64,000 bases of DNA from Isurus oxyrinchus. Its lineage: Eukaryota. The notes beneath the pieces were generated by a model. The model searched no databases. It was not told the origin of the DNA and was given only the letters and a program-made list of their open reading frames with translations. How positions within the stretch are numbered: position 1 is the stretch's first letter; every line of letters starts with the position of its first letter. Made by a program: the position numbers and the translations under genes. This document shows, one piece after another, positions 1 to 64,000 of this stretch. Location of the stretch: positions 4,216,001 to 4,280,000 of the forward strand of contig JANJGN010000034.1 in NCBI GenBank assembly GCA_026770705.1, in the 5' to 3' direction.

Positions 1-1960
1 AAGGAAAAGAGGCTTTTAGCAGACACAAGGTAAGCAAAACAATGGTGGCATTAGTGGCCTACAGAAAGTGCAGCGTGGAGCTTAAAAAGCATTTAGAAGA
101 GCAAAAAGGGGACATCAGAAAGCGCTGGCTAGTAAAATTATGGAAAATCCTATGATATTCTCTAAGCACATCAATGGGTAGAGGATAACCAGCGAACGAA
201 TAGGGCCCAAAGGGGGCCAAGGGGGCTACCTATGTGTGGAGACACAGGATATCGCTAAACTGTTGAATAAATATTTAACATCTGTCAAGAGAATTTGGAT
301 GAAGGTTTTGATCTCGGTGAGAGAGATGGGGGAGTTTCATCAGCAAATTGATATAGGGAGTGACAAGGCATTGGATGTGCCGGTCGGCTGAAAGGTAGTC
401 AAATTTGCAGGTCTACATGATGTGTGACCCAGGCTGCTCGGGGAGGGGAGAGAGGAGATCCAAATTATTAATTGCTCTCTGGCCATGGTGGATGTGCCAG
501 TAGACTGGAGAACAGCTGATGTGGTTCCAAAATTTAAGAACTGTTGTAGAGATAGGACAGGGAACGGCAGGCCAGTGAGTCTCACGTCATTTTTAGGGAA
601 ACTATTGGAGAAAGTTCTGGAGGTATGTATCAATCTCCACTTGGAGAGGCAAGGTTTGATTAGGGATATCAGCATGGCTTTCTCAGTCGGAGATGATGCA
701 TAACAATTTTGATTATTTTCTTTGGAGGATGTTACCAGGTGTGTCAGTGAGGGTAATGAAGTTGATGTAGTTTATATGGAATTCAGCAAATATTTTGACA
801 AGGTCCCAAAAGGGAGAGTTACAAAGAAGGCAAATGCACATGGGATACAGGGCAAATTGATAAGGTTAATCCAAATTTGGCATAGTTGTAGGAGACAGAG
901 GGTGATGAAAGAAGGCTGCTTTAGTTACTGGAAGCATGTGTCCAGTGGCGTACCACAGGGGTCTGTGCTCATTCCCCTATTTTTTTCATTTATATAAACT
1001 ACATTGATGACAATGTAGGCAGGGGTGGGGCGGTGAGGATTAGAAATATTGTGGATGAAAAGAAGATTGGCCGGGTGGTTAAAAGAGAGTTTCAGTGTCA
1101 TGGCCAACTGGAGGATATAGGCGGGATGGACAAATGGGCAGGTGATTGGCAGAAGGAATTTAAACCTGAAAGCTGTGAGGTGGTACACTTGGGAAGGAAT
1201 TATTTGCCCAGGAAGTATTCATGGTACAGCATGACAATTGGAAGATCAGAAGAATAAAGTGACCTTAGCGTGTCCGTCCATAGATCTCTCGAAGCAGATG
1301 GTCATGTTAGTGGGATAGCAAAAAAAGGCATATGGGACACTTGTCCTTATCAAAGTAAGCACAGATTAAAACATAGGGAGGTCATGTTGGAGTTGTGTAG
1401 AAACTTAGCGAAGCCACAGCTGGAGTACTGTTTGGAGTTCTGGTCGCCACATTATACAAAGGATATGATTGCTTTGGAGGTGGTGCAGAGGAGTTTCATC
1501 AGGATGGTGCCTGGGTTGAAACATATGAGTTATGAAAGTGAATTGAATATACTTGGGTTATTTTCGTTGTCGCAGAGAAGACTGAGGGGCGTCAGGATCG
1601 AGGTGTACAAGATAATGACCGGCATGGACAGGGAGGATATGGAACAGCTGCTCCCCTTAGTTGAAGGGTCAGTCACAAGGGGCATGAACTCAAATTGAAG
1701 GGCAGGAGGTTTAGGGGGTATGCGAGGAAAATAATTTTTACCCAGGGGGTGGTTACAGTCTGTAATGTTCTGACTGCAATGGTGGTGGATGTGGGTTGCC
1801 TCAACACCTTTAAAACGTACCTGGATGAGTTCTTGGCACGTCATAATATTCAAGGCTATGTACGGAGTGAACAAGGTAGATAGGTTAGGCGATTCCCACA
1901 GGCTGGTGCAGACTCGATAAGCCGTAAGGTGTCTTTGGCACTGTCATTCTATGATTCTTT
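1..1960 (+). mobile_element. CR1 LINE, 3' part (decayed RT + 3' UTR)
   Basis: Frameshifted ORF2 pieces: DWRTADVVPKFK, RPVSLTSFLGKLLE, VDVVYMEFSKYFDKVP, SGVPQGSVL, PQLEYCLEFWSPHY; ends in ttctatgattct microrepeat typical of CR1 3' ends. Confidence 0.93.
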
Positions 1961-2511
1961 TATTATGGGTGCTAAGCCTTCTACAGTGTATCAAGCAATC
2001 AGTGATGAGCACGTTTGCAAATTATGGCCATCTCACTGCTGTCCGTTCTGCACTGTGGCTCTCGCTCAGAATTCATCATCCAAAGCTGCAAGGCTCTACT
2101 TGCTTCCCTTCTGCCCGGGAGATCTCTTGACTGCTGCCGAAAAAAGTCATCAATGTTGTGCCGGATTTTACTATTGCACTCATGATCTTCAATTTAGATG
2201 AATGTGTGGCATTCCTGCGAACTGCATGCAAAGATCATTTTAAATTTCTGATCAAATCTCTTCACGTGGCAACGATTTTTTTCTTTCAGAAAGAAAGTTA
2301 AATGACTTGATTGCAAGTAAATAATTCCAAATTTTGTAATTTTAATATAGTCAAGCGATTTTTTCTTGCTTTTCCTAAAAAGCTGTGTATTTGTTATTTT
2401 GAATCTGTCTTCTCTCATCTACGATCGTTGATTTTTTCTTTTCCCCCAATTCTACTTGTCGATCTGCTAAATAAATGTGGAAGCAAAGGCGAGTGCTGAC
2501 TGCTGAAAGCA

Positions 2512-2557
2512 TAACAACAATAATAAGAGGAATAATAACTATGCTAATAATAATAAT
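2512..2557. repeat. imperfect (AAT/AAC)n microsatellite
   Basis: seen directly. Confidence 0.7.
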
Positions 2558-3624
2558 ATACCCTGTGATTCAATAAAACAATCATAGATAGTTAGTTGAA
2601 CGTTAACTCATTATTCATGACAGAATGTTTGACTATTATCTTCTGCTGCACTCGCACATCCCACTTTTTTTATGCATTTCCTCCTTTACCTGCAGCCAAT
2701 TGTAATACATTTATCGCACTGCCGCTTTTTGTCGAGCATTCAAGAAAAGCGCCAGGCAATATTGTTTTGACAGAAAGGTGAAAGATTTGTATCCTCCAGT
2801 CATGAATATTAACTTTTACATCTGCGGGATATAGAGTTATTACAGATAAACAAATGTGAGTTTAGATCTCTGTATTCACCTCCAAAGTACTGCAGTTTGG
2901 ATAAAAATATGAGAAAGCACATACATGATGAACATAAGAATGTGGATTAATTCAGGAGAAAAGGTGTAGATGATGTGATTATAATGCATCCGATTTTACA
3001 ATACATTTGCGTGTAAATAGTACTCTATCATGTATATATATAAATATATATATACATAGATACATATAAAACAACGAATGTGCCATGATGAAATGTAAAT
3101 TGTACCCAAACCCATCGCCCTTTCTATTAAGATCACTGGTTATAAGAATGTTTTTTATCCTATCCAGTGGAATGTAAGCTTGTAGAGTTAATCCATGTCA
3201 ACATCTCATGCGCGACCCGGAAACCCAATATTTTTTTTTTACTTCTGACAGCCTTTCCAGTTTAGGTTCATAACGTGAACATGTTTGCAAAATGAAAGCA
3301 GGAGTAAGGTCAAATTTCAAATTCACGTCACATTGTTTGCCAAAAACGAAGAAATATCTTGTGGTAAAGATAAATACGTTGAGAATTTGTATTTTTAAAA
3401 GAAGTTGATTTGCCGATCTCACTTACTCACTGCAAGCTGGTTAGGTTAACCCCACCAATCAAGTGTCAGTTAATAAATTTGCATGTGCTACGGAATTTGA
3501 TGTTCGCCAGCTATTATATGAAGAGAGGTAATCTAGGCAGTTCACAAGAATTCCATTCAGTCATTAATAATTAGCTGGAAAAAGTTGACGGTGGAGCATC
3601 ACAGTTTGGTGATTTTGTTTTTTT

Positions 3625-3900
3625 CTTATTTCATCTCATGTGGGCGTCATCGGAAAGGCGAAAATTTGTTGTCCATCGTGAATTTCGCTTAGACTGATTG
3701 GCTTGCCATGCCATATCAGAGGGAAGTTATGATCAGGCTCGTGGTTTGGGCCTGCAGTCACATATGAGCAATCTAGGTAAGGGTAGCAGATTCCCTTACC
3801 TGTCGTGGGTAAACAAGGAGAATGTTAAGGCAACCAATCATATCTCATACTTAGCATCACTGTTCATAGTTCTCAATTCTGCATTTATTAGTTAATTGGA
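3625..3900 (-). mobile_element. decayed SINE or LINE 3'-end fragment
   Basis: atgtgggcgtcatcggaaaggcgaaaatttgttgtccatc resembles the reverse complement of the 3' end of the LINE family at 6340-8450. Confidence 0.5.
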
Positions 3901-4639
3901 AACTTCCAGGAGCTTCTGTTGCAATCGTTGAAATGCCACCCCAGGGAATTGCCCTAGCCATGGGTTCCTATTCCAGTGACCTGAACAGAATGCCACCATC
4001 TGCCACGAGTTGCAGGCATTTATGCAGATGTGTCTGACTTAAAGTTCCCCGGAATCCCCAAGAAATTAATATGACTGTCGCTAGTAGCATAGCACCACTT
4101 CTTTTTAGCAATGAAGCACATGACTGTGATGAAGGTCCACACTGCAAACATAAGTGCACATTTGCAAATATAAAGCCAAAAACCTTGAAAGGAAACCTAA
4201 TCGATAGTTTAAATTAAAAATTGTAATCACTACTGCTCCATTTCCAAATTCATAGATTCAATAAAATTAAATATAATTTTTCAATGTAATGACAACTCCG
4301 AAGATTTGCTAATTTCAGGGTAATTCTCTGATTATCATTACTCAATGAAAGCTTGGAAATTGCCATTGCTACATAGCTATTTATGGACCGAAACTGCTCA
4401 TGCCATTCAGCGTAACTTCGAGTGACTGGTAATGAGACAAATGTTCGATCAGTATCCAAGGTATAATGGTGGAAGATTTAAGCACAAGGCATTTTCCCGT
4501 TGACATTTGTCCTTAATAAAGAAAAACAATTATCCAGATCCGAAAGGTTAAAATATAATTGTTAAATTCTTAAAATAATAAATTCATTAGGAATTCTTCA
4601 CATCGTGTTGTTTAAGAAGCTACTGCTGCATATTCACAG

Positions 4640-4672
4640 GGTCTGAAGTGGAGTACCTGAAACAGAAAGAAG
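4640..4672 (+). CDS. 33-nt phase-1/1 micro-exon of putative coiled-coil (butyrophilin/BG-like tail?) gene; xSEVEYLKQKE
   Basis: tattcacag|GGTCTGAAGTGGAGTACCTGAAACAGAAAGAAG|gtatga; length a multiple of 3, open in phase 1. Confidence 0.6.
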
Positions 4673-5463
4673 GTATGACATTTAGCTCAACCCAGTACGT
4701 GTCAGATCTACTTTTGAGATTAATTGATTCGAATACATCGGTTAAAATTCGATTAGGTTTTAAAATTTCATGTAAATTTATTGCATTCCCACCAGATCGC
4801 TCTGACTAAAATCGGCTCTATGATATTGTCAATCGAATTAGCTAAATTAAAAGAGCTATTTTGTTTTAAACCACAACATATGATAAATTAATTTTACTTC
4901 AGGTAAGATTAAAAAAATCCTTATGACTTATTGTGGGAAGGATAACATTGTAAACACATATAATTCGCCTTTACGTTGCTTTGAAAATAACTGAGGCATT
5001 ATCTTGAATTTCGGGCAGTGAATATGATGTAGAACGATGTATTAGAATCACAGCTCAATATAGGGGTTTTAGCCTGCTGACCGGCATGTTTGCTGCAGCA
5101 AAGAAAAAGTGAAAATCTAGAAGAGCGGACATATTTCAAATTATGGCCGAAGATGATGTGGAGGACAGATATTACCAAAGTCCAGTTCACGCAATGTTAT
5201 TATTTAAAAGCAAAAATGTAAAAAAAGACTGAAGTTTTTTACTGCATTAACGCAGACACATTATTCCACGGTTTAAAGCGATATTTTTTGTTAAAGAAAT
5301 ATACAAGCCTCAAACAAGGAAACATTAAATACTATTTACTTAACCACCTACACACTATAGGCTTGAAACAACAGTAAATAAAGATTCATTACCAGGAGCA
5401 TTACTGTTGCTTACAAATTATGAATGACATTTAAATGTCTGATATGAGTCATACAGATCTTAC

Positions 5464-5627
5464 GCATTGTAACGACTTCCAGGTCCTATTCGTGTGCGAT
5501 TTAGCATGATCCAAAGCTAGAGCAGCGAACAAGCAATTGAAATTCCAGTAGCAAGCAAGAGCGCCTTTGCCACATATCTGCAGAACCTCCTCATTTCGGT
5601 TCGGATGATAACGGTAGCATAGGTCCT
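5464..5627 (-). pseudogene. possible decayed transmembrane exon of the antisense B7/butyrophilin-like pseudogene
   Basis: minus strand gatttcattag|AGGACC...AATGC|gtaaga; hydrophobic stretch ALLLATGISIA then CLFAALAL across a frameshift. Confidence 0.25.
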
Positions 5628-6339
5628 CTAATGAAATCGTCCATTAACATAAAGAACCACACCCATTGCATATTTGTTTATTTTCTGTTTCGGGGTATTG
5701 GTTGCATGTTGGTCGATCTACCGCACCACGGGCATCATTATGTGAAACTGAATGGCTCTGTGAGACATTATCTGTTTCAGCCAGTTAAAGTTTCCCTAGA
5801 AGATTTTGTTTCCATTCTCAGTTTCATTAATGATTCGTTTGCTTTCTCATTTTCCATTTTAGGTTTTCTTTGCGATTTGTGATTTTGTGTCAATGGACGT
5901 CAGCTTTGAAATCAACGAATTCCATGGCATCTCCCACCATCCTTCCAACCCCCTCAGCACCTGCACCCACCACACAGGCCACCCACGTCTGGGCAAAATC
6001 ATGCCTTACCGTGCTATTTATATTAAGCTTTTGCAATATTGCAGATTAACATACAATTTATTTTAACAAAATAAACACTTCAGACACTGCATGGACGACT
6101 TGAATTATTTTCCAAGATTGTTCTGTTATGCCTTTGTTTAATGGGTATGCATTACTCACATCACCGTCAAACGTTGCTATAGGCGTTCACCCTGGTATAC
6201 CTAAATATAGTGACTGATATTTATTTTTATACGCTAGGCTATGTCATCCTGAGACTTGTATGAAAAATGGGGTCATATTCCATCTAAATATTTTTAGGTA
6301 TCATTGTTCTGCAGCTTTGCTTAATGGAGTCTTGGTCCT

Positions 6340-8450
6340 GCTCCAGAATGCCCTATCAACATAGCTATCAATCTTCAAACAATTCGATGTATTCCACCTA
6401 ATGTCAACAAACGGCTGAATGTACTATACTGGATACTCAAAGAAATATTTACTACCCGGGCTATATTCCGAGAATAGTACTGCCGACCTCTGCTCTGAAT
6501 GTGCCACGCCCCTAGCGAAACTGTTCCAGTACGGCAAGAAATTTGACAACGAAACCGCAACGTGCAAAACTGTCAAGCTATGCACTGCACAGAAAAGGAA
6601 AGACGGCAAATGCAAGCAAGTCAGTTTCTGCCCCATCAGTACACTCTTGATCATCAGCAATGTGCTGTAAGAGGTCACCAATAGTGCTTTTAAGCTGCAC
6701 TTGCTGAAGAATAACCTGCTCACTGAGGTCCTGTTTTTAATTTGCCAAGTTAACGCACCTCTTGACATAAATAGAGACTTTGTTCAAGCCTAGAAAAAGG
6801 GTCTAAACTCCAGAGGTTCGATGAGTTTGGCTGCAATTAAAGGCAAGTCAGTATATGGCCGATTGTCATATAAAGTAGCCTTTGAATAAACTGGAGCCGA
6901 TAGCAATTAAGGGGACACTTTCCGATGATTGCAGGCATACCTAACACACAGGAAAATGTTTGTGGCAGTTGGAGGTCAATCATGAAAATGGAAATAAATG
7001 AAAGAACCAAGGGATCAGATCTAAGCTCTGCAGTCCTGCCCCATCCTGCCGTGAATGGTGCTGGGTAATGAAACAAATAAGAGGATCAGGTATCTCCACA
7101 AATATCCGCAACTGCATTGATGAAAGAGCCCAGCGCAGTATTGCAGACGACAAGGAGAAGATTTTTGTAATAAGTTCAAGTGAGCAGTGACAATTGAATG
7201 ATTCATTTCCCCCCTCCTGAATTCCTCAGCATCACAGATGCCAGTATTCATCCAATTCACTTCACTCCACGTGTTGTGGAAAACGGCTGAATGCACTCGC
7301 TAGTGCAAAGTTTGTGGCTCCAAACAACATGCCAGCAATAGTGAGGAGGACTGTCTTCCGGAAAAAATATGCGCATTAGGCAAGCTCTTCCTGTACAGCA
7401 ACAATTTTGGCATCTTCCTGGCAATATTGGCATCTGCCGAGGTACCTCCAGGCACATGTGCAGGACAAAGCCAACCAGCTTAATCACAAACCCATCTCCA
7501 TCATTATCTCTCTTGCAGGTAATCACTGCAGATGATTCTCATGACACTTTCCTTGGCCCAAACATCTTCGCTGCTACTCCAATAACTTTCCATCCATTTT
7601 GTGGCAAGAAGTCAGAATGTTCGCTGGTAATTGTACAATTATTAGCCCCATTTGCGACTCCTCAGATACAAAAGCAGACCGTATGCAATTTCAGCCAGAT
7701 GTAAACAACATCCAGGCTTTGGCTGAGAACTGGGAATAAACATCCTGTCTATGGAACTGACAGACAATGCCGATCTCTAACAACAGATAACATGGCCATA
7801 GTCCTTTGACATTCAACGCTATTACCAGCGGGGACATCCCACTTTTAACAACCTGGGCGTTACTGCTGTCCTGAAACTTATGTTGCAAGCCATAAATTGT
7901 AGAATTTCGCTGGAAGAGCAGGCCAGCGGCTAGGAATCCTGTGGCGCGTAATTCATCTCACAACTCCCCTAGGCTCCCACCACCTGCACTGCAAGAGATC
8001 ATGATGCAAAGCTCTCCTGTTGCCTTGCTAACAAAACTCAGGACGCTTCATACAATCCAGGAGAATGCAGCCCGTTTTAATTAACATCATATCCACAACT
8101 TTCATTCCTCCACCATCAGGGCGCAGTAAAATCGATGTGCACCATCCACAAGATATGCTTCAGTCACTCTTGAAGACTCCTTGGAGAGCACCTTCCAAAC
8201 CCACGGCCGCTGCCATCTAGTAGGAAAAGGGCAGCAGACAGGTGGCAAAACTTCCAAATAGAATCTCCCCTCCAAGTCACTCTCCATCCTGAGTTGGAAT
8301 TATATCCAATTTCCTTCTTTGTCGCTAGATCTATCCTGGAAAATCCTTCCTAAATGTACAATGAATGACCTATACCACATGGACTGCAACGGTCCCAGCA
8401 TTTCTCAAGGGCAATAAATCATGGACAATACAAGGTGGCGTAAAGCATAC
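6340..8450 (+). mobile_element. decayed Jockey/CR1-group LINE (second family), RT + 3' end, with an internal second copy of upstream sequence at ~7000-7460
   Basis: CSECATPLAKLFQY...CPISTLLIISNVL, FLGPNIF; 3' motif gcaccttccaaacccacggcc shared with other copies in the window. Confidence 0.8.
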
Positions 8451-8469
8451 AGTGATGACTGGCCAACCC

Positions 8470-10260
8470 AACTCCTTGACGCGCCCTTCACCAACTCCCT
8501 GCCACACATCCATTAATATGTGAACGTCTGATCTTATTTGGGCTGCACCTCCACTGTTTGTCTGCCAACATAACTCTTGACTCGCTTGTGGATCAACATC
8601 TCTCTAATTCAGCCATGAGTAGGACAAATGGTCCAATGATATGTGCTCCCTTTGCAGTAGAAGTTCAATGAATAACGATGGTCTGAGATTTGTTATTCCT
8701 GTTCATGGCGACATTAAATGGGTTATTTATGTTCTATGGACTGTCATGCTTAGTTGGTGATTCCCTTTCAGGGAAAATATGGTAGAAATTCCTCTGTGCA
8801 ATAAGACAGCTAGGCTGTTTCAGTAAAACCATCCTTGCTGCATAGGAAATCCAAATTGTTCATTGTTTCCTCAGATAACGTCACCATCATCTCGGGAATT
8901 AGCCGGTGGAACATTATATGAACTGCCTCCAATGCAAGAATGCTTCTCCGCCAGTTTTCCTTTCTGATTTTAATCATCTTCAAACACATGTTTTTCCTTT
9001 GGCGAACAATGCCATAAGCGTCCTTTCCAGTACCAACAAGTAGTAATGGGGTACAAGAACCCGGACCTTTGGGCAAATAAGTAGCAGCACCATTACTGCA
9101 CCCTACAAACTGTCCCGGAAAACAGAGTGAACACTCAGAGCCAGGAGGTTTGCCTCGGATCCCTTTACTAAATCCTGATATCACAGAGACCCATTTAACA
9201 TACAACGGGGCTAGCCAGTACTCTGTGGAAGCATCAGAGTGCACACTTAGTTATAGTAAAAGCTTGTGTAATTAATAGCATTGAAATTTTATCTTTGGCA
9301 TGCATACAATTGTTCTGTCTTAGTTTATAATTACGCAAAAACCTTGAGCAGTTACACAAAACCTTGAGTAGCCCATCCTGCAGCAATTGATCTGGACAGA
9401 CAACAGACAGCAAGACTAGGCCCTTTCTCATGTGCTGATAACAGGCTTCCTAACTTTGCTTCAAAGACTCTTGGTTCTTGGTAGTTTGCTTATGATACTT
9501 GCTTTTCTTCATTCACAATAGCTGAGAGTGCAGGTTTGTCTGCTACAGGTGCAAGGAGACTTCGTTGTAGAATTCCAATATGGTTTAAAAACTTAAGCCT
9601 TTGTTATCATGTGGATGTAGTTTATTCTCCCACACAAACTCTGAGTGCATTATTTTTTTTTTCAATGAGGATACCAAAGTTGTACACCGTGGGCTTCTCT
9701 ATAGCCAGTTTATTAATTCTTTCCTGCTATTGAATGTTGCAGTCAGTTTCATCATACCATTTGCCTTCCTAATTACATGTTGTACTGCATATCAACGTTT
9801 TTGATATGCATGTAAAGGGACATCTACATCGGCTCTAACTCATCTTTAAGTAAGATTTCTCCATTTCTGTTTGTTTCGCTCTTCAATGTTGATAAAACCA
9901 GGCATCCCCCCCTATATACTGTCTTATGTATTTTTTTTTTTTGCTGACAACCACTTTTCTCTTCTAATTATTTTCCATATTATCTGTCTCATCCTAACAA
10001 CCTGATGACAATCTAAGATTGTATAATCAGCAAACTTGGTTATAATGCAATCGATTATTTTATTCAAAGGAATAACGAAGGTCATATAGAGCTGAAGGCC
10101 GAATAATGATCAGTTGGCACTCCACCAGCTTAATTTTGCCACGCTAACAGCGACCCGGTTATCCCTGTTCTGCATCCTGACCGTGAACCAGTCCAGCTCC
10201 AGTGTTATTATGTCAGTCCAACACCATGATCTAACAATTTTAATTCTGCTTAATTTTCTA
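8470..10260 (-). mobile_element. decayed CR1 3' fragment, interrupted by an unclassified ~700-bp insert (~8950-9655)
   Basis: ILALEAVHIMFHRLIPEM motif on minus strand; CR1-like sequence resumes at ~9660. Confidence 0.6.
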
Positions 10261-10424
10261 AAGTGCCTTTTCTTCCTCTTTCTCACTCATCTGCCCATGC
10301 ATTCTTAAGACTGAATTCAGACGATTTTCTCCTGACAAAAGTAGCCTTGAAATTATAAAGCTGCCTGCTTCGGTCCCCACCCCATTCCCAACTACCCTTT
10401 AACAAATTGAGGAGTTAAATAGGT

Positions 10425-11300
10425 GAAAAGGAATGTCCAGAATACTCGACAAGTCAGATAGAACCCGTGGAGGAAAAGCCAGTTAGCCTTTCAGGTCCAG
10501 GTGACCTTTCACCGGAAAGGAAGAGAGATACAAAATGTAATAGTATTTTTTAAAGTTTGTAACCACAATTATTATTTTTTTTTGGGAAGGAGTGGGTTGT
10601 CAAGGGGGCAGCACGACAAAACATAAGGTCTGGAAGAGTGTGTAATGGTGGGGAGATGAAATGGCTAAGAATTTCATGATGCAATACCAATGAAAACAGC
10701 AATGGTCATAGGAAATTAGCAAACTTTTTGGGCACTTTAGGCATGATAAAAACACTATCTGAAATCAAAATGGAAAGATAAGGAGAAAAAGCACCCACGA
10801 TCAACACAACAAGGCAGGAGAGAGAGAAAAAGAAACATGAAATACAATAAAGTCTGCCATTATGATCCAGTGCCTTTGAACTCAGTTTTGAATTCAGACG
10901 TCTGTCAAGTGCCCAGTCAAAAGATAAGGATGGTCTTCAAGCTTGTCTTCACCTTCACTGGTACACTGTAGTAAGGACATGGACAGAATTCTCATCATCA
11001 ATGTAAGGCAACGAAGAAAAATTGAAAGCAACCAGATAACTTGTGCACTGTTTGTCACCAGAATGTTTGTGTTCTGCGGAACACACAACCAAAATATAGT
11101 TGCTTTAACCAATAAGCTGGAGGGAACATTGTGGGCATTGAATATAATATAGTAAGTAGGATGATGCACAAGTAACTGCCTCTTCGACTTGGAAGAATTT
11201 ATTTCAGCCTGTTGCCGTGAGATCAGCGTAAGTGAATGGACAGATGCTTCCTGCACTAACGTGAGAGGTATTATAGCAAAGGTAGCGACTGTCATGAACG
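10425..11300 (-). mobile_element. decayed Penelope-like element (GIY-YIG endonuclease remnant + terminal repeat)
   Basis: 10430-10520 is a diverged version of the repeat at 23850/31006; minus-strand 10940-11210 reads as a frameshifted GIY-YIG region (SSKSKRQLLV..YYIIFN..). Confidence 0.6.
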
Positions 11301-11759
11301 TCCTTGCATGAACAAAATAATTTTATCGTTTTGTGGTTAGAAAAATAGTGTAAAAGAAAACATTTCAATGATTTTCTGAGTGTCTGGAAAAACGATTTTG
11401 CTGCATTAATTTTTTTCCACAAGACGGTCGAAACCAACCTTCACTTCCGCTTTCAATTTCACCCACCTCCTCATCTCGGCTTTGCTAGAAAGAAGTAGAT
11501 ATATTTACGGAGATGAGTACTTGCAGCCCGTTAGCAACTAAAGCGAGGATCTTAAAACGGTCCATGCCAGAAAAAAAAACAATAATCGCCCTTTTAATGA
11601 CATGGCCAATGCACATTTCCAGTGACTTCACGATGGTAAACAACACAAAGCTAATTTTCTGGTCCATACATGTTGGATGTCACCCTTGAAAGTATTCGTT
11701 GTTGTTCCATCAGCATAGAGTATTGCACACATGGATTACAAGTTTATGTCTCCCCTCGG

Positions 11760-13220
11760 CTCAGTGGTGGCGCCAGAGAACAGGAGAATTGCAAAAACAA
11801 TGCTGTTGTCGAGAAAAGGTCATATGGACAAGCATAGCAAATATAGACCAGTCAAATTATATTCAATTGAGGGTAAGATTCTTGAAACAATAATTCTGCA
11901 TATAATTAGTAGTTACAAGGAAAATATATAGTTGGTAAGAAAGAGCCAACATGCACTTCAAAAGGGGCAATCGTCTATAACCAAGTTGCGGGAGTTTTAT
12001 GGGCAGGTAATCGAAAATGTTGGTGGGCTTAATGTTTTTGAAGTGGTGTACATGAACTTTATTTTTTTTTTACACAGTGCCTTACAATCGACTAATGAGA
12101 AAGCTTATTGCTCAAGGACTAAAAGGCCCTGGGGATACACAATTTGTTGAAACTAGAATGCAGAGATGAATAGTCAATGGGTATTTATGGGTCACTAGAA
12201 AGTTTGTAGTGGATCTCCTCAGGGGTCATTAATAGACCTTTGCTTTTCCTAATACATAACAATTATCTACAGCTTAGTGTGCAGGGGAGGATTTCAATGT
12301 TTTTGGATAATATGAAGCTCGATAGTTTTATGAAATGTGACGTTGGAGGGAGTGGAATTTCAAGTGCACAAAAATAAACTTGGTGGACTGGACAGTTAGA
12401 TGGAAGATGAAGTTCAATGTGGGGAAGTTTGAAGTGACAACCTTTGTAGGACGAACATGGACAGACAATATAAAGTAAAGTTTGAAATATTGAACGCAAT
12501 GCAGGAGCAGAAATACTTGGGCGTATATGTGTATAGGTCATTGAAGATGGCAGGACAGGTGGGGAAAGTAGTTCATAAAACATAGGCTATTCTGGGTATT
12601 ATTCATACGGAAATAGAGTTCAAAAGCTAATAAGTTATGCCATATTTATAAAAGGCACTTGTTGGACCTCAGCTGGAATATTGTGTACGGTTTTGGGCAC
12701 CATGTCATAGGAAGGATGTGAGAACATTGGGGCGAGGGCAAGGGTTATTAATAAGTTTCCTTCCAGAAATGAGAAACTTCAGCTATGAGGCTTGATTGGA
12801 GAGGTTGGGACAGTTCAGCTTGGAGAGAAGAAGGCTGAGAGGAGAGTTGATGGAGATGTTCGAAATCCTGGCAGGGCTGGACAGAGTAGATTGGGAGGGG
12901 TAACTACCAATTAAAAATGGGCTAATTACGCGAGGGCAACGATTTAGATTGACTTATAAAAGGATCAAGTGTGGAAGCAGTGAGAAAAGTTTTTCACACA
13001 CGGTTGGATCGAATCTAGAATGCATTGCCTGGATGTTTGGTGGAGGCAGGTTCAACCGAGGCATTGGCGAGGATATTCGATGCTTATTTGATTGGAAACA
13101 ATATGCAAGGGTATGGGAAATACACAGGGCAATGGCATTAGTTTCTGATGCTCAGCCGGTGAACCGGAGCAGGCATGGTGGTCCGAATGACCTCTTTCTG
13201 CGACATTAAGGTTCTGTGCC
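11760..13220 (+). mobile_element. decayed CR1, RT + 3' UTR
   Basis: KGHMDKHSKYRPVKL..GKILETII, KGQSSITKLREFY, VVYMNF, PQLEYCVRFWAP. Confidence 0.9.
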
Positions 13221-13298
13221 TCGCTGATTTCTTTGCACATAATTAATCGAATGACATTTGTTACAAAGGTGATTATATGTCTCTCTTTACTTCTGTAG

Positions 13299-13334
13299 AT
13301 CTCACGGAATGTTTGGGGAGGTTGGAGGTGCTAG
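13299..13334 (+). CDS. 36-nt phase-1/1 micro-exon; DLTECLGRLEVL
   Basis: ctctctttacttctgtag|ATCTCACGG...GTGCTAG|gttata; strong acceptor but weak donor; keeps the heptad register with the 22182 exon. Confidence 0.45.
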   Translation: MSRNVWGGWRC

Positions 13335-13417
13335 GTTATATAAGCCTTTTGTATTCATTTTTAAAAAGATTTGCCATGCTTCACTTTTTTTGTTGTGATT
13401 TCAATGTAAATTTTCCC

Positions 13418-13497
13418 AACTACTACTGTCACTATTATAAGCTCTGCTACTGCTCCTACTATTATTATTGATATTATTATTAATAATATTAGTAATA
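13418..13497. repeat. (TAC/TAT)n low-complexity tract
   Basis: seen directly. Confidence 0.7.
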
Positions 13498-13569
13498 ACG
13501 CCCTTAAAGTTTGCCTATGGAAGCACAACACTACACGTCTTGCTAAATGGAATGTTTCACACTACAAAC

Positions 13570-13920
13570 TGATCGTCGGACAGCAAGTTTTTAAGAACTA
13601 TTGGATTGGATATTTTTCTGTACAATATGCCGTCTACTCAGTCAAATTGGTTATACACTGCACTGCAGCATAAATTCTTATTCTGAAGAGGCCCTCTCTT
13701 CGTAGGTTGTATCTTTATTCAGGACTGATCAATTTTTTCAAGCATTCCAACAACGATAAAATAGTTAATTATTTGGATTGAAGACATTACATGAATCGCT
13801 TATATTAGAATATTACTGTGGTAAATTATCTCCTCTGCTGAATTATCCAACAACATACCAGTGTATATTGAAGTCTCTCTGCTATCAAAGCCACATGTAA
13901 TACTTAAAAGTCACATGTTG
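13570..13920 (-). pseudogene. decayed IgC-like exon of B7/butyrophilin-like pseudogene
   Basis: acceptor ttattttctcttcag at 13921; remnant EGLFRIRIYAAV..AYCTEKYPI resembles butyrophilin IgC 'EGLF.V...V...C...N'; stops and frameshifts; 3' boundary uncertain. Confidence 0.4.
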
Positions 13921-14129
13921 CTGAAGAGAAAATAATCTCGGAGGGTCTCTCAAAATGAGATTGTCAGATCAGCAGTCAATTAATATGCAGTCTCTGATAT
14001 CTGAATTTATTGCACTCTTTGAATTAACATCAGGGGAGGGCGGTAAAAAAGCAGTCAATCTGATGTTGCATATGATGGACAACACATCCATTCGAATGTC
14101 TACCCTTTGTGAGATCGTTATTCTTTTAG

Positions 14130-14470
14130 GGGATGTTGAGGTCGCTGAGTCGGCCAGGATGTATTGCTTATCTCTATTTGCCCTTGAGATGGAGTTCAGC
14201 AAGAAGTCTTGACGTGCTTCGGTCCTGGTGTACATTACTTGCTCGTAGGAAAGGTGTCTTCTAGACTTTCTATCCAGCGATAGTGAAGGAACGGGGATAT
14301 AGTTCCTAGCCAGAATGGCCAGAATGGCCTTGTCGGAGAAAATACAGGTGGTGCTGCTCCCATGCATCTGCTGCCCTTCTATTGTTTGGTGCTAGAGATC
14401 ACGCAACTGGACAGTTCTGTGCAAGAAGTCTTGGTGAAAGGCTGCTCATATTTATAGATAAGCTTTGCTT
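14130..14470 (-). mobile_element. 3' fragment of the second LINE family
   Basis: reverse complement of the 3' end seen at 8100-8450 (catctgctgcccttct..., gcccttgag). Confidence 0.6.
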
Positions 14471-14739
14471 CACATTCCTGAAGTTTTATTAGCAACTATC
14501 AAAGAAACACGAACCAGTTTACAAGTATCTCCTATTGTCTGTTTTGTTGCTTCGTATTAATCAATTTAAATAAAACATATACTAAACGGGTCGCTAGTTA
14601 TCTTTCAATGAAATGCAGTCATTTATCTCAACATCCTGGAAATGTGTAAACGTGCATCAGACAGGCTGAGAGTTGTGCTCCTCATCAAGAATGACTATGT
14701 TTAATTACATATCTCTTTAGATTTATTTCAAACATGTAC

Positions 14740-15104
14740 CGGAAATCCAAAGTTCATTTAAATTTGAATCGCATTATTCTATGATCTAATGCTATATTTT
14801 CAGTCTTTGCTGAAAAATTATTAGCAACTAAACAGAAAGCTAAATGTAATGGGTGTTGACGAATTACAGTGTGTGTTGCAAGTTTTACGTTTTATTCTAC
14901 GTTATTTTTAAGTTATTGAATAAGTGTACAACCTCTAACGTGGGGACAATCGCTCCAGGAGCATATAATTGGAAATATAAAGGTAACGATGCGGCTGGGA
15001 CAGGGGATTGTGTACAGAGATTACAGTCAAGCTCTATTGTCGTACGACTGATTTGTAGGTGTGAATGCACATAGAGGTGTGAACATTAAAAGTGCATTGT
15101 ATAT
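14740..15104 (-). pseudogene. decayed IgV exon, B7/butyrophilin-like
   Basis: atttcattttccag|ATATAC...TTTCCG|gtacat, 365 nt; remnants DIQC, TIELDCN (B strand), LYFQLY (C strand, Trp lost), VVHLFNN (cf. BTN VVHLYxNG), LSV*L, D*KYS (cf. DxGxYxC), DSNLNELWIS (G strand); several stops and frameshifts. Confidence 0.6.
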
Positions 15105-15617
15105 CTGGAAAATGAAATATAAGCACTTTATTTCAGAAGAAACTAAGAGAACCTGTGATGGCACAGCAGTGAAATATTTGAATTGTGTAGGGACTGTGGT
15201 GTGGTGAGAGTGAAGATTTTTATTTTTTTGGCGAAACGCCGATAGTGAAATGGAAGAGTGAAGGGATGGTAAATGGAACAAATTCAGCTGTGCCTTCAGA
15301 GTGCCTTCTTTGACTAGTATATCCCCAGTTCAACAGGGAATGTGTCACTCCTGTAAGTGATTAATGAGGATGAGATCGGACAAGTGGGCCAATCGACTGT
15401 GGAAGAACACTGCAGTAAAGTTCATTGTGCAATCATAAGATTTGATCAGCAATAAAAAAAGAAAAAATAATTATCTGGTGGAAACTTCTAAGCTGAATGA
15501 GATATACCTTCAAAAGAATGAAAGGGGGATTAGTTGTCATAAATTTGAACCAACAGCTGAGAAATAAATGTGCAATGCAACAATAAGTGATAATAAAGGA
15601 CGATTTGGTTTACTTAC

Positions 15618-15671
15618 CTGCTAGCCACATTCCAAGAAGGTGGAAAGGCAAAAAAAAAATCCAAAGATCAT
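15618..15671 (-). pseudogene. signal-peptide (leader) exon of the B7/butyrophilin-like pseudogene
   Basis: ATG at 15671, consensus donor CAG|gtaagt; as written it hits a stop, but one extra T in the T10 run gives MIFGFFFLPFHLLGMWLA plus phase 1; 513-nt intron to the IgV exon. Confidence 0.5.
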
Positions 15672-16269
15672 TGGATGACGAGGACGATGGAGAAATGTCG
15701 ATTCAAAATAAGACAGCTTCTAAGCACGCCACACTAAATGAACAAAACAAGTAAAGGTCTAATGAATTTAATTGAGGGAGGAAAAGTTGTCAATATAAAA
15801 AGGGCAAAGAGAGGTCATGAGACTAACCTGGATTTAAATGCTCAAATGCAGGTTTCCTGTTCTTTCTACCAAGTAACGACACAGGTAGAACCGGAAACTG
15901 TGAATTCTGGAAATGTTGAGCAATTTTCATTCCAAATATATTCAAATGCTCAAAGGTGATGGGTCTTCCCTGAGTCACGTGCCCATTTGCATCGTGTCAA
16001 GCAGAATAAATAATTAGATGTGTCTCAAAGCATAGTGTAAGAAGAAGAGGTTTCAATTCATGATATATTAGCACCTGTATTCCGAAAGATGGAACTGCTC
16101 CATTGCAATGGATTCCACTTTTACAGGGCTGAGGCCAGTGCCCTTGCACCTTGTATATCTGGGACAATAGATATTGGGTTAACCTAACAAAGATGGGTTT
16201 TGTGGAGTTGTTTGTGTATTCTAGGCAGGTTAGAACTCGAAATCCAACAAGAAAAGTATCGGTAATACT

Positions 16270-17230
16270 CTAGCAATATGTGTTTATAAAAATGCAGAAT
16301 AGAACAGTACGAGGCAAAGAATCGAAGTTACCATAAAACGCTGAATTAATTCCATAATTATCTGCGATAAAATAGATAAAATATTACCAAAACGTACAGG
16401 ACAGTGTTTTACATTCCATCACCACTATTGGGAAATCGTCACAGGATGGCATAACTTTAAAAATAAAGATTTAGTTGCAAACATTATTTTGCAATGTTAG
16501 AGAGGGTTACCGGAATATAAAGGGTACCATTGATGCGATAACAGGACCTAATGTCGCCTCAGAAGTTCGGGAAATAATTATGGGAGATTTTGAATTGACA
16601 TAATAAAAATACTTTACTGATACAAATCACTGCTACCAGAACACGCCACTACGCCCAACGCCCACACCCCTCCTGCCCAAACTGAAATTATATAATTGGA
16701 CACAAAATGAAACAAGGAATTATAGGAGCAATTACGGATGGAATACAATAGCTGACAATGAATTTATTATTTATCTACACTGAAAGATACAATTTAGCAA
16801 AAGTGGTCTGAAAAATGAATTTTTATAACTTCTTATGTATAGTTGTCTGCAACAATCCTATGTGCAAACAAAAGAAATATGAATTTAAATTCATTGTTGT
16901 GGAATATGGAAGGGTTACTGAGTAAGTTCAAGATAAAATATGAAATGGTAATTAGCATTTAAAATGCAAAGCAATTCGCTAGTGATTTTGATGGTGATAT
17001 ATTCAAGATCCAAACAAAAAAATTAAAATTAAATAAAATGATTTTCCTGTATATGAACAGAAGGCTGGCTGAGATGATGGGGCAACAATCACATAATAAG
17101 GTTTCCATAAAACAAAGGGAAACTTGTCAGAAAATATTCCAAACTGATCAACGTTTAAATATTTCACTGCGGGTTTAAATCATTAGTTATCAATAACGAT
17201 CTATCAATGGAATATTCCTTATGTTAAGTA
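16270..17230 (+). mobile_element. very old LINE endonuclease-region remnant
   Basis: faint APE motifs (VYKNA.., IMGDF). Confidence 0.35.
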
Positions 17231-18599
17231 TGATATTAAACTAGAAGTGGAACATCATGATGTTGCCAAGCATGCCAATACAACGGTGATCTGATACCGT
17301 TGCAGGAACGCGTTAAAGGCCACCAAATCATGATAAAATCCGGGAAAATATTATATGGGGAAAAATTAGCCAGTAATATGAAAGGAAATGGGGCAATCGT
17401 TGGATCCTTGGAGGCCAGACATCCATCCGCAGGTACCTGCCACAATTCTGAGCAGATACTGACACAGTAGCCTACATGCAATTTTCAGGTAAATTTGGAA
17501 GTTCTGATGAAACAGTCATATGCTCCCGGGGCACCTACTTCTATATCATCTATTCTGGGCTGGTATTGGATACATCTGAGAGTTCCAAAATACTGTTATG
17601 ATAATTAAACTGGAATATTATGTGAAAAAAGTGGCCTTAATCCTGGTGAAATCCTGGCCTGACAACCCAAAAATGCACACTGGCTTTCTGGTTACACTCA
17701 TCCCACCCCCAGTCAGCATTGTGCCCCTCGTGCCAACCCCCTCACGCACCCACCTAAGATCATATCATTGAATTACCGACCAAACTGCGTCCCATCTACC
17801 ACTGAACATGCAACTACACACTGCCACCAGATACAACCACGGATAGGCTGACTACTCCCAAATGCCCAATGAAAATGTACAATATAAGAGGCTATCCCTG
17901 TACATGACGAGAATATCACGCTAAACTGCCAATGCAAGGCAACGACCAGCCTTGACTTTTGAGACACAGACCAGGCTAGCACCGTCTTTCCCCTAAACCA
18001 AATATCCAAATGACCCAAACTGATTATGCAACGACATATCAACCCACAAAATAAATAAGTAGCCATTCTACACAATTAAACATTTAGCCATCCGACCCAC
18101 ACACCAACCTCAACAGCATACACAACTGTTCACTTTTCCTCCACCCAACTCAGTCTCTTTACCCACCCAGCCATCTGCCACTTACTCAGATACAGTCTTT
18201 AGAAATCTATCCATTTTGCACACCTGCTACCCTTTCCCACCTCCCTCAATCACCCACCCTGCGCACCTGCCCAAATTAGCCAGGCACCCACGCACTCTTT
18301 TACTAACATTGAAATACTGGACAGTTAAACTTCAGAAACGTTAGTTCGTGTCCTATACCCCGTTGTGTCCTAACTTGCTCAATGCTGCAATAATGTGAAA
18401 CATTAAACCAATAGTCACTGCGCTCCACGTTTCTGAAAAAGCCGAGCTTGGAAGGCCCCACGAGGAATATGTAGCGTGTCAAGTTCAGGGATTTTTCGAC
18501 TTTAGCAGCGATTGCTCTTCCAGGGAATGTCCAAGATACGCATGAATTATTACAAATAAATAAAAAGGATAAGAGTGACAAAATTTAAATAAAACTAAC

Positions 18600-19690
18600 C
18601 CCCTCACATCAGTGACAGAGGGAATAAACGTGCAGAGTGAGGAATGACAGAGGCATTCTGTGCCAGGCCTCACGGAAGAGCGCCTAGAATACATAGCATT
18701 GGCACATGGCAAAGAGATGAATTGAAGTTAATTAATATCAGCATAGAAGACATATAGGGGAAGCTTGACGGATCAAAACAATAAAAGATTCCCGAGGGCC
18801 TTATGTTGTCTATCCTCAGATTTTCAGAACAGGGCTGAAGAAATATTGGCTGGGTCGCTTTTGATTTTACAAAATTATCAGAATACTGTGCAGCAATGGA
18901 TCATCTTATTTATGACGAGGTATTCTCGGTTTGGATTCAGTACAACAAATTTCCACTGCATTGTTCACACTGTGAGAGGATTGCCTTATGATGAGGCGCA
19001 AAATTGTTTAGGCTAATGTAATCTGGAGTTGACAGATTGAGGGTAGCTCTCATAGGAACATACAAGATTATGAAGGAAATGAAATGAAAACGAAGAAACA
19101 AGAAAAAAGGAAAGGAATGCTTGTGAGCTCATCAGGTCAAGCAGCACACTTGTAAGGAAACAACGGTTCAGACTGTGGCCTTTCATTAGCGATTTGTTTT
19201 TTGTATCTATTTTCTAACTCCAGCGTCCACATTTTGCATACTTCCTCAAGATTTTGCAGAGGCTTGATAGGGTAGAAACTGAAAAATTGTTTGATGCTGG
19301 ATCAGTCCAGAAAACGGGGAACATTGCCTCTCGCTTGTTTTGATAGTAGTTGTTTGCAGTAGTGAGCTTCAGTGCTAGATACTGTACGGTTTTTGCTATG
19401 ATTACACTGTCACCTGACCGGAGGGTTGAATTTCAAAGTGCGCATCTTGGAGCCTGTCTTGATAGAGTTCAGTTACTATAGATATATTTTTTTATATTAT
19501 TAAACTGTGTTATCAATATAACTGGTTCAGCTACAATGGCAATGACCTATGTGTATGTGTAACAAAAAAAAACATCGATGAGTGGTCCATCATTTAGGAC
19601 TGAGATGATGAAGTATTTTCAGTCAATCTGCTGCAAACCTTGAGAATTATCTCTCCAAGATCCGTGTTAATGCTCCATTATTAGTTCAAT
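18600..19690 (+). mobile_element. decayed CR1 3' fragment containing a decayed Penelope-type terminal repeat (~19110-19240)
   Basis: ttgccttatgatgagg..ctggagttgacagattgaggg, gcttgatagggtaga are CR1-like; ctcatcaggtcaagcagcac resembles the 23850 repeat. Confidence 0.55.
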
Positions 19691-22181
19691 TTAAATTTGA
19701 AATATCTGTATTTTTGGTATCACAGAAAATCCAGAAAGTTGGTGAATTTGCCTGAAAGTAGACATAACAATAAATGTACTGAATGAGACAGCAGGCTAAA
19801 GGACCGCATTGTCTACATTTGCTGCTATGTTTTATCTTAAATCTTCTTCGAAAATCAAATGTCACTTGAAATAAAATATAACATACAAAGACCCTACACC
19901 GATGCATGCAGTAAGAATCCTTTTGGCCTCAGTGATATATATGCTGACGCCAAATGCAGCCTTTCCAGGTCACCATCTCTGGCATGTTTTGTTTCAGATA
20001 ATTAAAAAAAAAACACTACAAATATAACACATTCAGAGATGCTTGAGCTTATCAAGGAGTCGCAGCATTGATGTATAACATAAAGATTATGCTGTAGAAC
20101 ATTTTTACGTTACCACAAACGTTCATCAAGCCAATGCAATACTGATTGTGCAGTTGTATTTGGTGGTCATTTGCTAAATTATTGCATAACATACCTATTA
20201 ACTAAATTGACGATAATGGCTAGATCAGTTTTTGAATAGAATAAAAAATACATCTAATGGACCTGGGAACAGCAAGTCTTCGCAAATATGTTGCTCATTA
20301 AACCTGGAAGATGCTCGAAAGTTGTTTCCCGAAGGACCCATGCAAGGAAATTGAAAATCTTGTGCATTTGGCTACCGAATTAGAGTATTAAATTTGAAAC
20401 AGCGTGGGTTTATCAGCTCTCTACGGTGTGATGACGTTCATTCAATTCCTGGCTCCATCCTTGTATCATGGAAGTTGTATTACTCTCAAAGAACTATGAA
20501 TTGCATTTTGAAACTACTGATTAACCAAATTATTTTGCATGCAATTGCCATGTGATTTCCAGTCCATGTACATAAGATAACCCCATTGCACCATACCCAT
20601 GAAAATGTTGGGATGCCTGCACTCTTTAACAAGCAGCTTGTGGGGGGCAATATTCTTCTCTTTAACGTGGCTTGAAACTCACAAAATCATATGCACACCA
20701 GTAACTTCCCGTTCAATTCCCATTGCATCAACAATAATAACAGCAAGCGCCCTATATTAAGTTACTTCCTTAATGTTCACAAACCTGACATCCTACCAGC
20801 ATAGTTCAAATCTTTCCTCAAGCTTTTATTAAGTACCGCGAGTTTTGTCAAGTTTCCACATAATTTTCCTGCTAATATTGATCATCTCTTTTTTATAGCC
20901 TAACATCCTAAAGAACTTGATAATTAAATATGTTCAGGTTTCTCAATCAATGATCTACCTGGATGATCACAAAGATCACCATATGCCTGCACAAACCTTT
21001 TGTGGGGGGAGAGCAAACATGCATCACACGCCAAGGAAATGTTTATTGCACTCATTTTGCTAGTAAGCCGAGTTGCAGATTTAACAGCCAAAACATTATT
21101 TGTTTTGCTCTAATTTCAGAGCTGCAGAAGCGTGAAGCAGAACTAATGGACACTCGTAAGAATATTGATAATTGAAATAGAATTAACTATTATATTTTAA
21201 AAATGCTATATTGCTGTGTGAATTTTTGGTTTGATAAAGCACCAGCATTGTTTTCACGACAAAGTTAAATCATACTTTATACATCTGCACTTAAAAAAAC
21301 AGCTGACCTCAATGCATTCGAAACATGTCCTGCATTCCATATGGGATTCACAGAAAATAAAGACAATAATGTAGTCTCTTTTTTTTTCCTATTATACCCT
21401 CGAGGTAAAATTTATCGCGTTGTTTCGTACATTATGAAGTAAATATCAGATAGCTAGAGGAAGAGAGGGGAGAGGAGGATGTGAAGCAGCGAGTCATTTA
21501 ACAACATTATAATGAAATGGTTCATGTCAAATTTTGCATACACACCCATGTTCAGTTTCAAGCCCACTGAATGAATCAAAATTCAGCCTTTTGCAATATT
21601 TTGGCTGTGCAAGAATAATAGCCTTTGCACAAATTACATTCATCTGCAGGGAAAAGTGTTTCCTTCGGAATGTCTCCTATAGCTATTTCTCTGAACATTT
21701 GGTTCTTGGAATTTTATATGTGACTGTGCGGATGTAAAAAAAAAACTGATGATATCAACCGTTCGGATTGTTGCAAAGGTATGCGAGATCGGTAGATACG
21801 TGGTTCAAATTTAGGCACTTGCGAATGGCCGAGTCGGTGTTCCCGTTTGTTTAGCAGCACCTTCAAAGACGAAATTACTTTCAGCGATGGAATAACATCC
21901 AGGGGTGTATTAAAATTGCACGGGAGTCCCAATTCTTAACTCAATCCGTGACTCGCCAGCCATATTCTGAGTTACGGAGTCAATCCTGATGGAAGGAATT
22001 TAAATATTGATCAGCAATTATTTAATGCCATGTCGTGATTTCAGGAGATTAAATGTTCTCTTCCTGTGTTTCCTGTGGTGAATAGTGCACAATGTCTATG
22101 TTCACTTATATTGTTATCAAATCACAAAATAAGTCCATTATATCTGGAGATAATGACAATGTTCATTTTTTTATGTTACAG

Positions 22182-22208
22182 GAAAAGCTCTGGATGATTG
22201 TTCGAAAG
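22182..22208 (+). CDS. 27-nt phase-1/1 micro-exon; GKALDDCSK
   Basis: ttttttatgttacag|GAAAAGCTCTGGATGATTGTTCGAAAG|gtactt. Confidence 0.65.
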
Positions 22209-23849
22209 GTACTTGTTTGAAAGGAAAGCACTGACTTATTGTTTCTTTATCTGGCTTTCTTCCCCCCTGCAGTGGATCATCAGATCCTCACCTGAATTTA
22301 TTAGGAATTTGCTCCAGAATAATAGTTAGAATTTGACAGAGCTGTGCATGATTGGAATCGCACCGATGATTTACATGGCACTTTATATGGAATTATTTGA
22401 GGCTGATATAACTTAGTGTCGAGAGAAGAATGTATCCAGTTGCCTCCGCCGACACATGAGGCATGCGCACTCAGCACAGCTCGATTTTATCACCCAAGTG
22501 GACGAACTCCAAAAGTACTCCTATTGAAATGTCAGAAAATGCTCGACTGCCAGGAATTATGGAAGAGCCAAATCATCTGTTTTTGGAAAGGAAGAGATAA
22601 ATGTTTGTAGTGGAAAACTGCAAGTATTTTGATGGAGGGAGGAAGTGGGGCAAATGGTGTCTTTCAAAAGTTCAGCGCAGGCAGCATATGTTGAATCACC
22701 TGGCTTTCTCTTGTACTATTCTACGCATCCCTCATCTACTACAATATAATTTAGGTGATCTGGCTGGTGCATAGTCTGAACCTAGAGATAAGGACCTGAC
22801 CAGGTTCAGTTAAATCCATAGCATCCGTGTGATGCTTATGAAGAGATTTTTAAACTACAGCCGGAATGCCATTCAACAAATGCCGTTTGTGTTCAGTGCT
22901 GGGCTCGTATATGCCAAGAGCATTGTCACAAAACCGCAGGAGTAATGGGTGTGTTTTCTACAAAAAATGACAATGAAATTTTTTTCTCCTTTTGCATCTT
23001 TTTGAAGAATTGGAAATGTTCAAAAATGTTAAGTTTGGTAAGTTTTTCGAAATGATAAATCATTTGCTAATGCTCGGGAATGTATTTATAAATATAATAT
23101 ATTGCATCATCTGCGGCAGACAACTGCTCACTTAAACTCATCAAGGCTATTGAAATGCCACTGATTTCGTTCGCCCTCGTTGTTCCATCTAGGTCCACTG
23201 AAATATACACCTGTACATTTCAGTTTCCGCTACAGATGTTGGCATACACTTATACATTCAGGAACCTAAGGATAATTATGTATCTCACAGGGGGTGATAA
23301 AGATGAAATTGTGTTTATTATTATTGTGTTGATTTTTATTTCCCTCGTTGAAGAGATGAGATCATCAGGGGTAAACGCACAACACGAAAAATTGCTTCCC
23401 ATGTATTAATACATTGCCATTGATCTTTCTGTCAAGGAACAGCTCCGTTGAACAGTGCAATTAACATTTCTCTGAATGTTGTGATGATTTCCAAGCCGTA
23501 TGGGCATAACTGCGACCCTGGCATTGCCTCATAATTATGTAATTGTTTATCGAATCCATCTCGCACTTTTACTCTCACGCATTGAGCAGTGAAAAGTAGA
23601 AGGAGTTATATCAGGAAGGTTAAAGCAACATCCATCTCCCCTTCCCTCTAAAATGCTTACAATCAAAAGAGTCCCTCAGAGTAATGCTCATGAGATGCAC
23701 CCCTCCACCCGCATCAACGACAATGCTCCCTACATATCCGCTGCTAATGCTAATCCCTCAACATCCACCACTGACCATAGGCAATCATTGCAGTCCAAGT
23801 AATTGACCCTTGACTCACCACTGCTCTGTATGCCGGACAATGGCAAAAA

Positions 23850-23969
23850 CCAAAACAAAAACAGAATTGTCTGGAAAAACTCAGCAGGTCTGGCAGCATC
23901 GGCGGAGAAGAAAAGAGTTGACGTTTCGAGTCCTCATGACCCTTCGACAGAACTTGACCCTTCGACAGA
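23850..23969 (-). mobile_element. young Penelope-type terminal-repeat (pLTR) fragment
   Basis: near identical to 31004-31095; contains a tandem duplication of tgacccttcgacag. Confidence 0.8.
23916..23954 (-). ncRNA. minimal type-I hammerhead ribozyme-like motif (core variant)
   Basis: minus strand AGUU-CUGUCGA-A-GGGUC-AUGAG-GACUC-GAAAC-GUC-AACU: stem I AGUU/AACU, stem II, GAAA, GUC cleavage triplet; A6 is U. Confidence 0.6.
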
Positions 23970-24539
23970 CCCGGGCTGCAACAACTATTGTAATCATCCT
24001 TTAATGCTAAAACAACAATGTTCACCCTCTGCGAATGCTGAAGTTTGTGCAACCATGCCAATGTATATTCTGTACATCCATGCAATTCGGACAATTTTCA
24101 TGCCTGCAACAAAGAATGAACAAGCACTGCTCCCTCCAAATACCGACAATGTGCACCACCTCCCGACATTGCTCTAAACACATCATGGCAAAACCAACCC
24201 TACCTGCAGTCAGTGGCATATAACTCAACACGTGCCATAAGCAATACTAATCCACTCCCACCGCTCTGCCGACAATGCAGGCCTACATATACCCTCCATC
24301 CCTACAATGCTCACCCCCAATTCTCGGCAATTCATAATGCCAAAAGCTACATCTCCCAACAATGCACAATCTCAGCACTCATTACAAGTCAAATCCACTA
24401 CCCCTCCAGAAATATCAATACAATATTTGGAATTTTACTTCAGTGATAATGTCCTGAAGTTTCAGCGTGAACAATTTCAGTTACATAAGAACCATAATAA
24501 TTTACATAAAAGGCATTTGTCCCCTCGAAACTGTTTGGT

Positions 24540-25930
24540 CATTCAGAACAATCATGACTGATCTTCTTGTGTTTCGAAATCCATATTGCGATTTTCACCC
24601 GGTAGACATTGCTTCTCTTGACTAACAAAATTCTATACCTCTACCTTAAAGTCCTTAATGTTGTTCAATTGCCCCTCCCCCACCGCTTTCCGAAGCAGAG
24701 ATATCCAAGGTTGCAAAGCATTCATTAAGAATTTAAGAATCTCATCATCTCTCTCCTAAAAAGGCGATATGTAATTTTATAATACTACCCCATGTGCAGA
24801 TCTCACCCACAAGAGGAAACGTATTTTCCCCGTTGACCTTGTCAGTACCGCTCATGATTTTCCTTACTTCAGTCAAATCTCCCCCTATTTTCTCAACTCA
24901 GTGGAAACAAGCCCAGACAATCTAACATTCCCACATAAGACAAATCGCTCGTTCCAGGTGATGATCTAGTTAACTTACTCTGGACAGCACAAAACACGTT
25001 CACATCCTTCCATAAATAACGAACCCAAAACTGCACACAGTAATCCTATTGTGGTCGCAGCAATTTTCTGCATAACTGAAGCATTGGAGTTTTACTTTTA
25101 TGCACTATGCCTCTCCTATTAATGGATACTATTCCACGAGACTCCAGAATTACTGAACCTGCATGCTAACTTTTTGTGACTCATCTACTAGAATACCTAG
25201 CCACTCTACACCTCAGAATTACGTAGCCATTCTCCATTTAGGTCTTGCGTTTTTTAATTCATTTTGGCAGAGTGAGCAACTTCACATTTTCCCAAATTAA
25301 ACAAATTTTCCAGAACTTTGCCCACTCACTCAGTATATAAATATCCATGTGCAAGCTCCGTATGCGGTGTTATGACATACTGCCTTGACCATAGTTGCAC
25401 CATCTTCAAATTTAGCTACCACTTCATCAATCCCCTCATCTAATTAATTTATGTAAATTGTAAAAGAAAAAGAGGCCCTAGCACAGAAACATTGAGGAAT
25501 CCACTTGGCATATACCTGCCTTACAAACAACAAATATTTTTGCTTAACTTCTGTTTTCTGCCAGCCAGTTAATCTTATATCCATACTAATAGTTTATGCA
25601 CTACAGGACGAGTTTTGTTTTCATTAATAACCTTTGATGTGGCACATTATCAAATGCCTTCTGGAAATCCAAATACAATAGTTCTACGGACTCCCCTTGA
25701 TTCACAACTCATGTTAGTCCTCCAAACAACTCTAATAAACCCGTTAGACGCGCTTCCCCTTCAGAAAACCAAGATGACTGTTACCGATTACCTTCAGTTA
25801 TCTAAGTGCCTCGCTATAACCACTTTGATAATTGATTAATGAAATTGTCCACGACAGGTGATAAGCTAAGTGGCCTTTACTTTCCAGTTTTGTTCCTCCC
25901 TACCTCCTTTCACTCTGGAGCTCATTTCTA
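24540..25930 (-). mobile_element. decayed CR1, RT + 3' UTR
   Basis: reverse complement of CR1 motifs (ccaaaactgcacacagta, catcttcaaatttagc = AKFEDG, tgccttctggaaatccaaata = YLDFQKAF). Confidence 0.88.
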
Positions 25931-26669
25931 TGGTGATTTGATTGCTATGATATAATGATAAATGTGCCTTATATTTTTATTGAACATTTCACGCGCTGAT
26001 ACCTTCGAACTATGTTTAAGAAATAAGAAATAAAGAGGGCAAGCAGTTTAACTTTTTGCTTACATGAATCATAAGACATAACGTACTGAATAAGTGACTG
26101 TACTAGCCCACTGGAATTCATGTTTCCATGGAGACCCTAAATTCATCTTGCTATTAATGTCCAGATCTGACTCTTATGGAGATTGGAAACTCTAGGCATG
26201 TATCAGCAGCAAATAATGTCCCAAGAAAAATACTCATACCCCACGAGGTTTATTGGTACATTTCCACTCCACTAATAGTCTAAGAATTGCGAATTAGATG
26301 ATTATGTTGATTAATTAACTTTTCATAATATCAGTCAATTTTTAGCAATACGCAAAGAGCTTGTGCGCAACACTGGCAGTGTTTGCTCTTTCTAAGTATA
26401 ATGCATGCTAATTTATAATGCTGTTCCCTGGAAATCTTCTTCATTAAATTTGTCATCGGAACTGCTCGTGCCACCTTGGATTTTGGACCACACATTCTTC
26501 AAAGAGTACATAATGTCAAAAAAGCTAATCAATCATAATTGGTGCTTTCTCACTGGAGTTTATCTTATCTGGGAGTTAACGTATTTTGTATTAAAAAACA
26601 CAACTGTGTTTCAACAAGCAACAAGTTGTGATGCATTCTTACTATTCAAACTGGTGGACATATTTTAGC

Positions 26670-27950
26670 CTTAAAATAGCTTCGATGTTACATATAAGAA
26701 GGCAACATACTATCGATTACCAACTGCCACCTACAATCAACTAGTAAATCATGTCTTGCACGTTGAGCACTACCTAGAAGTTACACAGCTGTTAGGAAGG
26801 GCACAGAGCATACCGAGTATTGTCGTTCTCAATGCACGTTATGAAGCTCAATTTGGACAAGTACTGGCCGACCAGTCTGAGCCCTGAAAGATAAATGTTC
26901 CAAATTGGGACTGCAGTATAGGGGAAGCGAGAAAATCCATCTTGATCTCGTGTTCATCAACCTACATTTGTGAGATGCAGTTATCCAATACATGAATGTC
27001 AGTGTGATCACAGTAAACTTATTAAGGAAATGAAAACACGCATGTGTAATTTGCTGAAGTAAATTAAAGTTATGTTAAATCAAATAGATTTCTTTCATTT
27101 CTGTCGAGGAACGACCTGGCATTCACGAGACATTGTAGGCTGTCAGCAGCTGGATTTTAATCAAAGCCATTCCGTAACCACGTAGATCTGCATATACCTC
27201 ATGTTTTTTTTTTCCCCATTACCTTCAAACCATAGGACAAATATCTTGGATTGCAGCATAGCACATCATGAAACTTATCCACCTATCTTAAATGAGTGTC
27301 AAACAGGTGAATTTCTATCACAGGCTACACCAACCCTAACCAGCATAAGCGGCATGTGCATGTGAAGGGCAAGAGTCAGCGATCACACAGTCAACGGATA
27401 AGAGCAACGTGCTGCAGTCCTTCCAAATCGAGAGGTGAATTGCACACGATAATAAACAACTAAATGAAGGAAGAATCAGGCAAAAAAAAGAAAAATCCTT
27501 CTATGATGGCGTTATGCAGGATGATAATGTAAAATAATAGACCGAATCATTTGCAAACTGATGCACACAGATGTGACGAGTGGATGATACAATGCAACTT
27601 CTGAATGAGCACATACAAATGATGCATTGCTGTCGAGAGGCTTTCTGATTCAATTCACTTGATATTAATGAGCGACAGGAGAAACTCGACACATCACATG
27701 ACATTGTACTGGCAAAATTGTGGCTGCAATATTGAAGTCGTGTGTTCCTCAAATTCCCTGACATTAAGCCGATTATCTTAGTGCAGGTCTAAAGCAGGCA
27801 AATATCCAACAGAATGGAAGAAATGTATAACTTCTGCATGCCCAAAAATGCAGGAATATATCAATCTAACAACTTACGATCCCATCTGTCTTGTTTTCAT
27901 ACAACAGAAACATAATGGAATAAGTCATCGATCTTGTTTTGATTACTTAT
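26670..27950 (+). mobile_element. decayed second-family LINE, APE-to-RT region
   Basis: homologous to 6380-7460 (gcaaatatcc..atgcccaaaaatgcagg..acttacgatcccatctgtct). Confidence 0.6.
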
Positions 27951-28149
27951 TAATCAGATGCGGGCGACTCTGTCTTGAATTCATTGTAACATTCACAGCC
28001 CTTGAAGTTTTCATTTGTTAATGTTATTGACATTGCTTTGTCCATTGGCATTTAGGATAAAAAACTTTGCCCATCGCTGATTTTGCTTGAGAATGTGTTG
28101 GTGAACCATCTTGATGAACTGCTGCCTTATATATTTTGGATAAACACTC

Positions 28150-28960
28150 AGCGTTGTTAAGAAGGGACTTCCTGTATTTTTACTCTGCGCTTGTGGAGGA
28201 AATCGAATATGGTTGCAAATCAATTTTGTGTCTGAATGGAGAGGAACTTGAAGGCAGTTGTGTCCCAATGCATCTATTGTCCTTATCTTCTAAGTTCAGC
28301 TCACGGGTCTGAAAAATGCTGCCAAAGGACCCTTTGTGGGTGTTTGCAGTGCATTTGCACATTGCTGTCACTTGTCTGCGAAGGGAGATTAAATAGTCAA
28401 GGCACGTGAAGTAACACAATTGGAGCAGGCTGCTCTATCCTGGATGGTAGAACGCTTTTTCAGTGTTGTTTGAGATGCAAACTTCCAAGCAAATGTATAC
28501 CATTCTACAAGACTTTGACTTGAGTATTGTAGATTTTGGACAGACTTTGGGGATTCAGAAAGTAAATTGCTTCTCAGAGAATTTCGAGTCTCTATGTGTC
28601 TCTATGTCTCGAGTGTTTGTTTGGTAGATCCACAGCATTTTTACCGTCAATGGTCAGGACCCCACATCACCCTCATCACCACCAGACAACCCCCTCCCCT
28701 ACGTACCCGGCCCACAAACCCCAACCAGCTAGACGTCGTTAACTCTGGATTCAATAATTTTAATGTTGTTATATGTCAAGAGGAGATGTGAATATTTTGC
28801 CTGATTGCAAATGCCATTTGTGAGGTGTGAATGCTAATTGCCACTTAGCAGCCCAAACCTGAATATAGGTCAGGATTTTACGCATATGGATTCCTTCAGA
28901 TTCTGTGGAGACTCAAAAGGTGCTGATCACAATGGGATACTCAGCGAACATCCCCACAAA
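28150..28960 (-). mobile_element. decayed second-family LINE, 3' half
   Basis: reverse complement of 7700-8300-type sequence. Confidence 0.6.
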
Positions 28961-29229
28961 AACTAAAACAAAATGGATGCATTCTCCAACAATCTGCTCC
29001 AGATTATGAAGTTTGGAATTCTTTTAGGCAGTCAGCACGGCCCTCATTGCAAGCTTTTATAATGAAGGACCATACAGCTGAATTCAGCAGGTGAAGTTCG
29101 AGAGAATCCACTTCATATCAGTGTGTAAATTAACCTAGTATGGAACCCGGCTGCCTAGTAAAATTTTATTGAATGAGATTCAAATGGACGGCTACACACT
29201 GATTTAATTCATGTCTAGCAAATAAAGGA

Positions 29230-30200
29230 CGATGAACATGGTTGTCCTAAGCTGATTCACATCCTTGAGCATCTCTACAGCTTTCCCTTAGGGTAGTGTC
29301 CTGGCGCAAAAAAAAAAAACAGGTGCTTCATCAATAAACTTCTTTCCAACACAAATCAGGCGCATGGAACTCCGCTGATCATTGCATAATATTCAATACC
29401 ACCAGCCAGAACTCAGATGTGGAAGAAATGCCTGTCCGTATTCAATTTAGGATTCATCTGATAAGCTGAAAGTAGCATATGTGCACACTAGGGGAAGAGA
29501 GCGTCTAATCATAAATATTTGCCGGTCCAAAATCATGACGGCATTGAATTGACCAAAATCAGGATGCAAAGACTCGTCATTTACATCAAAGGTTACTGGT
29601 TGGCCTTTTGCACAATATTGTTGTAAGAGCACATGCAGTGAGCTGTGTTCCATGCAGTGAATAAGGAAGGGCCTGGTTTGCTTAAGTAAAAAATGAACAG
29701 GCCAGAAGTGATATGGAATATAGCATCTTCTCGGGATGTTTGCAGTGCCAGAAAACGCACACAATGTTCGACATCAGGAAAAAATAAACCGCTTGATTGT
29801 AACCCAATGCACTGACAAGAACTTTCACGCCCATCGTTCTGAAGAACAGTTTCAGTCGATGCACCATCTACAAGCAGTAGTGGGGCAAATCACTTGACCT
29901 CGTTCTGCACTCATTCCAAAAATGCACATTCCAACAGCCAGATGGGCAAAGGCAGCAACGGCAGTGAATAGCTCTTCGTGCAAGTTCAACTTCACAGCAC
30001 ACACAGTTCTGCTTTGGAACCATTTCACTTCTTCTCCTCTACAAGCGGTCAAAATTATTGGGAATCCCTAAGCACACGTTGGCATTATGCACACCAGGTT
30101 GATTGCCAGTGAAGGAATCATGCCGAGCACTACCTTCTCATTGGCAGTTGAGGCAAAAAAATAAGTGCCACCCTTGCAAGCATTGTTCTCAAACCGAAGA
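29230..30200 (+). mobile_element. decayed second-family LINE, RT 3' half
   Basis: cccttagggtagtgtcctggc (P.GSVL), ccgctgatcattgc (ADD-like), 3' UTR motifs. Confidence 0.6.
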
Positions 30201-30989
30201 ACTAAATGCAAAATCAAAGTTGCAAATCAATTTCTTCTTATATCAAAACATTGTTGGCTCTGTCTCTGGTCATAAGAGTTGTATATTGAACTCTCAGTTC
30301 TTCTGGACCTATGCTCCCCAGGGATTAGATTGGACCAGGGCTGATAGGCACTTTATCTTCATCTATCTATCGTATTTTAGCAACTTATGTCATGCATAAC
30401 CACGTTAGAGTATTTCTAAGCATTTTATATGGCAGGTTTACCGTTCCACCGCTTTTTTATGAATATGTATTTCCTCTCCCAATGTTGTGAAGACCTGCTT
30501 CTTTTCTGTATTGTTTAAAATCTGAATGATCATTATTACCAGCACCAAACCCCCAACTCACCCCCCGCCGCGCCCCCCCCCCCCCCCCCCACCCCACGAC
30601 CGCAATACCCACCACTTCAATTCATGGAACTCCCCTGTTGATCCACACAATTCAAGGTTTTTTATGGCTGAACGACAATAATGTTATCTATTCTAACTGT
30701 TCTCTCAAGCAGGGGAAAAGGACCTTCAGAATTCACTAGGTAAAATGAAACTCTAAAATCATAACACGTTTCTCCTACATTAACAAACTGTTTTTAAACG
30801 TTCACTTTGAACTTTTATCCAAAACTATATTTTGGTTTGTTGCAATGCGCATATCATGCAATTTTCATGCAGTTGCAAATATAAAACTGAATAACCCATC
30901 TGCTATGATCTGTAGTAATTATAAGAATAGACTGGCCCAATGCTTGTTATGAAGCATAAATGGTCAAGCTATTTATTTACCGACCCATT

Positions 30990-31215
30990 TCCCATAATAC
31001 TATACAAAAACAGAATTACCTGGAAAAACTCAGCAGGTCTGGCAGCATCGGCGGAGAAGAAAAGAGTTGACGTTTCGAGTCTTCATGACCCTTCGTCAAC
31101 TCTTTTCTTCTCCGCCGATGCTGCCAGACCTGCTGAGTTTTTCCAGGTAATTCTGTTTTTGTTTTGGATTTCCAGCATCCGCAGTTCTCTTTGTTTTTAT
31201 CCCATAATACTATAC
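30990..31215. mobile_element. young palindromic Penelope-derived insertion with 16-bp TSD
   Basis: direct repeats tcccataatactatac at 30990-31005 and 31200-31215; perfect inverted arms 31004-31072 and 31094-31162 around a 21-nt loop. Confidence 0.9.
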
Positions 31216-32149
31216 CTGATTATCAAATACCACAAATTGCGTTTGCCCTGAAATTTGCTGGTAGTCAGAAATCATGACAGGTCAGCAGTGCTAAACAAGC
31301 CAATGGGCCCAAATAACAGTGAAAACGCCTTAATAAGCTTGCATCACAGGCCAATAGGTGATTCATAATCCTAGGTGATTATTTTCCTTTGTAGGTCAGA
31401 CCAGTGAGTGCAATGTGGATGTAAAATCTAACGATGGCACCATGGCGGTGGTTATGATTCACAATGGTGAATGAACGGACATGTGTTGCTTATTGGATGT
31501 TCCAATGAAAGAGCGGGGAAAAAATCCTTCTAGTGGAGTAGGAGTAATGTACTTTGGCGGTTATGTCACTGCCATGTGTTAAGAATAATGGGACCTGCTG
31601 CCGCTGTAATCAAATCAGAATGGGAGTGGCGACCCACAATGTGTGGTGCTTGAATGAGCCAGCGAAAATGTAGAAACCAGGACTATGTTTATTTTTTACC
31701 TGTGTGAGTTGAGATTGCCGAGTCATCATTAAGACACAGGCTGTCAAAGGTGGAAATATCTGTATTATTACCTGAACTTTGATTTTGTATGGACAAGAAG
31801 TACTGAACATTAAATATTATGTGCGAAGTGTTGTGTGCGATGACAATGTTTTGATTCTTGGGAACCTGAAACCAGCAAACAGACCAGAGTGGATTATCAG
31901 TTGTCAAATATTTCAAATAAATTGACCGGATCAAGTTACGTGGTGAAATGTCGAGCTAGGGCTGTATTTCAAGTTTTAAACTAATGGTTCTGATGGCCAT
32001 CAGGTTTATGGTCAAGCAAAATTGAGAAAACTAAAGGAAAAGTCCTATGCAATAGAAGAGTGCAACAATTTGTGTAAAGAAGAAAAAACATAGAGAGCAA
32101 TTGGCAGACGGTTCAGCACTTAATTGCGCCAGCAATTAAAGCCCATTTT

Positions 32150-33290
32150 CGGGCGAATAGCAGAATACATTTTTTTATGCACAACATGCACAATAGGAGA
32201 CTATTTTGGTAAAGAAGAAAAACATAAATAAACAAAAATGAGGGAAAAAATTCAGGACAGCTCCTTAAATCAATACAAAAAGAAAAACAACTTCCAACAG
32301 GAAGCTTGCAGATATAAATTAAAAACATGATTACGTGGGTGATAAGCCGCCATGGTGCCCGTGAGATTCCCAGTCCAGGTAAACATGGCCAAACTTCTAG
32401 ACGTGGAAGAGGGGCAACGGACCGGAAGAAAACACCATAGATCACCCGGTGCCTTAACCTGTTGGTGCATAGCTTGTTCAGGCCAAGGAGCGTGTCCATA
32501 AAGAGGTGTGCAGCAAGATCCCATGTAGGAAATCCCTCTGCAGCGTTCAAAGGTACACTGGATATTTCCACGAAGTTGCGCAAATTGTAGGTCTCCGGGT
32601 CCCCGGGGAGTATTCAGTGCAGAGGGACAATGTGAACTTACGTCTGAGCCGGGGTAAGTGAAGTCGGGAGTCCATTGCCTACCAGAACCTCTTCAAAGCC
32701 ACTAATGACATCGAGGCCAAGCACAGCCGCTTTAATATTATAGGTGGCATTGGTCTTGAGCGGGCATCCACCCATGTATGATGTATCAACTTATTGCATG
32801 TCATCCAGAATATTCCTCAGCCACCCAGCACTTCCAGAATCTGCTCGTGGTAGCCCTCACTTCCACTAGCTAAAATACTTGGTGGAGGTTCGGTCTCCTG
32901 AGCAGCAGCCCACTAACAATAGTCAGAGCTCCAGGAAGGGAAGACGTGTGGTATGTAACGATAATACTCCAGACTTTGAGAAGGTCCTGATAAATGACAG
33001 CTATGCTTGCAAGGCATCACGAAGGCCCCTCAGGTCTGCATACAGGATCGGCACGTCACAATTCAGGCTGTGCACGTTGCAGAAGAAATACATCGTCAGG
33101 ACACACCATCTGGGAGAGGGGTCTACAAAGTTATCGCTGCAAGGTCTGTAGGCGGGAGGTTGCCAACTTGCTGCGTAGACACACCAGCACCTGAGCATTC
33201 TCCCTAAGCGAGACATTGGGAACCTCAGTGGCGACCCAGTGCAGCCATTTTCCCCATAATAATTCGACATGCATTCCATGGATGTTTGTT
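32150..33290 (-). mobile_element. Tx1-clade (L1-Tx1) LINE, decayed 3' fragment
   Basis: minus-strand remnants LHWVA..LVCLRSK..RLQTLQR..SPRWCVLTMYFF, FYQDLLKVW, LLGLNKLCTNRLR resemble the Tx1 ORF2 C-terminus. Confidence 0.7.
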
Positions 33291-34350
33291 ACAAACAAAG
33301 GGGGAGGGAGTCAAAGTGAGTATGTTTTGGACACTATGGCAGCTATTATCTGTTAAGCAATAAGATAGCTAAACTTGTGAGAAGTTCAGATAAGTTGTTT
33401 TGTTGTAATCGTAATTCCATTCACATGGTTCCAAGGTGAACGTACCAAGATAAATATTCTTTGTGGGACTGCAAATCGAAAAGGAGAGGTAGAATGGAAA
33501 AAAAAAACAGATAGTGTGGCCCCTTCTTTACGGATAGAATAAGGACATTAGTGACTAAAAGAACATATGGCTCTGACGGTCATGAAGCAGTATCGGTTTT
33601 GCTGGATTTTTGTAATGGTACCAGTCAGAAAAAAAAAAAACGAGTGTGAGTCCTTTAAGCAGCACTAGAAAATGTGAATAACATTGGACGGAATATAAAA
33701 CAAAAATAATGTGATTGGAACACTATCAAAGGTTGTCTGGAAGACGAAGTCTTCTTAAAAATATTTTGCAATTGCTTTGTTGTAAATGCATTATGGATCC
33801 AATGGCGGAAAGGGAGAAATGATAGCTAGCATTGTGCAATGAGGCAGTGGAAGTTAATAACCTCAGATTAACAGATCCAATGAGAAATAATGATGATCAT
33901 TGAAGTGACTTTGAAATTGAGTTTCGAATCCCTTCAGTCTAATCAGAAATAAAAGCCCTCTTAATATTCAGTAAATTCAGATACATAGTAATGAGGTAAT
34001 AGAAGGTTAAGCTCAATAAATTAAAAGTAGCAAAAAGTATAATGGTAACTTAATGTTGCGATGAAATTTAACACAAAATTAAAATGCTCAGAAAATTTAA
34101 AGAAAAGCATTTGATTGTCAAAGAAACTAATACTGAGCCATTAACTTCCATTCACGATGTACGAAGTTAATAAATATATTAACATGAAATAGTGTAGCAA
34201 AAATAGCATTAAGCTTGAATATGGGAAGTATTTTTAAAACTGGCAATGAACCAGCAAACTGTTGATTCATCTTTTGTGTTAACCAGGAATATAAAAGCGA
34301 CTGAAAAAATGTTACAAACTGGTTAAAAATGTTCACAGTGGCTAAATTAA
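33290..34350 (+). mobile_element. old CR1 endonuclease-region remnant
   Basis: faint APE motifs (RKGEVE..SVALL, atgatcattg DH motif). Confidence 0.45.
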
Positions 34351-34849
34351 TCCTTTGCTAATTTTCGTGTTTCGCGAAATGCAGGTGTTGTTGGCTGGGT
34401 CAGTATGTGCTGCCCACATCAAATTGCTCTTTAACATGTCGTGATGCATCATTTTCTTAAATCTTAGACATTGACAAAATTGTGATTAAGATAAAATTTA
34501 ACACAGCGTGGCACCAAGATGAAGGTTAACTATTTAAGACAAAGGGAACAAAGAATCCTTCCCATTGGTTACCCACGTAACAGAAAATTGCTTGTTGCCT
34601 TTGAATGACAAGCAACTCAGACCCAGGTCAGTGGTGCAGGAGTTCTAGTGGGGAAAAAAACTCAACAGTGTGTCAATTGATCTACCTCCATCAGAAGATT
34701 ACTTTGCTAAAGATTTCAAAGTTTTCAGTACAATTCGTAACTCTTCGAGCATTGAAAGAATCACATTGTGTATTGCCTGTGGAATATTCATTGTTGGACT
34801 GCTAAGTCTACAAAACATTCCGTTTCCAATAAGAGGCAGGTAAGGTCAA

Positions 34850-35500
34850 TTTCAAGGATCGCCAAAGTGCTCCCCATCAAATTCAAGCGCGTTATTATTT
34901 CTGATTCCTCCATCATTGCCATCCTGGGCGTCACCATCAATCATAAAAGTCAATGGCACAGCCAAATTAAAATGTTTGCTGCAAAAGCAATGCCTAGGCT
35001 GCGAATACCCCGGCGAGTAACTTATCTCCAGAATCCCTAAACCCTGAGCATTATCAATATTTGTAAATCCGGATTTGGAGGGAAAATCCCAGATAGCCGA
35101 ATGAGTACATAATTAGCAAGACTCAAAAAGCTGGGGGTAATCCATAAAAAAATTATAACACCTGATTGCCACACATTCCACAATCTTAACATTCACTCCT
35201 TCAAGAGCCCACAAAGACTATGTGGCAGCATGTAATATCCAAGTTTAATTGGATAAACTCGCCAATGCTCTTTTGATTTAACCTTTCAGATTTTGGATCT
35301 TTGCCGTTTTGCCGATCAAAAACAATTGGCTCATTGTGGAGCAACACAACCTACAATTCTAATACAGACTATCCAGCATTAATATTTAGAATTATATCCT
35401 GATTCCTTCATTGAATCTATTCAAACTGCTGAACTCCTTCACTAACAGGAGAAACAGTCTGCCCACACAGCGTTGATTGCAATAGTTTAAGTGAACAGAT
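34850..35500 (+). mobile_element. decayed second-family LINE 3' fragment
   Basis: SSIIAILGVTINHKSQWHSQIKMFAAKAMPRLRIPRRV. Confidence 0.7.
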
Positions 35501-36829
35501 TTACCTTACATTTTCTTAGCTGATAAACAATACAAATTAAAAATGCCCTTGCACATAATGTCCACGTGAGAAGTCATTTTTTTTTTAAATGGGGATGTCC
35601 AGAGCATAGACAATATCGCAGAAAGAGGTAGGTGTGTGGCTAATGAAGAACTGTAACCCACCTCAGAAGCATTAAACATAATGAGGTTGCATAACCTCGA
35701 TAAATTACACCACATCTGTGGTCAACGGTTATGGTTGCAAGTTGCGACTTGGGGAGCAGAGTTTTGAATAACATTAACTTAAGTGTGTGGGCGATGGAAG
35801 GGAAGACATGACTGCATTGGAACACTTCAGATTTCGAGGTAATAAATACAAATAGGAGAAATTGGCCAATAGCCTAAGGTCAGTAAAGATGTATGTGAGG
35901 CTATTGAAAAAAAAAAATAATGGATATCCTACAACTTATGTTTTGAGATATGTTATTGAAAGAGACAATTTCATGGCCAATTCAGGATGGAATCTTAGGT
36001 TACATTTTGTCCAATGATTTCTTAAACGGAAGAGATGCAAAAGATGCAGCTGGACATGTTAGCACCATTTTGCTAATTTAACTGTCAGGAGTGCAAGGCT
36101 TCTGTATTTAATAATATCCTGTTTCATCTTATGAATGCTACATTATACTTTGCTTCTTAAGAAATGTAATGTTTATTTATATTTTGAAGATAAATGTGAA
36201 TCACTTCTTCGAGACGTCAGTAAGTGTCGTGCAGTAAATTTGTGTTGGCCATTCTTCCATTTAACATTTTCGAAAGGTGCTTGTTTGGATGCGATGGCTT
36301 GATTATTGTTTTTGCTTGGCTAGTGTTCTGCTGAAATTGTAACGCTTCTCCTTGTTTATTTAATCAGGTAGAGATTCCTGAATGACCATAATTGAGTGCA
36401 GATATTCTCAAAATTCAAATATGCAAGCTTATACCTTTTTGAAAAAGTGAGTGGATGGAATGGCTTCATTTTTGATGCCTGAACCCTCTCGGAATATATG
36501 CTATGCACCTTTCCTAAAAAAAAATCTACACGTCTCACGTTTGATATACTTCACTAGGTCTGGCCTTAGTGGAATTACAGATTTCGAGATTCCAGTTATG
36601 TTATTCCTTAAGATGTGCTTGCTGCGTCTTCCACTGCAAGTGCCAGCAGTATTATTGTGCTGGCACAGTCGACGTTTGAGAATATCCACGCTCCGTTAAA
36701 ACCATTCAGGAATCCATAGCTCACAAAATATTTTAGTAGAATCGTTATAATTTCAGCAGCACACAAGTCAAGTGATTACAACAACCAAGCCTTTCAATCG
36801 AAATAGTCAGTTTTGGAATAAATGAGCAA

Positions 36830-38120
36830 TATGACTAGAATCAACGCAACAATGTGAAACATTGCAGGTTTTTTTTCCCAGGTAAATCATGACAAACCCA
36901 ACCCGGCCAATTACAAACACATCACATTACCCTATGCCAACAGCAAATTGATGATTCCTGTTAGCGACCGTGCTATCAGAAGGCACATCCACAAACCTGA
37001 CTTCTTACCTAATGTTCAGCGTTTGTTCCCGCAGGCTGTTTCTGTTCCTGCACTCGTTACAGCTTTGTTCCAAACGCGATCAAAATAGCTAATATCATGA
37101 CGTGAGAATATGTTGACTACAGTTAAAATTAACACAGCATTTGAAGAATGTGGCATCAAGGACCTACACAAGTTGAATTCAGTGAGAATCAGGAAGCGAG
37201 TGTCCACCCGTTTCCCTCATAGCTAGCAAAATGAAATTGTTCGTGCTTGAGGTGGGCCAAACATTTCAGCCCAAGGATATTGCTCCAGGACTCCAGTAGG
37301 GTATTTACCTTGATGTAAACCTCTTCAGCAAAATCATAAATGAAAATCCCTCTATTGCATTGTCAGATGTCAGAGTAATTGCTGATTATTGGACAATGTT
37401 ATGCACGGAGTACGACTGCACATGTACTGAATACATTATCTACGCAGCAAAAGCTGGACAATGTTCCAACTAGCGGCAGGTGAAAATTGCACTGCACTAA
37501 CTCTAAGAAATAACCATCGTTCAACACAAGAGAATCAGACCACTTCCCTTTGACATTCATTCACTGAACCCCTCACTACAAATATTCTGGAGTTGCCATT
37601 GATCTGTAAAGGGAATGCACAGCTCTTACAAGATTTGTAGCCCCAAAAGCAGTCGAAAGCATAGGAATTCTGAGGCGATTCACTCACTCCCCGTGTGCCC
37701 AAACTCCGTTCACGATCTTCACCGCAAGAATCTTTTAACCACACCCCTAAAAGCCAGCAATATGTACCATATACAACATGCCTTGCAACACAACGTTTAT
37801 CCGCCTTTGGTAGCAGCCTCCAAGCCGTTCAATATTTAGAAACGAGCTTCTGCCAGTTGGAAAGGCAAGGAAAACGGGCAGACAGGAATATCAAAGCAGC
37901 ATTATCCCGTCCGAGCTGTACATAATCATGACTTGGAAACATATCCCCGTAACGACACTTTTGCAAGATCACAAATCTAAGAAATCCCAAGAAACAACCG
38001 TGTTATTCTACCGAAAAATTATCTCCTGAGTCGGTTGAAGTAGCCAGCTCACCTAGAACCTCTGATGAGGTATTAGTAATTGGCAACGAAGGATGGTCTT
38101 TTTAGAAACGCCCATATCAC
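36830..38120 (+). mobile_element. decayed second-family LINE, RT + 3' end
   Basis: KPNPANY, VTALFQT, AFEECGIK(D), 3' UTR motifs shared with 8100-8450. Confidence 0.7.
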
Positions 38121-40900
38121 ATGAAGTAACAAGACAAATATGAAAATCGCTGAAAATAATTTGCAGATCTTCCAGAATCATCGAATAGAGCAGCATAGTA
38201 AACTTTCACTGCGTTGCCTTTCAATGGGCACTGAATACGGTTATTCCCCAGCTTGCATATTACATCCAATGAGCCTGATCCAACGATGAGCTTGACACTG
38301 TGTATCTGCATACCCAAAATTATATAAAAAAGATTTTTGTTTCATGTCAATTATGGGTGACGAATACCATAAAAGAAAAGGAAAATACATTTGGACCAGA
38401 CAACTGCGAGCCAGATGAATAGTAATGAACGACTGATGTAATGGCAACACTTTCGGTTTCCTGTGCATGTGCATTCTTTTAACTGGTTTCTTTGGTGCAT
38501 GGACAAGTTAATACGAGTGCAAATTCACCTTCCCCAGCATGCTCAGTTTCCGTTAGGCGCTCTGCCATTAGGAGGACTTAATGCAATTGCAACGACTCCA
38601 AAGGGATGTCCAATTGAATAGAGTGCACTGTCAAAGCGATGGAACATTTTACTTTACAGATTATCAGAATTAATCTACGGCCTCTGGACCTGAGGGTTCC
38701 ATAAGCAGAAATTTGCTGTACGTCCGAATATAATTTCTGCATGGAGTTTTTTTTTCTAAATACAATCCCCTTAATAAATCACCAATTAATCGCCATTGTT
38801 TGATATGTTACATGCCCATATACGTTTCCTGTGTTTTAATGGCCAATTCAGGTCCACTAGTAAAATGACAGCCTACAGATCTTTGGAAAAAAAAAACATT
38901 TGCCTCTGCATCAAAGTAAATTCCATCATCACAGCGCAAACTGCAGTGAAGTAATATTGTTGCTTCATTTTATCGGTAGTCGCCATCTCCCAGGTTCTCA
39001 GGCGTACTCAGGTAGAAGCTGTAAAGTCCATGAGAGAATATATTTAGGGCTAGATGAGGATACTTTTTTTTCCACAATGAATAAAAAGCAGTCTTTCTGC
39101 TGAAGATGATGTTGAAGTCAATGTGATCCTTGTGCAAGCAATTATGCTGCTAGCCTCCCTTCATTGCAATATTAGGTAACCAGCACATGGCAAATGTACA
39201 TACTTGCTGTGGTCTCTTGAATTTGCGACAAAAAGCATATTTTTCTTAATTTTAATCAATACTATGTCCTTTGAATTTCCAACCAGTTGCGGAAAACTTG
39301 AGGCACAAACAAGGTGATGAAATTTGTTTATATTAGATAATATTACAGACAGATTGTAATATGTGGGTTTCCCTGCATAATTTCCAGCTACTTCGAAAGT
39401 ATTTGAACTTGGTTCAGTACTAAAGAATGATAACAACATGCAAGATGATTGACGTGCTTCTTATATACTCTGGTACTGTGGCGGTCGACTGAGATGTACT
39501 TTTGCTCCCCTTTTTACTTACTTTGAAACAATGAATCACACAGGCTGGGCCTGACTCCTTCACTAACTCTGGACGTCAAAATATAGCTTAAGGAAACGCA
39601 TGGCAACCGAAGTACCTCATCAACCTCCCTTGTATACATTACTACCCGCCTTTCTCAAAATTCACCTTAAGCTGCAATGAGGAGTTTGGGCATAATGGTG
39701 AGGGCTTGCACTGGAGGAAGGCGTACTGGGAGGTTTTGGTAGGACGGGGTATTACTCTTGTGTTGCTGTTCCTAACAAGCCCTATCTTTTGCACTTATCT
39801 GTTCAAAGCATGTTTATGTAAGTAAATGTTTTTTGACGAATTGCACACGCAATTGCATCGTGAACGTTTTAAATTCCTCCATGGGATGTTTAAACAAGGG
39901 CATGCAGCCTTGGTTGGATTGGAGAGTTTATCCCTTGCTGCAAATACACAGTGAAAATCGGGAGGCGTTTGCGGGGTTGGCGGCTGCATTTCGCCATATT
40001 ACATGTCAAGGATGAAAAACACGTGACTCAATTCGGCCTCAATCACAGCGCTTCCTGAATTTGACATCCTACTTATTTGACCTAGCAGCAGCAATTACAG
40101 GTTTGTCATTCAGGCGTTTACCTGCTTACGTTCCAGTTCAGAGCTTCTGGCACACCATCTTGAATGACACAACCTCTGACTTACTGCCATTGGCATTATC
40201 TTTCTGATGAGGCAATAAGCCTATGGTACTGGCTGCCCTTCCATTTGAACAGAAAGCCTCCAATCTACAGTGCTTCAAAGGAGGGCAAGGGACATTCCTC
40301 TTGCATCTCTTCTGACCATTGTTTGTCGTTCAAGACTATCTCTAAAACAAGAGCATTTACCCCTTCCTGACTGTCACAGTTCGCTAAGTACATTTTGCCT
40401 TCCGTCTGCTGTATCGCACAAACAGTTAGCTTACAAAAAATATTACGTAACTTTAAAGCGTTTTGAGGCTTTGGAAGTCACGAAAATCACTCAACCACTG
40501 CATGCCGTTTACTGACATTAGGCATTAGGGGACATTTAGTGCCATGAGAAATATAAAACGGTCCCAGATGAGGAAATCACGTAGCATCCTTATGCTTTAC
40601 AGCACACGATTGCGGTAAAGCTCAGCAGGTGCTCTGGATCTGGAGCGAATTTCGTCAATTTGACTGAGGTTGTATGGTAGAATATCATAGTCCACAATTC
40701 TATTGCCCCGAAAGATGGAAAAAGGTGACGAAATCGAATGTCTCTTTTAATAAGTGTTTAATGTTCTGATATAACTGATACAAATAAAAATTCTCAACAA
40801 TTCTGATACATAGGGCGTTTTATATTGGGCTTCAAAGGCTGAAGCCATATTTTACTTTTGGGTTTGAATTTACTTGATTGCTTTGTATATCTGTTTTCAG

Positions 40901-40936
40901 AAATTGACCGACTTGAAAGAGAACTAACAGATGAAA
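40901..40936 (+). CDS. 36-nt phase-1/1 micro-exon; EIDRLERELTDE
   Basis: tatatctgttttcag|AAATTGACCG...GATGAAA|gtgagg; strongly coiled-coil-like peptide. Confidence 0.7.
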
Positions 40937-41559
40937 GTGAGGAAATGCATGGCTGTATGTGTGGTTATTTGAAGTGAATTGGCCCAGTTTTCTCCTGGTC
41001 TACCATTAAACGGGAAGGCCCTTTCATTTATCTTTTACCAATCACAAAGGAAACTGGTGTTCATATCTATCCTGCCCTGTACTGACTCAAGGTTCTGCAA
41101 TAACAAAATTGTTACATTTTGTCCCTTCTCACAACATGCCTCCGTTCCTGGCCCCAACCCAGCTCTGGCATAATCTCCATCTCATAAATAACTTGCGTTT
41201 CCTGTGTTCCTCTAATGCTGGCATCAAAGGCATCTCTGATGCTAAACTCCCCAAGATTATCCTTTGCGTTTTCATCACCCGCAACTTTGCAATTTCTGCC
41301 CTAAACATCTCCACTGTTGAACGATTATCCGTTATTTGTAGATGACATTAGCTCGCCTATACTATTATTTTCTTACGTGGCTCTTTGTCAATTGTAGTCA
41401 CAAAACCCCCTAATGAAACAGTGAGGAGTTTGCACTAGGGGAGTGACAGAGTTATTAAAAAACATATTGCATGTTGCAGTAATGAATCCATTAATTATAC
41501 GAGCGATGATGAGTGCCCAGCCAGAAATTTTCATAGCACTTGACTGAAAATTTGCATTT

Positions 41560-41690
41560 TTCTTTCATCCTTCCTTCCTTTCTTCCATCTTTCCCTTCTT
41601 CCTTCCTGCCTTTCATCCTTTCATCCTTTTTTTCCTTTCTTCCTTCCTTCCTTTCTTTCCTTCTATCTTTCTTTCTTTCTTTCTTTCAAT
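41560..41690. repeat. (TTCC/TTTC)n polypyrimidine tract
   Basis: seen directly. Confidence 0.85.
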
Positions 41691-42123
41691 CTTCTCAAGT
41701 TTCCACTTAACCTACTCGTTATCGATGGAAATTCTTTCAATTTAATATTGCTGAGAGTTGTGAATGTCACGTCACTTCGTAAAGGAGTACGGAAATAACA
41801 TCTTAGCGAAATTAAAAAGTGTAACTAAACATGAAATTAGATTAAAATAAAACATCATCGGTATTGTCACTGTGCATCTCTTCGTCGGAGTAATTGCTCA
41901 GGAATTGTAGTGTTACTTGCAACATGCATTACGAATATTTCTTTACAGCATCATTTACGTAAATGGATGAAATTAACTTCTGATACATCTGAGATCATTT
42001 CAGACTTTCAAGAATGCCATTTCAATAAAACATTTGTATTAATAACTTTGCACGCACACACTCAACCCTGTCAATTCGAATTGAAAACGAATTAATTTTG
42101 TCCATTTTAAATTTTAATTGCAG

Positions 42124-42150
42124 AGGTCTACATTAAGGATCAAAACACAG
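42124..42150 (+). CDS. 27-nt phase-1/1 micro-exon; KVYIKDQNT
   Basis: ttttaattgcag|AGGTCTACATTAAGGATCAAAACACAG|gtaaac. Confidence 0.65.
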
Positions 42151-42559
42151 GTAAACAAAAAAAAAACATGTAAAATAGATTAACTCGAAGAAAGTCCAAA
42201 TCATAGCACCAATCTTTTCTCCCATTCAATGAGAAAATTAATGATATACGTCTCGGCTTTATTTTCAGCTGCCATAGTTCCAAAACTCGTCACACACTTT
42301 CCAAATATTATCAATAGCACAAATTGTCATGCACGGATTGCTGTTTCAGAGAGTGCTTAGTCCACTCTGGCAATTTGATAAATGAGGCAGATTTCCCGGA
42401 GGCTGGAAAAATCCACTCAACTTTGCACTGACAACTAACATTTTTTAACATTAATTTTTAGCTTAGTTCTGACTTATCCAATGATTACCACGCTGCTTCC
42501 GGGTGATGTAGTTAATTTTGTGGCTTGCTTGAGGTGGTTTACTAACCAGATGGGCCGGA

Positions 42560-43400
42560 GAATGGTCTCTGTAAAAGCAAACATTACAGCTCTAAGAGAA
42601 TTTTCAGGCTCCCAAAGTAATTATTACGAAACTCAGTGCGAAAGAATTATGCCATAAAGTCTATGTAGCTATTATATGACATTCGAAAAATGTTGAAATT
42701 CATTTTTAAGAAGTTAAAAAAAACTGACAGTTGGGAACTTTTAGTAGTCAGCAGTGCCAACGTTGTTTTATGAATAACAACACCTTTTTGGTAGACTTTT
42801 TGGAGGGCTCTGTGATTATAGCAAGCAGAGCAGATGAAGGGAAATCATGGAATAGAGTACATTTTGATTTCCAAAAGCTATCCGATAACATGCCGGATTA
42901 CTATCCTCAAAAGTGCCCAAGAACTTGCAGGTTAAATAGTAACATGGACACAGCATTGAGAATGTAACAGGGACCAAAGAATCGAATTAAACTGTGTTTT
43001 CCTTCACTTTGCAAACTGTACTTAGCGTTCTTATGCACACATTAGTATGGGGTATGCAAATATTTGCAAAATATTTTACTGACTTGACGACATCATTCTA
43101 CTGCTTATAAACTTGCTGAAAACACAAAGATAACCAACAAAACAAAGTTTTTAAGAACATATAAAGTGTATACAACGGTTATACGCATTTCAATGAAATG
43201 GAAAATATGAGGTGCAAAATGGTATAAAGTGATGGCACTCATTTTGCGGGAAAGAATACAACGAATAGAATATACTTTCAATGACAAAAGGCTGGAGATT
43301 GATCGGAATATTATGTGTGACAAGCACATGCGTCAACAAAATGTCATGTAAGTTTTAACAATGTGTGGAGCATAGAGTGTTAGCGTAAACTGAAAATTGA
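42560..43400 (+). mobile_element. old CR1 RT remnant
   Basis: LVDFLEG..ADEG..VHFDFQKLSDNMP. Confidence 0.55.
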
Positions 43401-43569
43401 ATGCAACATATAAGTAGGGATAAAGGCAAACTACTGCGGATTCTGGAAATCTGATACAAAATGTTTCCTTCAAACACTCTCGAAACTTTGACTCTGCCTT
43501 TCTCTCCACAGGTTTTGTTAGACCTATTGTTTTGTTCGAACATCTTTCTGTTTTTTCCTGCAGAAGTAG

Positions 43570-44400
43570 GGAAACGTTGATATTAATGCAAAATGCTTTG
43601 TTTTACTAGGTGGCTGAGTGGGATGGGTTGTTGGGGGAGCAGGAGGTATGACTGCTTCTAGATTACTGCACATCCGTTTAGTTACCTTACTTCAAGGGAG
43701 TTGTGTTCTGATTGAATTAGGTTCACACCTTTCTCATTCGATTGACATGACAGAAAATCATGTGAGACTGACAGTGAACTTGAAGGTGGCTGTATTTCCA
43801 AGTTTCTCCAGTCCTTGTCATTTTAGATAATTGACGTGTTAGATTAGAGCATGTTCTTTAAGGAGACTTAGAATTTGCTAAAGTGGATATTTTTATGTGT
43901 TTTGGAGCAACACCACTGTGTTCCTCCTGTGCAAGCAGTGAATTTCCAGCGTGGCAGATTGTATGCCAAAGAAACTGGTTTACATGTCCTGCTTGTGAGG
44001 ATCATGTTGAGATTTATTATTGGAACATCACTGCTCAAAGGAAGTGGTGAGTATTGCTTCAAATTTCCGACATGTGCCTTGTAGATAATGGATTATTTTC
44101 TGTGTTACAACTTGAGCATGACCTCTCATCAGGGCCGCGAGTTTCTGCCATGGGTCTTTGTGAGACTGAATTGCTCATATCACGAGACGAAGGTTCTTGT
44201 GCACATGGAGCACGATGTCCACACGCTATAGTCGGAAGCAGAGTGCAAATTTTGACAGCATAATTTCTATAGCCTTCCAGTTCTGGTGAAAAAAAGTCAG
44301 CTGTTTCTCTACGATTCTTTCCTGATCAGCTGATATTCCCAGTATTTTTATGTTTTTTTTTATTTTCCTGGACTCGTCAAGTGTCACATGTGGCTCTCTT
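43570..44400 (-). mobile_element. decayed second-family LINE 3' fragment
   Basis: reverse complement of 7800-8300-type sequence. Confidence 0.5.
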
Positions 44401-44801
44401 TGCTGCATTCATGTTTAAGGGGCAGGAAACTGGGATTGTTAACCAATAATTAGAATTCAAAGCGAAGAATAAAGCCAAAGGGTGCTTTTCTATTGTGCTA
44501 TCAGGAATTCCGACAGGTAAATTAGATATTAAGGAAATGTTATTTTCAAACAGTGTCAAATGGTCGCAAGAATGCATTCCACAGTTTGAAGGAAAGATAT
44601 ATGTTTTTATGTGTGCTGCAAAATATTGATCAATAAACAAACATGTTGTTTGGTCATAATCTCACCATTGGTTACATGAACTTGCCTTTCATATATTCAC
44701 GTCTGCAAACCAAATCCTACATACAATTCAAAGGATGAAAACAACATTGACTTGCCAGAAAGCAATTTATTTAATTTCTGAGCGTCGGTACATGCAAGCA
44801 A

Positions 44802-44939
44802 NNNNNNNNNNNNNNNNNNNNNNNNNNNNNNNNNNNNNNNNNNNNNNNNNNNNNNNNNNNNNNNNNNNNNNNNNNNNNNNNNNNNNNNNNNNNNNNNNNN
44901 NNNNNNNNNNNNNNNNNNNNNNNNNNNNNNNNNNNNNNN
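44802..44939. other. assembly gap (138 N)
   Basis: run of N. Confidence 1.
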
Positions 44940-45509
44940 GAGCAGCTACTGATCCACTGATAACTTTGTTAATAGTGGACTGGGTTAAGTTCTATTTCGA
45001 ACCAGTCAATCAAAGGCTGTGTAAGTTGATAGCATGCCATTTCGGTTTTGAGGAATGAAGTACGGAATGGATTATTAAAAATGCAAACACACTCGTTTGG
45101 TATTGATTGCGAGACAATGCTATCAAGAAAAAAAAACTCATTGTTACCCTTCTGAAAATGAAAGATCTGAAAGACACAATTGCAAAGCTCGGTGAGAAAA
45201 AAAGCACTGTGTTAATCATACATATTGCACAAATTTTAAGTATCCACTTCAAATATCCAGGTAATTTGATATCCACATTCGTTTGCTGGTGCTTTATTAA
45301 CCAGAACAGCAACAAAAACACGTAGAGACATTTCGAAATAGTATCAAAGTGTGTCTTTGTCCGTAAGGAAAATAACATGCAGGCAAGTAGGTGGTGACAT
45401 TTGACAACAAACAGTATGATCATTGCTTCTTTGCATTGATAAATACAAGTATGGTAAGTGGCATGAAAATGTGCCTTCCTTTTCATTTTCTCACGGAAGT
45501 ATTGTGCGA

Positions 45510-45935
45510 TTGAAAGAGGAGAGGCAGTGGAGAGATTGATAAAACCTGAGAGGTGAGGCAGTCGGGAAATTGAAATTTGTGCTAGAGGAGCTTGAAAACA
45601 GCGTCAGAGGATAGTCTTTCATGGATTTGAAAACTGTTTGAGAGGAGAGGCAGTCGACAGATTGGAAATGGTCCGAGTGCAATGGCACTGGGGAGATTGA
45701 AGACAGCTTGAGTGGAGAGGCATCTGGGAGATTGAAAACTACCTGAAAGGTGAAGCAGTCCAGAGACTAAAAGCAACGTGAAAAGTGAAGAAATCTGGAT
45801 GTTAAAAACAGCATGAGAGAAGTGGCAGGAGGGGGATTAACAAAAAAACTCAGCTGGGGAAGCAGTCAGCAGACGATAACAATTTGACTGGAGAGGCAGT
45901 CAGGAGACTGGATACAACCCGAGGGGAGACACAGT
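45510..45935 (+). repeat. degenerate ~34-35-bp tandem repeat (gagaggcagtcgggagattgaaaacagc..), probably the 5' region of the older CR1
   Basis: gaggcag-like anchors at 45521, 45555, 45647, 45717, 45752; lies directly upstream of the ORF1 remnant. Confidence 0.7.
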
Positions 45936-46099
45936 CTTACCCTGCGGGTCGAGAGGAGTCGGAGCTGCGAAAGAACATACTTTTTGATGACTTAGGCAGA
46001 TTTGAATAATCTGTGAGAGTGAAAACACAGGAAATGAACGACTTCATTTGTTCTTGAGCAGCTATCTTTTTGGATTGTTTTCCAGTGGTGCTTATTTTT

Positions 46100-48818
46100 G
46101 AAAAATAAATTTATAATCAAGAACAGGGAATGTTACAATAATTCGGCACAACAAATGGAGCTGATTTGTGCGTATGGGTGAATAATTTCAACTTTGTACT
46201 AAGGTCCAGTTTATTGTCAGTATTGGAAGACTGAGGTTGAAGTATGTTAAAGTACCTAAAGAAATTGAAAAGTTGAAGTTTAAAGCATTGCAGGGCAGCG
46301 GAACCAAGCCGAAGGCACGTCATGTGGCATTTGGGGAGCCCTGAACACCCAGAATACCGCCTGTGCAGAAAATTCCATCAGCTGAATAAATCAAAGTTTT
46401 GTTTTTCAGAGCTTGACAACCGGCTGGAGTCACTGAGGGGAAACACTGTGGCAAGTTCAGGGAGGTGGTCACACTGCAAGTAAGGGCCAAGCATGCAGAC
46501 AAGGAATGGATGACCGCCAGGTAGTCCAAGAGAAACATGCAAGCAGGCCAGAAGTCTGCTGAGGTACCGCTCACTAATATTTTTTTCCATTCCGGACATC
46601 GGTGAGGGCGAACGATGATTAGAGGAGTGCAGCAAGCGTCAAGATATAGGAAAAAGGCGATGCCCAGCTGTACGACAGGAGGTAAGAGAGCAAGAGGGCA
46701 GCATACATCGCTGAGTTTTTAGTTTGAGGATAGGAAAGACATTGCAGTGAGAGTCCAGATGACATTAGTGTGGTGTGTTGAGTCTCCGGAGTTAGCATCA
46801 AGAATTACGCGGACGGATTGCAGTACATCCTTCTGCGGGAGGTCAAACAGCCAGGCATTATGTTTCGGATTGGTACTAATGGCATTGAAAGGAAGATGGA
46901 AATGTTTCTGCACTCCAAACATAGAGCAGCAGGTAGACAATTTGCAAGTAGGGTCTCCAAAGCAGTAGCCTCCAGTTACTCCCAGTGACATGTGCAAATG
47001 AGTACAGAGTTAGGAAGATAAAACAGAACGATTTGTGGTTTTAAATATAGTGCAGAGAGAGGGCTTAAATTCGTGGTACACTGGAAATGGCGCCGGGCAT
47101 AGGGCGCCAGTAAACGCCAGACGGATTTCACCCGAACAGAGCCAGGGCTGTTTCATTCTGGGCGGTTTCTCTGGTGCTGGTGGGGAGATTTCAGGTAAAT
47201 TCTGCAGTGAACTTTGAACCAGGAGAGAATATCAGGGAGCACATAATTCTGGGAGAGGCAGAAGACAATAAAATTGGGGATAGTAAATTAACAGATGCAT
47301 TTGGAGTAAGTGGACAAGTATTGAAGTCTAAATCAGGATTTTCCTGCAGGGATGGCAAGGCACACAGCAGTGTTAAGAAAAATTGAGACTTTCGGTCCCA
47401 GATGGTCTTTCTAGGATTATGAGGTTCTGGCGATAACGGAGGTGTGGCTTAAGGAAGGATAAATCTGGTTGTTAAATACACTGTTTACAAAATGTTCAGA
47501 GAAGATAGGAAAGGGGAAAAAAGGAGGCGGGGTGGCGTTTGTCTTAAGGTGACCATGGCAGTATTGGGAGAAAGGATGTGTCTGAGTATTCAACAGCAGG
47601 ATCTATTTGCTAGAGGTAATGCATAAGAAGGGTAGAGTCACATTGCTCGCTGTAATGTATAGATCATCAGCTAGTTGGACGGATATCAAAGAACAAATAA
47701 ATAAGGACATTAGAGACAGGTGCAAACATCATAGAGTAGAAATAATAGAGATACACTAATAAATTAATAGATTTGCGCTGGGGTAATGAATGGGTAAAGG
47801 AGACAGAGCGACAAGGGTTAGAAGTTCGTTTTCAGCAGAATTTTGAATAGCAGTTTGTGTCCAGTCCAGCAGCTAATGAGGCAGTGTTAGAACTGGCCCT
47901 TGGGAATGCGACATGCCAAGTTGATCAAGTCACAGCAGTGAAGCATTTAGGGGACGTTATTCATTGTATCATAAGGCTAAGGACGATAGTGGAAAACTTA
48001 ATTTGTCAACCCGGAATCAGAATAATCAAAAACCTGGAGAACAGACTTTCCAAAGGGCAGGAATGGAACTGGGAATGATAGGCTGTAACCATGGTTGGTG
48101 AGAAAAGCAGCAGTTTAACAATGGACTACCATCAATGAAAAGATGATTTGGTCAGAGGCAAGGCATGTTCCTTCAAAATGGAAGGAAAGTACAAACGAAT
48201 CCAAAGCTGCCAGGATGGCACAGGAGATAAAAATTAACATTAAAAAGAATAATTGTGCTTATGACATATTTCAGCTAGCAAATGCAATAGATAATCAAGC
48301 TGAAAACAGAGGGTTCAGGAAGGATGTGAAAAGGCAAATACGTGCAGCAAAGAGGGATTATTAAAAAAAAAACTGGCAGCTAACGTAAAAGGATATCACA
48401 GCGCATTCATAAAGCACATCAATAGTAAAAATATGTTAAAAGGAGTAGGGCTAAATTGGGGCCAAAAGGGTATTTGCGCATAATGGCAAGAGACGTGACT
48501 GAGATGTTGTATAAATACTTTGCATCTGCCTTTTGGAGGCAGTTGCTCTTGAGGACATTGTGGCATAGGAGGGAACTCAGTCACTAGGAGGGTTTAAAAT
48601 TGATAAAGAAGAAGATATTTGATAAGTTGTCGATACTTTAAGTTGATAAGGGACCAGGACAGAATGAGATGCAAGTAAGAACATTGGAGGGAGTGAGAGT
48701 GGAAAGTTCAGGGGTACTGACAGTAATCTTCCAACGATAATTTGATTCGGGGGAAGTGTCAGAGGGCTGTAGATTTGCAAAACATTACGCATTAGTTCAA
48801 GGAGGTTCTAAAGATGAA
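46100..48818 (+). mobile_element. older CR1, 5' part (ORF1 esterase remnant, APE, start of RT)
   Basis: remnants of the esterase region (DGFHPN), ITEVWLK, KKGGGVA, and ends at ..KGSKDE-like sequence. Confidence 0.8.
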
Positions 48819-49117
48819 GTGACTGAAGCATTCTGGTAAAATCATCACAGCCACCGCGACTCAGGAGGGAATCGAGGAGAAGGACTCTTGCACTCAACAG
48901 GAGGAGAGGCATCCAAACAGAGGGCTCAGGTGAGAGGTGACTGAAGCATTCTGGGAAAAGTCATCACAGCCACCACGAGTCAGGAGGGAATCGAGGAGAT
49001 GGACTCTTGCATTCAACAGCAGTAAGGGCATCCAAGAGGAAGCTCAGGTCAGAAGTGACTTGAAGCATTTTGGGAGAAGTCATCGTAGCCATCGCGACTC
49101 AGGAGAGAATCGAGGAA
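48819..49117 (+). repeat. ~2.5 tandem 118-bp monomers at the CR1 5' end
   Basis: gtgact..gaagcatt units start at 48819, 48937, 49055. Confidence 0.9.
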
Positions 49118-52100
49118 GCTGCACAGTCAACGAAAGGAATAGCCACAAACATATATTGCTGCATTCTGTCCATCCCTACCTCCTCCTCAAATCTAAAAGA
49201 AAAAGAGAGAGGAAGAGGCAGTGACTTCAGCAATGCACCAGACCTGCCTTCTGAAAGTGAATTTTAAAGAAAATGCAGCTGATTGGTGAGTAAATCCTGG
49301 GAGCAGAGTCGGAAGGTGGAGTACCAGAGCGTTGACCTCGGGGCACATAATAACTGAAGACAAAACAGAAAAAGTGAAGTCACAGGAAAGTTGTCACCGG
49401 ATTGTTTGGTAGGAAATCTGCATCAAATTTGAAAAAGAAATACTGCAAACCTAATTAATAAATTAATTATCTAAGTAGAGATGGCTGGGCAGTTCATGTG
49501 CTGTAGCTGTATATTGACGGAGTTGGCAGATCCTATTGTGATCTACAGTAACCCCATATTCAGCAAGCATTAGTTGCTCGAGGAACTCCGGCTCAGAGTT
49601 GATGAGCTGGAGTCCAAGCTCTGGATACTGCAGCACATCCAGGAGGAGGAGAGTTACCTGCATGCTCTGTATCAGGAGGTGGTGACAACAGCGAGATTAA
49701 GTACCTCAAGTCCAGCCAGTGGTCAGTTTCAGCGCGTTGTGACAGCAAGTGAGGGAGGTAGAGGGATCTTGTATTCAGGAATAGAGGAGTCTCAGCACAT
49801 GACCTTGTCCAACAGTGTGGATGATGGAAAGGGCTGCAGGGAGGATGAGCCAGCAGAGCACAACACCGTGGCACAGGAGGCCGTTCAAGAGGGGGGTGCA
49901 AAAAGACAACTGGTAGTTGCCGGAGAATCCATAATTAGGGGAAATGATAGCTTTCTTTGTAAGCAGGATCGAGAGTCGCGCATGTGGCCTGCCCAGTGTC
50001 AGGATGATGGACATTTCCGACCCACTTAAAAGGATATTGGAGAGGGAGGGGGATGATGCAGTTGTTGTGGTCCACGTTGGGACAAATAACATAGGTAAGA
50101 CGAGGAAAGAGGAACTGTTTGTGTTTTGTCAGGAACTAGGAAATAAATTAACGGACATGTCCTCAAAGTTTATGATCTGCAGATTACTTCCCAAACCACG
50201 GGAAAATTGGCATTGGGGCGTGAGAATAAGGGAAGTTAACACGTGGCTGAAGGAGTGGTGCAGGAAAGAAGGATTCCATTTCATGGGGCACTGGCATCTG
50301 TATCGGAACATGAGGTATCTGTTCCATTGTGACGGTCTCCACCTGAACCGATCTGCGATCAACATTCTAGTGAAAATGGTAAATAGGGGGGTCAACTTGA
50401 CATTAATCTAGAAAGAAAGTGTGGTGAGTGAGGGGGGGTGGGGAGGTGGGGGGTGGTTAAGGGTAGAACTCCAAGAAGTATGACTAATGCGAAACAAAGT
50501 AGCTGGTTAGCATGTGGAGGGGGTTGGGGGGGGGGGGGGGGTGGGGGGTGCAGTGGTGGATTCAACTTCATGGAAAATTATTAAATAACTGAAAAGAAAG
50601 GAGAGCCCAGGAGAGGCTATTAAAGTATCCAGAACATAAAAATAAGACAGTGTATGTGGAATGGGCTAAGAATCTAACTTCAAGCACATCAGATAAAGGG
50701 ACGACAATGTGAAAGGGTCAGGAAATAGAGGACTGAAGGTGTTGTATCTGAATGCATGCAGTGCACAAAATAAGGTAAACGAGCTTGAGGCGCAGATTGA
50801 AATTGGAAGGTATGATGTGGTGGACATTACGGAGAAATGGCTGCACCTGGATCAGGACTGGGAGCCAAATATACAAGGATATACGTCTTACCGACAAGAT
50901 AGGCAGGTTGGCAGAGGGGGTGGTGTTGCTTTGTTAATAAGAAATTAAGTTAAATCGATAGCAACAAATTCTTTAGGGTCAGATGATGTAGAATCTGTTT
51001 CGGTAGAGTTGTGGAACCGCAAAGCTAAAAAAAAACATAACGGGAGTTACGTGCAGTCCTCCGAAGAGTGATCATGATATGGAGCACAAGATTTACCAGG
51101 TGGTAGAAAAGGATGTAAGAAAAGGACGGTTACAGTGATGATGGAGGTTTTCAATATGCAGGTAGACTGTGAAAAACAAGTTGGTATTGGATCACAAGAA
51201 AAGTAATTTGTGGAATATCTACTAGATGGCTTTTTCGAGCAGCTTGTGGTGGAGCCCACTAGGGAACAGACAATTCTAGATTTAGTGATTTGTAATGAGG
51301 CAGATTTGGAAAGGGAGCTTAAGGTGAAGGAACCATTAGGAGGAAGTGACCATAATATCCTCTAATTTACCATTCAATTTGAGAGTAAAAAGCTAGAATC
51401 AGATTCAACGGTATTACAGTTGGATAAAGACAACTGCAGAGGCATGAGGGAGGAGCTCGCCAGAATTGACAGCGAGATCAGCCTAGCAGGAAAGCCATTG
51501 GAACAGCAATGGCAGCATTTTCTGGGAGCAATTTGGGAGACACAGCAAAAAATCATCCCTAGGAAGAAGAAGCATACTCAAGGGAGGACGAGGCAACAAT
51601 GGCTGACAAGGGAAGTAAGGGACAGCATAAAAGCTAAAGGGAAAGTATACACTATGTCGAAGAGCAGTGGTAAACCAGGGGATTGGGAAGCCTACAAAGA
51701 CCAACAGATGACGAATAAAAAAAGGAATAAGGAGGGAGAAATTAACTATGAGGTTAAACTAGGCAAAAATATACAAAAAAAGGATTGCAAGAGATTTTTT
51801 TGATTTATACAGGGTCATAGAGAGGCAAAAGTGGACAATTGGCCGCTGGTAAATGAGGCTACAGAAGTAGTAGTGGGGAATAAATGAATGATGGAAGAAC
51901 TGAATAGGTGCTTTGCGTCAGTCTTCACAGTGTAAGACACGAGTAACGTCCCCAAAGTTAAAGGGAGTCGGGGGGTAGAGATGAGTATTGTGGCCATTAC
52001 CAAGGAAAAGGTGCTAGGAAAACTGAAAGGTTTGAAGATGGATAAATCACCTGGACCAAATGGTTTACACGCCAGAGTTCTGTACGACATAGCTGAAGAG

Positions 52101-53648
52101 ATAGTGGAGGCATTAGTGGCGACCTTTCAGTAATCATTGGAGCAGGGAGGGTCCCAGAACACTGGAACATAGCTAATTTAACACCACCCCCCCCCCCCCA
52201 CCCGCCCCCTGCCCCTGCTGTTTAAGAAGGTATTCAGCCAAAAGACGGGAAGTTACAGGCCAATTATCCTGATCTCGGTCTTTGGTAAGATTTTAGAGAC
52301 CATTATTAAGATGTGATTTCAGAATACTTGGAAGTGCATGGTAAAATTTTATAGACAGCATGTTTTAATTAAGTGGACGTCATGCCTGACAAATAATTTA
52401 GAATTATTTGAGGAGTTAACCAGTAGGGTAGACAAAGGAGAGACAATTGTTTAAAGCTACTTGGACTTCCAGAAGACCATTGACAAGGTGATGCATAGGA
52501 GGCTGCTCAGTAATTTAAGAGCCAATGGTGTTAGAGGCAAGGGACAAGCACTGATAGAAGATTGGCTGTCTGACAGGAGGCAGAGAGTGGGGATAAGGGT
52601 ATCCTTCTAAGGATGGCGGCCGATGACAATTGTAGTTCCACAGGGGTCAGTGTAGGGACCACAACCTTTTACTTTACACATTAAAGATCTGGATGAAGGA
52701 ACAGAGGGCATCTCGGTTAAGTTTGCAGATGATACAAAAAGAGGAGGAGGGACAGGTAGTATTGAGGAGGTGGGGAGGTTGCAGAACGATTTGTACAGAT
52801 TAGGAGAATGAATAAGATTTGACAGATGGAATACGACCTGTGGAAGTATGAGGTCATGAACTTTGGTAGGAAGAATAGAGGCATAGATTATTTTATAAAT
52901 GGGGAGAGAATTCAGAATTCTGGAGTGCAAAGGGACTTGGGAGTCCTAGTCCAGGACTCTCTTAAGGTTAAATGGCTGATTGATACGGTAGTCAGGAAGG
53001 CAAATGCAATGTTGGCATTTATTTCGAGAGGACTAAAATATAACAACAGGGATGTGCTGCTGAGGCTTTATAAGGCTCTGGTGAGAAAACACTTAGAATA
53101 TTGTGAGCAATTTTGGGCCCCATATCTCAGGAAGTATGTAGTGGCCCTGGAGACGGTCCAGAGGTGATTCACGAGAATGACCCCAGGAATGAAAGGCTTA
53201 ACTCATGAGGAAAGATTGAGGACTCGGGGTCTATACTTGATGGAGTTTAGAAGTATGACGGGGAAACTGATTGAAACTTACAGATTACTGAAGGGTCTGG
53301 AAAGAGTGGACGTTGGGAAGATCTGTCTATTAGTAGGGGAGGCTAGGACCCGAGTGCACAGCCTCAGAGTAAATATACGTCATGTTAGAACAGAAATGAG
53401 GAGAATCTTCTTTAGCCAGAGAGTGGTAAATATATGGAATTGATTGCCACAGAAAGCTGTGGATTACAGCTCATTGAGTGTATTTAAGACCAAAAATAGA
53501 TCGGCTGTTCATTGGTAAGAGGATCAAATGTTACAGGGAGAAGGCGGCAGAATGGGTTTGAGAAACGTATCAGCTATGATTGATTGGTGGAACAGGCTCG
53601 ATGGGCCGAATGGCCTAATTTCTGCATGTATGTCTTATGGTCTTATGG
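48819..53648 (+). mobile_element. near full-length younger CR1 (5' monomers, ORF1 zinc-finger/leucine-zipper + SGNH esterase, ORF2 APE-RT), inactivated
   Basis: ORF1 from ATG 49481 (CCSC..LLEELRLRVDELE; GESIIRG, VHVGTNN, DGLHLN); ORF2 from ~50709 (YLNACS, ITEKWL, GGGVAL, YLDFQK, VPQGSV, KFADDTK, HLEYCEQFWAPYL); 3' end (tcttatgg)x2; many stops and frameshifts. Confidence 0.95.
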
Positions 53649-54857
53649 CCCTGCGGTTGCAGTCCTGTCAGTTTAACTTCCTTGGTGAGAAAACTTCTAG
53701 AAACAATTCTTTGGAATATAATTAGCAGTCACAAGAAATAAACTAGTATCGATTAATTGAGTAGAATCAGCACCAATTTTTAAAGGCAAACCACATCTAA
53801 CTAACTTTCTGCAGTTTTGTGAAGTGGTAACAGAGATGGTTGTTGAGGGCAACGCAGTTCATGTGTTGTGTAACGACTTCCAAAAAAAGTTGGGTAGAGT
53901 ACCACTGTGCTGGGGGCAATATCAAAGCTTGCGTACAACATAGATATCGGGAGAATGGTAAACTGTGAGGAGGACAGTGCAAGATTTCAAAAAGGCATTA
54001 ATGCATTTGTGGAGTGGGCAGATAGTTGGCAGATGAATTTCAAAGCGAAGAAGCGTGAGTAGATGCACTTTGGTACAAAGACCATGGAGATAGAGTATAA
54101 AATAAAGTGTGCTAATCCAAAGGGTATGCAGGAGCAGAGAGTCCTGGTCGTACATGTACATAATTAATTAAAAGTGGGAGGGCAGGTACAGAGAGCTGTT
54201 TTTAAAGCTAACAATATTTTAGGCTTCATTAGTGGGAGCATAAAGCACAAGAGCAGGGAGGTTATGATGAAGTTATACAGGGCACTGTATTGAACTCACC
54301 TGGAACATTGTGTAGAGCTCTGAACGCAACACTTTAGGAATGTTTTGACTACTTTGGAAATAGTACAGGGGAGGTGTGCAAAAATAGTTCCAGCGAAGAG
54401 ACACTTCAGATATGAGGAAACATTAGAGAAGCTGCTACTGTTTCCCTTGTAAATGAAAAGGCAAAGAGGCGATTTGTTTTTAAGTTATCAAAATCATCAG
54501 GGGGCTGGAGAGAACAAATGGGGAGAACCTGTTCTTCCTGTAACTGGATATAGAATTCGAGCCACGGTTTTAAAGTGTTTTGTAAAAGAAGCCAACACGA
54601 GGTGAACAAAAAGAAACACATTTTTCACATAGCGAGTTGTTACAGTTTGGAATACACTGTCTGGAAGACTGGAGGAGCCAGTTTCAATTGAGGCATTCAC
54701 GGCAACTTGGGCGCTTATATATATAGAAACTATGTGCAACATGTGAGGGAAAAGACAGGAGCTTGGCACTTTAGTTAAAGTGCTCAGAGAGATGGTGCAG
54801 AGACGATAGGCCGAATGGCCTCATTCTTACCAGTAACTATGTGTGATTCTGTGACTC
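53649..54857 (+). mobile_element. older CR1, 3' part (continuation of 46100-48818)
   Basis: resumes with P..SPVSLTSL..KLLETI; ends gtgattctgtgactc. Confidence 0.85.
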
Positions 54858-56996
54858 TCATTATGAACTGCCACGTACCTGGGGAACCACATCCTTAGTT
54901 GACTGGTTTTCTTGTGAGTCAGCAGTTGACAAATCTTGTTCGATCATTGGCTTTATAAATGGAGATTCATTCTCGGCTGAATCTCTCCCATGCTGGACAA
55001 AATACATTAGAAATGCCGTTTAAGGCCTAGACAATATTGCCTGGAAACTAACGTAATAGAACAACATTTGGGGCGCTTCGTTCTTTGCAGAGACTACCAG
55101 ATGTAGAATTGTTCCACTTACAGTAAACAATATTAAGCGCCGACTTTAAAAAGTAATCCAGTTTCTGAGCTGGTTTCATATTGAGAAACAAGGATTTATT
55201 TCCGCAGACAGAAAACTAGTTATACACAGGGCACAAATGTAAAACATGTGTCAAAAAGCCATGAGGTGCAGCAGAACTGTGCTGGATGGAAAACTTACTG
55301 AATTGTGGAAAGGGGGGCTGATGGATACAGAATTTTCTGATTTCTCAATGGGGCGGAATTGTTTGTTGTTTCCCAAGTCTTAGTAATGTGTGCTTTGGTT
55401 TTGAGGCCTCTTTGTTCCTGCAGTCTCACTAACTATCTCCTTTACACAGACCTACCAGATGAACATTTTAGTTGTGTTAAATTTATCAACGTTCTGTCAA
55501 ATTGTGCATCTGTTTTGTTCTTTCTGCTGAATATCGTCCTGCTTTGCACACCTCTAATTTGGTTGAGCTTGCCAGACAGTCCTTTTGCGCATCCTGAATT
55601 TAATAAATTCAGATTACATGAGCCTGCATTCTCTGCCTAGGTGGCAAGTTCCCGAATGTACTCCCACAATCACTCGACATGTCCACAGACAGATTCAAAC
55701 ACCCCGTGAAATCTAATGAAATCAACCAGTTTTGAGCGCCGGCCCTCCACCTGTAAAATCACGTACAATGGCCCTTGGCCATTTTTATATAACAGATTGT
55801 TTCTGAGCCCACAGTGAAAATGTTGGTGTTCAGAATTTTAATAATGGAGTGTCTTAATTGAACAAACAATATCCGATTTTTTTTGTTATTGCCTTCAAAA
55901 ACTTCATTGCCCCATTAAAAGCAATTTCCAAATCTGCATGCCGAATGGATTGATATTAGTTTTGGCCAGTATGGCATTGACAGTTAGTTAAAATCTCCAA
56001 ATGTGATATTTTGTTGCATTAAGTGACATTGATTTAATTCAGTTCAATATAAGATGTCTTACAGGTCGTTTATCACACAGCACTTCTCGAATTCTATTGC
56101 TGAGGAATATTGTTGACGGAGTTATCCTTGAGTCTAAGATACCTAACATTAATGCTCAAAGTATTCAGTTATATAGTGATATTTCGGTTAAGTTTTTTTG
56201 TGATTTGTGCACGTTCTCTGACAATTAGAATATTTGTGATTCTTATACTTCCTTCAACAGAAAAGGAACAGTTATTGAAAGAGGATGGTAATCAGTTATA
56301 TTTTAAGATTCGTTTATATGTACAGTTTGCATTATGCATGTTGTTAGAATCTTTATGGAATACGGGCGCCAGGGTCAATACCAAACTTTAATGCCAATCC
56401 GTAATTTCCATTGAGAAGTTTTAGGACTTGTGGCGTATGGTCCCTTTTCTGGAGAGGCAATGGTGGTTTCATTTACTGTTAGTTCTATAATTGTGAACAT
56501 ATTTTGAACGATGTACGGTTAGGTTGGAGAGCTGACATGACCTGCCTTGTGGATTATGACATGTTTCAGCTATGTCGGGCGAGATTGTTTAACCACTTTG
56601 CCTGGCATAAAATGCGTCCCTTTGTTTCTGATATAAGCTGTTTTTCACTTTACCTAATTGCATGCACTTCAAGTCACTGTATTGAAACAGGTTTGATCAC
56701 TTGGTATAACGTTAGAGTGATGTGTATTCCACTTCTTGTGGAAATGCATCGTTGTGGTATTTCATGTGGCCTGTGGTGAATGGCTTATAGAGTATAATCG
56801 AAGGTCAATTTAGAATTAATAAATCTGTTCCATTGCAGCGTGCATTGTGGCGTCATGCTATCGACATTGAAGTTACCCACGGCAGTGAAAGTACACGATG
56901 CTGTCGATGCTTTGGAAAAAGTTAGAATGTGATGCTATGAAGTGTATTTTATAACAGAATGGCATGCCAATGTAACTATACATGGTGTTTCTACAG

Positions 56997-57023
56997 CTTT
57001 CGACGCAAAGTGCAAAACCACAG
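56997..57023 (+). CDS. 27-nt phase-1/1 micro-exon; AFDAKCKTT
   Basis: ggtgtttctacag|CTTTCGACGCAAAGTGCAAAACCACAG|gtaaac. Confidence 0.6.
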
Positions 57024-57389
57024 GTAAACATTAAAAACGTCACAACAAACATTTGTAAAGAATAAATGGTACTAATGATTTTATTTTAAAATTAGATTGC
57101 GTTCAAAGACATTTAGGGTAGCGGTTAGAGGTTATAATTTGCAATTGGAGTGGGAAAGATGCAGTAATTGTGCTATACGTGATCTGAATAAAACAAGTAG
57201 TGCTAAGAATGAGGTTCTGCACAGGAAATATAAACAGCTGAGTGTAAAAAAAAAAAAAATTCAAAGATATGAATCTCAAGGTGTCAAACCAGTCACCACA
57301 GTATATAAAGTAGGTGCTTAAAAAGCGTGGGCTCAACGTTACTGAATGAATAATCGTTTTATTAGATGGCTTAAAGAAGCAGTAGAGGA

Positions 57390-59800
57390 GGTAAAATGAG
57401 ATGCCCCGTTGGGACGGTCTCCACTTGGACAGATCTGGCTGGGGAACGAATAACAAGAGCTGCATTGAGGGCTTTAAACTAAATAGCGGTGGTGTGGGGA
57501 AGTCAAGGGGGAATAACGAGTCTATCAGGTTAACAATATGGGTGAGAATAACCGGAATGTGACAGCTAGTGACAAAGTATGCACACTTATGTGTATAACA
57601 GGATTTAGGTTAATTCTCGGCAAAATGTCGAAATCAACACGAAGTAATATTTTTATATGAATGCAGGAAGCATTCACCAGAAGATGGATAAATTGAAGGA
57701 GCAATTAGCAATACATTGGAATGATGAAATAACCTTTACACGTAACTAATTGGAAGGTGATGGAGTCTAGACGCTGAGTGCTCAGGTGTATTTGCCACTT
57801 AGGTAGAAATTAATAGGATGTGGGGTCACACTGCAAATAACGTGTCAACAATGATATAGTGATAAATGTTCCTGCCCTGGAACATCAAACTGGAAATAAA
57901 TTTGGCTGAAAATAGCAAATAGCAAGGGGGAAAATATCGCAGGCAGAACAATATTCCAAACTCTCCAACATCATTCAAATTATAGGATTGCGTTTTAGTC
58001 ATGAAAAAAATGATAGATGGTAAGAAAGAGATGGCAATAATCGTGTGTGATTTAAATATTTATTATACATTGAGAAATTCTAATTGTTCAATGTAGCGCA
58101 AGTTGTTTCATTGCAGTGAGGAGGTTTTCTTCGCTCAGCGCACAGGAAAATATTGCTTTAGGCAAACGAATATACTATTATAAATGATCAATTATTGGTT
58201 TCATAACAACTAAAAATTCCGTGAATTTTAATTTTAATATGTTAGGTACGAAATTCCATGGAAGGACGAGACAATCTGTTCTGAACATAACACATGGACG
58301 TTAAATAAATAATGAAATTAATAAAGAGCACAATGCACTGCTGCCGAATACAGACTAAAAATCAGATTAAAGGCACGATTACAGGTTATCAGTTACATCG
58401 ATCTATTGGGATTTTGGGGGGAGAGGCTGTTGGGTTTGTCGGGAGTTGGTGGGGATGTGGTCGTGTGTAAGGTGGTGCGAATGCAATTGATGGGAAAACT
58501 GAAAATTTAACAAAACAAAGATATGAAAAGGAGCATGTTAGAAAGGCAGAATCTAAAAATATCTCGGCCAGTGAATCTAACATCAGTCATTGGATGAATG
58601 CCGGAATTTGCTATTGACAAAGTAGTAAGAGGACATTTTGAAAGTCATACCATCATCAAACACAGGCACATACTAACGTGAACGGAACACCGTATTTGAA
58701 AAGTGTTGGACATCTTTGAGTATATTCCAGCAGTGTTAAGAATGTAAATCAGCAGGTGTAGTATATTTGAATTTTGAAAAGTATTTCCCAAATATTTCAC
58801 CTAAAAAAAAACAATCACGACCTTTGACTAAAGCGACTAAGTCGGGAATGGTATTTTGACTATAGCTAAATTTGCAGATGACACCAAACTAATTAGAAAA
58901 GTAAGTTGTCATGAAGAAATAATAAATTTAGAACTGGATATGGAATGGTTAGGTGAAAAGGCCAAAATTTGGCAGTAGGAGTCTGACGTGGACAAATGTC
59001 TGATTATCCATCCTAATTGGAATAATAAAAAGGCAACGTATTATTTAAAAGGAGAGAAAATTCGAAATGCTTCAGTCGAGAGGAATGTGAATGTCCTTCC
59101 TCATGTATTGCTGAAATCTAGTGTGCAGGTGCACCAGATAATACGAAGGGAAAAATGTTTTTAGGCATTTATTGCTAAAGGAACAGAAGTTAAACTAGGG
59201 AAGTGTTGTTGCAACCGTACAAGGCATTGGCATGACCACACCCATAGTACTGTGGACAGTTTTGGTCCTCTTACTTGAGGAAGGGTACAGGTGCATTGGT
59301 GGTGGTTCAGAGGAGGTTGACTATTTTGATTCCAGAAACGCAGGGCCTGTCTTTTGATGTGAAATTGAGCAATCTAGGCCTATACTCGCTAGAGTTTAGA
59401 AGGATGAGAGGCGATCTAATTGTGGTATATTTGATGCCAAAGGGAATAGAAAAAGTGAATTTGGAGCGCATGTTTCCCCTTATGTGGCATTCTAGAACGA
59501 GCGGCCATCGTTTTAGGCTAAGGGAATGTGGTTCTAAATCAGAGATGATGAGGAATTTCTTTTCACAAAGGATCGTGAATCTATGGAATTCATTAACTCA
59601 GGGTGCAGTGGATACTTTGGCGCTGAATAGGTTTAAGGAAAAGTTAGACAGACTATTAATTGTTAATGGTCTGAAAGGTTATGGTAAGAGGGCGGCAAAT
59701 TGGAGTTGAGGCTGAAATGCGATCAGTCATGATCGCATTGAATGGCTGGGCAGGGTCTAGGGGCTGAATTGCTTTATAATTCTTATGTTCCTATTCTTCT
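57390..59800 (+). mobile_element. CR1: old ORF1-end/APE remnant joined to a better-preserved 3' RT segment (from ~58860)
   Basis: DGLHL at ~57412; AKFADDTK at ~58865; ORF 59275-59709 LGLYSLEFRRMRGDLI..FFSQRIVNLWNSL; 3' tcttatgttcctatt. Confidence 0.88.
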
Positions 59801-60479
59801 TATTTTAAAGAGTTAGTGCCTAGTCAAGCATACAGGCCTGTCCCAAGTTGTCAATACGTGGTAAACTGCGTAAAGGACATTCACATGGCGTCTGTGACAG
59901 CACGCAGCAGCCCACATGAAGTTTACATTTCGCAGGCAATTGTAGAGTATGCATATGGACCAGGACTCATGCAATGTCCCAGCTCGTATGCCAGAATGAA
60001 TGTTATTCAGTTATCTCACTTCCGGATTTTGGAATATATGTGCCAATTGTTTTCATAATACATTTTGATATGAGTTGAACAGATGACATATGTTGCATAT
60101 CTCCCTTCTTTTTCTAATCCATTGTGTTTACCTGCAGGTAAAAATCTCCCCTTAAATTCAATACCTTTCTCTCTTTATCTCAGTTTTTTTTTACTGCTCT
60201 CTACACGGCCTTTGGATTTTCCCTATTGTTGTGCCAGTGCATCATTATTAGCTGTGTCTTTTTTCTCCATTCAATTACAGCTGATTGCAGCACCCTAAAA
60301 TTGACTAGACTTCACGTAGCTATACAATACCATTTCGAAATATTCGCAGTGAACTTGGCTAATTTGTCCTTTAGGGCAGTGCAGGTTATGGAATAAGGAT
60401 GAAAGTGACGAGAGAATATAATCAGACAATGGCTTTATCATCGCTGAATGTCCCATTTTCAACATGCTGGCGTTTACCA

Positions 60480-61050
60480 TTGGCTAGGAGCTGAAACGGA
60501 CTACCCACACCAATACTGTCAGTAGAAAAGCAGGCCAGGGGCTCTGAATACTGTAGCGACTAAGTCTCCTCATCACTCCCCAAGAACAATCTACCATCTA
60601 TAAGATACAAGTCAGAAGCATGATCGAGTACTTTCCACTAGCCTGGATGATAGCAACTCGAGAAACACTTGACACGATTCAAAACTTGACACGATTCAAA
60701 AAATGGGTGCCCGCTTGATTAGCATCACTAGCGCATACACTGAGTCTCTTCATCAACAAGGAACATTGGCACCAGTGTACACCATCTAAAAGGTGCAGTG
60801 CAGAAATTCAACAAGCATACTTCGACAGCACCTTCCAAACATATGAGGGCTACTATCTAAAAGGATAATTGCAGCATAGACATGGTACCTCAATCACCTG
60901 CACGTTCCCCTCCAAGCCATCCTAGCAGCACTGTGGGTGTGCCTACAGAATATGGACTGCAGTGTTTCAAAAGGCAGCACTTCACCACTTTCTCAATGGC
61001 AATTAATGGTGGAAATATTTGCTCGCTCAACCAGCAAAGCCATCAGCCCG
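60480..61050 (+). mobile_element. second-family LINE 3' fragment
   Basis: accatctataagatacaagtcag, gcaccttccaaac, ttctcaatggcaatta; 17-bp tandem duplication at ~60667-60700. Confidence 0.75.
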
Positions 61051-61299
61051 GGAATTAGTAAATATATATATATATATATATAAATCGATCAAAACAATGT
61101 TCAGATTTCTGCACATTGTCACCACGTTCTTCATTGTCAAACAAAGACACCCTGTACATTGTCAGATACAAATTCATACACTGCTTTCACTCGGGTCACG
61201 AACAATTGTATATGCCTTCAACATCAATCACTCTTTGTCATTTTTATATATTACGATAGAAAGATTGAATCTTGTGGCCAAATATATGGAATACAAAAT

Positions 61300-63420
61300 G
61301 TAACAAAAAAACTTATATTGTCCCTTACGCTGAATACCATCGGCAATATTGCATTAAATGCTACAATTAAAGAGAAACCTGAAATAGAGAGTGTGTATGT
61401 ATTCTAATAACATTACCATATCCCTAAAGTGTCACTAATCTCTTCAATAAACTTATTGTACCACTAATCATTAATCGTGCAGCCTTTAGTAGGATTTTTA
61501 GTATTTGACAAGAGGAGTGATTAACTTTTCGGTGTCACTTCAACATAAGCATTTTTTTCTCAAAATCCTATCACCTGGTGATGCTTGCATTTCTTTAACA
61601 TATTGGGTAGAGATTGCATGTTTTGTCAAAGGGATGCAATAATTTCCCAATGGATACATTGAAAATCCATTGACTTTCCAAGGACAAGTTCTACATTTTT
61701 CAAGTCTAATTACTTTGTTTTGCTTTTTCATTAATATTTTGCTCACCATCAAAGGCACTACACCATACATTGCATCTGTTCTAATAGCATGGCTCAACCA
61801 AGCTATTATTTAGAGAATCACATTTATTTTCAATGATTTTAAGTGTTCTCATGCCGAATCTGAAAACAAGGGAAAAAAGTGGAGCATTACAAGTCATTTA
61901 CCTTTTTTCGACTCTAGCTACACAGTGAATCCACAAATGTTTTCTACTAATCTTTTCCACTCACTGCGAACGGACAACCACTGAGAATATTATGGACTCG
62001 CATTAACGAACTGAAGATTGTTGTGACCATCACGATTCTCATAGACTGATATTTTTTTTCCACCAGCCATCCCCCCGAACAGCACAACCCCACAAATTGC
62101 CATTTCCTGTACAGGTTGACAGCCCTGTTATACCACTTTAAACACATGACCATGTAATTATATTTTTGAATCATATTTGGAACGCTTGCCAATAATTCCT
62201 CGGCATGCTGGTGCCCATTTTTCCATTAAAATTACGTTATGACTATGTTATTCCGGAACTGACAAAAATGTTTTCATCTCCAGTTGAATTATCTGTGATG
62301 TATGTGCATTGTTGATGAATACGCTCCATATATACACCGTCTCATAATACAGTGACCATTAAATCCTCATTTAATTTGTCACAATGCCGAATGTTTGTGT
62401 CTGTGCAATGAAGGCTGATAAGTATATCTGGTTTACAGCGTTTTGCTCAAGCCTTAGACGCCTGATCTAACAACGTGACTCTTTCTGAGAATTACCTCCA
62501 GTTAAGACCATAAGACTATTCACAAGCGACTCTTCTGCAGAAGCCAAAAACCTGAAAACACGCAGGCAGCAGGGGTTTCCAAAGAGATTTTCTGCAATCC
62601 TGAAGAAAGTCTCTAGAATTCCATGTTGCATTGATGTATGGATGAACCGTTTGTCTTGCTGAATTTAAGAATTGATGGCCAAAATTCCTATACATTCAAA
62701 TTATGATCTATCCTATCATATTTCACCATAAATTTTAATAGGTTACCCGAAATTTGTTCAGTGTCCAGCTGGAGAACATTTGCCTTTCAAATGCATTGCA
62801 CCTAACGCTACTTTCTTTAGAAAGTAACAGTTTCAAGGCCATTCTTAGTCTCTTTGTTAAGTTCATAATCCGTATGCACTTATCCAATTTTTTTCCCCAT
62901 CCGGTGGTTTGAGATTAACTAGCCATGACACTTCACCATTGCTTTGGACCATTCTTATCAAAATAATCAAATACATTAATATACTTCGTATCTAGTTGAG
63001 ACCACAGAGCTCAATCTTATGCAACTTCACTCGCTGACTTTTCCAGTCACGAGAAAGTTCGATTCCCTATGGCTGTCTGCTTCCTCTTAGATAGCTAACC
63101 CTCTGATGCCTTTTTCATCGCCATGAACATCATGTGTAGGAACTTTTCTTTGTGACATAGTGTCATCATACTTGGATATTCAATTACCCTACATCTACTG
63201 GCAACTCTTTATGCCGCCTTCATTCCCATTCTCAGAGTTCTATTAAATTTGTCAAGCGAGATAACCTTTCACAGGGGTATGTTTTATCTGCTTTATTGAA
63301 TTGTGATTTCTAATTCCATGCTCTTACCTCATTATTAACGGGTTCCAGTATTTATCCATACCAAATTTCAGATTATTTAAGCAAAAAAAAAAATGCTACG
63401 TTCTGTCTCCGCTCTGCCTT
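61300..63420 (-). mobile_element. old CR1 remnant(s)
   Basis: faint reverse-strand RT motifs (tgccttttcaaatgc-like, ccctctgatgcctttttc). Confidence 0.4.
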
Positions 63421-64000
63421 GGTTAACTGAAATCTATTTGTGCTTTGTGACTTTTTTCCACAAAGCAGGACTGCCCTGCTGACGTTATCAATCTTCATGC
63501 AAGTACATTTCCCCCTTGTTCGGAGTGCTGGCGTCACTCTCATTTTCGCTCTTTCAGAGTTCAGTGAGTCAGCACAATGTCGAATTTACTCAGGGAAGTA
63601 ATTTTTAAAACACATTATGTTGATGTATTTAATTTGAAGCATGGTAAACACAAAGTACAAGAAAGAGAGTATGCGGGGTTTCTCCAGCCGGCATCTGAAA
63701 GGGCGGCTGTAAAACTTTTTACGCCGAGGCAGCTGCCCTACAGCCATTAACAGCTCCTTGGAGAGTTAAATAGTTTGATGTGCGACTACCGACACCCAAT
63801 CGGGATTGCATCTATCTCAAACGGCTGCCAGCTCATTCCATTAACTATAAGGTATGTTGTCCAAGTAGAACGACAGGGCACCTCGGACACTGACTGGATG
63901 ACAAGCGCCAAGTGCGGTCTAAGTGTGTGAACCCACAGGACTAAGCATTTTCACCATCTCCTGGGGCATAACAGAGGGGATGTGTTGATCAAGGTTAGGT

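Follow-up and report, generated by a model that had tools for sequence, protein, structure and literature searches.

Does a 64,000-nucleotide stretch of the genome of the shark Isurus oxyrinchus (the window, to which all positions below refer) hold exons of an unrecognised gene, and if so, to which protein family does that gene belong? An initial annotation had picked out six short segments, joined them into a continuous coiled coil and proposed the tail or stalk of a butyrophilin/BG-like or other coiled-coil protein. Our analysis indicates that the six segments are likely mid-gene exons of a hitherto unannotated gene of cartilaginous fish, which spans about 810,000 bases and likely contains more than 220 tiny exons (Table 1), a scale that the initial annotation had underestimated about 35-fold in exon number.

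All six segments are present where they had been reported, with AG before and GT after, lengths of 33, 36, 27, 36, 27 and 27 nt, an open phase 1 and the peptides that had been quoted. When scored by a splice and composition model trained on 200 exons outside the interval from -25 to +70 kb, five of the six resemble real exons and the one at 56997 is weak. At a score of at least 8, the model makes 10 calls on the + strand of the window, representing eight distinct non-repeat sites, one repeat site and one alternative donor, and none on the - strand, where the maximum score is 4.8. Four exons that had been overlooked (2290, 21120, 30713 and 56261) score between 10.6 and 16.9, as good as the noted segments or better, and three of them sit between the noted six. 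A further candidate at 1576-1602 was discarded as a repeat.

These additional exons bear on the heptad pattern that had been described. The join of the six exons does give Y, L, L, L, I, L, I, F and T at every seventh residue, and the best heptad position then has a mean hydrophobicity of 0.84, but this drops to 0.47 once the overlooked exons are included. Of the 462 ordered sets of six exons that can be drawn from 11 candidates, just 8 attain 0.84, which suggests that the perfect register reflects the choice of subset. That the segments are consecutive is not confirmed, since three equally good exons intervene; with at least four such exons lying between or beside the six, the unbroken six-exon heptad is therefore probably not the true splice.

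Table 1. Features of the predicted gene, in window coordinates
Feature	Position	Strand	Remarks
Entire window, inside the gene	1..64000	+	G000:C34 position = 4216000 + x
Likely non-coding first exon	ends -217373	+	
111-nt exon, first in-frame ATG	-210463..-210353	+	
About 221 micro-exons	-205734 to +598277	+	
Terminal B30.2 exon, intact	+600507..+601027	+	
27-nt phase-1 micro-exon, overlooked earlier	2290..2316	+	score 10.6, outside repeats
33-nt phase-1 micro-exon, sole 33-nt exon of the gene model	4640..4672	+	score 12.3
36-nt micro-exon, canonical L2/C5/L9/L12 pattern	13299..13334	+	score 8.7
36-nt micro-exon, overlooked earlier, 36+27 pair with 22182	21120..21155	+	score 12.6
27-nt micro-exon	22182..22208	+	score 16.7
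27-nt micro-exon, overlooked earlier	30713..30739	+	score 11.5
Possible 27-nt micro-exon, weak	39287..39313	+	score 4.8, top of minus-strand background
36-nt micro-exon	40901..40936	+	score 14.3; one match only in genome
27-nt micro-exon, 36+27 pair with 40901	42124..42150	+	score 7.9
27-nt micro-exon, overlooked earlier	56261..56287	+	score 16.9
27-nt candidate, weak acceptor	56997..57023	+	score 3.4, within background

Between -20 kb and +210 kb, the + strand has 19 AG..GT candidates of 27 nt and the - strand none; for 36 nt the counts are 17 and 1, and no other length from 12 to 70 nt has more than four on the + strand. Among 185 candidates chosen by splice signals only, phase 1 is open in 183 and the other two phases in 115 and 53. 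The 221-exon model encodes 2,189 amino acids in one open phase-1 frame with no stops, seven prolines and hydrophobic a and d columns, whole-gene counts such as these being partly circular because parts of the same gene trained the splice and composition model. The heptad score of the real exon order, 1.166, exceeds that of shuffled orders (1.019 ± 0.018) in 200 of 200 cases. Both the hidden micro-exon gene and its predicted coiled-coil product are upheld. Exons measure 21, 27 or 36 nt and are symmetric in phase 1; a 36-nt and a 27-nt exon together encode three heptads, and a 21-nt exon encodes one. Nearly all of the 34 exons of 21 nt lie within one block from -145 to -29 kb, the remainder being of 27 or 36 nt.

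Large exons had been expected outside the window, including a downstream B30.2 exon, and we located, 536 kb past the window end, a terminal B30.2 exon (Pfam SPRY, E 2.9e-14), whose best match among solved structures is the B30.2 domain of BTN3A1 (E 2e-20). The BTN3A1 phosphoantigen-pocket residues H351, H378 and R418 align to S, S and G in the shark domain. Quick trees, with 135 and 41 rows, were drawn with no outgroup and with labels taken from motifs; of 188 rows, 52 with several B30.2 domains and one repetitive one were omitted. In these trees the B30.2 domains of the micro-exon rod family form a separate cartilaginous-fish clade, split from the rest by a long branch (SH-aLRT 100). A single clade of the family and the Ig rows is rejected (p-AU 5e-6), which says little because the Ig rows do not form one clade themselves.

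Contig C34 carries five genes of this rod-B30.2 type (genes 1-5), and C21 carries two more inside a large B30.2 cluster; in the parts examined, the clade B30.2 of all seven is preceded by 21-, 27- or 36-nt phase-1 exons. The genome-wide searches scored 150 of 3,319 V-set and 150 of 308 SPRY candidates, and the Ig test was therefore repeated locally. None of 95 + strand open reading frames of at least 80 codons upstream of genes 1 and 2 matched Ig families, whereas both controls did; four more, 99 in all, cross locus borders, and the upstream interval of gene 2 is closed off by the last exon of gene 1. The best E value with a custom Ig HMM was 0.71 (controls 7.5e-6 and 0.23), and that with a RING/B-box HMM, built from 25 database TRIM N-termini and run without a genomic positive control on frames of at least 30 codons, was 0.43. 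Likewise, no transmembrane exon was found upstream of the heptads in a search made with exon 1 unproven. Since these searches revealed no exon for Ig, RING or B-box and the B30.2 domains stand in a clade of their own, the gene appears not to be a butyrophilin, although it resembles butyrophilin and BG genes in design, and the membership proposed initially is not sustained.

The TRIM-B30.2 proteins also combine a coiled coil with a terminal PRY-SPRY exon, but the shark rod is more than 10 times longer and made of micro-exons, and RING and B-box were not found. Butyrophilins such as BTN3A1 and BTN2A1 likewise have heptads in small phase-1 exons and a C-terminal B30.2, but only few heptads, whereas the shark gene has about 300, no IgV, IgC or transmembrane exon that we could find, and a B30.2 of a separate clade; the order of heptad repeats followed by B30.2 is described in PMC4046983 and PMC12841164. 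The chicken BG tail, according to passages in PMC5938342, encodes heptads in many 21-nt exons, with cysteines, variable exon number and alternative splicing, and the shark gene shares the cysteines and the many 21-nt heptad exons. However, BG genes include exons for a signal, an IgV domain and a transmembrane segment, and IgV was not found in the shark gene; those passages describe no B30.2, with which the shark gene ends; and the shark exons, mostly of 27 and 36 nt, number more than 220 across 810 kb.

On balance we favour a single gene, about 810 kb long, whose product would be a cytosolic protein of at least 2,400 residues, composed of a long rod, predicted to dimerise by coiled coil, and a B30.2 tip; judged from its sequence, this is likely a protein of the cell interior and not a butyrophilin receptor. 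Exon 1 would be untranslated and translation would begin in exon 2, with no signal or membrane segment. A rather unlikely alternative is that the same gene acquires a short N-terminal hydrophobic segment from an exon not located and is membrane-anchored or secreted, either as a butyrophilin/BG-like tail that lacks Ig domains or as an extracellular rod linked by disulfides. The 62 cysteines of the rod, many at d positions, would suit an extracellular disulfide-linked dimer, and the BG tails described in PMC5938342 have 21-nt heptad exons with cysteines; N-glycosylation sequons, however, are about as frequent as expected by chance (7 among 86 Asn). The 111-nt exon has a short, conserved hydrophobic start, and three database models have hydrophobic N-termini, but that of XP_060706632 corresponds to an intron in a paralogue of the Isurus oxyrinchus genome, and intron run-in would create a similar false signal at 8 of 221 exons. 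The hydrophobic start of the chimaera model matches exon 2 weakly in gene 2 (13/1000 shuffles) and not in gene 1 (157/1000), and tblastn with the chimaera N-terminus gave no match (best E 4.9).

No conserved coding leader common to genes 1 and 2 was found. A unique upstream block with a kept donor is present in genes 1, 2 and 4, and no ATG within 900 nt reads open to that donor. Between genes 1 and 2 the block is about 60-63% identical, near the 58% of the intron sequence just upstream of exon 2, and it is therefore a candidate exon, not a proven one. Genes 4 and 5 start with a Met in a rod exon, at codon 2 of the first micro-exon, a position at which Met occurs in 0 of 302 other exons. The eight codons 5' of the first ATG of gene 1 differ from those of gene 2 by three synonymous and two conservative changes, a hint that they may be translated from a start further upstream that was not located. 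Candidates for exon 1 (ATG, hydrophobic stretch and donor) were rejected, none being common to the paralogues, and one of them, in gene 2, presumably resembles a LINE remnant; also rejected were a 75-nt 'exon 2' of gene 4, a repeat, and a signal-like candidate at -255213, which lies beyond the first exons of gene 3 and has no paralogue. The 5' evidence favours a first exon that is non-coding and a product that stays in the cytosol.

Unstudied relatives occur in databases for sharks, rays and a chimaera: XP_042192744 (chimaera, 'nuclear-pore anchor-like', 1,697 aa), XP_055510696 (little skate, 'TRIM69-like'), XP_038668997 and XP_038672306 (catshark, 'TRIM39-like'), XP_069775384 (electric ray), GCB73088 and GCC29436. 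These models share the B30.2 clade and the 9/12-residue building blocks with the Isurus oxyrinchus gene, and the four tested have rod and B30.2 with RING and Ig absent by Pfam; they differ in being short or misleadingly named, and some are the B30.2 exon alone. Paralogues match exon by exon across species, and the best 4 of 214 eight-exon chains compared with XP_055510696 all lie at the 3' end of the gene. Single-sequence AlphaFold modelling of the skate protein was poor (pLDDT 45), with helices at 3-57 and 67-105. A search among proteins of 302-2000 aa did not recover the rod-B30.2 family, and literature searches found no paper on it.

Most database models measure 170-460 aa, whole micro-exons distinguish isoforms (9- or 12-residue blocks account for 11 of 15 gaps between two annotations of the chimaera relative), and the heptad register is broken in the window, all of which would fit real exons that never enter one full-length message, with internal starts and heavy skipping yielding shorter isoforms and only 3' parts joined to B30.2. 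We regard this as distinctly unlikely given the length of the chimaera model, the single leader region and single B30.2 exon of each array, the absence of Met at codon 2 from all 221 internal exons and the persistence of micro-exons for about 57 kb upstream of one short model's start, to the edge of the sequence examined. Contigs from five same-species runs (four without the terminal coding exon, one with trace depth in one 3' bin) are uninformative on expression.

Duplicated rod exons show dN/dS of about 0.5-0.9 with intervals up to 2.3, indicating little amino-acid constraint and being indistinguishable from 1, as in a pseudogene in decay, with its exons free to drift. That reading is very improbable: nearly all splice-selected exons are stop-free in phase 1, the intact B30.2 exon is under purifying selection (dN/dS 0.36 and 0.46 between paralogues), and sharks, rays and chimaera have relatives. 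Chance splice-like matches picked by eye are scarcely credible, since strand and length enrichment already refutes them for the whole array, and exons agree across species in paralogues and at the gene's 3' end, even though the score of 56997 does not rise above background and the perfect register appears to reflect the choice of subset.

In the cytosolic protein that we favour, two chains would zip into a predicted coiled-coil dimer, a rod with joints that could reach about 325 nm and would have register breaks, for example in the window. Serving as a tether or scaffold, it would hold the B30.2 heads as a pair, each domain would bind a protein partner, and frame-neutral exon skipping would tune rod length. 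Enterophilin-1 of mammalian enterocytes is a cytosolic protein with a long leucine zipper and a B30.2 domain; its likeness to the shark protein is one of architecture, at a far shorter length. It binds sorting nexin 1, as stated in PMC13749957, and a BG-derived intestinal zipper protein regulates actin-myosin, according to PMC5938342. By analogy with these two, the putative partner may belong to the cytoskeleton or to the trafficking machinery, and would not be a T-cell receptor.

On one contig, some 5 Mb are apparently filled by five genes that annotation represents as fragments misnamed TRIMs or butyrophilins, and the 'signal peptide' of a database model that is intron sequence advises caution about topology read from such models. 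The family is older than the shark-chimaera split and represents a third mode of B30.2 use, beside TRIMs and butyrophilins. It also offers an extreme case in which to test how micro-exons are recognised across introns of kilobases and how a rod grows as its exons duplicate. More tentatively, this old cartilaginous-fish family, whose genes are of megabase scale and approach titin in exon number, may use its more than 200 frame-neutral micro-exons as a modular, splice-tunable cytosolic ruler, a rod hundreds of nanometres long whose length and joints would be set by splicing and that would carry paired B30.2 sensor heads and no Ig, RING or membrane anchor.

The six short segments of the initial annotation belong to a large micro-exon array, of which they are only a few members. 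All lie where it had placed them, flanked by AG and GT, and phase 1 is free of stops in each. In the flanking DNA, a generic scan for splice sites yielded dozens of additional 27- and 36-nt candidates on the forward strand, and the length spectrum from -20 to +210 kb shows two spikes, at 27 nt (19 on the forward strand, none on the reverse) and at 36 nt (17 and one). Among candidates selected by splice sites, blind to peptide content, phase 1 was open in 183 of 185, the other phases in 115 and 53. With 600 kb examined on each side, our splice and composition model (score at least 7) gives the gene containing the window (gene 1) 221 exons (95 of 27 nt, 88 of 36, 34 of 21, three of 30 and one of 33), a count that is partly circular because the training set included parts of gene 1. 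These translate into 2,189 residues with no stops, seven prolines and 62 cysteines; the minus strand over the same span gave just two to four calls at thresholds 8 and 6. The rod encoded by the joined micro-exons has grown by tandem duplication of micro-exon blocks.

For the window, the model was trained on 200 exons outside -25 to +70 kb; at scores of at least 8 it made 10 calls on the forward strand versus none on the reverse. Four of the six segments reach that score; 42124 misses it at 7.9, and 56997, at 3.4, falls within the background. Four exons (scores 10.6-16.9) had been overlooked. The proposed continuous heptad stands for the six as joined, whose register is perfect (mean hydrophobicity at the best heptad position 0.84, equalled by only 8 of 462 six-exon subsets), but the value drops to 0.47 once the overlooked exons are added. 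Joining just these six could give an isoform but is not the default splicing pattern.

Features of gene 1 and its paralogues (window-relative, contig position = 4216000 + x, unless prefixed; C34, contig JANJGN010000034.1; C21, another contig of the same 4.98-Gb genome, G000)
Feature	Position	Strand	Remark
Window	G000:C34:4216001-4280000	+	
Initial segments (starts)	4640, 13299, 22182, 40901, 42124, 56997	+	
Overlooked exons	2290, 21120, 30713, 56261	+	
N stretch	44802-44939		inside 14-kb gap after 42150; could conceal an exon
Tandem repeat	48816-49116		unit 119 nt, 2.5 copies
Broken ORFs	1258-1698, 49574-50411, 51366-51803, 59248-59709		resembling LINE retroelement remnants
111-nt phase-1 exon	-210463	+	
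Gene 1 array	-205.7 kb to +598.3 kb	+	
Blocks copied with introns	-109..-85, +211..+255, +410..+424 kb		flank identity 0.76-1.0
B30.2 acceptor	+600507	+	phase 1
249-nt candidate	-229358..-229606	-	in the interval separating genes 1 and 3; flanked by very strong generic splice sites
Gene 3	-241 kb to below -600 kb	-	head to head with gene 1, ~25-30 kb apart
Gene 2, 5' region	+626000..+634373		
Gene 4, 5' region	G000:C34:6447832-6455835		duplicate of gene 2's, 78-83% identical
Paralogous B30.2 exons	C34: 2.71, 3.47, 6.40, 7.50 Mb		identity 40-59%
Paralogous B30.2 exons	C21: 89.7, 91.3 Mb		one 36%, the other 31% identical; within the cluster below
B30.2 exon cluster	G000:C21:82-118 Mb		very large; most of 150 scored SPRY matches

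Hydrophobic residues occupy positions 2, 5, 9 and 12 of the 36-nt exons and position 4 of the 27-nt exons, and therefore a 36+27 pair makes three heptads. The actual exon order outscored all 200 shuffled orders for heptads, though a strong heptad pattern is confined to 46% of 28-residue windows. The rod is predicted to be jointed, not continuous, and at a rise of 0.148 nm per residue would extend to about 325 nm.

The B30.2 exon sought downstream is indeed present, as a 172-codon frame closed by a stop (Pfam SPRY, E 2.9e-14), with AATAAA some 700 nt further on; its best solved-structure matches are BTN3A1 (2e-20), TRIM58 (1.5e-18) and TRIM21 (6e-16). Micro-exon arrays accompany the paralogous exons in all regions examined on both contigs. 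The dN/dS among B30.2 paralogues is 0.36 and 0.46; duplicated rod exons, compared as 8-13 pairs, give values of about 0.5-0.9, and their intervals are wide. The C21 cluster is possibly where the family originated.

At the 5' end, the 111-nt exon is 70% identical to the counterpart opening gene 2; it was not found in the gene 4 5' region, where 21-nt exons come directly. The Ig exons looked for upstream were not found in the 95 ORFs tested out of 99 (both controls were detected), no RING or B-box was found, and no hydrophobic coding exon 1 candidate is common to the paralogues. Genes 1, 2 and 4 have in common a unique block that closes with a GT donor; in all three, no ATG in the last 900 nt before this donor has a frame that stays open up to it, and splicing the block to exon 2 puts the first in-frame ATG in exon 2. 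In genes 4 and 5, Met is the second codon of the first micro-exon, as in none of 221 gene 1 and 81 gene 3 exons. In this genome, the hydrophobic N-terminal stretch of XP_060706632 corresponds to intron sequence just before a 27-nt exon, and about 20 more micro-exon candidates lie upstream of it; 8 of the 221 gene 1 exons would produce a false signal of this kind. Judging from sequence, we lean slightly towards a cytosolic product. Counted against this are the block's conservation, barely above the intron flank, the apparent constraint on codons preceding the gene 1 ATG, and the hydrophobic start of a chimaera model, which could be genuine; a membrane-anchored or secreted product seems rather unlikely. 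A cytosolic protein remains our preferred reading.

The closest database relatives are without exception from cartilaginous fish. Sequence searches and name look-ups found related models in catsharks, bamboo and epaulette sharks, basking shark, skate, electric ray and chimaera, named TRIM39-like, TRIM58, TRIM69-like, A33-like, butyrophilin-like, nuclear-pore anchor-like or hypothetical; in the four tested, Pfam found SPRY/PRY only, plus one sub-threshold stray match. Of the 15 gaps between two versions of the chimaera model, 11 are 9 or 12 residues long (16 of 32 over all 11 comparisons, not all independent). Peptides of catshark and epaulette shark can be assigned to successive single exons of the C21 paralogues, and the skate rod best matches the last exons of gene 1 (top 4 of 214 chains); these matches do not demonstrate conservation of the window's own exons. 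A long branch (SH-aLRT 100) in quick trees divides the B30.2 domains of the family, all on one side, from RING/B-box and Ig-bearing entries. Two proteins of the bony fish Amia (P0009, P0013) combine a membrane segment, coiled coil and B30.2 without Ig or RING; their B30.2 domains fall outside the family.

Enterophilin-1 of mammalian enterocytes, a cytosolic protein with a long leucine zipper and B30.2, serves as an analogue of the gene 1 product. Literature searches, covering non-subscription journals and judged partly by title or abstract opening, found no paper on a micro-exon rod-B30.2 family. Enterophilin binds sorting nexin 1 (PMC13749957), and further analogues are the BG tail and the zipper protein (PMC5938342); butyrophilin architecture follows PMC4046983 and PMC12841164, the latter placing ordinary butyrophilins in cartilaginous fish.

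The exon array, its frame, heptad pattern, B30.2 exon and paralogues are demonstrated. All micro-exons and the B30.2 exon would be joined in one transcript, translated from exon 2; two rod chains could then form a parallel dimer whose paired B30.2 heads may act as a tether or scaffold. Exon skipping may tune rod length, which fits the isoform differences among relatives. Gene 1 is very probably real, and would represent a novel form of the micro-exon heptad and B30.2 design.
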